From Campylobacterales bacterium (GTDB lineage Bacteria; Campylobacterota; Campylobacteria; Campylobacterales; JAOZPA01): 40,890 nucleotides of DNA. The notes under the pieces were generated by a model. It ran no database searches and had not been told where the DNA came from. It saw only the letters and a program-made list of their open reading frames with translations. The stretch spans positions 1-40,890 of the forward strand of contig JAOZPA010000004.1 of assembly GCA_029932985.1 (NCBI GenBank), in the 5' to 3' direction. Below, piece by piece: positions 1 through 40,890 of the stretch. Numbering within the stretch: the first letter of the stretch is position 1; the number at the start of each line of letters is the position of its first letter. A program made the translations under genes and the position numbers.

Positions 1-276
1 AGAAGATGTTGCTTGGTAAGTGGTATAACTTAATTATTGTCATAAATTAGATTTAAAGGCATTGAGTGAGATTTTAGATAAATTTCTAAGCAATTCCTAT
101 AAAAAAGGGTCTTAATATGAATTTAAACTCACTTATTGGCTCATTGCCTTACCCCTTATTTACTAAAATTAGGAATAAGAGATTAATTATAAATCAGCGG
201 TAAGGGGATTGGAGTATAAGTTGATTTAGTAGAAAAAGTGGGTATAATATTTAAAAGATTTATAAAAGGAGAGATT

Positions 277-747
277 ATGTTTGAGACAGGTTTTTTATCC
301 AATAAAGCACCATTATTTATGGATTTGGTGAGTTTGTATTTTTTAATTTTCCCATTTTTACTTTTTGTAGGCATATTTATAGTACACAAAAAAAAATTTC
401 TACTTCATAAATGGTATCAGTTAGGGCTGTTTTTTCTCACCTTAGCCGTCATTATATTTTTTGAAATTGGTATTCGATGGATTGGTGGATTTAAAGAATT
501 TTTAGACCAAAGTTCCATCTCACACGAATTTTTCATCTCCTACCTAAGTGTTCATATCTTTATCGCCCTCATTAGTGTGGTCGGCTGGGTCATCATATTA
601 ATCAAAAGCCACCTCTCCTCTAAGAGAAATAACTTTGATTCACCATTTTTCAAAAAACACAAATTTTACGGGCGGTTATTGATTTTGGGACTCACCCTCA
701 CAGCATATAGCGGTGCGGGGATTTATGCGATGTTATTCTTATTTTGA
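277..747 (+). CDS. DUF420-family membrane protein
   Basis: Four hydrophobic segments, conserved His (LLHKWYQ, SVHIFIA, KKHKFYGR). Start moved from 238 to ATG 277, which follows an AGGAG RBS and a TATAAT at 243-248. Confidence 0.75.
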   Translation: MFETGFLSNKAPLFMDLVSLYFLIFPFLLFVGIFIVHKKKFLLHKWYQLGLFFLTLAVIIFFEIGIRWIGGFKEFLDQSSISHEFFISYLSVHIFIALISVVGWVIILIKSHLSSKRNNFDSPFFKKHKFYGRLLILGLTLTAYSGAGIYAMLFLF

Positions 748-1301
748 TATTTCTCAAAAAACCACATAAAAGCATACATTAGCCCCGATGTTTTTGAGTA
801 TGATTCATCGAAAATAAAATCTTTTGCCTCGTTTAGGGGCAAATTAACCACCTCAATCTCCTCAATATCCACACCACCGCCATCATAAAGTTTCAAACTA
901 TCATCAACTTTTGCAAAATACATAGTCTGCTCACCCCCAGCAAATCCCACCGAAGTATAAAACGATGCAATCTTTTCAATATTTTCCACCGCCACCACAA
1001 AACCCGTCTCCTCCTCAATCTCCTCCTTGGCAATCTGCAACAATGACTTATCCTTATCCACAATCCCCGCACAAAGCTCATAGGTGAAACCATTCTGATT
1101 TGCCAGATAAACCGCTGGACGAAACTGCTTAACTAGCACAAATGAATCACACGAACTATTATATATCAAAATCGCCACACTATTATGAACTTTCACTACA
1201 TCCCAAATCTTCTCCACACCGTTTTGAGTATAAAAAACTCTTTTTGGGGTGAGATATTGCGAATCTGTAAAATCTGTAACTTTTGTTATCTCAATTGACA
1301 T
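723..1301 (-). CDS. Nudix hydrolase (NudF/NudK-like nucleoside-diphosphate-sugar pyrophosphatase)
   Basis: Nudix box GIVDKDKSLLQIAKEEIEEETG plus LVKQFRPA. Start moved to ATG 1301 (AGGA RBS). Overlaps the convergent gene by 25 bp. Confidence 0.85.
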   Translation of the reverse strand: MSIEITKVTDFTDSQYLTPKRVFYTQNGVEKIWDVVKVHNSVAILIYNSSCDSFVLVKQFRPAVYLANQNGFTYELCAGIVDKDKSLLQIAKEEIEEETGFVVAVENIEKIASFYTSVGFAGGEQTMYFAKVDDSLKLYDGGGVDIEEIEVVNLPLNEAKDFIFDESYSKTSGLMYAFMWFFEKYQNKNNIA

Positions 1302-1446
1302 CAAAATCCTTTTATCTGAAGTTGAATATAGTGGCTTAGTATTTGGCAAAGCACCCCTATCAAAATATTTTAGCAAAATTTTTATAAAAAATCTCTTTGA
1401 TAATTTTCACAATAGGTATAAATTTATCTAATGATATGGAATTATT

Positions 1447-1455
1447 TGCTATAAT
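1447..1455 (+). promoter_or_regulatory. extended -10 promoter (TGCTATAAT) of rodA-murB-hypA
   Basis: Perfect TGnTATAAT about 28 bp upstream of the rodA start. Confidence 0.6.
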
Positions 1456-1483
1456 TGGGGTTAAATTAATTTAAAGACAGATT

Positions 1484-2584
1484 TTGATACAGATAGATAG
1501 ACGAATATTTACACACTTTGATTGGCATCTACTAATTTTATTGATACCCATCATCGCAACTTCCCATTTTTTGATAATAGAAGCTAGTGATATGTTGGCA
1601 CGAAAACAGATGATATATCTTTGTGTGGGGGCTGGAGTATTTTTCTTTTTTTTCATTTTGCCCATTAGACGGCTTGATTGGCTCATTCCCACATTTTTTA
1701 TCATCTCATTAGGTTTACTGGTGAGTGTTGAGTTTTTTGGAGTTACTAAACTTGGGGCTAAAAGATGGTTGGCGATTCCCCTTACCCATTTTACCATTCA
1801 ACCCTCGGAGATAATCAAACCCGCTTTTATTTTGATGATGGCATATCTCATCAAGTACAATCCTCCACCGAAAAATGGTTATGGTGTTTCCGCTTTTATA
1901 AAACTCTCCATCTTCATATTAATCCCCTCTATTTTGATTTTAAAAGAGCCAGATTTGGGTACAGCCCTAGTGCTTTTGATGGTGGGATTTGGTACACTTT
2001 TTGTCGTGGGAGTGGAAAAAAAAATATGGTTAAGTTTGCTCATAATCGTGGGGTTGGCATCTCCTATTTTATATGCCTCACTCAAACCCTATCAAAAAAC
2101 TAGAATCAAAGATTTTTTACAGCATCCAAGTTATCAAGTTAAACAAGCCAAAATTGCGGTGGGGTCGGCAGGAATGTATGGCAAAAGCAAAGATGATGCT
2201 ACTCAAACTCACCTAAATTTTTTGCCCATCGCCACCAGTGATTTTATCTTTCCATACCATATTGAGCGGTTTGGATTTGTTGGGGCGGTGTGGCTGATGC
2301 TTCTCTATATGGGGTTGATTTTGCATCTGCTTTTTTTGACAACCAAGATTAAAAACGATTATTTCACCATCACGATTGCTACATCTTTGAGTATGATGAT
2401 TTTTATCTATATGGCGGTAAATATGCTTATGACCATCGGTTTAGCCCCAGTTGTAGGGCTTCCCCTGCCCTTTTTTAGCTATGGTGGAAGTAGCTTTATC
2501 GTATTTATGGCAGTTTTTGGAATTTTGGAAAACCTACTAGCTTTTAGATATGATATGCTTTATCAACATCTTAAATATTTGTAA
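1484..2584 (+). CDS. rodA: rod shape-determining SEDS peptidoglycan glycosyltransferase RodA
   Basis: SEDS motifs GAKRW, IQPSE, EPDLGTA, SDFIF, GLPLPFFSYGGSS; N-terminus DRRIFTHFD typical of Campylobacterota RodA. Confidence 0.92.
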   Translation: MIQIDRRIFTHFDWHLLILLIPIIATSHFLIIEASDMLARKQMIYLCVGAGVFFFFFILPIRRLDWLIPTFFIISLGLLVSVEFFGVTKLGAKRWLAIPLTHFTIQPSEIIKPAFILMMAYLIKYNPPPKNGYGVSAFIKLSIFILIPSILILKEPDLGTALVLLMVGFGTLFVVGVEKKIWLSLLIIVGLASPILYASLKPYQKTRIKDFLQHPSYQVKQAKIAVGSAGMYGKSKDDATQTHLNFLPIATSDFIFPYHIERFGFVGAVWLMLLYMGLILHLLFLTTKIKNDYFTITIATSLSMMIFIYMAVNMLMTIGLAPVVGLPLPFFSYGGSSFIVFMAVFGILENLLAFRYDMLYQHLKYL

Positions 2585-2629
2585 AATCATACTTTAGTCC
2601 CCAAACGGCTATCATAAAAAAGGAGAAAT

Positions 2630-3391
2630 ATGCTCATAAATTTTAAAAAATTTAGTTCTATAAAAATTGGGAATGAAGTAGAGGTTGAAGTGATTGATAA
2701 GATAAAAAAAAGTGAAAAATTTATCATAGGCAAGGCAAATAATCTTCTAATTTCCAATAATCCTCCGCCATTGGCGATTTTATCAAAAAAATTTAATTAC
2801 ATAAAGATAGAGGATTCAAAACTTCATATCGGGGCGATGACCCCAAACGGAAAAGTGGTATCTTTTGCCAAAAAACATAATTTAGCTAACTTAGAGTTTT
2901 TATCTCATTTACCAGGGTCAATTGGTGGGGCAATTAAGATGAATGCAGGGCTAAAGGAGTATGAGATTTTTAATAATCTTTGGGGGATTAAGACAGAAGA
3001 TGGGATTATAAAAAAAGAGGATATAGATTTTGGTTACCGATATAGTAAAATTGATGGCATAATTTTTGAGGGAATTTTTGAGATGAAAGAGGGTTTTAGC
3101 TATGAAAGATTGGAGTTACTAAAATCTATGAGAAAAAATCAACCTAAACTGCCAAGTGCTGGAAGTTGCTTTAAAAATCCAAAAGGAGATTTTGCAGGTC
3201 GATTAATCGAGGCAGTTGGCTATAAGGGTAAAAAAATTGGCGGTGTGGGCTTTAGTGAAGTTCACGCAAACTTTTTAGTAAATCACGGTGAGGGGACTTT
3301 TGATGATGCTGTAAAAATAATAGATGAGGTAAAGGCAAAAGTTTATGAAAAATTTGAGATAGAGTTGGAAGAGGAGATAATTATAATTTGA
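2630..3391 (+). CDS. murB: UDP-N-acetylenolpyruvoylglucosamine reductase
   Basis: PGSIGGAIKMNAG, FGYRYS, QPKLPSAGSCFKNP, HANFLVN. Confidence 0.95.
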   Translation: MLINFKKFSSIKIGNEVEVEVIDKIKKSEKFIIGKANNLLISNNPPPLAILSKKFNYIKIEDSKLHIGAMTPNGKVVSFAKKHNLANLEFLSHLPGSIGGAIKMNAGLKEYEIFNNLWGIKTEDGIIKKEDIDFGYRYSKIDGIIFEGIFEMKEGFSYERLELLKSMRKNQPKLPSAGSCFKNPKGDFAGRLIEAVGYKGKKIGGVGFSEVHANFLVNHGEGTFDDAVKIIDEVKAKVYEKFEIELEEEIIII

Positions 3392-3400
3392 GGAAAAGAG

Positions 3401-3742
3401 ATGCACGAATATAGTATAGTTGGGGCATTGATAGAGAGTTGTGAGGAGAATGCTAGAGAAAATGGTTCTGCGAAAATTACGAAAGTGGTGGTGAAGATTG
3501 GGGTGATGAGTGGGGTTGAGCCTGAATTATTGGAGAGGGCTTTTGAAACTTTTAAGGAGAATTCGATTTGTGATGGGGCGGAATTTATTATGAATATTCA
3601 ACCCGTTGTGATAGTTTGTAATTTATGCCAAAAAAAATCTACTTTGACGAAAAATGAGTATTTTTGCCCCCATTGCCAAAGTGTAGAAATAGAGGTGGTT
3701 GATGGCGAAGAGATATATTTAATGCAATTAGAACTTCAATAA
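3401..3742 (+). CDS. hypA: hydrogenase/urease nickel incorporation protein HypA
   Basis: N-terminal MHE Ni motif and two CxxC Zn motifs (CNLC, CPHC). Confidence 0.95.
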   Translation: MHEYSIVGALIESCEENARENGSAKITKVVVKIGVMSGVEPELLERAFETFKENSICDGAEFIMNIQPVVIVCNLCQKKSTLTKNEYFCPHCQSVEIEVVDGEEIYLMQLELQ

Positions 3743-3758
3743 TATATCCCCCTCCCCT

Positions 3759-3803
3759 CTCTCATTGCCTTTCCTCTCATTGCCTTTCCTCTCATTGCCT
3801 TTC
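3759..3803. repeat. tandem repeat, 3 x CTCTCATTGCCTTTC
   Basis: Three perfect head-to-tail 15-bp copies at 3759, 3774 and 3789. Confidence 0.95.
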
Positions 3804-3955
3804 TTCCCCCAAATAATCGGGTGCTTTTGCCAAATAATAACCCATTTTAGCATTTTGAATTCTAAAATTTTTTTTAAAAAAAAGTTACAATATGATTCAG
3901 TAAAATTTTCTTAATTTTTTTATTAATTAATTTAATAAAGTTTTTTTATTTTTTA

Positions 3956-3964
3956 TGGTACACT
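3956..3964 (+). promoter_or_regulatory. probable extended -10 promoter of the atp/tol operon
   Basis: TGGTACACT preceded by T-rich tracts, 38 bp upstream of the atpF' start. Confidence 0.45.
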
Positions 3965-4002
3965 ACATCCATATTAATATATCTTCTTGAAAAGGAGTAG
4001 AA

Positions 4003-4425
4003 ATGCTTGATTTAAGTTTTGGCTTGATTATTACTACTGCGGTAGTTTTTTTATTTTTGCTAAAATATTTAAGTGATAAGCTTTATGGACCTTTGTTGTA
4101 TTTTATGGACAACAGAAAGAAAAGTATTGCTGATGACTTGGCTAATGCTAATGCTAATAGTGCTGACATTGATGTTTTTAAAACCCAAGCGGCGGCTATT
4201 ATTAGTGAGGCAAAAAAAGAGGCTTCTGTGATTCGGGAGACTGCGATAAACCAAGCTAAGAGTATTGCGGGTGAAAAAACGCAAAAACAACGAGACGGGT
4301 TTGAGAGAGAGTATGAGAGTTTTATGATTAAGCTTGAAGAGAGTAAAGCTGAAATTAAAAACTCTTTAATGGCTAATTTACCTCTATATAAAGAGGGTAT
4401 CAAAATTAAATTAAGTCAACTGTAA
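4003..4425 (+). CDS. atpF': F0F1 ATP synthase subunit B'
   Basis: N-terminal TM, LYGPLLYFMDNR, coiled coil; first gene of the atp cluster. Confidence 0.9.
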   Translation: MLDLSFGLIITTAVVFLFLLKYLSDKLYGPLLYFMDNRKKSIADDLANANANSADIDVFKTQAAAIISEAKKEASVIRETAINQAKSIAGEKTQKQRDGFEREYESFMIKLEESKAEIKNSLMANLPLYKEGIKIKLSQL

Positions 4426-4434
4426 AGGGTCAAT

Positions 4435-4950
4435 TTGAAGATTAAATATCTATTATTTTTAATTCTACCAGCTTTTGCTTTTGCTTCTAGTGGAGGAGCG
4501 GAGGTTGAGACAGATTTTGTTGAACGAACGATAAACTTTTTGATTTTCTTTGGTATTTTATACTATTTAGTAGCAGACCATGTTAAAAATTTCTTCAATG
4601 GAAGAATTGATGGCATAGCAAATGAGCTTGATAATATTCAAATGAAATTATTAAAATCAAGAGCGAAAAAAACTGAAGCTATAAAATCTGTAGAAGATGC
4701 TAAAAAATTAGCTACTGAAATTGTAGCAACTGCAAAAGATGAAGCTATACTTCTTGCAAAAAAAGTTGAAAGTGATTCAGTAGTAGAGATTGAAAATATC
4801 GGGAAAGCTCATCAAGATAGAATTGAGATTGAAGAGCGGAAAATGGTTAGAGAGGTTGTTGGTGAAATAATTAATGATGCTTTTGATGATAAATCGGTTT
4901 CACTAGACAAAGATGATTTTGTGAACTTAGTGCTTAAGAAGGCTGCTTAA
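4435..4950 (+). CDS. atpF: F0F1 ATP synthase subunit B
   Basis: TDFVERTINFLIFFGILYYL followed by coiled coil; operon position. Confidence 0.92.
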   Translation: MKIKYLLFLILPAFAFASSGGAEVETDFVERTINFLIFFGILYYLVADHVKNFFNGRIDGIANELDNIQMKLLKSRAKKTEAIKSVEDAKKLATEIVATAKDEAILLAKKVESDSVVEIENIGKAHQDRIEIEERKMVREVVGEIINDAFDDKSVSLDKDDFVNLVLKKAA

Positions 4951-5474
4951 TGAGTGGTATCGCTAAAAAATATGTAAAAGCTTTAATTAGTGCTTGTGAC
5001 AAAACAACACTTAATGGAGTTAACGGAAATTTAGAAAAAATTGCAACTGCATTTAATGATGGTAAATTTAAAGATATTATCCTTTCACCTGATGTGAAAA
5101 AAGATAATAAAATTGAGTTGATTTTGTCATTTGATAAATGCAATGAGCAAACGGTGAATTTGATTAAAATTTTAAGCAAAAATGAAAAACTACAATCTAT
5201 TCCATCTATCACAAAAGAGCTTAAATACCAAATCGCACATTTAGATAGTAATTTTGAAGGTGTAGTGATTAGTAATTTTGAGGTCGGTAAAGAAAAAATC
5301 ATAGAACTTGAAAAAAGCTTAGGCAAAAAATTTGGGGCAACTGTAACTCTACGAAATAGAATAACAGATTATCCTGGAATAAAAGTTGAATTGGCTGATT
5401 TAGGTGTAGAGGTTAGTTTTTCCATGAGTAGATTAAAAGCTCAAATAGCAGAGCATATATTAAAAGCTATATAG
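4950..5474 (+). CDS. atpH: F1 ATP synthase delta subunit
   Basis: IAKKYVKAL N-terminus; lies between atpF and atpA. Confidence 0.9.
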   Translation: MSGIAKKYVKALISACDKTTLNGVNGNLEKIATAFNDGKFKDIILSPDVKKDNKIELILSFDKCNEQTVNLIKILSKNEKLQSIPSITKELKYQIAHLDSNFEGVVISNFEVGKEKIIELEKSLGKKFGATVTLRNRITDYPGIKVELADLGVEVSFSMSRLKAQIAEHILKAI

Positions 5475-5539
5475 AGAAGAGAAAAGTTGATTAAACTAAA
5501 CAACTTTCAAATTTTTATAAATTACAAGGAGTATATCAA

Positions 5540-7048
5540 GTGAGCACAAAGTTAAGAGCTGATGAGATTAGTTCAATAATAAAAGAGAGAATTGATAACT
5601 TTGAATTGAATGTCGATGTAGAAGAGACAGGAAAAGTTATTGGTTATGCTGATGGTATTGCCATTGTTTATGGATTAAATAATGTTATGGCTGGAGAGAT
5701 GGTTGAGTTTGAAACTGGCGATAAGGGAATGGCTATCAACCTTGAGGAATCAAGTGTAGGTATCGCAGTTCTTGGAAAAGGTACAGGCATTGTAGAGGGA
5801 AGTTCAGTAAAAAGACTTTCGCAACTTCTAAAAGTTCCAACTGGTGAATCTTTAGTTGGTAGAGTTGTAAATGCACTTGGTGAGCCAATTGATGGAAAAG
5901 GTGCTGTCGAAAATACAACTTACAAATTTGTAGAGGAGAAAGCTCCAGGGATTATGGCTAGAAAGTCAGTTCACGAGCCACTTCAAACTGGTATTAAAGC
6001 TATTGATGCACTTGTACCAATTGGTAGAGGTCAAAGAGAGCTTATCATTGGTGATAGACAAACTGGTAAAACGACTGTTGCAATCGATACAATTATCAAC
6101 CAAAAAACTGAAGGTGTAATTTGTATCTATGTAGCGATTGGTCAAAAACAATCAACAGTTGCTCAAGTTGTAAAAAAACTTGAAGAACACGGAGCTATGG
6201 ATTATACGATTATCGTAAATGCAGCAGCCAGTGATTCAGCAACACTTCAATTCCTTGCACCTTATACTGGTGTAACTATGGGTGAATATTTTAGAGATAA
6301 TGGCAAACACGCACTTATCGTTTATGATGATTTATCAAAACACGCCGTAGCTTATAGAGAGATGGCTTTGATTTTGAGACGACCTCCAGGGCGAGAAGCA
6401 TATCCAGGTGATGTTTTCTATCTTCACTCAAGATTACTTGAGAGAGCTGCTAAAGTAAATGATGAATTAGGGGCTGGTTCTCTAACCGCACTTCCTATCA
6501 TCGAAACTCAAGCAGGAGATGTATCAGCTTATATCCCTACAAATGTTATCTCAATCACAGATGGTCAAATTTTCCTAGAAACTGATTTGTTTAACTCTGG
6601 AATCCGACCAGCAATTAATGTTGGTTTGTCTGTTTCAAGAGTTGGTGGGTCTGCTCAAATTAAAGCTACTAAACAAGTTGCTGGAACTTTGAGACTAGAT
6701 TTGGCACAATATAGAGAGCTTCAAGCATTTGCTCAATTTGCTAGTGATTTGGATAAAGAGAGTCGAGCGCAATTAGAAAGAGGTCAGAGAATGGTCGAAG
6801 TTCTAAAACAAGGACCTTATGCACCTCTTACAATTGATAAACAAGTTGTTATAATTTATGCTGGAGCGAATGGTTTTCTTGATGATATTCCTGCTAGTGA
6901 TGTTGTACGATTTGAAGCTGAACTAATTCCATTTATCCAAACAAAATACCCTGAACTTTTCACAGACATCAAAGATAAAAAGAAAATTGATGATGCAATA
7001 AAAGAGAAGTTAGATAAAGTGTTAACTGATTTTAAATCAAATTTTTAA
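5540..7048 (+). CDS. atpA: F1 ATP synthase alpha subunit
   Basis: GDRQTGKT Walker [23 protein letters not shown]. Confidence 0.99.
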
Positions 7049-7062
7049 TAGAGGATTAGTTT

Positions 7063-7950
7063 ATGGCAAGTCTTAAAGATATTAAAAGACAAATTAAGAG
7101 TGTAAAAAACACTCAAAAAACAACAAAAGCTATGAAACTTGTTTCTACTGCGAAACTTAAAAAAGCGGAAGAAGCGGCAAAAAGGTCTCGTCAATATGCC
7201 ATAAAAATAAATGAAATTTTATCTGAAATTGCATATAAAATCAACCAATACAAAGTTGGTGGAGTGGAAAGTAGATATTTTAATAAGATAGAAAATCCAA
7301 AAACCATCGACCTACTTTTTGTCACTGCTGACAAAGGGCTTTGTGGCGGTTTTAATTCTCAGACTATTAAAAAAGTTTCCTCTTTAATGAAAGAGTTTCG
7401 AGCAAAAGATGTAAAGGTGCGACTAATAGCTGTTGGTAGAAAAGGTTTAGATTTTTTCAGATACCAAGATGAAGAGATACTAAAAAGCTATGTTGGAGTG
7501 AGTGCTTCACCAACTCCACAAAAAGCAAAAGAGGTTATCGACCCAGTTATTGAAGATTTTAACAACGGTGTAACTGACGGAGTGATTTTAATCCATAATG
7601 GATATTTAAATATGATTACTCAAGAGTTAAAAACGGTTAATCTTATGCCTGTTGAGCAGATTCCTGAACCTAAAGTTATATCTGAATCTATGATGGAGGT
7701 TGAACCTGCTGATGAGGAAGAGGCAATTTTGGAATCACTTGTGAAAAAATATTTTGAATATAATATCTATTATTCACTAATTGATTCACTAGCTGGTGAG
7801 CATAGTTCAAGAATGCAAGCGATGGATGCGGCTACTAATAATGCAACGGAAAAAGTAAATAAGCTTACAATTGCTTACAATAAAGCAAGACAAGAAGCGA
7901 TTACAACAGAACTTATTGAGATTATTAGTGGTATGGAAGCTTTAAAATAG
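7063..7950 (+). CDS. atpG: F1 ATP synthase gamma subunit
   Basis: KTTKAMKLVS, DKGLCGGFN, YNKARQEAITTELIEI. Confidence 0.99.
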   Translation: MASLKDIKRQIKSVKNTQKTTKAMKLVSTAKLKKAEEAAKRSRQYAIKINEILSEIAYKINQYKVGGVESRYFNKIENPKTIDLLFVTADKGLCGGFNSQTIKKVSSLMKEFRAKDVKVRLIAVGRKGLDFFRYQDEEILKSYVGVSASPTPQKAKEVIDPVIEDFNNGVTDGVILIHNGYLNMITQELKTVNLMPVEQIPEPKVISESMMEVEPADEEEAILESLVKKYFEYNIYYSLIDSLAGEHSSRMQAMDAATNNATEKVNKLTIAYNKARQEAITTELIEIISGMEALK

Positions 7951-7955
7951 CGATG

Positions 7956-7977
7956 ATAGGTTCGGCTTATGCCGAAC
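7956..7977 (+). repeat. REP-like palindrome, family 1 (ATAG-GTTCGGC-ttat-GCCGAAC)
   Basis: Perfect 7-bp stem directly after atpG; near-identical copy at 9463-9484. Confidence 0.7.
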
Positions 7978-8056
7978 ATTTTAATATTAATGAACCAAAA
8001 AACTTTAAGCGGTTGTAAAAAACCGACAATATCAGTTTTTTGAATATAATAATTAG

Positions 8057-9484
<1,428 letters not shown>

Positions 9485-9504
9485 AGTTTAAATGCTAATT
9501 ATTT

Positions 9505-9591
9505 GTAGGGTGCGATTTTTTCGCACCAAATTAATAGATAATAACAATTGATAAATTGAGCCAAAATTGGTGCGATTAATTCGCACCCTAT
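9505..9591. repeat. REPIN-like inverted doublet, family 2 (RTAG-GGTGCG-n7-CGCACC-AA)
   Basis: GTAGGGTGCGATTTTTTCGCACCAA at 9505-9529 and an inverted copy at 9567-9591, separated by an AT-rich spacer. Confidence 0.75.
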
Positions 9592-9608
9592 CGATTTTAA
9601 GGATAAAA

Positions 9609-9989
9609 ATGGATTTAACAAAATTAGAAATAGTTACACCACGAGGTATAATTTTTGATAAAGATGTAAAAACTGTAACTCTACCAGGAGCAGAGGGTGA
9701 ATTTGGTGTTTTAGCACAACATGCAGCCCTAGTTTCTATGCTTTCTCATGGAGTTATTGATATTGAACATAACGATGGAAAACGAGAAATGGTTGCTATC
9801 GATTGGGGCTATGTCAAGGTTGATGAAAATAAAATATCAATATTAGCAAATGGAGCAAAATCTATCTCACCAGATGGTGACATTAGTAAAACTCTAGCAG
9901 ATGTAGATAAATTATTTTTAGATATCACAGATGACAATGCAACTCTAGCTGCTACAAGAGCAAGAATAGAAAAAATAACGAGAGGTTAA
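9609..9989 (+). CDS. atpC: F1 ATP synthase epsilon subunit
   Basis: KLEIVTP, LPGAEGEFGVLAQHA. True start is ATG 9609 after AAGGA; the ORF-track start at 9567 lies inside the REP. Confidence 0.95.
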   Translation: MDLTKLEIVTPRGIIFDKDVKTVTLPGAEGEFGVLAQHAALVSMLSHGVIDIEHNDGKREMVAIDWGYVKVDENKISILANGAKSISPDGDISKTLADVDKLFLDITDDNATLAATRARIEKITRG

Positions 9990-9995
9990 AAAGTA

Positions 9996-10559
9996 ATGGA
10001 AGGAATTGACCTTTTAGTTGCTTATCTATCCAGAAGTAGTGCCATAACTTATATAATTTTGTTGTGGCTTTCTGGTTATTTAATAGCAACGATTTGGGTA
10101 TATATTTATAGATATTTTACCTTGAGAGACTGGCTTAGAGATGAAAGAAAATTTTTAAACTCTTTGTTTGTCGATAAAAACACCTATGCCCACGACTTAG
10201 CCCTTAGCAAATGTTTAGGCAAAGATTCAGAAAAAACTACTATGGAAATCTGCTTATCAAGAGCTGAAGTAAAAGCCACCTATGGTTTTTCATTTCTTTC
10301 AGTTGTTGCATCAACTTCCCCATTTATTGGTCTTTTTGGAACAGTAGTTGGAATTTTAGACACATTTTCAAAACTCGGTGGTGGAGGAGGCGGAGGTCTT
10401 GCCATAATTGCCCCTGCAATCAGTGAAGCATTAATCGCAACCGCTGTTGGAATTTTTGTAGCTATCCCATCATTTAGTGCGCATGTATCACTAAAACGAA
10501 AAGCTTATGAACTTCTTTCTGTACTTGACCAGCAGTATAAACTTCTAAAAAAAGAGTAG
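9996..10559 (+). CDS. tolQ: TolQ (MotA/TolQ/ExbB proton channel)
   Basis: SPFIGLFGTVVGI and ISEALIATAVGIFVAIP; upstream of tolR/tolB/pal. Confidence 0.88.
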   Translation: MEGIDLLVAYLSRSSAITYIILLWLSGYLIATIWVYIYRYFTLRDWLRDERKFLNSLFVDKNTYAHDLALSKCLGKDSEKTTMEICLSRAEVKATYGFSFLSVVASTSPFIGLFGTVVGILDTFSKLGGGGGGGLAIIAPAISEALIATAVGIFVAIPSFSAHVSLKRKAYELLSVLDQQYKLLKKE

Positions 10560-10561
10560 AT

Positions 10562-10960
10562 ATGAGATTTGACTGGGGAGAAAATCCCGATTTAAACATC
10601 ACACCATTAGTTGATATTATGCTAGTGCTTTTAGCAATTTTAATGGTTTCTACTCCTGCAGTTGTCTATGAAGAGTTAATCAAACTTCCTAGCGGTTCTA
10701 AATCCAGTGTTGTACAAAAAGCTCCAGATTTAGAGATTCGAGTAACTTCAAAACTCAAAATCTATATAGGTAAAAGTAAAAAAAGTATTGAATATGACAG
10801 CTTTCCAGACACCTTTCCGAGGAAATACAGTCAAGAAAAAAATAAAGATATTACAGTTTATATAAAAGCTGATAAAGATTTAAAATATGAGCATGTAATG
10901 AGAATATTAGGTATTGTGAAAGATGCGGGATTTAGAAAAATCTCACTAGAAACTGATTAA
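10562..10960 (+). CDS. tolR: TolR (ExbD/TolR family)
   Basis: LNITPLVDIMLVLL, IKADKDLKYEHVM. Confidence 0.88.
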   Translation: MRFDWGENPDLNITPLVDIMLVLLAILMVSTPAVVYEELIKLPSGSKSSVVQKAPDLEIRVTSKLKIYIGKSKKSIEYDSFPDTFPRKYSQEKNKDITVYIKADKDLKYEHVMRILGIVKDAGFRKISLETD

Positions 10961-10965
10961 AATAT

Positions 10966-12060
10966 ATGAATAGCGGTAATAAATTTTTTATAGTAGGTGG
11001 AATAGTATCTATATTTGGATATATATTAATTCTCATCAGCGTCTATTTTATAATACTAGAAAAAGATAATATTACCAAAAACTATGTGAGCAAAAAAGAT
11101 AAATTTTTAGAGGTTACTATTAACTCCTCACCCACTAGAACAAAATCAAGAAATACTCCAAAATATATAGATAAACCAAAAAAGCCACCGAAGAAAATTT
11201 TAAAAACTCCTACATTAAATAATAATGATGGTAAACGAATAAAAAAAGTATCTAAACTATGTGCCGATAAATGCCCCCGAATTGATGGTTCTTGTAAAAG
11301 AGTTTGTGAAAAAGGTGAATATTGGAGTAAAAAATATTGTAAATGTAGAATGACAAAAAAAGAGAGACTTAGAATAAAAAAATTAAAATTAGCTGAAAAG
11401 AGAAAAGCTGAAAAGAAAATATTAAAAGATAAAAAAAGAGAAGAGGATAGGCTAAAAAAGATAAAATTACAAAAAGATAGAGAGAAAGACAGAAAAAAAC
11501 TAGAGGCTGATAAATTAAAAAAACAGCAAGAGAAGAAAGAACAAGTTCAAAAAGATAAAAAGAAACTACAAGAGAAAAAAGAGTTAGAGGAAAAAAAGCA
11601 AAAAGAGAAAGTAGAGCAACAGAAAAAAAGAATGGAGATGCTTTATAAACAGATGGAAAAGGATGATGCTCAAGAGAGTAAAAATAGTAAATCTCCATCA
11701 AAAGGAAGTGCTAGTGAAATTCTTGATAGCAACAAAATAGAGACAGGTGAAGGTTTGGGGGAAGAGGGGATTGAGGATGCATTTAAGGGTGGTATTGATG
11801 AACATCTTCAAACAAAATTTCAAAATGAAACAGCTTTTATTCAAGCAGGGATTAAGGCTTCTGTGAAGTTGACTATATATAAAAGTGGAAAATTTAAATA
11901 TAGTATCTCAAGATATACTAGAAATTCACAATTTGATGCAAAGGTAAATCACTTTTTTAAATCTTTAACTAGAGGTGATTTTAAAAAGTTCATGGGTGAT
12001 TTTCCAGAGAAAAAGAATGGAAAATTTGTATTTAATGTTGAACTTTCTGATGAGGATTAA
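10966..12060 (+). CDS. tolA: TolA-like protein (N-terminal TM, K/E-rich coiled coil, TonB/TolA-type C-terminal domain) with Cys-rich insert
   Basis: Position between tolR and tolB; single TM, long charged helix, C-terminal alpha/beta domain. Confidence 0.75.
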   Translation: MNSGNKFFIVGGIVSIFGYILILISVYFIILEKDNITKNYVSKKDKFLEVTINSSPTRTKSRNTPKYIDKPKKPPKKILKTPTLNNNDGKRIKKVSKLCADKCPRIDGSCKRVCEKGEYWSKKYCKCRMTKKERLRIKKLKLAEKRKAEKKILKDKKREEDRLKKIKLQKDREKDRKKLEADKLKKQQEKKEQVQKDKKKLQEKKELEEKKQKEKVEQQKKRMEMLYKQMEKDDAQESKNSKSPSKGSASEILDSNKIETGEGLGEEGIEDAFKGGIDEHLQTKFQNETAFIQAGIKASVKLTIYKSGKFKYSISRYTRNSQFDAKVNHFFKSLTRGDFKKFMGDFPEKKNGKFVFNVELSDED

Positions 12061-12085
12061 AATTTATGATGAGGAGTATAGATAG

Positions 12086-13357
12086 ATGAAAATAGTTTTA
12101 GGTATGATTTTGTTTGTGGCACATCTTTTTGCAGTGGATGCTACAATTGAAATTTCAAAAAAGAAAGATAAGATTTACAAAGTTATGGTTGAGGATTCAA
12201 CCACAAAAGAGATAGGTGCAAGTTTAAGCAAGAAATTCTTTAAGCTTTTGCTCGGTGACTTAAAAGTTAGTTCAAATTTTGAGGTTATCGAAGACCACTT
12301 CAAAAAAAGTTTTGATGCAACCTATATTACAGAGGATGTTCTAGCAAAAAATGCAGAATTGATACTACGATACAAACTCGAATTTAGCGACAATAAAGCA
12401 TTAACTGCAAAAGTTCGATTATACAGTGTGCGGTCTAACTCCATTATGGTAGAGAAAAGTTACAATATGTCAAACACAAAAATGTATCCATTTCTATCGC
12501 ACAAAATTATCTCCGATTTGAACAAAGAGATGGGTTCAGGAAGTATCGATTGGATGAATAGATATGTGATTTTTTCCAAATATACTTCATCGGGAAATAG
12601 CTCCATCTACCTTTCAGATTATACTTTAACCTATCAAAAACGGGTAGTAAGCAAGGGATTAAATCTATTTCCAAAGTGGGGAGACGAAGAGCAACGAACC
12701 ATCTATTACACAAAAATCCAAAACGACACACCTACACTTTATAGATACAATCTATACTCAGGCAAAAAACAGTTAATCACTCAATCTGAGGGGATGTTGG
12801 TTTGCTCAGATGTCAGCGAAGATGGCTCAAAACTGGTACTCACTATGTCCCCTAACGGCTTACCAGATATTTATGTTTATGACTTAAATACAAAACAAAA
12901 ACAACGAATTACCAAATTTTCAGGAATTGATGTTGGAGGGCAATTTGTAGAAGGTACTAGTAAAGTTGTCTATGTTTCCGACAAACTAGGCTACCCAAAT
13001 ATTTATCTTGCTAATACACAAAGTGGAGATTCACAAAGATTAGTTTATCACGGCAAAAACAATAGTTCTTGTACGGCAAACGGAGATTACATCGTTTATT
13101 CGAGTAGAGAATTTAAAAAAGATAGTGATGGTAGTTCAATATTTAACCTATATCTGATTTCAACTTCAAGTGACTTTATCAGACAATTAACATCTTATGG
13201 TAAAAATATGTTTCCTAAATTTGCAAAAGGAAGTGATGCTGTACTTTTTATAAAAAGCTATAAAAATCAAAGTTCATTAGGCTTAATTAGGTTAAATGCA
13301 AATATCAGTTTCGACTTCCCCTTAAAAGTAGGTAAAATACAGTCAATAGATTGGTAA
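12086..13357 (+). CDS. tolB: Tol-Pal system beta-propeller protein TolB
   Basis: AVDATIEI N-terminus, PD40-like repeats (FPKW, SDVSEDGSKL), ends IQSIDW. Confidence 0.93.
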   Translation: MKIVLGMILFVAHLFAVDATIEISKKKDKIYKVMVEDSTTKEIGASLSKKFFKLLLGDLKVSSNFEVIEDHFKKSFDATYITEDVLAKNAELILRYKLEFSDNKALTAKVRLYSVRSNSIMVEKSYNMSNTKMYPFLSHKIISDLNKEMGSGSIDWMNRYVIFSKYTSSGNSSIYLSDYTLTYQKRVVSKGLNLFPKWGDEEQRTIYYTKIQNDTPTLYRYNLYSGKKQLITQSEGMLVCSDVSEDGSKLVLTMSPNGLPDIYVYDLNTKQKQRITKFSGIDVGGQFVEGTSKVVYVSDKLGYPNIYLANTQSGDSQRLVYHGKNNSSCTANGDYIVYSSREFKKDSDGSSIFNLYLISTSSDFIRQLTSYGKNMFPKFAKGSDAVLFIKSYKNQSSLGLIRLNANISFDFPLKVGKIQSIDW

Positions 13358-13382
13358 GTTTAAGTTATTTTAGAAATTTTTT

Positions 13383-13391
13383 TGATAAAAT
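13383..13391 (+). promoter_or_regulatory. probable internal extended -10 promoter for pal
   Basis: TGATAAAAT 27 bp upstream of the pal start. Confidence 0.45.
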
Positions 13392-13418
13392 AAACACAAT
13401 TTTTTAGAAGGATAGAAT

Positions 13419-13958
13419 ATGAAGAAGATTACAATTATTTCATTTGTTGCATTAGCAATGTTATTAACCACAGGTTGTAGCAAAAAACAAGAGGTAAAAC
13501 CAGTAGAGCCTGTTTTAGAAAAACAGATAGAAGTTCCCGTAGAGATTGTAGATAATAGTGCTGCTAATGACATCGCAGATGATGCGGATAGTTCAGTATT
13601 ATCATTTGAGCAACTACAAGAGTTGGTAAAAACAGTTTATTTTGATAGTGATAAATATATTATTAAAGAAAATATGGAAACTGTAATTAGCTCAAATGCA
13701 GATGCCCTAAACAAAAAAGAGGCAAAAACTGTTTCAGTTGTGGTAAGTGGTCATTGTGATGAGTGGGGTACAGATGAGTACAACTTCGCACTAGGTCAAA
13801 AAAGAGCAATCGCAGTTAAAAATGCTTTAGAGAGTAGAGGAATCGCAGGTGAAAATATCAAAACTGTAAGTAAAGGTGAAGGTGCACCTGTTTGTGGTGA
13901 AAGCACTCCAGAGTGTTGGTCACAAAATAGAAGAGCCGAGATTCAACTGAATCAATAA
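13419..13958 (+). CDS. pal: peptidoglycan-associated lipoprotein Pal
   Basis: Lipobox TTGC; OmpA-like domain GHCDEWGTDEYNFALGQKRA ... QNRRAE. Confidence 0.95.
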   Translation: MKKITIISFVALAMLLTTGCSKKQEVKPVEPVLEKQIEVPVEIVDNSAANDIADDADSSVLSFEQLQELVKTVYFDSDKYIIKENMETVISSNADALNKKEAKTVSVVVSGHCDEWGTDEYNFALGQKRAIAVKNALESRGIAGENIKTVSKGEGAPVCGESTPECWSQNRRAEIQLNQ

Positions 13959-13961
13959 TCC

Positions 13962-13986
13962 TTGAGGTGCGATTTTTCGCACCAAA
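13962..13986 (+). repeat. single REP-like palindrome, family 2 (GGTGCG-ATTTTT-CGCACC-AAA)
   Basis: Same stem as the 9505 element, directly after the pal stop. Confidence 0.7.
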
Positions 13987-14045
13987 TAAAACATCGGTGA
14001 GGGGTCATAAACCCCAAATTAATTAATAATTTCAATAGGAAATAT

Positions 14046-14636
14046 ATGAGAATATTGCTTTTAATTCCACTTTTGCCATTTATGTTATATGCTTCTGAAC
14101 CATCTGCATTTAGTGCTGGTGATTTGGATTCTAAAAATCCGTATGGTTTAACTGAAAGTGAAAAAAAAATCTATGACAATAAAGCAAAGGTGCGGAAACT
14201 TACCAATAAATTTGGTAGTGTAGATGCAAGAATCCAAAATAGTCTAACTTCCATCGAGGGAATGAGAGATGAAGTGGAGCGAAATAGTGTGAAAACTAAT
14301 TCAATAGAGCGGAAACTGAGTAAAATAGAAAATATTTTGGGAATTGGCAAACCATCTCTAAATGATTCTAATAGCTCAAATCAAAGTGTGATAAAGGTAG
14401 CAAATGAGGTAGCGACTCTCGATAGTAGCAAAAAATTCTCGATAGCCCAGCGACTTGATAAGATTGAAGAGTATATCAAAAAGTCAAGAACTCTACAAAA
14501 ACAAAACTACACCAAAATTAATTCATCTCTAAATAAGATAGCTAGATTGACCGATTCTAAACTTTCAAAACGGCAAGTGAAAAAAATCGTTCGAGCTGAA
14601 ATTAAAAAATATTTAGATACTATGTTTAAAAAGTAA
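14046..14636 (+). CDS. CpoB/YbgF-like periplasmic coiled-coil protein lacking the C-terminal TPR region
   Basis: Signal peptide, then SEPSAFSAGDLDSKNPYGLTESEK as in the Campylobacterota pal-downstream gene (Cj0114-like); only 196 aa. Confidence 0.7.
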   Translation: MRILLLIPLLPFMLYASEPSAFSAGDLDSKNPYGLTESEKKIYDNKAKVRKLTNKFGSVDARIQNSLTSIEGMRDEVERNSVKTNSIERKLSKIENILGIGKPSLNDSNSSNQSVIKVANEVATLDSSKKFSIAQRLDKIEEYIKKSRTLQKQNYTKINSSLNKIARLTDSKLSKRQVKKIVRAEIKKYLDTMFKK

Positions 14637-14658
14637 AAATTTACCACGAAACATAAAA

Positions 14659-14685
14659 AGTCATAAGTTTTAATAATTTATGACT
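14659..14685 (+). terminator. possible terminator hairpin
   Basis: AGTCATAA...TTATGACT inverted repeat after the cpoB-like stop; no clear U-tract. Confidence 0.35.
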
Positions 14686-14776
14686 ACCCCTTCAGATGGA
14701 ATTAAATTAAAAAGAGCAAATTAACCTTTTACTAATCACGATTGAGATAAAATTAGAGAAAATTAAAAGGACTAAT

Positions 14777-16516
14777 TTGCAGTATAGTTTTAAGTCAATC
14801 TTCAATGAAGTAAAAAAATTTAAAAAAGAGTTGATAGTTGCAAATATTGTAGCGATTATTGCAGTGATTATCAGCACACCCATTCCCCTACTCATTCCAC
14901 TTTTGGTTGATGAAATTTTGCTAGACAAACCAAACATTATTTTAGGCACAATCGACATTTTTTTTGATAAAAGCGAACCCTATTTTTATGTTTTTATCGT
15001 GCTTATCGTGGTTTTGGTCGGTCGAGCTTTGTTTTTTACTCTAAATGTTTTGCAACTCAAACTTTTCACCATAATCTCCAAAAATATCACATTTAAAATC
15101 AGAAAAGATTTATTAACTCATCTAGGATTAACTTCACTCTCCGAGCTTGAAAGTATTGGAAACGGCAAAATCAGCTCCATTTTAGTTATCGACATAAATA
15201 CAATTGACGAATTTCTAAGCTCCGTAATTAGCAAATTAATCATCTCTATTCTCACCATCATTGGGGTAGCAATTGTACTTTTATCAATCCATTGGCAATT
15301 AGGACTTTTTATATTTTTGATAAATCCATTTGTTATAATCTTGACCACAAAAATCGCACGAAAAGTTGGAATGCTAAAAAAGATTGAAAATTCAAAGATT
15401 GCACTTTTTCAAGAAGCCCTAAGCGAAACTATGGAGATTTTTTGGCAAATAAGAGCCAGTAATCAAGATAAAAAAATGCTTTCCAAAATTACCGAAAAAG
15501 CTAAAGATATAAAAGATGCCTCCATCGCATTTGGCTACAAAAGTGAAGCTGCTGCCAAACTTTCAGCCCTCACATTCATCTCTGGATTTGAGGTTTTTCG
15601 AGCTACCTCTATTTTGGCGGTTGCCTATTCCGATTTGTCAATCGGTTTAATGTTGGCAATCTTTGGATATTTATGGGTAATTATGACCCCTTTTCAAGAT
15701 ATTTTTGCAATCCAATACACCTATGCAAATGCAAAATCTGCACTAGCAAGAGTAAATGAGCTTTTTGCTTTGGAAAATGAACCAAAATACAATACTCATA
15801 AAAATCCTTTTGCAAAAAGTGTTACAAATGAGATTGAACTTAAAAATGTAGATTTTTCATATCACGACCACAAAACTATCCTCAAAAACATTTCACTCAA
15901 AATCCCAAAAGGCAAAAAAGTAGCGATTGTGGGGGCGAGTGGAAGCGGAAAAACAACTCTTGCTCATATAATTGTGGGATTTTACCCCATAAGCCGTGGC
16001 GAAATTTTGTATGACAATATCGATATAAAAGAGATAGGTTTAGATGTAGTGCGAGAAAATATCTATCTAGTTTTGCAAAATCCACAGCTCATCAACACCA
16101 CCATCGAGGACAATTTGACTTTTGGGCGAGATTGCACACCTCAGCAGATAAAAGATGCTATCACTTTAGCTCAACTTGATAGTTTCATTAATGATTTAAA
16201 AGATGGAATCAAAACCAAAGTGGGTAAAAATGGTATCAAACTTTCAGGAGGACAGCGACAAAGACTCTCAATCGCCCGAATGATTTTGCAAAATCCACGA
16301 GTCGTAATTTTGGATGAATCCACCTCAGCTTTGGATATGCACACCGAAAAATCACTCTTTGAAGCACTACAAAACTTCCTAAAAGACAAAACCACAATCA
16401 TCATCGCCCACCGATTAGAAACCATCAAAAACAGCGATTACATCTATGTGCTAAACAACGGCACGGTCGAGGAGGAGGGAACTTTTGAACAAATCAGTTT
16501 CAAAGAGTTAAATTAA
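14777..16516 (+). CDS. ABC exporter, fused permease/ATPase (MsbA-like fold)
   Basis: N-terminal TM domain, Walker A GASGSGKT, LSGGQRQR, ILDESTSALD, IAHRL. Confidence 0.92.
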   Translation: MQYSFKSIFNEVKKFKKELIVANIVAIIAVIISTPIPLLIPLLVDEILLDKPNIILGTIDIFFDKSEPYFYVFIVLIVVLVGRALFFTLNVLQLKLFTIISKNITFKIRKDLLTHLGLTSLSELESIGNGKISSILVIDINTIDEFLSSVISKLIISILTIIGVAIVLLSIHWQLGLFIFLINPFVIILTTKIARKVGMLKKIENSKIALFQEALSETMEIFWQIRASNQDKKMLSKITEKAKDIKDASIAFGYKSEAAAKLSALTFISGFEVFRATSILAVAYSDLSIGLMLAIFGYLWVIMTPFQDIFAIQYTYANAKSALARVNELFALENEPKYNTHKNPFAKSVTNEIELKNVDFSYHDHKTILKNISLKIPKGKKVAIVGASGSGKTTLAHIIVGFYPISRGEILYDNIDIKEIGLDVVRENIYLVLQNPQLINTTIEDNLTFGRDCTPQQIKDAITLAQLDSFINDLKDGIKTKVGKNGIKLSGGQRQRLSIARMILQNPRVVILDESTSALDMHTEKSLFEALQNFLKDKTTIIIAHRLETIKNSDYIYVLNNGTVEEEGTFEQISFKELN

Positions 16517-18226
16517 TTCTATCTTCACATCTTGAAAAACTGCGGAGTCGCCCTCTTCGCTGACTCTGTTTGGGGTTAAGTAGTTTCCGCCACTTGCCCC
16601 TGCATAAATTAAGATGCAATCTTTTCGTAATCTCTCATCAAATTTTAGCTCAAACTCATAAGAGCCGTAATCACTTTTGGCTAAAACTTTTTGCCCCTCT
16701 TGAAAATTTTCATCTGGCTTTATGTATAGACAATTATCTATCTCAAATTGAGAATTTAACGATTTTTTAGACTTAGAAGTTAGCAAATAGTACCCCTCAC
16801 CGCTTAGTGCTTCATCTTCAAACTCATCGATAAAAATGAAATTATCAAAAGTATCTTTTTGGGTTTTATAATTTTGATAAGTTTTTGCCTTTAAAACTCC
16901 ATCTTCCCCATAACTATTTGACTCCACAATTTCACGAATATACTCTTTTTCACTTTTAAGTTTTTCATATCCAAACTTCCCTATCAAAAATTCAGTCAAA
17001 TCATACTCACTTATCCCAAACTTTGGTTCATTAATTTTGGGCATTAGAGATAAATATTCGTGTCCATAACTAATTTTAATATCCTCTTTTTCCAAAAAAC
17101 TACAAGCAGGAATCACTAAATCAGCCATCTTAGAGGTTTCATTTTCATAAAGTCCAAAATAGATTACAAATTTAGCTTTTTTTATCCCATCTTTTATTAT
17201 TTCCGTTTGGGGATTTGAAACCATTGGATTTGCACCTTGAATAAACACCAAATCATACTTACCAAAATTTACCGACGGCTTAGGCTCTTGACCCCTCACC
17301 GTGAAATGATTTTTGAAGCCAAAACCACTATCTCCCAGATAATGAACACCACTACCCTCTTTATCGAAAAGTCCCAACATCGCCACAAAAGATTCAATGG
17401 CTCTTAACACGAAATGCCCTATCTCATATTTTTGCACACCAACACCGATAAGAAATGAAACCTTTTTACCTTTAATAATCTCCAAAAATTTATCAATTTC
17501 AAGTAGGTCGATGTCGTGTTGTTTTGCTAAATAATTTAATCTAAATGAGTCGATAAAATCCAAAAACCATCTAAAATCTTCTGTATGATTTTTAATAAAG
17601 TTTTCATCCTCCATCTCATCCATTATTGCAAATCGGCAAAGTAGAATTGCCAAATAAATATCGGTTCGGGGTTTTAATTGCAAAAATAGTTTCGCCTTTT
17701 GGGCAATTTTAGTTTTGACGGGGTCTATAACAATTAGAGTTTTATCTTTGATGATATTATAAATATGGGAGTTTGTATCACTAACATTTCGCCCCCAAAC
17801 CACCACAACTTCACTTTTTTTTATCTCACTAATAGGCATATTTATAACTGATTCTCTGCCTTGAATAACTCCAACCTCACCAGCTCCCTCACACAAAGTT
17901 CCTTTGGTGAAAGTTGAGCCATAGGGGTTAAAAAATTTAGTAGTAACTCCCTGCATCTTGCCAAGATTCCCACTTCCACGATAATAGAGAGATTTTTTGC
18001 CCTCAAACTCCTTTAACTTCTCAAACAAAATTTCCGTTGCTTTATCTAAAGCCACCTCTTTTTGATTATACAAAGCCTTTTGGAATCTAGGAAATTTATC
18101 ATAACTATTCAAAATAGGGCAAAGGTAACCATTTGTAACAGGATGAGCAACCGCCCCTGTTAATTTACCATCTATCACCTCAATTTCGCAACTATCATAA
18201 CAATCAAGCGGACAAGCTGTTTTCAT
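16508..18226 (-). CDS. molybdopterin-dependent oxidoreductase family protein
   Basis: N-terminal CPLDCYDSC...GYLC Fe-S motif, VVVWGRN, VIDP, ADLVIPA; substrate unknown. Confidence 0.85.
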   Translation of the reverse strand: MKTACPLDCYDSCEIEVIDGKLTGAVAHPVTNGYLCPILNSYDKFPRFQKALYNQKEVALDKATEILFEKLKEFEGKKSLYYRGSGNLGKMQGVTTKFFNPYGSTFTKGTLCEGAGEVGVIQGRESVINMPISEIKKSEVVVVWGRNVSDTNSHIYNIIKDKTLIVIDPVKTKIAQKAKLFLQLKPRTDIYLAILLCRFAIMDEMEDENFIKNHTEDFRWFLDFIDSFRLNYLAKQHDIDLLEIDKFLEIIKGKKVSFLIGVGVQKYEIGHFVLRAIESFVAMLGLFDKEGSGVHYLGDSGFGFKNHFTVRGQEPKPSVNFGKYDLVFIQGANPMVSNPQTEIIKDGIKKAKFVIYFGLYENETSKMADLVIPACSFLEKEDIKISYGHEYLSLMPKINEPKFGISEYDLTEFLIGKFGYEKLKSEKEYIREIVESNSYGEDGVLKAKTYQNYKTQKDTFDNFIFIDEFEDEALSGEGYYLLTSKSKKSLNSQFEIDNCLYIKPDENFQEGQKVLAKSDYGSYEFELKFDERLRKDCILIYAGASGGNYLTPNRVSEEGDSAVFQDVKIELI

Positions 18227-18245
18227 TTATACCCTTTTTTACAAT

Positions 18246-19118
18246 TTAATCTATGAATCTTTTCAGTAAATCTCCATATTCATCTATTCGTCTATCTCGC
18301 AGAAATGGCCAGATTTCCCTTGTGGCTTGAGTTTTTTTCATATCTATATCACAGATAATTATCTCCTCTTTATTGCTTTTTGCTTTTGCCAAAAATTCGC
18401 CTTGCACTCCACAAACAAATGAATTTCCCCAAAACTTTATACCATTTAAACATTTTGTGCTATCTTTTTCAAATCCCACTCGATTTACAGAAACCAACGG
18501 CAAAGCATTAGCAATCGCATTTCCTCGCTGAACTGTAATCCAAGCATCTAATTGTCTTTTTTTCTCCGCCTTATCATCCTCTTTAAACCACCCAATCGCA
18601 GTTGGATAGATTAAAATATCTGCTCCCTTGAGAGCCATCAGCCGTGCAGGTTCACTAAACCATTGGTCCCAGCAAATTAAAATTCCCAAATTGCCAACAC
18701 TTGTTTTGATTGGATGAAATCCCAAATCTCCACCAGTAAAATAAAATTTTTCATAAAATCCATTATCGTGAGGAATGTGCATTTTTCTATATTTTCCAGC
18801 CACCGTACCATCTTTTTCAAACACCACACTTGTATTGTGATAAATCCCAATCGCCCGTTTTTCAAAAAGAGTCGTAACTAGCACAATTTGAAATTCCTTT
18901 GCCACCCCTGCCCAAAACTTAACATTATCTTGATAATTATAGGAAAGCTTAAAATTATTCACATCCTCATTTATGCAAAAATATCTATTTTGATGAAGCT
19001 CCTGCAAAACCACCAAATCTGCACCCTTTTTTTTCGCTTTTTTTATCATTGAAATAGTTTTTTTGATTGTTTTTTCTTGAGTTTTATGAAATTTTTGTTG
19101 AATCAATGCTACCCTCAT
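18246..19118 (-). CDS. aguB: carbon-nitrogen hydrolase, probable N-carbamoylputrescine amidase
   Basis: E-K-C triad (LQEL, YRKMHIP, ICWDQWF), YEKFYF, YPTAIGW, FLRDRR. Confidence 0.82.
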   Translation of the reverse strand: MRVALIQQKFHKTQEKTIKKTISMIKKAKKKGADLVVLQELHQNRYFCINEDVNNFKLSYNYQDNVKFWAGVAKEFQIVLVTTLFEKRAIGIYHNTSVVFEKDGTVAGKYRKMHIPHDNGFYEKFYFTGGDLGFHPIKTSVGNLGILICWDQWFSEPARLMALKGADILIYPTAIGWFKEDDKAEKKRQLDAWITVQRGNAIANALPLVSVNRVGFEKDSTKCLNGIKFWGNSFVCGVQGEFLAKAKSNKEEIIICDIDMKKTQATREIWPFLRDRRIDEYGDLLKRFID

Positions 19119-20008
19119 ATTAAATATTTTCCTGCCTCTTCTAAAATTTTCTCTTTTGGTAAAACTTGTACATTTTTAAATTGAGTCCTATTAAAAGTCG
19201 TCTGCCTTTTTGCAAGTTGAGCAGTATGAATCGAGATAAGCTCTATCAACTTCTCCTTTGAAATTTTTTCATCCAAATAATCCAAACTCTCCTTAATCCC
19301 AATAGAGTTCATCGCATTTGGATTAGTTCCATATTTCTCCCTCAAATACTCCACCTCCTCAATCAGCCCCGCCTCCACCATTTTAGAAGTTCTAGCTTTA
19401 ATTCTCTCTCGCAAAATCTCTCTATCCACCTCAATCTGATAAATCTCAATCTCTTTTATAATTGGCTCTTGTCGATTTGCCTCAAAATAATCTGTCACAT
19501 TTTTTCCACTCTCTAAATATATCTCAAACCACTTCTCAATTCGATAAATATCATTTTTAGAAATTTTTTTACTATAAATCTCATCAACCTCACAAATTTT
19601 ACCATAAGCTTTCTCTTTATCCTCCAAAATCTCCTTAACTCTAGTTTTCGTCTCCGCAGAAATTTTTGGCTTTTCACTAATCCCATAAACCATCGATTTC
19701 AAATAAAAACTCGTCCCACCCACAATTATTAAATTTTTCTCATTCGCCACCGCATAATCTCTCGCCTCAAAATAAAGCTCAAAAAACCTCTTCACATCAA
19801 ACGGTGAGGGGACTGAAATCTCATCAATCCCAAAATGCTTTATCCCCTCTCGCTCCCTCACAGTTGGTTTTGCCGATGCAATATCTATCTCTTTATAAAT
19901 ACTAAGCGAATCTAGCGACAGAATTACACAATTACTAGTTTTTGCCAACTCAATACTTAATTTACTCTTCCCTGAAGCTGTCGCCCCCAAAATCGCTATC
20001 TCTTTCAC
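19115..20008 (-). CDS. miaA: tRNA dimethylallyltransferase
   Basis: GATASGKS, DSLSIYKEIDIASAKP, VGGTSFY, LAKRQTTF. Start moved to GTG 20008 after an AGGAGGAG RBS. Confidence 0.95.
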   Translation of the reverse strand: MKEIAILGATASGKSKLSIELAKTSNCVILSLDSLSIYKEIDIASAKPTVREREGIKHFGIDEISVPSPFDVKRFFELYFEARDYAVANEKNLIIVGGTSFYLKSMVYGISEKPKISAETKTRVKEILEDKEKAYGKICEVDEIYSKKISKNDIYRIEKWFEIYLESGKNVTDYFEANRQEPIIKEIEIYQIEVDREILRERIKARTSKMVEAGLIEEVEYLREKYGTNPNAMNSIGIKESLDYLDEKISKEKLIELISIHTAQLAKRQTTFNRTQFKNVQVLPKEKILEEAGKYLI

Positions 20009-20056
20009 ATTCTCCTCCTTTGTATATTTTGTCTCAAGTCCCCTCACCAATGTGTT

Positions 20057-20668
20057 TTATTTAGAAGCTTTTTTCATATAATTATTTAACATTTTATCAT
20101 CTTGATTTTCAATAATTGTATTTGATTTTTTTATCAGAATTAAATCTTTATCATCTTTAATTTTTATCTCTTTATCTTTTAAAATTTTTGGTTTTTTTTT
20201 ATCATAAAAATAGAAACAGATAATTCCAATAGATAAGATAAATGCTATCCATAAAAAATAGTTTAACCCCTTTTGCTTTTTTAAAACATTTCTCGGTGAG
20301 GGGGCTGGAGTAATTTTATTTGTCGAAATTTTAACTCTAATCTCAAACCTATTTTCACTTTTTGAAATATCTACATAACTATTTTTTTTTCTAAAAAGCA
20401 CTAAAATAAGAGAGTTATTTTTTTGATAAATTTTATATCTTGAGAGAAGTTTAGACTTTAGTTTTCTATTAATTTTTTTGAAATAGAGATTTTTAAAAAT
20501 AATTTTAGTTATATTTTTAAAACTTTTTTTTGAAATTTTGCCATTGTATGGTTTGTCACAAAGCAAAACTAAATCTGTGGAATTATCGTAAAAAAATATT
20601 TTATGCTCAAGAAGAGTCGAAGCAAATAGAAGCTGGGTAGATAAAATTAAAAATAGAATTTTCCTCAT
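20057..20668 (-). CDS. divergent Campylobacterota FliO-like membrane protein
   Basis: Directly downstream of fliN; signal peptide, DLVLLCDKPYNGKI periplasmic motif, single TM, C-terminal NYMKKASK. Recalled similarity to Cj0352/HP0583. Confidence 0.55.
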   Translation of the reverse strand: MRKILFLILSTQLLFASTLLEHKIFFYDNSTDLVLLCDKPYNGKISKKSFKNITKIIFKNLYFKKINRKLKSKLLSRYKIYQKNNSLILVLFRKKNSYVDISKSENRFEIRVKISTNKITPAPSPRNVLKKQKGLNYFLWIAFILSIGIICFYFYDKKKPKILKDKEIKIKDDKDLILIKKSNTIIENQDDKMLNNYMKKASK

Positions 20669-20916
20669 TACATATCTCTACTCTTTAATTTTTCTATTTT
20701 AATTGCGAATTTTGAATCTTTGATGATAATTTCCCCCTCACCGATGTTTTGATTATTGACTAAAATAGCCGATTTTTCACCTATCTTTTTATTTAATTTT
20801 ATAACTTTTCCAACTTCAAAACTATAAATCTCCTCTAGCAAAATCTCTCTTTTGGCAAATATCACACTTATATCTACCTCAATCTCCAGAATTTTTTTTA
20901 GTAACTTTTTTTGCAT
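20668..20916 (-). CDS. fliN: FliM/FliN (SpoA) family flagellar switch protein
   Basis: SpoA pattern GKVIKLNK...ILVNNQNIGEGEIII...FAIKI; ATG overlaps the mlaE TGA. Confidence 0.75.
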   Translation of the reverse strand: MQKKLLKKILEIEVDISVIFAKREILLEEIYSFEVGKVIKLNKKIGEKSAILVNNQNIGEGEIIIKDSKFAIKIEKLKSRDM

Positions 20917-21716
20917 CACCAATCCAAAAATAGAAATAGAGATGATAAAAAATAGTTGGCTGTAAATATCGTGACCGCTGCCATTACTACCGCTTGAGTC
21001 GTTGCAATCCCCACTCCTCTAGCCCCGCCTTTGGTGAAATATCCTACATAAGTACCGATTGAGCTTATCAAAAATCCGAAAACAAAAGCTTTGATAATTC
21101 CCACTCCAATATCGCTAAAACTTAAAAATGTGGAGATGGTATTTTTGTAGGCATTTGGATTTATCCCCAAAACTTCCGTGGAGATGAAATATGCACTCAC
21201 ATTTCCCAATAGGTCAAAACAGATAACTAATATGGGTAGTGAAATAGTAGATGCGATGATTCGGGGGATTATCAAATATTTTCGTGAATCCACCGCCAAA
21301 GTATCGATTGCATCAATCTGCTCCGTAACCCTCATCGTGCCAAGTTCCGCCGCCATCGAACTAATCGCCCGACTTGTAAGCATCAAAGCCCCAAACACAG
21401 GACCTAACTCTTTTGAGATAGAGATAAAAACTGTATAGCCGATAAACTCCTCCGCCCCGAAATCCTTGAACCCTTGATAGAGTTGAAGCGACATCACCAG
21501 CCCCGTAAAAACCGCTGTGAGCATAATAACCATAAATGAATCCGCTCCAATTCTTTCAATCTGCTTAAAAGTTTCCTTGCCCCTAAGCGGAGTTGTAAAA
21601 TAGAGTGGAATCAATTTAAGATTAAATATCAAAAAATGCCCAAAGTCCCCCAGCCGATTTATCAAAGTGAGAATGGGTTTGCCAAAAAAAGAGAAAAAAT
21701 GGTCAATAGCTCTCAT
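20916..21716 (-). CDS. mlaE: MlaE-family ABC permease
   Basis: KELGPV, AAELGTMRVTEQIDA, GGARGVGIATT. Confidence 0.9.
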   Translation of the reverse strand: MRAIDHFFSFFGKPILTLINRLGDFGHFLIFNLKLIPLYFTTPLRGKETFKQIERIGADSFMVIMLTAVFTGLVMSLQLYQGFKDFGAEEFIGYTVFISISKELGPVFGALMLTSRAISSMAAELGTMRVTEQIDAIDTLAVDSRKYLIIPRIIASTISLPILVICFDLLGNVSAYFISTEVLGINPNAYKNTISTFLSFSDIGVGIIKAFVFGFLISSIGTYVGYFTKGGARGVGIATTQAVVMAAVTIFTANYFLSSLFLFLDW

Positions 21717-21743
21717 AAATTTCCTAAATAGTGTAAGTAGCGG

Positions 21744-21752
21744 ATTATATCA
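21744..21752 (-). promoter_or_regulatory. extended -10 promoter (TGATATAAT) of the mlaE-fliN-miaA run
   Basis: Perfect TGnTATAAT on the minus strand, 27 bp upstream of mlaE. Confidence 0.55.
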
Positions 21753-21783
21753 TCATCTCATTAAACTTTGCATAAAAAAAATA

Positions 21784-22689
21784 TTAAATTATCAAATCAC
21801 CCTTTTTTAATCTTTTACCTCGAATAAAATCGACTACATTCATCTTTTTTTTATTTGGGGGTTGCACCTCTATAATTTCGATTGAACCATCACTACAACC
21901 TACAATTATACTCTGTTTTTTTATCTCTAAAATTTGGTTTTTTGCCCCCTTTAAGGTAGCAAGTTTCATCTGTTTTATCTTTAATCCATTTGTGAGATTA
22001 ATCCCTGGCCAAAAATAGAAAGCTTTAAATTTTGCAAAGATTTTTTTTGCACTATCTAACTCCACCACCGCATCACTCTTTTTTATCTTTGCACAATGCG
22101 AAGATGAGGCATCGATTTGGGGGACTGAAAGCAGTGAATCATAATTTTTTAGAGTTTTAATAGTTAGTTCAGATGCAAGGAGTGAAAGTTTTTCAAACAG
22201 TTCATCCACTTTCATCTCTTTAATCTCCACATAAGAGTAACTCAAAATATCTCCCGTGTCCAACCCCTCATCCATCTTCATCGCTGTAACTCCTGTGAAT
22301 TTGTCCTGATTCAAAAGGCTCTCTTGGATAGGACTCGCACCTCTATATTTGGGCAAAATGGAAGCATGAAGATTTATACAAGTAGCAATATCTAATACCT
22401 CTTTTGGCAAAATTTTACCATAAGCCGCCACGATAATGAAATCGGCTTGATAGGCTCTGATTTGATTTTGAGTCGTCTCATCTCGTAGCGAATTTGGTTG
22501 CAAAATATCTATCTCTATCTTTTGGTCAAGCACAAATTTTTTGACATCTGGGGGGGTCAGCACCTGTTTTCGCCCCACTGGTTTATCGGGTTGAGTCACT
22601 AAACACACCAGCTCCATATTTTGCTCTTTGCGCAATGCCTTAAAAATTTCCGTAGCATAAGAGGGTGTCCCCATAAAAATAATCTTCAT
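21784..22689 (-). CDS. fmt: methionyl-tRNA formyltransferase
   Basis: IFMGTP, TQPDKPVGR, INLHASILPKYRGASPI, LDTGDI. Confidence 0.96.
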   Translation of the reverse strand: MKIIFMGTPSYATEIFKALRKEQNMELVCLVTQPDKPVGRKQVLTPPDVKKFVLDQKIEIDILQPNSLRDETTQNQIRAYQADFIIVAAYGKILPKEVLDIATCINLHASILPKYRGASPIQESLLNQDKFTGVTAMKMDEGLDTGDILSYSYVEIKEMKVDELFEKLSLLASELTIKTLKNYDSLLSVPQIDASSSHCAKIKKSDAVVELDSAKKIFAKFKAFYFWPGINLTNGLKIKQMKLATLKGAKNQILEIKKQSIIVGCSDGSIEIIEVQPPNKKKMNVVDFIRGKRLKKGDLII

Positions 22690-22705
22690 TTTATTCCTTT
22701 TTTTA

Positions 22706-23572
22706 TCAATTTGCGAAAGTGTTACATCTTTTCATCTCGCCTGTGTTAAATCCAATTTTGAACCATCTCATTCGTTGGGCAGATGTGCCATGGGTGAATG
22801 AATCGGGGACAACATAGCCTTGAGATTTTTTTTGGAGAGTGTCATCGCCTATCTGTGAAGCTGCATTTAGTGCCTCATCAATATCACCCTTTTCCAAAAT
22901 ATTTTTCATCTTATGAGCATGATAAGCCCAAACCCCTGCAAAACAATCCGCTTGAAGTTCCACTTTGACTTGAACTTTATTTGCCTGAGTTTTGGTGGCT
23001 GATTGTTTATATTTTTGAACTTTGGTGAGAATTCCTAGAAGATATTGGATATGATGAGCAACTTCGTGAGCAATTACATAAGCTTGAGCAAAATCCCCAG
23101 CGGCATTAAATCTACTTTCAAGTTCTCGAAAAAAAACTAAATCGATATAAACTTTTTGGTCAGCAGGGCAATAAAATGGTCCAGTTGCAGTAGATGCTTT
23201 GCCACAGGCGGAGGTAGTTCCCCCACTAAAAAGCACAAGTTTTGGTTTTTGGTATCGTTTATCCATCTGCTCTACAAAAATTTTGCTCCATACATCTTCC
23301 GTATCTTTTAAGACTACTGAAACAAATTGAGCCTGTTTTTTATTTTGAGCTGTGTGTTTGTAGGTGCTAGTGCTTGTAGTGGATTGAGTAGTTGAAACTT
23401 CATTTACTACTGCATTAAAAACTTGACCCAAATCTCCACCACTCATAAAGTAGGTGACGATTGCCACTAAAATAATTCCTATTCCACCTTTGATGGGTTT
23501 TCCACCACCGCCACTGCCATTTCCTCGTCTATCCTCGATATTATCACTTCCGCTTCGTCCTTCCCATCTCAT
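22706..23572 (-). CDS. ypfJ: neutral zinc metallopeptidase (YpfJ family)
   Basis: SDNIEDRR, GPFYCPADQKVYIDL, HEVAHH (HExxH), ELQADCFAG, DSFTHG. Confidence 0.9.
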   Translation of the reverse strand: MRWEGRSGSDNIEDRRGNGSGGGGKPIKGGIGIILVAIVTYFMSGGDLGQVFNAVVNEVSTTQSTTSTSTYKHTAQNKKQAQFVSVVLKDTEDVWSKIFVEQMDKRYQKPKLVLFSGGTTSACGKASTATGPFYCPADQKVYIDLVFFRELESRFNAAGDFAQAYVIAHEVAHHIQYLLGILTKVQKYKQSATKTQANKVQVKVELQADCFAGVWAYHAHKMKNILEKGDIDEALNAASQIGDDTLQKKSQGYVVPDSFTHGTSAQRMRWFKIGFNTGEMKRCNTFAN

Positions 23573-23592
23573 ATTTGACCTTTTTTTTTGGA

Positions 23593-23601
23593 ATTATAGC
23601 A
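23593..23601 (-). promoter_or_regulatory. extended -10 promoter (TGCTATAAT) of ypfJ-fmt
   Basis: Perfect TGnTATAAT on the minus strand, 20 bp upstream of the start. Confidence 0.55.
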
Positions 23602-23678
23602 AAAATTGGATTATTTTAAAATTTATCTTATTTGATTATAAGCTATTTTTCAATAGAATTCTTTAAAAAGGAGATTTT

Positions 23679-24590
23679 ATGAAATTATCTGAAATTGTGA
23701 AAAGTTTAAAGATAGATTTTGAGGGTGAAGATGTTGAGATAGACTCTATGAATACAATTTTTGAGGCTGGTGAGGGGGAGCTTAGTTTTGTGGAGAGTGA
23801 AAAGTTTAAAGATTTACTTTTAAATACAAAAGCTTCTGCGGTTCTAGTTTCAGAGGATTTAGCCCGATTTGTGCCAAAAAATTCTATCGCGTTAGTGTGC
23901 CGTAATCCTCGACTAGCGATGGCAAAGGCAACTAAATTTTTTCAGCAGAAAGGTTTTTCATCGATTGCTAGTAGTGCATATTTGGGGCGAAATTTGCAGA
24001 TTGGCAGAAATTTAACAGTTTATCCAAATGTCTATATTGGAGATAATGTGGTGATTGGTGAAAATGTGACAATTTATCCAAATGTGACGATTTATGATAA
24101 TACGGTGATTGGTAAAAATTGTACGATTCATGCGGGAAGTGTGATTGGGAGTGATGGTTTTGGATATGTGCCAAGCGGTGAGGGGCATATAAAAATTTAT
24201 CATTTAGGAAATGTGGTGATAGAGGAGGATGTGGAGATTGGGGCAAATTGTGCAATCGACCGAGGGGTTTTTGGCTCGACACTCATCAAGCGAGGGACGA
24301 AAATTGATAATCTCGTGCATATCGCTCATAATTGTGAAATTGGTGAAGATTGTTTTATTGCAGGGCAAGTGGGGTTAGCAGGTTCTACTATCATCGGGCG
24401 AGGGGTTGCCATGGGTGGGCAGAGTGCGAGTGCTGGGCATTTAGAAATTGGGGATTTTGCACAAATTGCAGGAAAATGTGGAGTTATAAGCTCACTCAAA
24501 GGTAAAAAAACTTATAGTGGTTTTCCTGCTTTAATCCACCGAGATTGGCTAAAACTGCAGGTAAAATTAAGAAAATTTTTGAAAGGATGA
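23679..24590 (+). CDS. lpxD: UDP-3-O-acylglucosamine N-acyltransferase
   Basis: Hexapeptide repeats, IGSDGFGY, IDRG, KIDNLVHIAHN. Confidence 0.95.
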   Translation: MKLSEIVKSLKIDFEGEDVEIDSMNTIFEAGEGELSFVESEKFKDLLLNTKASAVLVSEDLARFVPKNSIALVCRNPRLAMAKATKFFQQKGFSSIASSAYLGRNLQIGRNLTVYPNVYIGDNVVIGENVTIYPNVTIYDNTVIGKNCTIHAGSVIGSDGFGYVPSGEGHIKIYHLGNVVIEEDVEIGANCAIDRGVFGSTLIKRGTKIDNLVHIAHNCEIGEDCFIAGQVGLAGSTIIGRGVAMGGQSASAGHLEIGDFAQIAGKCGVISSLKGKKTYSGFPALIHRDWLKLQVKLRKFLKG

Positions 24591-24592
24591 GT

Positions 24593-24832
24593 ATGAAAAA
24601 TACAACATCAACACTAATCAGTACCTTTGATTTAAGCGACACTAAAAAGGGTAAAATTTCAGTTTCCCACCTAGCTGAGCCTTATGGTAAAGATTCACAA
24701 CCAGTAGTAAGTATTGGAATCTCTTTGAAGGGAAATGTTGAAGACCCTGATTGGAAAGCTCATATTCCTTATGATAATTTAGATGAACTAATTTCAGCTT
24801 TGCAAGAGGCGAAAAAACAATTTACCTCTTAA
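24593..24832 (+). CDS. small hypothetical protein
   Basis: ATG at 24587 or 24593, coupled to the lpxD stop with an AAAGGA RBS; beta-rich with a C-terminal helix. Confidence 0.7.
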   Translation: MKNTTSTLISTFDLSDTKKGKISVSHLAEPYGKDSQPVVSIGISLKGNVEDPDWKAHIPYDNLDELISALQEAKKQFTS

Positions 24833-24842
24833 TCGGGGATTG

Positions 24843-24878
24843 ATGGGGCGATAGGTTTTATAACTTAAAAGCCCCCAT
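24843..24878. terminator. hairpin between convergent genes
   Basis: ATGGGGC...GCCCCCAT inverted repeat. Confidence 0.45.
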
Positions 24879-24888
24879 ATTTCAAATA

Positions 24889-25200
24889 TTATGCTTTTTT
24901 ATTTAAACTACTCAAAAACTCCTCAATTTTATAAATATCTCGATATTCTTGAGTCATTAAATGAATTAAAGTATCACCAAAATCTATCACATTCCACTTA
25001 TGACCCTCTTCGACATGTTGGATTTTATAGCTTTTTAACCCTTTTTTGACATAATCAATTAGTGCTAAACCGTGCTTCTCCCCCAAAGTTGTAGCCACCA
25101 AAACTCTATCCACAAAATACTCACTATTCATCTCTATCACTTCAATATCGTAAGCTTTCTTTTCGGTTAATAAAACCGATACATCTTTAATCAATTGCAT
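24889..25200 (-). CDS. rsfS: ribosome silencing factor RsfS (Iojap)
   Basis: EKKAYDIEVI, WNVIDFGDTLIHLM, YRDIYKIEE. Confidence 0.92.
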   Translation of the reverse strand: MQLIKDVSVLLTEKKAYDIEVIEMNSEYFVDRVLVATTLGEKHGLALIDYVKKGLKSYKIQHVEEGHKWNVIDFGDTLIHLMTQEYRDIYKIEEFLSSLNKKA

Positions 25201-25214
25201 TCTTTTCCTTGTTT

Positions 25215-25748
25215 TTATTTTCTAAATCTTCTAAATACCACATCAAAATCTATTTTTGCTTTGCATATTGTATTTTCAAACTCATAAGTCTCTTTTGAGA
25301 AATCACCCTCTTTTGAATATTTTCCATCTACTAATTTAAAAATTTTTGCTTTACAATCATTTGGATAAGCCAAAATATAGTAGGGTACTTTCTCTTGCTC
25401 ATAGATTTCAAACTTAAATTTTTCATCTCGTCTTGCTGTTGATTTTGAAATCACCTCTATCACAATCTCTGGTGATTTTGTGAGATAGTTTTCATTTGTC
25501 TCATCACAAATCAAAACAACATCAGGTTTTAAAACTGTTGATTCTGTAATTTTCCAATCAATTTTTCCAATTACTATACAATTAGAGTAAGTATCAATTA
25601 TACTCATTAATTCTGATGCAAATATACCAGCTATCGCTTGATGATTTATAGTATGTGAAGGTATTGCTAAAGCCTCACCATCTATCAACTCCCAATCCCC
25701 CTCCCACTGCATATAATCATCATAAGTATAATACTCTATTGCACACAT
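25215..25748 (-). CDS. Uma2-family putative endonuclease
   Basis: YTYDDY..WEGDWELIDG, HQ, KPDV, PEIVIEVIS.ST...D...KF.IY. Confidence 0.88.
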   Translation of the reverse strand: MCAIEYYTYDDYMQWEGDWELIDGEALAIPSHTINHQAIAGIFASELMSIIDTYSNCIVIGKIDWKITESTVLKPDVVLICDETNENYLTKSPEIVIEVISKSTARRDEKFKFEIYEQEKVPYYILAYPNDCKAKIFKLVDGKYSKEGDFSKETYEFENTICKAKIDFDVVFRRFRK

Positions 25749-25803
25749 CTTCTAAACCTTTTTTCCATTATATCAAAGTTTTTTCATTTTTACAAATCTT
25801 ATT

Positions 25804-26967
25804 TCAAATCGTTTTTACTTTTTTGCTCATCATTAAAACTAATCCTACTGCGATGGCATTTGATAGCAAAGAACTTCCGCCATAGCTCAAAAACGGCACG
25901 GCGATTCCCTTGATAGGGGTGATTTGCACAATACCAAACCCATTTATTATAAATGAGATGCCCAAGATTAATCCGATGCCAACACCAAAGAGATAATTTA
26001 TCCTATCTTCACTTCGACTAGCAATTCTGAAAATTCGGTAGAGGATAAAAAAATAGATGACTACCACGATAAATAAACCGATAAAACCTAACTCCTCAGC
26101 AATTCCTGTGAGTACAAAATCGGTGTGAACATCGCTTAGGAATCCTAATTTGAAAGTCCCCTCACCGACACCTTGACCAAAGAATCCTCCATAGTTTATC
26201 GCATTTAGGGAGTTTGTGACTTGAAATGAATCGGGTAAGTGTTTGATTTTTAGGCTAGATGAGATGGACTCAGGAAAAATTGCTAAAAATATATCTTGTA
26301 CACTTGACCACCACATCACCACTCTTAGAATTCTGTGGTCTGAGGTGAAGATGAAAACCAGTACCACAAATAGTACAATTAATATGGAGTAGGTGAAAAA
26401 TCGCAAACTCATTCCTGCTAAAAGTGCCATAGTTAGAAGTGTAACTCCAAGGACGATGACTTGCCCAATGTCGTTTTGGAAAATTGCGATGAGATACACC
26501 ACAACCCCAAAAGCAATGATATATCGGGTGAAACTTCTAAACTCCTCTTTGATTGGTTTTTCGCTACTATCAAGCCGTCTCTCAAAACTCCAAGCCAAAA
26601 AAAATACAAATCCCACTTTAAAAAACTCTACGGGGGCGATGGAGAAGTGGCTAAACTGAATCCATCTTTTTGCCCCACCAACTGCATAAACTAAACTCTC
26701 AGGCAAAAATTTCATAATAATCATTGCAAACAATGAGACGATAAATAGAGATGCCCCTATGATTTTGAGCCATTTTTTGCTATCAAGATAGGAGAGTGAA
26801 AACATCAAGAGGATTGCCACAAATCCCACAATCGCTTGTTTGATAAAAAAACTAAATTCATAAATTGAATAATACCGCACAACATAAGTAGTAAGTGAGA
26901 ATGAGAATAATATACTAATCCCAATCAAAGTTGAGGTTAAAATAAATAAAGTTTTGTCAGTTTTCAT
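25804..26967 (-). CDS. ftsW: cell division SEDS protein FtsW
   Basis: GGAKRWI, APVEFFK, QNDIGQ, VHTDFVL, PIKGIAVPFLSYGGSS; second SEDS paralog. Confidence 0.9.
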   Translation of the reverse strand: MKTDKTLFILTSTLIGISILFSFSLTTYVVRYYSIYEFSFFIKQAIVGFVAILLMFSLSYLDSKKWLKIIGASLFIVSLFAMIIMKFLPESLVYAVGGAKRWIQFSHFSIAPVEFFKVGFVFFLAWSFERRLDSSEKPIKEEFRSFTRYIIAFGVVVYLIAIFQNDIGQVIVLGVTLLTMALLAGMSLRFFTYSILIVLFVVLVFIFTSDHRILRVVMWWSSVQDIFLAIFPESISSSLKIKHLPDSFQVTNSLNAINYGGFFGQGVGEGTFKLGFLSDVHTDFVLTGIAEELGFIGLFIVVVIYFFILYRIFRIASRSEDRINYLFGVGIGLILGISFIINGFGIVQITPIKGIAVPFLSYGGSSLLSNAIAVGLVLMMSKKVKTI

Positions 26968-26982
26968 AAGATTCCTATTTCC

Positions 26983-27474
26983 TTAAACTATTTTAGCATT
27001 TTTGTCTATCCACTTAATTATCTCAGATGGATTATTTAAATCCAAAATATCTATATGTTTAGGGATATTGTATTTTTCTAAATCGATACTATCATCAATG
27101 GCAATTGCCCCAGAATAATCAAAATAGCTCTCATCAATATTATCTCTAAAAATAGCGATTCGGGGAAGTGGATAAGTTTTTAATCCCTCAACTAGCAACA
27201 AATCAAAATCATCAAAAAAATCTATAATTTTCTGTAAAGGTTTCTCTTGCTTGACAAAAAGAGTAGTTTTCTTTGGTGAGATAACTGCCACATCCGCCCC
27301 CGTAGCTGAAAATTTATAACTATCTTTTCCCTCTGTATCAAATCTAGCCTTATCTTTTGGGTCATTTTTGATTATTGCAATTTTTCTCTCTTTTATCAAA
27401 ATATCTGCAATTTTCACTATTATTGAAGTTTTTCCACTATTTGATGGACCTGTAAATGCAACCGCTTTTCTCAA
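26983..27474 (-). CDS. mobB: molybdopterin-guanine dinucleotide biosynthesis protein B
   Basis: FTGPSNSGKT, FDTEGKDS, LVEGLK. Confidence 0.92.
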   Translation of the reverse strand: MRKAVAFTGPSNSGKTSIIVKIADILIKERKIAIIKNDPKDKARFDTEGKDSYKFSATGADVAVISPKKTTLFVKQEKPLQKIIDFFDDFDLLLVEGLKTYPLPRIAIFRDNIDESYFDYSGAIAIDDSIDLEKYNIPKHIDILDLNNPSEIIKWIDKNAKIV

Positions 27475-27600
27475 AAAACATCCTTTAATTTTATCTTTTG
27501 GAATAATAGCTAAAAATAATTGATTATTCGATTAATTTCTATAAAAAGGAAAATTCGGTGAGGAGACTAGAGAATAGGGAGGCAAGTAAGAAAGTAGATT

Positions 27601-27626
27601 AAGCGAGGCATAAGCCCCGTTTTTTT
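27601..27626 (-). terminator. probable intrinsic terminator
   Basis: GC-rich stem CGGGGC-ttat-GCCTCG just downstream of the 27641 ORF, flanked by A/T tracts. Confidence 0.45.
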
Positions 27627-27640
27627 AATTAAATATTTGT

Positions 27641-27985
27641 CTAATATGGATTTTCATAAAAGATATATTGACCGCCTGTGTAGTTACTAAATTCAAAATA
27701 TACTTTTTTCTCATCTGTATCTACTTTGAAGTTTAAATTTTTGTCTATAAAGCCATAACCATATCTATATGGTCTAACTGAGTTATCATCTGTTCCCATT
27801 GCGGTTGAAAGTTTGCCGATTTTGATAAATCTCATCACCATTTTTTCTCCAGCATATATCTCTAAGACTCCATTTGTACCTGTCCAGTTTTGGACACCTC
27901 TGCTTAACTTGTTTTGTATCTCTTGGCAACCTGTCGAAAATAGCAAAAAAAATGCCACCACTGTTAAACTTAAACTTTTCCTCAT
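27641..27985 (-). CDS. hypothetical lipoprotein
   Basis: Lipobox FSTGC after a hydrophobic leader; AAGGA RBS. Confidence 0.75.
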   Translation of the reverse strand: MRKSLSLTVVAFFLLFSTGCQEIQNKLSRGVQNWTGTNGVLEIYAGEKMVMRFIKIGKLSTAMGTDDNSVRPYRYGYGFIDKNLNFKVDTDEKKVYFEFSNYTGGQYIFYENPY

Positions 27986-28031
27986 ATTGTTCCTTATATT
28001 TTTGTTTGGGGTTATTGACTTTGTAAAAATC

Positions 28032-28568
28032 TTAAATACCCTTCGTTTCTAAATCTTTGACAATTTTATCAATCACATTTGGTACAAGTCTTTCTGAAAA
28101 ACCTGTAATAAATCCAATCATTATCGCTTTTATACCATCAATTCTAGCCTCTGGCTTTACATTTATAAAAATATCTGCTACATTTGTATAGGGTAAATCT
28201 AAACCCTGAAATTTTGGAAAAATCTCTCCACTAATAACTCCTGAAATACAGATACCATAAAATATAATTGCCAAAAAACCAGAAACAAAAGGTGTGATAT
28301 AGAGTTGTAAAATTGCCATAAAATTAAGATGGGGAGTAAGTTGATTCTCCTCAGATAGAGGTATATTTTTAATTCTTAAATAGGAGTTCAAAAGTCCCCC
28401 AGTTGCTCCAGCTAAAAATATCAACATCATCAAAGGCACACTCTCATTCTCTTTGGTTTTCATACTAAATATAACCAATAGATAGATTACAGATATTGCC
28501 ATAGTGATAATAGCATGAAATCTCAAACTTTTCAAGATTGGATAAACTTCTAAATTACAAACTTTCAT
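28032..28568 (-). CDS. hypothetical 4-TM membrane protein
   Basis: Four hydrophobic segments; GATGGLL and GFITGFSERLV motifs. Confidence 0.75.
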   Translation of the reverse strand: MKVCNLEVYPILKSLRFHAIITMAISVIYLLVIFSMKTKENESVPLMMLIFLAGATGGLLNSYLRIKNIPLSEENQLTPHLNFMAILQLYITPFVSGFLAIIFYGICISGVISGEIFPKFQGLDLPYTNVADIFINVKPEARIDGIKAIMIGFITGFSERLVPNVIDKIVKDLETKGI

Positions 28569-28569
28569 A

Positions 28570-29010
28570 TCATCTTAACCTTTTGATTTTTTTTCTACCA
28601 ATTTTATATAGCTTGGAAGAGCCTTTTTCTTGTAGTCCACGGGAATCTTCCACTATGATTTCACAAACTTTTTTTGCAAATTTCTCATCATAGTTCAGTG
28701 AACTTAAATTGGCAGAACTAGAAAAACTCCATCCGATTTTTTTTAGAAACCTCAAATGAAACTCATCTTTTACAACTCTAATCGCACAATTATTTGGATA
28801 GATAAATGTCGATTTAGATTCTTTCCTAACTTTTTTTTTGAATTTGTTAGGTACTCTTGCAAATTTTTGCAATCTTTTCAAACTATCAATTGTAACTAAA
28901 AACTTTTTTCCTAAACTCCTTTGTTTTATTTTGGCAATTTTTTTATTATCTTGGGATAAAAAACCAACAGTTGTATCACTTTGAGCTAAAAAAAGAGTTT
29001 TTTTGTTCAT
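28570..29010 (-). CDS. Sua5/YciO/YrdC family protein (short Campylobacterota TsaC-like form)
   Basis: LAQSDTTVGF, KIKQR, AIRVV, SSSANLS. Confidence 0.82.
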   Translation of the reverse strand: MNKKTLFLAQSDTTVGFLSQDNKKIAKIKQRSLGKKFLVTIDSLKRLQKFARVPNKFKKKVRKESKSTFIYPNNCAIRVVKDEFHLRFLKKIGWSFSSSANLSSLNYDEKFAKKVCEIIVEDSRGLQEKGSSKLYKIGRKKIKRLR

Positions 29011-29660
29011 TAGTCATTAGAGTTTATTTCAGCAACTCCTGTCACATTTTTTTTGACACTTTTTGGATTTCCTATATAATTTATCTCAGAACTTTCATAA
29101 GCAGTTGCATCTAATTTATCACTCACAAAAAGTTTGAGTTCACTAGCCCCTTTTACCATAACTACTGCATTTTTGACCTTTAGTGAACCTAAATCCACCT
29201 CAACAGAGCCATCAATTTTGACATTTAAATTTGAAACTTTTCCACTTCCGCTTAAAGTCCCCGAGCCATTTAAATTAATTTTGAGATTTTTTTCACTCAA
29301 GCCACTAACCTTTATTTCACTAGCTCCATCTGACTTAATCGCTTTTAAACTAGGTGTGCTAATTGTGATTTTTATCTCACTTTGTGTTGAAAAACTTTTG
29401 CTACTATCTATTATTAATTCACCATCAACTACATTAAAATTGATAACTTCAACAATATTTTTATCAGCCTTTATTTTGCACTTTAAATTTTCACCAACTT
29501 TTATCTTTAAATCAGCGATAGTTTTTAGATTTAATTGTGAAAAATTTGTGATTTGACAATTTTGAGATATAATTGTACCTGAATCTTCAATCATTGAGCC
29601 ACTAGCCATTGCCAAACTGGAGACAATAGAGGATAGTAAAATTTTTTTGAATAATTTCAT
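29010..29660 (-). CDS. head GIN domain (DUF2807) beta-helix protein
   Basis: Signal peptide; repeated l.i...GSg.i units; INYIGNPK near the C-terminus. Confidence 0.8.
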   Translation of the reverse strand: MKLFKKILLSSIVSSLAMASGSMIEDSGTIISQNCQITNFSQLNLKTIADLKIKVGENLKCKIKADKNIVEVINFNVVDGELIIDSSKSFSTQSEIKITISTPSLKAIKSDGASEIKVSGLSEKNLKINLNGSGTLSGSGKVSNLNVKIDGSVEVDLGSLKVKNAVVMVKGASELKLFVSDKLDATAYESSEINYIGNPKSVKKNVTGVAEINSND

Positions 29661-29735
29661 AAGAATCCTTTCATTAGATTTTATTTAAAAAATTATTTTA
29701 GCTAAATTATGATTAGAAAAGTTTGAATTAGGTGC

Positions 29736-29764
29736 TAATTCCCCCATAGAGATGAGGGAATTAA
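29736..29764 (-). terminator. probable terminator hairpin downstream of the kinase gene
   Basis: TAATTCCC...GGGAATTA inverted repeat. Confidence 0.4.
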
Positions 29765-29804
29765 GCTTGAAGAGTTTGATGGTGGAGGTTTTATAAAATA
29801 AAGC

Positions 29805-32453
29805 TTATAATCTTTCTATTAATTCAGAAAATTCAATTAAGTTTTGCTCTATTCCCTCAACATCGTAGGATTTAATATTTTCTATTAAAGTTTTTGTATA
29901 ATCTAAGACATCTTGGTTTTGAAACTCTTTACCAATCTCATAGACATTTCTTGCAAATACTTTACACTCTTTGAAATTTAGGATTTCCAGATTGTTTTTG
30001 TATTCATTTGAATTTTTAAGCTCCTCTAACTTCCAAATCAAATCTAAGTTATTGTATGTAACTTCTGAGATAGCTTCTCGTTTTGCTTTATCAATAGTGA
30101 GTTTAGTCTCTTTCAATCTCTCATTATTTTTAACACGATTTAAATTAATTGGGCAAATAATTTTTAGATGTGTACCCTCATTTATCTCACTTTGAATCTC
30201 TATATGATAATTTAATAGTTTAGTCAATTTTTTTACTATTGCAAAACCGATACCGAGAAAATCAACTACATCTTGAGGGGCATCATTTTTAAATGCATCT
30301 TGAATTCTTGCTAGATTTGTAGGGCTAATTCCCACTCCACTATCGCTAATTAAGATTATTAACTCATCATCATTGGAGGTTACTTCAATTTTAATAAAAC
30401 CTTTTTCGGTATATTTAATTGAATTATTAACCGCATTTATGATAATCTGTCGCAATCTTGTCTGGTCACTTTCGATAAATCTAGGAATATCATCACTTAT
30501 CTCTATTGAAAACTTAAGGTTTTTTTCAGTAATTTTCTGGATAAAAATATCTCTAATTTTGACGAAAAAATACTCTAAATCAATTGAAGTGTGGTAGAGT
30601 TTAATTTTTTTATGCTCTAGCAAACTTATATCAATAATATCATTGATAATTAGCAAAAGATTATCTCCACTCGCTTTTATTGACTCTAAATATTTCCTTT
30701 GAGTTTTTGTCAAATCATCATTTTCAAGCAGTTGAGCAAAACCTTTAATAGCATTTAATGGTGTCTTTAAATCATGAGAAATATTATTTATAAACTCATT
30801 TTTAATCTCTTTATTTCTCTTTAAAAAGTTTATATTATCATTAATTTTCTTCTTAAAAGAGATGTCAACAATCGCCAAAACCACTAAATCTGGATTTTTA
30901 TCAGTAATAGATGAACCTGTAATATGGCAATAAATATCTTTACCCTCGCTATTAATTAAAGTTTGTTCAATATCAAGCATTGAGCCTTGTTTAATTTTAT
31001 CTTCAATCTCATCTCGAAGACGACTAAAATCTTTTTTATTTAAATAGAGATTTTGCATCTCTTGCCCAACGATATTACTCTCTTTAAAATTAAAAAGTTT
31101 ACAAAATCCAGGATTTACCTCTATAATTCTCAAATTTTCATCTAAAAATAGAAAAGCAATCTTATTATTGGAAAAAATCATCTGTTTTTTCTGTGTTATA
31201 TCATCTAACACACCTCGGTTTTCTTGAAGTTGCTGTTGATAGTTGAAATTAATCTTATCCTTTTTTTCAATCTCTCCCTCTTTAACCGTCAACTCTTTTT
31301 TATGAATAGACATAATTTTTTTAACAAGCTGAATGAGAGTAAAAGAGATAGCTCCAATTGCTAAAAGTATTAGAAAACCAATAAACATCGATTCTTTCAA
31401 TCTTTTATCATATTTCTCACCAATCTCTAACTTTTTCTGCTCAATCTCCTGCTTGACTTTATCCACATCCACTCCAGCACTAATTAGCCATTGCCAATCA
31501 CTATAAAGGAAAAAGTAGGCGATATTATCTTTTTTTTGCCCATTTTGATAGGATTTAAAAACAATCCCTCTATTTAAAATATCTCGATTTATCTCATCTT
31601 GATATTGTCTTTTGAGATATGCAATCTCTTCACCACCCTTTATAGGTGCCATCAAAAGGTCTAAATTATCATACTCATCAATTTTAAAAATAGTGATTCT
31701 CTTATCTTTATCACTAATCCCCTTGACTTTCAACATTTCAATTGCACTATTTTTGATGTTTTTATCAAGATTATTTACATTTTTTGCATAACCCACAATC
31801 CAATTAAAAGGTTCAAAATAACTAGTAAAAGCCATCTTTTTAATTTTTAGAATAGAATCTTTATAAGTTTTCAAAGTTGTAAAATCAACATACCCCTTCT
31901 CCTCTATCTGAATCTTATTGTAAAAAGCCTCCACATATTTATATCCATTAGAATCAATATCTTCCGCACAATTCATCCCCTCTTTGAGAGTATTTGTGGG
32001 TAGAAGTTTCGCTACAATATTATTTCTAGCTTTAATCTCATATATAAATATCTCATTATGTTTATCACTATTACTCAATGTTTTTAAGATAGCAATAATC
32101 TCCCGTTTAATCTCTTTATCACTTTTTTCTGAAGACCTATTATACATCGCCGCGGCTAATTTAATCGCAGTTGTTGTATTAAATTGTAAATTATCTTTGA
32201 CTTTTTGTTTAGCTAAAAGTTTTTGATAATTGATTTGATTTACAACATCATGAACTTCACTTCTGATAGATTTTTTCTCCTTCTCTATCATCGTTTCTAA
32301 AATTTGTTCATTTTCTTTGTTGAACTCTTCCAGTGATTCTTGAAGCGATAAATTATAGTAGGCGATAACACCCATTATAAAAATTGCAAACACAATATTT
32401 AATGTAATTATATTTCTCGATAAATATTTCCCTCTCTCTGCTGTTGCCATCAT
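29805..32453 (-). CDS. sensor histidine kinase (TM-Cache-TM-PAS-HisKA-HATPase plus helical tail)
   Basis: Cache motifs (FIYE, YFEPFNWIVG, WQWLISAG), PAS (IIEVNPGFCKLF), H-box SHDLKTPLN, G1 DSGVGI. Confidence 0.88.
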   Translation of the reverse strand: MMATAERGKYLSRNIITLNIVFAIFIMGVIAYYNLSLQESLEEFNKENEQILETMIEKEKKSIRSEVHDVVNQINYQKLLAKQKVKDNLQFNTTTAIKLAAAMYNRSSEKSDKEIKREIIAILKTLSNSDKHNEIFIYEIKARNNIVAKLLPTNTLKEGMNCAEDIDSNGYKYVEAFYNKIQIEEKGYVDFTTLKTYKDSILKIKKMAFTSYFEPFNWIVGYAKNVNNLDKNIKNSAIEMLKVKGISDKDKRITIFKIDEYDNLDLLMAPIKGGEEIAYLKRQYQDEINRDILNRGIVFKSYQNGQKKDNIAYFFLYSDWQWLISAGVDVDKVKQEIEQKKLEIGEKYDKRLKESMFIGFLILLAIGAISFTLIQLVKKIMSIHKKELTVKEGEIEKKDKINFNYQQQLQENRGVLDDITQKKQMIFSNNKIAFLFLDENLRIIEVNPGFCKLFNFKESNIVGQEMQNLYLNKKDFSRLRDEIEDKIKQGSMLDIEQTLINSEGKDIYCHITGSSITDKNPDLVVLAIVDISFKKKINDNINFLKRNKEIKNEFINNISHDLKTPLNAIKGFAQLLENDDLTKTQRKYLESIKASGDNLLLIINDIIDISLLEHKKIKLYHTSIDLEYFFVKIRDIFIQKITEKNLKFSIEISDDIPRFIESDQTRLRQIIINAVNNSIKYTEKGFIKIEVTSNDDELIILISDSGVGISPTNLARIQDAFKNDAPQDVVDFLGIGFAIVKKLTKLLNYHIEIQSEINEGTHLKIICPINLNRVKNNERLKETKLTIDKAKREAISEVTYNNLDLIWKLEELKNSNEYKNNLEILNFKECKVFARNVYEIGKEFQNQDVLDYTKTLIENIKSYDVEGIEQNLIEFSELIERL

Positions 32454-33373
32454 AACACCTCCACTCTATTTCGACCATTTCTTTTCGCTTCATACATCCC
32501 CTCATCTGCTCTTAAAATCAATGTATCTTGTGTATCATTTTCCCTAAAAGCAGTTACCCCAAAACTACAAGTTATATTTTTATCTAACCCCTTAAATTCC
32601 CTCTCGGAAACTTTTAACCTTAATTTATTAGCAATCTCTTTCGCCCCATTTAAATCTGTTTTTGGCAAATAAAGAATAAACTCCTCTCCCCCCCATCTCG
32701 CAAATACATCTGAAATCCGAATCTCCCTTTTTACAACTTTTGCAATATCTACAAGCACAATATCCCCAACCTTATGCCCATAAGTATCATTAACTTTTTT
32801 AAAATGGTCAACATCAAAAAAGATAATAGACAACGGCTCTTTATACCTTTTCGTCTCGTTGATTTTCTCCTCTAAAAGCATATCAAACTTTAATCTATTA
32901 TAGATTTTTGTAAGTGAATCGGTACTTGCCAAAATTTTTTCCCGTCTTAATGCCTCTTTTAACTCACCAGTCCTTCTTTGTAGAGTCAGATGAGTATTTA
33001 CCCTCGCCATCAATTCAATCCCATTAAACGGCTTAGTGATATAATCCACCCCGCCAACGTGAAACCCAGTTCTAATACTCTCAGTGTCATCACGAGCAGT
33101 TATAAAAATTATAGGAATATCTTTAAAATAACTATTTTTTTTAATCTGCATACAGGTCTCAAATCCATCCATTATGGGCATCATAATATCCAATAATACC
33201 ATATCAAATTTCATCGCTTTAAGTGCTTTAATCGCCCCCTCACCACTATTCACAGCTGAGACATCAAATTTATTTGTCTCAAGAAGCGAAGCTAAAATTT
33301 GAATATTCAACTTATTATCATCTACAACTAAAATCTTAGAACCTCTATTATTATCTATATGCTCAAAACTCAT
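32450..33373 (-). CDS. response-regulator diguanylate cyclase (REC-GGEEF)
   Basis: REC (ILVVDD, LLDIMMP, IFITA, YITKP), TDSLT, RxxD I-site (RISD), intact RWGGEEF. Confidence 0.93.
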   Translation of the reverse strand: MSFEHIDNNRGSKILVVDDNKLNIQILASLLETNKFDVSAVNSGEGAIKALKAMKFDMVLLDIMMPIMDGFETCMQIKKNSYFKDIPIIFITARDDTESIRTGFHVGGVDYITKPFNGIELMARVNTHLTLQRRTGELKEALRREKILASTDSLTKIYNRLKFDMLLEEKINETKRYKEPLSIIFFDVDHFKKVNDTYGHKVGDIVLVDIAKVVKREIRISDVFARWGGEEFILYLPKTDLNGAKEIANKLRLKVSEREFKGLDKNITCSFGVTAFRENDTQDTLILRADEGMYEAKRNGRNRVEVL

Positions 33374-33541
33374 TTTCTACTCCATTCTAAAATTTTTAAT
33401 TTTTTTTAATTTTTTATACTTCTAAGTTTATAATTATAGAATCTATCTCTTTGAACTATATTAAGTTTATAAACTCATTTTATTTTATTGATTTTTCTTT
33501 AAGTTTGTTTATTTGAATATTTCGCTATCTATAAAATCCTA

Positions 33542-33579
33542 AATAAAACCTATAAAAGCCTTAACTGTGGGGTTTTATT
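33542..33579 (-). terminator. possible terminator after nadK
   Basis: AATAAAACC...GGTTTTATT inverted repeat. Confidence 0.4.
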
Positions 33580-33605
33580 GCAAATAATAGAGCTATAATG
33601 TTAAA

Positions 33606-34484
33606 CTATAACTGACCCCAATTTAATTTTTCCTTGATAGTTTGAAAATAATTTTTTTCAACCCTATGAATCATTTTTACACCTCTTTTCCCAATTTTCA
33701 CCTCAACAGACTCTAAATCCCTCATCCGATACACCTCTTGCCCATCAATAATGATAGATAAGTCACTATCACTTTTGAACTTTACTGAAAAATTTACAGG
33801 CATAATCAGTGGTCTTTGAGTGAGTGAATGTGGCGATATGGGGGTAAGAATAAGAGCTTGAGTTAGCGGATACACCACAGGTCCCCCAACGGAAAGATTA
33901 TAAGCTGTTGAGCCTGTGGGGGTTGAGAGAATCAAACCATCACCCTTGTAATTATTGATAATATGACCATTAACCAAAGCTTTAATATTGCACATTCCAT
34001 CGACACTATGTCTCGAAAAAACGGCATCATTAAATGCTACAACTTTACGACTTTTGCCATCTTTATAATTAAACTTAACAGTCAAAACCATACGATTATC
34101 TATCCGATATTCCCCAGCAAAAATTTTATCTAAAAAACTGCTACTCTCTTCACATTTTATATCGGTGAGAAAACCTAAATTCCCAGCATAAATCCCCAAA
34201 ATTGGTTTTTTAAATTTATAGCTTCTACGACAAAGTGAAATTAAAGTACCATCGCCACCAATCGCTATCAAAAAATCACTTTTTTTACACATCTTTTCAA
34301 ACTCAATCCCCTCACAGCCCAAAAGTGTTGAGGAGTATTTTGAAACATAAAGCTTAATTCCTAGCTTTTTTAACTTTTTTTTGATTTTAAGATAATGAAC
34401 TTTTAACTCTGGTGAATTTGGTCGAATCACAAGCCCCACTGCTCGAATCTTTTTCATTTTTTTAAAACTAGTTAGAATATCCAT
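33606..34484 (-). CDS. nadK: NAD(+) kinase
   Basis: GGDGT, GNLGFL, FND, GDGLILSTPTGSTAYNLS. Confidence 0.95.
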   Translation of the reverse strand: MDILTSFKKMKKIRAVGLVIRPNSPELKVHYLKIKKKLKKLGIKLYVSKYSSTLLGCEGIEFEKMCKKSDFLIAIGGDGTLISLCRRSYKFKKPILGIYAGNLGFLTDIKCEESSSFLDKIFAGEYRIDNRMVLTVKFNYKDGKSRKVVAFNDAVFSRHSVDGMCNIKALVNGHIINNYKGDGLILSTPTGSTAYNLSVGGPVVYPLTQALILTPISPHSLTQRPLIMPVNFSVKFKSDSDLSIIIDGQEVYRMRDLESVEVKIGKRGVKMIHRVEKNYFQTIKEKLNWGQL

Positions 34485-34487
34485 AGA

Positions 34488-35159
34488 TTATCTTTTGAAA
34501 ATAGAGCTACCAACCCTAACCATATTTGACCCACATTTAATAGCCAGTTCAAAATCCCCACTCATCCCCATTGAGCAATATTTCGCACCATTAGATTTTA
34601 GTTTTTCAAAAATATCATAACTATCCTCAAAACTTTTTTGAATCAATTTCACATCTTCACTCATCGCTCCAATACTCATAACCCCCAAAAGATTTAAATT
34701 TTTACAATTTTCTCTGATTTTTAAAAACTCTTCAATCGCTCGATTCTGCTCAATTCCATTTTTTTGTTTCTCATTTGCAGAATTTATCTGGAGCAAAATA
34801 TTCATCTTTCTATTTTTTATCTCAAGTCGTTTATCTATCTCGTGAGCTAACTCAAAACTCTCACAAGATTGCATCAAAAACGGATTTAAATCTATCAATT
34901 TATTAATCTTATTTTTTTGCAACCGACCCATAAAATGCCACTCCAACGGAATATCATCAAGCAAAGAGATTTTATTTTCCAAATCCTGCACACGATTTTC
35001 CCCAAAAGCCCTCTGCCCACATTCAAAAACATTTCGTACATCATTTGCTTGTGAATATTTACTAACTGCCACAATCTTCACAATATGATGCCCACTGACC
35101 CCAAGCCTAGCATCTTCAACTCGCTGTATTACATCATCTAAATTCATATTATAATTCAT
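34488..35159 (-). CDS. yggS: PLP homeostasis protein (YggS family)
   Basis: VAVSK, FGENRVQ, WHFMGRLQKNK, SMGMSGDF, VRVGS. Start moved to ATG 35159 after AAGGG. Confidence 0.93.
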   Translation of the reverse strand: MNYNMNLDDVIQRVEDARLGVSGHHIVKIVAVSKYSQANDVRNVFECGQRAFGENRVQDLENKISLLDDIPLEWHFMGRLQKNKINKLIDLNPFLMQSCESFELAHEIDKRLEIKNRKMNILLQINSANEKQKNGIEQNRAIEEFLKIRENCKNLNLLGVMSIGAMSEDVKLIQKSFEDSYDIFEKLKSNGAKYCSMGMSGDFELAIKCGSNMVRVGSSIFKR

Positions 35160-35387
35160 ACATACCCTTAATAGTTTTATTATAGCTTGATTTGTTGATA
35201 AAAAGATAAAATAGAGATTCAAAATGGAGAGATTTAATATTAACTTCTGATAATTTCCCTTGAAATTAATATTTTCTATATTTATTTTTAAACTAAATAT
35301 AAATTGAGTATTAAAGAAAAAAAATTTAAGCTTCAGTTCAATTTAGATAAGAAAAAAATATTTTTTGCTTTACTTTTATCTTTAATA

Positions 35388-35396
35388 TGATAAAAT
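35388..35396 (+). promoter_or_regulatory. probable extended -10 promoter
   Basis: TGATAAAAT 30 bp upstream of ATG 35427; GGAGG RBS follows. Confidence 0.45.
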
Positions 35397-35426
35397 TATA
35401 GATAAAATTTTATTTGGAGGCTTAAG

Positions 35427-36590
35427 ATGAAAAAAGTTATAAGATTTTCGCTAATAGCGATTTTGGCTACAAATGTTTATGCAAACTGGGATGATTTTTT
35501 AAAAGGTTCGGGGACTGAAGATGCAGTTCTGCACGATGATGGAAAAATTTATGATTCAGGGGTACTTTATAATGCAAAAGTGAGTTACCAATTTACAGTT
35601 TTTGATAATAACCAGCATCACGACGACAATGATAGAGTTTGGATTAAAATTGAGGGAGATGGAGTGACTATTGAAACTCCTAGAGATGGTTTAACCAAAG
35701 ATGAGTTAACCGACTGGGGAAAAGCAAATGCCGATGCCCTTATGAAAGCTATTTATGGTGGTGACCCAACTGCCACAATGTCTGGTCAATCCACCTCATC
35801 CTCATCTGCCGCAACAAAAAGCCGAAACTTAGGTATGATAAGCTCACTTAGCAACAATTTTTCATCCAAAGTTTTGATGAATAGTGAATCTGCAACTATC
35901 AAAAACAAAGGTGAAAGTGGTGATGCAAGTTCTGGAGTTTTAAACTACTCCTATGATTTTACAAATGGCGACAAATTAGGTTTTTTGACCACTTACCGAT
36001 ATACAAAAATCAATGACCACTGGGGTTCAAAATCTGGAAATCTCTCACTCATCCCATTTTACACCATAAATAGTATCATAAATAGTCAGCTCGACATTGC
36101 AACCACAATCAACTTAATCGGAAGTGCGGTATATTTGGAATCCTCAATTTTCCCAGATGGTGGCGGATATTTAGAATACGGTGCAGGGGCTGGAGTTATG
36201 CCTACATACAAAATCACCGAAAATTTTTGGCTAAATACAAGCTTGGCATATCAATACAGCAAAAAATATATCCCAAGCTCAAAAGTCCCTGAAGATTTAG
36301 AATTCGTCGCAGATGCCATCAATAATCTTGAACCTATGCAAACAATAAATTATGGAATCGGGGCAAAATATCACTTTACAAAACAATGGAGAGCTAGTGC
36401 CGATGTCCTACAAATTATGCAATTAGCAAGAGAGGATTTAGAGGAGGGGCGAGACAAAGCCACCTATTATATGGCACAAACTCAATATGATTTATACAGC
36501 TGGACTTTGGGTTTAGGATATAAAATCGTAAGAGATGTCGCAGATTACGAAGAGGACTCATATATGTTCACTTGTAAATATAATTGGTAG
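35427..36590 (+). CDS. outer-membrane beta-barrel protein with small N-terminal domain (autotransporter-like)
   Basis: Signal peptide (VYA), acidic ~100-aa domain, Ser-rich linker, amphipathic aromatic strands, C-terminal YMFTCKYNW beta-signal. Confidence 0.7.
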   Translation: MKKVIRFSLIAILATNVYANWDDFLKGSGTEDAVLHDDGKIYDSGVLYNAKVSYQFTVFDNNQHHDDNDRVWIKIEGDGVTIETPRDGLTKDELTDWGKANADALMKAIYGGDPTATMSGQSTSSSSAATKSRNLGMISSLSNNFSSKVLMNSESATIKNKGESGDASSGVLNYSYDFTNGDKLGFLTTYRYTKINDHWGSKSGNLSLIPFYTINSIINSQLDIATTINLIGSAVYLESSIFPDGGGYLEYGAGAGVMPTYKITENFWLNTSLAYQYSKKYIPSSKVPEDLEFVADAINNLEPMQTINYGIGAKYHFTKQWRASADVLQIMQLAREDLEEGRDKATYYMAQTQYDLYSWTLGLGYKIVRDVADYEEDSYMFTCKYNW

Positions 36591-36633
36591 CCTAAAGGTT
36601 TATGACCCTGCAAGAATACCCTATCAATTACAA

Positions 36634-36660
36634 AAAACCTCGAATCTCTTCGGGGTTTTG
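36634..36660 (+). terminator. intrinsic terminator
   Basis: AAAACCTCGAA-tctc-TTCGGGGTTTT stem-loop. Confidence 0.65.
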
Positions 36661-37442
36661 TATCTTTTTGCGTATCTTGTTAAAAAAAATTTAAAAAAAA
36701 ATAGAATAAAAATCTCAAAAATTAAAGCTATCTATAGTAAATAAAAAAAATATTTTTAAAGAAATAATAGACTTAAATATTGAAAATAATAAATTTTTCC
36801 AATAATAGAAAGTGTATTTCCGTAACATAAAACAAGTGTAATTTATAAAAAATACAATAGATTTTTTTTTCTCCAGATTAAGTGTTAATTTTGTATCATA
36901 TTGAATAGTTTAAAGAGATAAAATATATTAAAGGATATTAGAATATATGAAAAAAATGAAAATTTAAATAGTGTATTTAAAAGTCATTATTTTAGAAAAA
37001 ATACCTACCTATTGGGATTACTTTACTATATGAATATTTTATAAATTGCTGTTACTTTCCCTAGAATAAGGACTTTTATAGTAAAATAGAAGTATATTTG
37101 CAGATACAATATATATAATAAAAAGATAATTTTAAGTTAAGATATAGTTAATTTCTAAACTATTAAAACAAAATAATATCTTATATTAATTATAAGGTTA
37201 AATTTCATAAGACCTTTCTACTCCTTAAAAAAATATTTAATTTGTTACAAATTGTATCTACCCAAATTAAAATAAAAGCTATATTTAGTTAATTAGGATA
37301 AATTACATTTTTTAATATATCTTTTTGTATTTTTTAAGAAAAAGAGATAAATTTTAGATAAAATATGTGAATTTTTGCAACAAAAAATATTTATCTTTGT
37401 TAGTGTTAATATTTTTTATTAAGATAATTTTAATCTTAATAG

Positions 37443-37451
37443 TGATAGAAT
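37443..37451 (+). promoter_or_regulatory. probable extended -10 promoter of the repeat-protein operon
   Basis: TGATAGAAT 32 bp upstream of ATG 37484; GGAG RBS at 37475. Confidence 0.45.
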
Positions 37452-37483
37452 TCTTGAAATCTTTTATTAGAGACGGAGTTTTT

Positions 37484-37933
37484 ATGAAAAGAATAATTAT
37501 GCTTTGTTTGCTGTTTGGATTTGAATTAGCTATTGCTAGTTCAGTTAATAGTTTTAATAACTTTCAAGCAAATATGATAGATAATATTAAAGCTAAAAAT
37601 TCTGATATAAAGCAAGGTTCGATAGAGATTAAACATTCTACATTAGGAGATGTTGACAATAAGCAATTAAATGTAATTCGTGATGTTATTGTCAGTAATT
37701 CAGTTATTTCGCAGGGGGCTTTTGAGATTAAAGATTCTGACCTAAAAAATATTGAAAATAAGATGAAGAATGTGATTGAAAATAGTAAATTTTATAATTC
37801 GACTGTTTTCCAAGGGAAAGTTAAAGTTAGTAAGTCAAAACTGAGTAATTTTAAGAATAAGCAAAAATCTATTATTAGAAATGCAAATATTAGAAACTCA
37901 ACAATATCACAAGGTGTGATAACAATTAAATAA
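37484..37933 (+). CDS. secreted beta-repeat protein, 4 x 33 aa (candidate amyloid nucleator / minor subunit)
   Basis: Signal peptide ending AIA, then four repeats S-x-[VL]-x4-N-x-Q-x-N-x-I-x6-N-S-x-[IV]-x-Q-G-x3-[IV]. Start moved from 37367. Confidence 0.8.
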   Translation: MKRIIMLCLLFGFELAIASSVNSFNNFQANMIDNIKAKNSDIKQGSIEIKHSTLGDVDNKQLNVIRDVIVSNSVISQGAFEIKDSDLKNIENKMKNVIENSKFYNSTVFQGKVKVSKSKLSNFKNKQKSIIRNANIRNSTISQGVITIK

Positions 37934-37943
37934 GGTGTTTATT

Positions 37944-38324
37944 ATGAAGAAAATTATTATTTTATCAATGGTCGCAAGTTTAAGTCTTTTTGCTAGTTCA
38001 GTTAATAACTTTGCAAATGCACAAGAGAATAGAATAAATGGTTCCGATGTAGCAAATCATTCTACTTTAGCACAGGGAGCTACATCTGTTAGTGGTAATG
38101 CTGTGGTAAATAACTTTGCAAATGCGCAAGTAAATAAAGTTATTGGTTCTGAAGTTTTAAAGAAATCTAGCTTAACACAGGGTTCTACTTCTGTTGCTAA
38201 CTCTAGACTTACAAATTCTACAAACTTACAAAGTAATAAAGTAAAATATAGTAGTGTCCGAAATCATTCTGATGTATCACAAGGTTCTACAAATATCACA
38301 GATTGTGAGCAAGGCTGTGACTAG
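37944..38324 (+). CDS. secreted N/Q/S-rich beta-repeat protein, 3 x 34-35 aa plus CxxxC tail (candidate major amyloid subunit)
   Basis: Signal peptide ending LFA, three repeats with N-x-Q-x-N and S-x-[LV]-x-Q-G, ends CEQGCD. Confidence 0.82.
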   Translation: MKKIIILSMVASLSLFASSVNNFANAQENRINGSDVANHSTLAQGATSVSGNAVVNNFANAQVNKVIGSEVLKKSSLTQGSTSVANSRLTNSTNLQSNKVKYSSVRNHSDVSQGSTNITDCEQGCD

Positions 38325-38384
38325 TTGAAACAAACTACAACAATTTTGACTTTACGAAATAGTTGTAATTAGTTCAGCTTATAT

Positions 38385-38421
38385 ATAGGATTGAAATTTT
38401 TTGAGTTTCAGTCCTATTTTT
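38385..38421 (+). terminator. intra-operon stem-loop with U-tract
   Basis: ATAGGATTGAAA-n9-TTTCAGTCCTAT followed by TTTT. Confidence 0.6.
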
Positions 38422-38434
38422 CAAAGGTTTAAAA

Positions 38435-38851
38435 ATGAAATCTATTTTAATACTATCTATAATATTTTCCTCTTTACTTATCTCATCTAATGAAAGCTAT
38501 GAAGCATCAAAAGTGAAACACTACTCAAAAAAAAATAATGGTTTAAGTAATGATGGTAAAACTATATATAGATATGTAGAGGGCAAACATACAGTAAAAA
38601 CAAATAACATATCTTTAGGAAGTGTTAAGCAAACAAATTTAAAAAAAGGTCTAACTGTAAATAGTACAATAGATGGGTTAGATGTATTTGGTAAACAAAA
38701 AATAAGTAAATATAAAACAAAAATACTTGAAAAAAGGGAAGAAAACTCCACTGTTAGTAGAATTGGTGAGGTCGATTTAACAAAAGATAAAAACAAAGAT
38801 GTAAAAGAGGTCAATATCTATTTAAAAAATGTACAAATAAGAGTTAAATAA
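38435..38851 (+). CDS. small basic secreted hypothetical protein (candidate assembly accessory)
   Basis: Hydrophobic leader, AAAGG RBS, Lys-rich and beta-prone; sits between the repeat genes and the CsgG-like gene. Confidence 0.7.
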   Translation: MKSILILSIIFSSLLISSNESYEASKVKHYSKKNNGLSNDGKTIYRYVEGKHTVKTNNISLGSVKQTNLKKGLTVNSTIDGLDVFGKQKISKYKTKILEKREENSTVSRIGEVDLTKDKNKDVKEVNIYLKNVQIRVK

Positions 38852-38915
38852 AAAAATTTATTTGATACCAATACAATAACTTCATATAATTTAAAAATCA
38901 CAAAGGTCTAAAGTA

Positions 38916-39944
38916 ATGAAAAATATTATTTTAATATTAATTGCATTGCTTTTAATTTCAGGATGTGGTTTCAAACAACCTAAAATAACTCAAAAAGAGA
39001 AAGAGTTTAAAAGTCCAATACAAAATAAAACATTTTTTACAGATGCTTTTGCTAAATTAGATAAATTAATGAAACTTTTTGAAGCTCCACGAATTAGAAT
39101 CCAAATAAAATCTATTGAAAATAGGACATCCTCCACAAAACTACCTTTCGATATAAGAAATTTTCTAGAAACACCTCTGATTTTATATATTTCAAGCTTT
39201 GATTTAGTGGCTTACGAACCTACTTTTAGAGAAAAAGAGATGGTTATGACAGGACAACGTTCCCAAGGAATTGAAAAATTTTTGCCAGGCTTGGTTATAA
39301 ATGGGGCAATTACCCAATATGATAAAGGGATTTACTCAACAAGAAAAGGTTTAAATACAGATGTAGAGGCGGGAAAAGGTCAAGGTTCTACTACTTTTAT
39401 GGGTGAACTTGATAATAGTGTAGCCCGTTCTCAAATCGCCATTGATTTAAAAGTCTATAAATATTATGATAGAACTTATCTTTTTGGAATTGCTACTCAA
39501 AATAAAATTGAACTACTAAAATATTCAAGAGATGGAAATTTTGGACTATTTCTAAATGGTACAGGTTTAGGCTTAAGTAAAGCTATCACTTTTGAACACA
39601 CAGAAGACCAAGCCCTTAGAATTTTATCAGAATACAGTGTACTTCAACTTCTAGGTAGGCTTTACGCTCTCCCCTACTGGAAATGTACAAAACCAAATCT
39701 ACAAATAGACAACTTCGTAGTCGAAGGAGAGTTAAAAGAATATACTAATTTTAGCATAAAAAAGAAGATAAACAAATTGGAAATTATCCTTAGTGCTTAT
39801 AAAATGACCTCTTTTAAAAAAGATGGAAATATAGATAATCAAGAACTTAAAGAGATAAAAGAAAAATTTAATGTAGAAGATAATGAAATCTTAAGCCCTG
39901 AATTCTATAAAACTCTCTTCATCAATGCACCTTTTTTTAACTAG
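38916..39944 (+). CDS. CsgG/HfaB-like outer-membrane lipoprotein
   Basis: Lipobox LISGC; VINGAITQYD and SQIAIDLKVY align by eye with CsgG-family strands; two Gly-rich amphipathic hairpins; closing helix QALRILSEYSVLQLLGRL. Confidence 0.72.
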   Translation: MKNIILILIALLLISGCGFKQPKITQKEKEFKSPIQNKTFFTDAFAKLDKLMKLFEAPRIRIQIKSIENRTSSTKLPFDIRNFLETPLILYISSFDLVAYEPTFREKEMVMTGQRSQGIEKFLPGLVINGAITQYDKGIYSTRKGLNTDVEAGKGQGSTTFMGELDNSVARSQIAIDLKVYKYYDRTYLFGIATQNKIELLKYSRDGNFGLFLNGTGLGLSKAITFEHTEDQALRILSEYSVLQLLGRLYALPYWKCTKPNLQIDNFVVEGELKEYTNFSIKKKINKLEIILSAYKMTSFKKDGNIDNQELKEIKEKFNVEDNEILSPEFYKTLFINAPFFN

Positions 39945-40215
39945 GCTTATCTTTTAATCTAAAAAATTTTAAAAGTTTGAGATAAATATATTTCCTCCTT
40001 TTTTTTTCCACTATACCATATCTCTTAATATCATCCTCTTCCTAGAATTACCAAAGCCTAAAGCTTTAATCTCTTATTTTTCAATTATTATCTTTTTTTA
40101 TAAATGTTACTAACTAAAACAATCATTAAAACAATATTAAAAACAGAAAGATTAAATATGTTTTTAACTCTTATTTAACTATAATGTTTTTAATATTTGT
40201 TAAAAGGAGATTATA

Positions 40216-40890
40216 ATGAGAAGTATAAAAAAATCAGTTTGTTCTATTTTTTTAACTACAATTTCAATTCTAATGCTTACTGGTTGTGGAGATGATAGCT
40301 CAAATAATGTAGCGGTAGAAGAGGTATCGCAAGAGGAAGTATTAATAGAGAAAAAAGAGATAGTGGGTTATATATATGATAGTGCGGTTGAAGGAATTGA
40401 ATATCGGTGTGGGAAAATTATTGGATTCACTCAAAATAATGGTAAATTTGAGTGTTCATCTCTTCCTTTGACTTTCTATATTGGTAAAATAAATTTAGGT
40501 TCAATTAATAAAATAACAGAGGATAAACTCATATTTCCACAAGATATTGTGGGGGTTCATAGAAAAAATATAAGGGATAAAGAGGTTGTCAGAATTGCTT
40601 TGCTTTTACAATCTTTGGATAAAGACACTAATCCAGAGAATGGAATTGAAATTAGCAAAGATACAAGTGAGAGATTTACTGAAAATATTATTTTAAAAGA
40701 TATTACTTTAGAAAATTTAAAAGTTAAAATAAAATTAATGAATAATCAAATTGTTTTTAAAACTGAAGATGAAGTAATCGCTCATTTGGCTATGAATGTT
40801 GGAGTAAATCCTGATGAAATAATAAAAATTCCTGTAATTAATAATGAAATAGTGATTCCAGTAGTTGAAACTAATGAAACAGTGATTCCA
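40216..40890 (+). CDS. surface lipoprotein, 3'-truncated by the window edge (not in the ORF track)
   Basis: TATAAT at 40180, AAGGAG RBS, lipobox LTGC, open to the end; GYIYDSAVEGIEYRC...LLQSLDKDTNPENGIEI domain, then 30-nt repeats. Confidence 0.85.
   Translation, partial: MRSIKKSVCSIFLTTISILMLTGCGDDSSNNVAVEEVSQEEVLIEKKEIVGYIYDSAVEGIEYRCGKIIGFTQNNGKFECSSLPLTFYIGKINLGSINKITEDKLIFPQDIVGVHRKNIRDKEVVRIALLLQSLDKDTNPENGIEISKDTSERFTENIILKDITLENLKVKIKLMNNQIVFKTEDEVIAHLAMNVGVNPDEIIKIPVINNEIVIPVVETNETVIP

Follow-up and report, generated by a model that had tools for sequence, protein, structure and literature searches.

Why a short G-rich word recurs on both strands of a stretch of DNA whose G+C content is 26–38% per 2-kb bin is the question raised by this locus. 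In the window, i.e., the whole 40,890-nt stretch that was analysed, we found exactly 12 copies of GGTGAGGGG, six on the plus and six on the minus strand with the strands interleaved, which were preceded by C in nine cases and by T in three, and followed by ACT in four (3287, 19803, 20040 and 26158). One hundred dinucleotide-preserving shuffles of the window yielded a mean of 0.11 copies and a maximum of 2. When up to one mismatch was allowed, 22 sites (12 exact and 10 one-mismatch) were detected against 1.98 expected, and the ten one-mismatch sites included the variant GGTGAGGAG at 11124..11132 (minus strand) and 27557..27565 (plus strand).

Seven of the copies encode Gly-Glu-Gly (G-E-G) in frame, each on the strand of its gene, namely those in murB (2630–3391, plus; copy 3287..3295, codons 220–222), a molybdopterin-oxidoreductase gene (16508–18226, minus; copy 16793..16801, codons 476–478), fliN (20668–20922, minus; copy 20734..20742, codons 61–63), lpxD (23679–24590, plus; copies 23769..23777, codons 31–33, and 24177..24185, codons 167–169), ftsW (25804–26967, minus; copy 26158..26166, codons 268–270) and a response-regulator/GGDEF gene (32450–33373, minus; copy 33236..33244, codons 44–46). 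The other copy in the molybdopterin-oxidoreductase gene (17292..17300, minus) is also sense, in the third-position register, and reads T-V-R-G (codon 309). Two plus-strand copies are antisense, one in miaA (19115–20050, minus; copy 19803..19811, V-P-S-P) and the other in a 203-aa ORF with no Pfam or NCBIfam match (20057–20668, minus; copy 20295..20303, A-P-S-P). The copy at 13996..14004 (plus) is intergenic, 37 nt past the stop of an OmpA-family gene (13419–13958, plus) and 41 nt before an ORF at 14046–14636 (plus), and is preceded by a GGTGCGA..TCGCACC hairpin. The copy at 20040..20048 (minus) lies at the extreme 5′ edge of the miaA TTG-ORF, 8 nt past the stop of the upstream ORF, and is effectively intergenic. 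An earlier note made from this DNA had reported these 12 copies with their positions and strands, the preceding pyrimidine, the four ACT extensions, the two variants, the reading frames, two intergenic copies and an expectation far below one, all of which were confirmed; its label "fliO-like" for the 203-aa ORF has no family match behind it in Pfam or NCBIfam.

The genome analysed is a 2.43-Mb draft of 210 contigs with 31.4% G+C, close to the 30% that had been estimated from the window. It contains 336 copies of GGTGAGGGG, 324 of them outside the window, which corresponds to one core per 7.2 kb, or one member of the degenerate family described below per 4 kb; the window is about twice as dense as the genome mean (12 vs. 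5.65 expected, Poisson P = 0.013). Markov models of orders 1 to 5 predicted 3 to 62 copies, and the reversed letters of the motif occur 0 and 3 times genome-wide. With 283 copies against 3.8 expected under an order-4 Markov model, CGGTGAGGGG is the top 10-mer by z-score, and among 12-mers CGGTGAGGGGAC (116 copies) ranks first by frequency. When synonymous codons were permuted inside each of 2234 ORFs, so that amino acids and codon usage were kept, 8.0 ± 2.6 copies resulted in sense and 1.7 ± 1.2 in antisense orientation; the genome has 118 and 97, and 82 of the 173 GEG tripeptides are encoded by exactly GGTGAGGGG. The motif is a short asymmetric word far above any composition model, as uptake sequences are, with a density that is low for that class. 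The results supported the claim that protein sequence alone does not account for the copies; the genome-wide k-mer count proposed in the earlier note revealed the expected excess, and the density outside the window is well above background.

The core GGTGAGGGG belongs to a longer asymmetric motif, approximately Y-A-K-C-GGTGAGGGG-A-Y-T, with a weaker tail extending to +17 that closes a GGGGACTT/AAGTCCCC palindrome. Compared with its own reverse complement, CCCCTCACC, the core is not palindromic as a HIP word is, and its flanks are asymmetric. From −4 to −1 and from +9 to +11, the flank preferences were kept in each of the four main reading registers, and +17 is C in 41% of the genic copies too; the persistence of flank preferences across usable reading frames indicates that the motif signal acts on DNA. 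The pattern C[CG]GT[GT]NGGGG, with fixed positions C1, S2, G3, T4, K5 and G7–10, has 595 copies genome-wide, GC variants included, and two or three peaks coexist in this degenerate family (GGA, 283; CTT, 100; and the GC variants). Around the motif lies a decay cloud of one-off variants enriched 5- to 70-fold, the most common being simple transitions, with 39 copies carrying A for G at position 3 and 30 carrying T for C at position 1.

Like uptake sequences, the copies are spread evenly over both strands without polarity. There are 182 plus and 154 minus copies, and neighbouring copies share orientation in 90 cases and are opposed in 105. Orientation is unlinked to gene direction and independent of local GC skew (positive and negative skew: plus copies, 80 and 102; minus copies, 74 and 80), by which the replichores were judged in this 210-contig draft, in line with the lack of strand or replichore polarity that an uptake- or HIP-like reading predicts. 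The spread is Poisson-even (10-kb bins, mean 1.53, variance 1.49), with only four pairs less than 100 nt apart, no clusters or arrays, and no excess at contig ends (13 vs. 11.6 expected). Genic copies make up 65%, of which 98 of 218 are antisense; each of the five registers free of stops is occupied (83, 37, 50, 40 and 8 copies) and the TGA-creating register has none. The remaining 118 of the 336 copies (35%) fall between genes, compared with an 11.4% share of non-coding DNA, and 82 of them are no more than 60 nt from the 3′ end of a gene. Convergent spacers, which constitute 10.6% of intergenic length, hold 35 of 108 copies (threefold enrichment), whereas divergent spacers, with 25.7% of the length, hold 9 of 108 (threefold depletion). 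One self inverted-repeat pair was detected genome-wide, together with five composite inverted pairs formed with a second motif family. Flanks are unrelated in 298 of the 336 copies, which marks the word itself as the repeated unit; the shared flanks of 18 intergenic copies are explained by their location next to genes of one multi-copy family. The longest run without the motif is an entire 29.8-kb Mu-like prophage contig (C6; core, 0 vs. 4.1 expected, P = 0.016; degenerate family, 1 vs. 7.3, P = 0.006). Since the next three (22, 19 and 18 kb) consist of ordinary core genes, enrichment in core DNA is not established and the spacing is that of a Poisson process; the contrast between core and accessory DNA that had been suggested holds for this one prophage and not beyond it.

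Ortholog alignments revealed how the copies arose. In ftsW, miaA and murB, they were created by substitution without length change in variable protein loops, and in lpxD the only length change was a one-residue gap. Among orthologs from the same order, GEG at the murB site occurs in 0 of 13, which read G-x-[GA]-[ST]; PSP at the miaA site (19803) occurs in 0 of 13, with the consensus P-[ND]-E-[HYK]; and GEG at the ftsW site occurs in 2 of 13, the others reading G-x-G with x variable. These peptides are thus mostly missing from orthologs, a check that the earlier note had put forward. The lpxD copy at 23769 falls in a variable segment when aligned with 12 relatives, while at 24177 E-G is frequent among relatives, the first G is lineage-specific and the gap adjoins. 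In 400 other genomes of the order, CGGTGAGGGGAC occurs 0–2 times each, against 116 here, the source genome being the sole member of its family among the genomes compared; the best metagenome relatives of its LpxD have 47–53% identity. In a related genus (g15), a motif other than the present one is common to 7 of 31 sampled species.

We tentatively favour, at somewhat less than even confidence, the reading that the motif is a DNA-uptake-type self-recognition sequence spread by transformation-linked drive, as judged from sequence patterns. Its abundance, symmetry, evenness, origin by substitution, lineage specificity and absence from one prophage, and the presence of uptake genes, are consistent with a motif that biases DNA uptake and would be maintained by drive, not by selection. 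Motif-bearing DNA would be preferred by the competence machinery in binding and uptake and, through homologous recombination, would gradually raise the number of motif copies in the recipient's genome (molecular drive), the likeliest process being the one by which Neisseriaceae keep their DUS and Pasteurellaceae their USS. By point substitution, the motif would have been written hundreds of times wherever the sequence is tolerant, that is, in variable protein loops, on either strand and in whichever frame has no stop, and in short spacers just 3′ of genes. The outcome would be a "self" tag absent from recently acquired DNA. The genome encodes ComEC, two DprA proteins, a ComEA-like HHH_3 protein, one secretin whose gene adjoins those for GspE and GspC, a PilB-like ATPase and two PilT-like ATPases. 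This set is permissive for motif-driven uptake; ComEC, DprA and type II/IV machinery are also widespread among non-transformable bacteria. Several features speak against uptake: one receptor is not an obvious source of two or three motif peaks, the density is below that of classical DUS/USS, self inverted-repeat pairs, a usual trait of intergenic DUS/USS, are almost lacking, and the tail palindrome hints at a hairpin element. If confirmed by uptake tests, this would be the first such tag outside the Neisseria and Haemophilus families.

It is possible, albeit rather unlikely, that the motif is a HIP-like hyper-abundant word produced, independently of uptake, by a sequence-specific bias in repair, methylation or gene conversion or by selection for a chromosomal role. 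HIP1 (GCGATCGC) of cyanobacteria is an 8-bp palindrome, hyper-abundant and even, that occurs in genes and spacers and imprints peptides, and its cause is debated along the same lines. Such a word predicts abundance, evenness, strand symmetry, substitution origin and absence from young mobile DNA equally well. Moreover, relatives carry hyper-abundant motifs of quite different kinds: YTGCGTGAGS reaches 278–519 copies, 5% of them intergenic, in one relative (G014) and six congeners, and another relative (G022) has a true palindrome, TTACATGTAA, at 59 sites per 100 kb, which is HIP-like. Such variety suggests that the motifs need not all stem from uptake. Against a HIP-like origin, the motif is non-palindromic and, at 10–16 nt, longer than usual methyltransferase sites, and its commonest one-off variants are transitions, which a drive of the very-short-patch repair type would deplete. 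The uptake- or HIP-like reading first proposed is partly supported: its testable sequence-level predictions were borne out, while a HIP in the strict sense was not; the remark on GGTGA and GAGG as restriction-modification-type sites found no support, over-representation being the opposite of restriction avoidance.

Less probable still is a site for an abundant DNA-binding protein, as in nucleoid organisation, or a 3′-end element that has drifted into genes. The degenerate pattern with its fixed positions resembles a protein–DNA code, and the excess near 3′ ends, the enrichment in convergent spacers and the depletion in divergent ones would fit such a site or element. The tail gives a GGGG..CCCC hairpin in a subset of copies, and folding energies of −11 kcal/mol or better are reached by some 25 intergenic ones. 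The folding energy is, however, −7.2 for both intergenic and genic copies, with shuffled tails slightly worse at −5.8, and the genic majority includes the 98 antisense copies, where an RNA element cannot act. Rfam yielded 0 matches at gathering score in the window, and no consensus terminators were found at motif copies in the scanned stretch 13300–21000. A T-run follows only some copies, and some individual intergenic copies are terminator-like.

A miniature mobile element of the REP or MITE kind, with a RAYT/IS200-type tyrosine transposase as the agent of its spread, is very improbable. Two Y1_Tnp (PF01797) matches occur, on contigs C19 and C182, a subset of intergenic copies are imperfect palindromes, and the five composite inverted pairs would suit such an element. 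Neither Y1_Tnp gene, however, is bracketed by close inverted copies and one appears truncated, and the genic share, the substitution origin, the mostly unrelated flanks and the lack of clustering or arrays led us to reject membership of a REP/BIME family with a RAYT. A polar chromosome signal, either Chi (AddAB/RecBCD) or a KOPS/SRS-type FtsK guide, has next to no probability left. The motif is G-rich, 8–10 nt long and present in hundreds of copies, and resembles known Chi and KOPS words, the KOPS consensus of Escherichia coli, GGGNAGGG, being one position apart from GGTGAGGG here. Nevertheless, with 80% polarity about 68% of neighbours would be expected in the same orientation, and strong polarity was refuted by the neighbour counts, the independence of orientation from GC skew and the interleaving of copies on the two strands. 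That the motif is no special feature but a by-product of composition, codon usage or a common Gly-Glu-Gly peptide, as the seven G-E-G copies of the 12 in the window might suggest, was refuted by the Markov, codon-shuffle, reversed-word and intergenic counts and retains almost no credence.

Among known systems, HIP1 shares with the present motif hyper-abundance, even spread, genic and spacer locations and peptide imprinting, and differs in being palindromic. Chi and KOPS/SRS are likewise G-rich 8-mers with hundreds of copies, but they are strongly co-oriented with replication, unlike the motif here. The intrastrand-triplex repeats of E. coli (TMECO) contain GGGTGAGGGG and, as tabulated in PMC4666352, share the letters GGTGAGGGG; they are 34–37-nt extragenic composites (CCCTC..GGGAGAGGG..GGGTGAGGG), whereas the copies here have no such companions. 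A precedent in the same phylum is Campylobacter jejuni, which according to PMC10046745 takes up only DNA with methylated RAATTY, a sequence-dependent filter of self and non-self at the uptake step; RAATTY, a 6-bp methylation site, owes its frequency to base composition and is not a rare, driven word of 10–16 nt. DUS and USS differ from the present motif in that it comes from the phylum Campylobacterota, to which the nearest protein clusters and NCBIfam hits of Helicobacter and Campylobacter type point, has an unrelated sequence and a density about 5–7 times lower, and shows one self inverted-repeat pair and two or three coexisting peaks. As far as they are described in the DUES preprint (bioRxiv 10.1101/2025.10.24.684340), DUS and USS resemble it in having a 9–10-nt asymmetric core with weaker flanks in hundreds of copies equally on both strands, and in lying in genes and spacers with a bias against stop-giving registers. 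DUS and USS are also clade-specific and missing from recently acquired DNA, to which the rarity of CGGTGAGGGGAC in the 400 other genomes of the order and the motif-free prophage may correspond here. Intergenic DUS and USS often form inverted pairs in terminator regions, where the present genome has one such pair and no clear terminator signature; the excess of intergenic copies at gene 3′ ends that the preprint describes is seen here as well.

The earlier note had listed twelve copies of the 9-mer GGTGAGGGG in the window and proposed them as an uptake or HIP-like sequence. Our scan recovered all twelve at exactly the same positions, six on the forward strand (3287, 13996, 19803, 20295, 23769 and 24177) and six on the reverse strand (16793, 17292, 20040, 20734, 26158 and 33236), against a mean of 0.11 in dinucleotide-preserving shuffles. 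The preceding base (nine C, three T), the ACT following four copies, the two GGTGAGGAG variants (11124 and 27557) and the coding contexts, namely seven in-frame G-E-G, one T-V-R-G and two antisense P-S-P besides intergenic copies, were likewise as described. Allowing at most one mismatch gave 22 sites in the window versus 1.98 expected, and copy density there is about twice the genome average (12 versus 5.65, P = 0.013). The genes concerned are ordinary conserved ones (murB, a molybdopterin oxidoreductase gene, miaA, fliN, ftsW and a response-regulator/GGDEF gene), and lpxD carries two copies; the ORF that had been named fliO-like gave no family match. The reported lack of copies past 35.4 kb was borne out, in a stretch too short for significance. 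Positions 35427-40890 hold six consecutive forward-strand ORFs with no NCBIfam match, a G+C content of 26-29% and no motif copy, and may represent an accessory block.

The over-representation extends well beyond the window, and the density does not fall to background outside it. In the source draft genome (2,432,563 bases, 210 contigs, 31.4% G+C), of which the window forms one entire contig (C144), GGTGAGGGG occurs 336 times, 182 on the forward and 154 on the reverse strand, whereas Markov models of order 1 to 5 predict 3.0 to 61.8 copies. The 10-mer with the preceding C, CGGTGAGGGG, has 283 copies versus 3.8 expected and the top z-score among all 10-mers; the 12-mer CGGTGAGGGGAC, with 116 copies, is the commonest 12-mer of the genome, above every A/T-rich word. 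The reversed-letter control occurs 0 and 3 times genome-wide. ORFs were called by keeping the longest frames that did not overlap, with a minimum of 70 codons, yielding 2260 ORFs (88.6% coding). Because this calling is crude, the split into genic and intergenic copies is subject to some error; copy 19803, for example, is intergenic with ATG-first starts yet lies within a TTG-initiated miaA ORF. Synonymous codons were then shuffled 30 times within each of 2234 usable ORFs, with proteins and per-gene codon usage kept. The results showed that the enrichment outlasts this treatment, with 118 copies observed on the sense strand versus 8.0 +/- 2.6 (largest 14) and 97 on the antisense strand versus 1.7 +/- 1.2 (largest 5). 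Moreover, 82 of the 173 G-E-G tripeptides are spelled with exactly GGTGAGGGG, where codon usage predicts about 3.4%.

By these ORF calls, 118 of the 336 copies are intergenic and 218 genic. The genic copies occupy five registers: in sense orientation, 83 encode G-E-G and 37 V-R-G, and in antisense, 50 encode P-L-T, 40 P-S-P and 8 P-P-H, while the sense register that would create a TGA stop is empty. Each of the four main registers has the same flank preferences, upstream for a pyrimidine at -4, A at -3, G or T at -2 and C at -1, and downstream for A at +9, C or T at +10 and T at +11. A C at +17 is found in 41% of even the genic copies, versus a background of about 16%. These shared preferences delimit a motif of about 16-22 nt with a 10-nt core. 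The motif thus acts at the level of DNA and not of protein or RNA, and codon constraint cannot account for it. Our leading interpretation, held tentatively and with somewhat less than even confidence, is that it may be an uptake-type signal, the enrichment of which would be caused and maintained by uptake-linked molecular drive.

The next most over-represented words share a GGGGAC tail. They include a second family, (AAATTT)CCGTTTGGGG, in which CGTTTGGGG (motif B) has 177 copies versus 5.7 expected, 55% of them intergenic, and the word C[CG]GTGCGGGG. A composite element of GGTGAGGGG (motif A) and motif B was rejected, as only five inverted pairs were found. When positions 2, 5 and 6 of the 10-mer were varied, C[CG]GT[GT]NGGGG totalled 595 copies with peaks at GGA (283) and CTT (100); most other combinations had 8 to 29, and words with A or T as their second base, or A or C as their fifth, showed no enrichment. 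Words one substitution away from the main one are enriched 5- to 70-fold, the most abundant among them being plain transitions. The family has the appearance of a recognition code in which some positions are fixed and others free, surrounded by copies in decay or in formation, and its two separate peaks are not the prediction for one simple receptor.

Motif-family members also recur beside a paralog family of about 246-250 aa, located outside the window (C153:1665-3203, C172:805-3143, contigs C131, C57, C41 and others). This family gave 59 tblastn matches, many full-length at 45-77% identity and often in tandem arrays, and ATAGC-GGTGAGGGG, ATTTCCGTTTGGGGACTT or decayed forms usually come within 5-10 nt after its stop codon; 18 motif copies adjoin its members. 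No Pfam or NCBIfam match was obtained for the family, and a weak Atlas lead pointed to HSDR_N/PD-(D/E)XK-like nucleases. Directly before the tandem paralogs on contig C153, positions 2-1615 encode a caspase-domain (Peptidase_C14) protein and a PIN-domain toxin with a small upstream ORF.

The source genome is placed in Campylobacterota by its nearest protein clusters and by Helicobacter- and Campylobacter-type NCBIfam models (Fur, Pgp6), and it is the sole member of its family and genus within the genome collection. CGGTGAGGGG has at most 12 copies in each of 40 same-order genomes, and CGGTGAGGGGAC at most two in each of 400 (25 other families), versus 116 here. An LpxD scan of metagenome contigs found no close relative (best LpxD identity 47-53%), and the motif occurred once in 80 LpxD metagenome loci. 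When the genomes of 185,579 species, with the records of the source genome left out, were scanned with a 16-mer, at least 100 stretches matched; among the matches listed, each was a single match in a separate record from diverse groups, and no obvious second host appeared.

De novo word analysis was extended to ten same-order genomes, with 100-200 kb sampled per genome, and identified further abundant words. In G014, a two-contig assembly from another family (stretches L203-L212), Y-TGCGTGAG-S (YTGCGTGAGS) occurs 257 times forward and 259 times reverse genome-wide, versus 4 and 2 for the reversed control. This word is non-polar (46 neighbouring pairs in the same and 46 in opposite orientation, with both strands represented in uniform-skew regions) and almost wholly genic (5% intergenic), and it has GTGAG in common with the motif of the source genome. 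Among 31 sampled species of its genus, g15, six further ones have the word in 278-519 copies, another has an intermediate 40, and 24 are at background (motif-bearing congeners G406, G409, G416, G066 and G424; intermediate, G414), which is a clade-level 'dialect' pattern. G022, from a further family (L248-L252), has the HIP-like 10-bp palindrome TTACATGTAA, which contains CATG, at 59 sites per 100 kb versus about 1.5 expected, 34% of them intergenic. Nothing comparable was found in the sampled sequence of the other eight relatives; in G009 (L193-L202), the 14-nt word CCACCCTCAGAAAC occurs 10 times, mostly at one locus and on one strand, which probably reflects an array or an extended local repeat rather than a dispersed motif. 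Taken together, the words of the source genome, the G014 clade and G022 indicate that hyper-abundant, strand-symmetric, lineage-specific words are a recurrent, sporadic and heterogeneous trait of the order. This heterogeneity favours a HIP-like drive or an unknown chromosomal role, which would account for the same statistics as uptake-linked drive; however, the word in the source genome is non-palindromic and its variant spectrum carries no sign of repair-driven depletion, and we consider this explanation unlikely, while still giving it appreciable weight.

Intergenic copies gather downstream of genes: 82 of the 118 are no more than 60 nt from a gene 3' end. Convergent spacers hold 35 of 108 copies in 10.6% of the intergenic length, and divergent spacers 9 of 108 in 25.7%. 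A corresponding bias within genes was rejected, since relative position is flat with the first and last tenth slightly poorer. In a subset of copies GGGG can pair with a downstream CCCC, and the ideal tail completes the palindrome GGGGACTT/AAGTCCCC; a hairpin was nevertheless discarded as the defining trait, as the mean predicted folding energy is equal for intergenic and genic copies. An Rfam search of the window gave no match, and no consensus terminator coincided with a motif copy between 13300 and 21000. A protein-binding or 3'-end element would be consistent with where the intergenic copies lie and with the palindromic tail; it does not explain the 98 genic copies in antisense orientation, and appears improbable.

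The flanks of all copies were compared by all-against-all blastn with the core masked. Similar flanks were found for 55 copies only, leaving 298 independent contexts among the 336. An assembly-breaking repeat was rejected (13 copies within 200 nt of contig ends versus 11.6 expected), as was an origin from tRNA: the reverse complement of GGGGACTTGAACCC is similar to a T-arm, yet ARAGORN predicted 22 tRNA genes and none of the 336 copies lies within 30 nt of any of them. Same-order orthologs mostly lack the motif-encoded peptides. At the ftsW site relatives read G-x-G, with GEG in 2 of 13 orthologs; at the murB site they read G-x-[GA]-[ST], with GEG in none of 13; in miaA, V-P-S-P stands where relatives have P-[ND]-E-[HYK], with PSP in none of 13; and in lpxD, E-G is common in relatives and the first G is new. 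These alignments show that the copies arose by substitution at variable positions. Protein lengths equal those of the orthologs, save a one-residue gap adjoining one lpxD copy, which excludes insertion of a miniature mobile element. Two IS200/RAYT-like Y1_Tnp fragments are present in the source genome (C182:240-2640 and C19:19955-22285); one adjoins a reverse-transcriptase ORF, and the other is flanked by, or forms a fusion with, inverted SapC-like paralogs, each with a motif-encoded GEG. Those two Y1_Tnp matches would be the argument for a REP/RAYT element, which seems very improbable given that the copies are genic and built by substitution.

Neither strand nor replichore imposes polarity on the copies, as judged from neighbour orientation and local GC skew in the 210-contig draft. 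Adjacent copies share orientation in 90 cases and oppose in 105, orientation is independent of local GC skew and local gene direction, and counts in 137 bins of 10 kb are Poisson-like (mean 1.53, variance 1.49). Within the window, GC skew is positive from 2 to 14 kb and negative from 16 to 36 kb; the switch at about 14000-16500 coincides with a flip of gene direction from forward to reverse and may be merely transcription-linked. The absent polarity rules out a Chi- or KOPS-like role, to which we give next to no credence. Base composition or protein coding has a negligible claim, being ruled out by the Markov models, the reversed-word control, the register and intergenic counts and the codon shuffle.

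The evidence on a contrast between core and accessory DNA is divided. The biggest motif-free stretch is an entire contig, C6:1-29789 (29.8 kb, 34% G+C; L005, L006), a Mu-like transposable prophage encoding a repressor, Ant, MuA- and MuB-type proteins, terminase, portal, head and tape-measure proteins; the core is absent versus 4.1 expected (P = 0.016), and the degenerate family occurs once versus 7.3 expected (P = 0.006). The equation of motif-free stretches with accessory DNA holds for this contig only, as the next three (22, 19 and 18 kb; contigs C34, C201 and C208) bear core genes, including those for LysS, GlyA, IF-2, LpxC, Mdh, a type II secretion cluster, MurG, ribosomal proteins, RpoA and RNase J. 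Long gaps thus occur in core DNA too, as expected by chance. Whatever its function, the motif could serve as a marker of native versus recently acquired DNA, with the prophage contig having none, and could aid metagenome binning of contigs from the source lineage.

Turning back to uptake-linked drive, the source genome encodes ComEC, two DprA, a small ComEA-like protein, a PilB-like ATPase, two PilT-like ATPases, and one secretin with GspE and GspC. These are the components that an uptake machine of the Campylobacter type requires; such genes are common in bacteria and make the idea possible, no more. Literature searches found no paper joining 'DNA uptake sequence' with 'Campylobacterota'; the motif letters returned E. 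coli triplex repeats and unrelated primers only, and further searches known DUS/USS work only. A broader proposal, which we advance with clear reserve, is that uptake tags exist beyond Neisseriaceae and Pasteurellaceae: CGGTGAGGGG would have evolved independently in an uncultured, family-level lineage of Campylobacterota, and same-order lineages would have their own tags, YTGCGTGAGS in a seven-species clade and TTACATGTAA in another family. If true, this would be a third, unrelated case and would imply repeated evolution of uptake tags. The parallel motifs lie in one- or two-contig assemblies (G014, G022) and could be tested at the bench if isolates exist.

Campylobacterota already has one sequence-dependent case, C. 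jejuni being reported (PMC10046745) to take up only DNA with methylated RAATTY. Uptake-enhancing sequences are reported in two Pseudomonadota families only, according to the introduction of a 2025 survey (bioRxiv 10.1101/2025.10.24.684340). Uptake-linked drive was ranked first because the motif matches these sequences, as described in the abstract and introduction of that preprint and the abstract of PMC2346458, in being an asymmetric word with a 10-nt core and hundreds of copies, in its equal strands, even spread, genic and spacer copies and excess at gene 3' ends, and in its avoidance of the stop-creating register, its lineage specificity and its absence from a prophage.

Follow-up and report, generated by a model that had tools for sequence, protein, structure and literature searches.

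The gene at 37484-37933 of the window, by which is meant the whole 40,890-nt stretch of Campylobacterales DNA analysed here, is the first of four genes that likely form an undescribed curli-analogous fibre system. Its product, P0001, is probably a subunit of a surface fibre and could, on a more tentative reading, be the minor seeding subunit (nucleator) at the cell end. The initial annotation had taken P0001 for an analogue of CsgB or FapB that templates the second protein, with emphasis on its basic last repeat. As judged from sequence comparisons, a nucleator role appears to be better supported by the repeat family than by that repeat. The operon is the main result; the specific nucleator claim is of moderate added value.

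The P0001 gene and its operon

P0001 is followed by genes for a second repeat protein (P0002), an accessory protein (P0003) and a lipoprotein (P0004). The features are as follows.

37484..37933, + strand: P0001, the gene of the finding; 149 aa, leader and four-rung predicted beta-solenoid
37484..37537, + strand: signal-peptide-like leader of 18 aa; putative cleavage after ..AIA, from the sequence and the matching start of P0002
37538..37636, + strand: repeat 1; 4 K/R, 3 D/E
37637..37735, + strand: repeat 2; 3 K/R, 5 D/E
37736..37834, + strand: repeat 3; 7 K/R, 3 D/E
37835..37930, + strand: repeat 4, 32 aa; 7 K/R, 0 D/E; the chain terminates in the last strand
37944..38324, + strand: P0002, second repeat protein, 126 aa; three repeats of 34-35 aa, C-terminal Cys pair
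38323..38418, + strand: two predicted RNA hairpins, limits approximate; z -5.3, the second with a U-run after it
38435..38851, + strand: P0003, accessory secreted protein, 138 aa; conserved unnamed family directly before the channel gene
38916..39944, + strand: P0004, lipoprotein, 342 aa; predicted CsgG fold

The open reading frame of P0001 runs from an ATG at 37484 to a stop at 37933 and is preceded by GGAG at 37475-37478. An alternative GTG start at 37367, which would give a longer form, is less probable, since the alignment with the best relative begins at residue 1 of the ATG-initiated protein. The leader was called by reading the sequence by eye and not by a predictor; residues 7-14, which lie in it, have low pLDDT in the AlphaFold model. 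The 131 mature residues are divided into repeats of 33+33+33+32, in the same register as the four 33-aa repeats of the initial annotation. The columns it had named as invariant were recovered as well (S1, N8, I14, N21, S22, Q26 and G27); against these seven, 20,000 shuffles with periods 20-33 tested reached at most two. The self-match count is maximal at period 33, with 37 matches compared to 19 for the next best period, and a recount of repeat 4 again gave 7 K/R and no D/E. The periodicity of P0001 is far beyond chance, the basic end modestly so. Mature P0001 lacks Cys, and each of its four Gly residues stands within Q-G.

P0001 and P0002 are paralogues (33% identity over 120 aa), and the gap between their genes measures 10 nt and has no hairpin, which implies co-expression and compatible rungs. 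The Ile content is 13% in P0001 vs 3% in P0002. The latter protein, which ends in CxxxC, is a candidate major subunit. At the DNA level the mature starts of the two genes (window 37533-37582 vs 37990-38039) are 72% identical over 50 nt, above the rest of the genes; candidate readings are recent duplication, conversion or a shared constraint on the first strand. The hairpins behind P0002 (z -2.7 for the first 90 nt of the region) were not detected in a strict terminator scan; they are likely a boundary between subunit genes and export genes. Since the hairpins follow both repeat genes, which would then be on a single abundant transcript, P0001 could alternatively be a bulk co-subunit, with its paralogue P0002 copolymerising into a fibre of basic surface and P0003 acting as anchor and seed. 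This reading is taken up below together with the repeat classes.

P0003 belongs to a family whose members are basic in an N-terminal segment and carry two strand repeats at the C-terminus, and is a candidate CsgF-like adaptor. Pfam and NCBIfam scans of P0001-P0006 gave nothing over the cut-off, and a promoter scan remained at chance level (28 vs 24.6). Look-alike clusters for P0001 (best 0.84) and for P0003 (Tse2-family ADP-ribosyltransferase clusters; 0.85, low recognition) were under the threshold and were disregarded. Upstream of P0001 lie an AT-rich non-coding stretch of about 890 bp (36591-37483) and, before that, a gene for a secreted 387-aa protein with weak matches to outer-membrane beta-barrels (35427-36590; E 0.007-0.01), with a terminator-like site 3' of it, between that gene and the operon. 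On the other side, a lipoprotein gene runs off the contig (40216-40890); its weak match to the FilF pilus protein (E 0.027) is far under the cut-off.

Predicted folds and comparison with known systems

AlphaFold, given an 89-row alignment of family segments, predicts P0001 as an all-beta solenoid of four rungs, one per repeat, each made up of a long strand segment and four short ones; pLDDT is 88.9 and pTM 0.81, and the five models are in agreement. In Foldseek none of the matches listed was above TMq 0.22; the absence of a close match does not show a new fold for P0001. FapC, the reference for a Greek-key solenoid cross-section, was present in the Foldseek list as a weak match (E 0.05, TMq 0.11) and absent from the top 50 of VIA-align. 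There the CsgA fibril took first place, with Z scores of 9.3 and 8.1 at an rmsd near 9, the match with Z 8.1 and rmsd 9.2 being tied with acetyltransferase beta-helices and near SufB/D-type solenoids. Because the best matches are loose and tied with unrelated beta-helices, structure leaves the family unplaced: as modelled, P0001 appears clear in fold class but not in family. PDB sequence searches with alignments A1, A2 and A3 gave 0, 0 and 1 weak match, respectively.

For the P0004 model (pLDDT 78), CsgG accounted for the top Foldseek matches to rank 22 (E 1.4e-8, TM 0.43/0.56), and P0004 is by its modelled fold a candidate outer-membrane export channel. Pfam CsgG gave no match for P0004 itself and sub-threshold matches in 6 of 12 channel relatives scanned (E 3e-4 to 0.011). 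Its 59 relatives are 39-100% identical, the named ones coming from Sulfurovum and other Campylobacterales, and convincing channel matches were found in 4 of 401 genomes of the class, host genome included. Fourteen weak channel matches (E 9e-5 to 9e-4), confined to a single family of genomes, were not counted; of these, one was inspected and overlies an unrelated reductase-like ORF. The genome under study has three extra CsgG-like genes. One of them (C9:7913-9506) follows an accessory-like gene but lacks a repeat gene; as to the other two (C101:43062-44897 and C161:1252-2271), one is fused to peptidoglycan-binding and DUF4384 domains and one is over the Pfam cut-off.

The operon resembles curli of E. 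coli (CsgB, CsgA, CsgF, CsgG) in its two paralogous secreted repeat-only proteins with N/Q/S ladders and a predicted beta-solenoid, the basic last repeat in the product of the first gene, the small accessory protein and the CsgG-fold lipoprotein. It differs from curli in the following respects: (i) its rungs have 33-35 aa, five strand segments and S-x-I-x-Q-G, whereas those of curlin have about 22 aa and Q-x-G; (ii) the last repeat is regular in P0001 but degenerate in CsgB, whose R5 is described in the accessible parts of two papers as basic and degenerate or less conserved (PMC4551309, PMC10192328); (iii) P0004 is about 15% identical to CsgG and has an extra helical C-terminal part; (iv) the accessory family has no sequence relation to any Pfam family. 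With P0001 as minor subunit, the gene order would match that of csgBAC, in which the minor gene precedes the major one (PMC4551309). The curlin repeat PF07012 did not match P0001 at E up to 1 and had 0 matches in the genome, with a positive E. coli control. Likewise, the curlin patterns X6QX10Q, NX5QXG and QxG, as listed in the accessible part of PMC10192328, had 0 matches in P0001-P0003. CsgF (PF10614) had 0 matches in the 97.7% complete genome, and CsgE had no Pfam match among the six local proteins scanned.

With Fap of Pseudomonas (FapB, FapC, FapF) the operon shares long rungs in which each repeat forms a layer with several short strands, a low number of repeats per chain, and a putative minor gene before the major gene (fapB-fapC). 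The major subunit FapC has a C-terminal Cys pair, CxxC, comparable to the CxxxC of P0002. Unlike Fap proteins, the repeat proteins have no long linkers, and the exporter is of the CsgG fold and not a FapF beta-barrel. Neither a FapF barrel nor a FapD peptidase is encoded in the four-gene operon; the gene at 35427, whose product has the weak beta-barrel matches, is separated from it by 890 bp and the terminator-like site. FapB/FapC motifs, as far as given in the accessible part of PMC12392863, were not visible in P0001 by eye. Lacking curlin and Fap motifs, the operon is therefore an analogue of curli and not curli. For Fap itself, the accessible part of 10.64898/2026.10.01.755530 indicates that the nucleator role of FapB is largely inferred and that cross-seeding is reciprocal.

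A third comparison is with the holdfast anchor of Caulobacter (HfaA, HfaD, HfaB), in which, according to the accessible part of PMC6707917, a CsgG-like channel is likewise combined with non-curlin amyloid-like secreted proteins. The window operon differs in having no polysaccharide secretion genes, and Pfam/NCBIfam scans, whose libraries may not include Hfa models, gave no named match to Hfa families. That this anchor complex, too, is served by the CsgG fold (PMC6707917, same part) and that the P0001 model gives generic structure matches would both suit an operon whose products form no long fibres but a short channel-bound rod or anchor, like HfaA/HfaD on HfaB, or are free secreted beta-helices. 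Such a product is unlikely, given that mature P0001, also in its model, consists of repeats only, without a capping helix or cargo domain, and that the number of repeats in relatives ranges between 3 and well over 10 and that of repeat genes per locus between 1 and 5, a variation also seen in curlins (PMC3521004, accessible part). A surface fibre remains the preferred reading.

Related loci and repeat classes

A word-index homologue search with P0001 gave 36 candidates, none of them significant. HMMER against 1.84 billion representatives gave 19 matches with 26-36% identity, none below 1e-10; 18 are members of the same repeat family by inspection, one match is labelled Sulfurovaceae, and P0082, a liverwort repeat protein, was dismissed as a chance match. 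P0001 hence appears to be without a close orthologue (best 26-36% identity). In the host genome the family profiles found only P0001 and P0002, plus one weak match (E 0.025).

While a locus search with P0004 alone yielded 240 candidates and none was confirmed, 53 loci (9 + 44) were obtained with the channel alignment. They encode 72 repeat proteins, near-duplicates included. Wherever upstream DNA was covered, the order repeat genes, accessory gene, channel gene recurs in these loci, Sulfurovum-type loci among them. The full order is Z (optional, short), A, B (optional), C, accessory, channel. Class A is a variable gene of 214-587 aa, often with a terminal Cys pair, and class B a gene of 440 aa. 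Class C adjoins the accessory gene at 29 junctions, and most loci without C end short upstream. Class Z is present in four loci and missing from several; all four Z-A junctions are free of hairpins. Finally, short, Cys-free, three-repeat R genes occur in four loci downstream of the channel gene and beside a separate C gene, on the minus strand and convergent on the channel gene (L027:4069-4446, L033:1555-1818, L038:3983-4342, L044:964-1323). R proteins have the highest mean BLAST score to P0001 (41.7 vs 36.4 for C) and count among its best matches. A Cys pair near the C-terminus, mostly one rung apart, was seen in all 32 class C proteins (L024-L075); it would lock the last two rungs and is a candidate pre-folded seeding end. 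The accessory profile matched 4 of 401 genomes of the order, host genome included, and the distribution of the operon is patchy.

Several further arrangements were observed in or beside such loci. Many related operons have a divergent OmpR-type regulator upstream (L026:1100-1789, L047:426-1109, L061:3806-4486 and others), in place of which the window has the non-coding stretch before P0001. Repeats of the N-x-G-N-A-G type occur with an accessory-like and a CsgG-like gene in L079:7080-9551, L093:3365-5477 and L081:8216-9857. In L028:3649-6244 and L051:8363-12194, extra repeat genes stand beside secreted glucuronyl-epimerase beta-sandwich proteins, possibly cargo or tip adhesins. Distant operons (L091:6256-8930, L092:6768-9460, L098) comprise an accessory gene, an unnamed 95-aa secreted protein, one repeat protein and a channel (none seen in L098). 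Their repeat protein is basic throughout and has a different motif; it is the only long repeat protein there and, should these operons make a fibre, has to be its bulk component.

Repeat cores were assigned to classes with a classifier trained on balanced draws and checked by leaving out clusters; four R proteins and four partial ORFs were left out. Class C was recognised in 24 of 31 cases, and none of 34 others was miscalled C. Of 200 draws, 167 assigned P0001 to class C and 118 assigned P0002 to class A; when charged residues were disregarded, these counts were 170 and 169, respectively. No other C-type gene is present in the window operon. By analogy, class C, which is constant, pore-adjacent and specialised at its end, would be the natural counterpart of CsgB, and a minor pore-side role of P0001 may be considered to have independent comparative support from the repeat classes. 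P0001 lacks the Cys pair of class C; its gene comes first in the operon, in the position of class Z, and is not separated from the A-type gene by a hairpin.

A tree was computed from the first 95 residues of 47 de-duplicated family rows out of 72. P0001 is found there on a long branch, outside the starred clade of 17 C rows. AU tests rejected neither C+P0001 (p 0.69) nor P0001+P0002 (p 0.63), and the tree therefore cannot place P0001. That sisterhood of P0001 and P0002 was not rejected, and that their mature starts are so similar in DNA, is in line with P0001 being a bulk co-subunit. The regular repeat 4, which suits further stacking, points the same way, as does the accessory family, whose conservation far exceeds that of the repeat proteins (41% vs 17% mean column identity) and which is the common partner in operons with one long, wholly basic repeat protein. 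However, P0001 and P0002 fall in different family classes and differ in make-up, notably in Ile, and different roles are therefore indicated. We thus regard a bulk role of P0001 as somewhat unlikely.

With P0001 as nucleator, the following mechanism is proposed. P0001 would be exported via Sec, as suggested by its leader, and would pass through the P0004 channel, as suggested by fold and gene order. P0003 would capture it at the channel mouth in the way CsgF captures CsgB. The four Ile-rich, regular rungs are predicted to fold into an open-ended template, on which P0002 would stack end to end via shared Asn, Ser and Gln ladders. In the resulting surface fibre P0001 would most likely be the minor seeding subunit at the cell end.

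The basic last repeat and implications of the operon

The net charges of repeats 1 to 4 of P0001 are +1, -2, +4 and +7, and the mature protein is basic overall (pI 9.95). Repeat 3 also has 7 K/R (with 3 D/E), so that the K/R count is not unique to repeat 4. In shuffled sequences the p value for a last repeat with at least 7 K/R and no D/E was 0.012, for a last repeat of net +7 it was 0.045, and for any of the four repeats reaching +7 it was 0.195. Given the composition of P0001, its basic last repeat is only mildly unusual. Among 224 signal-peptide-like proteins of the host genome (31% GC), 18 end at net +7 or more and two end with 7 K/R and no D/E.

Within the family, 7 of 72 proteins have a basic end, and none attains +7. 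All seven are of class C (7 of 32 vs 0 of 40 others) and come from about two lineages, whereas the end is not basic in the other 25 class C proteins. In P0001 it is repeat 4 that comes closest to the consensus (mean BLOSUM 69 vs 58-60). All three acids of repeat 3 sit under a basic residue of repeat 4 (p 0.077; p 0.43 for the whole protein), and the view that the basic residues of repeat 4 are mere partners of these acids was not accepted. P0003 has a net charge of +13, whereas 41 of 41 relatives are acidic. The charges of repeat 4 and of the presumed adaptor are therefore not complementary; the shift towards basic residues extends beyond repeat 4 and may be operon-wide.

The basic end is not a conserved family signature, and a nucleator assignment should not be based on it. 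The proposed analogy to CsgB/FapB is retained with respect to the secreted predicted beta-solenoid, the homology to the 37944 protein and the position upstream of a CsgG-fold lipoprotein, to which the class C score has been added; the argument from the basic last repeat is weak, for repeat 4 is the most regular one, the few basic-ended relatives stay below +7, and in the distant operons it is the sole long repeat protein that is basic over its whole length. Anchoring of P0001 via repeat 4, as in CsgB, is improbable, although the basic surface of repeats 3-4 may help P0001 to adhere to the anionic cell surface.

The climbing charge along the chain could also fit a tip or cap subunit, or one that decorates the fibre; its C-terminal half, rich in Lys/Arg, would bind anionic surfaces (candidate ligands being minerals, DNA and polysaccharide) or end growth by charge repulsion. 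In size, position or score, P0001 is comparable to proteins of the optional R and Z classes, which are short and free of Cys, and related loci have optional extra repeat genes beside the sugar-epimerase beta-sandwich proteins. Yet none of 15 R and Z proteins ends basic, and a purely optional role is less economical because the genome has only two repeat genes. Such a role thus seems quite unlikely, and the minor seeding subunit remains the favoured one.

No description of this system was found in the literature on CsgG-like and amyloid systems and on Campylobacterota, most subscription papers lying outside the search. Epsilonproteobacteria, Campylobacter and Sulfurovum are absent from the main text of a curli survey as far as accessible, whose supplementary tables could list CsgG relatives (PMC3521004). 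On a broader view, Campylobacterota would possess a third, independently evolved cross-beta fibre system, in which the CsgG channel is reused with new solenoid subunits of 33-35 residues and a new adaptor family. The window would hold a minimal four-gene version with a nucleator convergent on CsgB, its end being basic here and disulfide-locked in Sulfurovum-type operons. In its entirety this view is still doubtful. To our knowledge, few secreted beta-solenoid fibre systems of Gram-negative bacteria have been characterised (curli, Fap). Being compact, with four genes, the operon allows the difference between nucleator and major subunit to be tested outside curli, in a system of separate evolution. 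If the broader view is true, a CsgG-fold channel working with unrelated subunits would be a general fibre exporter, and the system would be a candidate for mat building by sulfur-oxidising Campylobacterota such as Sulfurovum.
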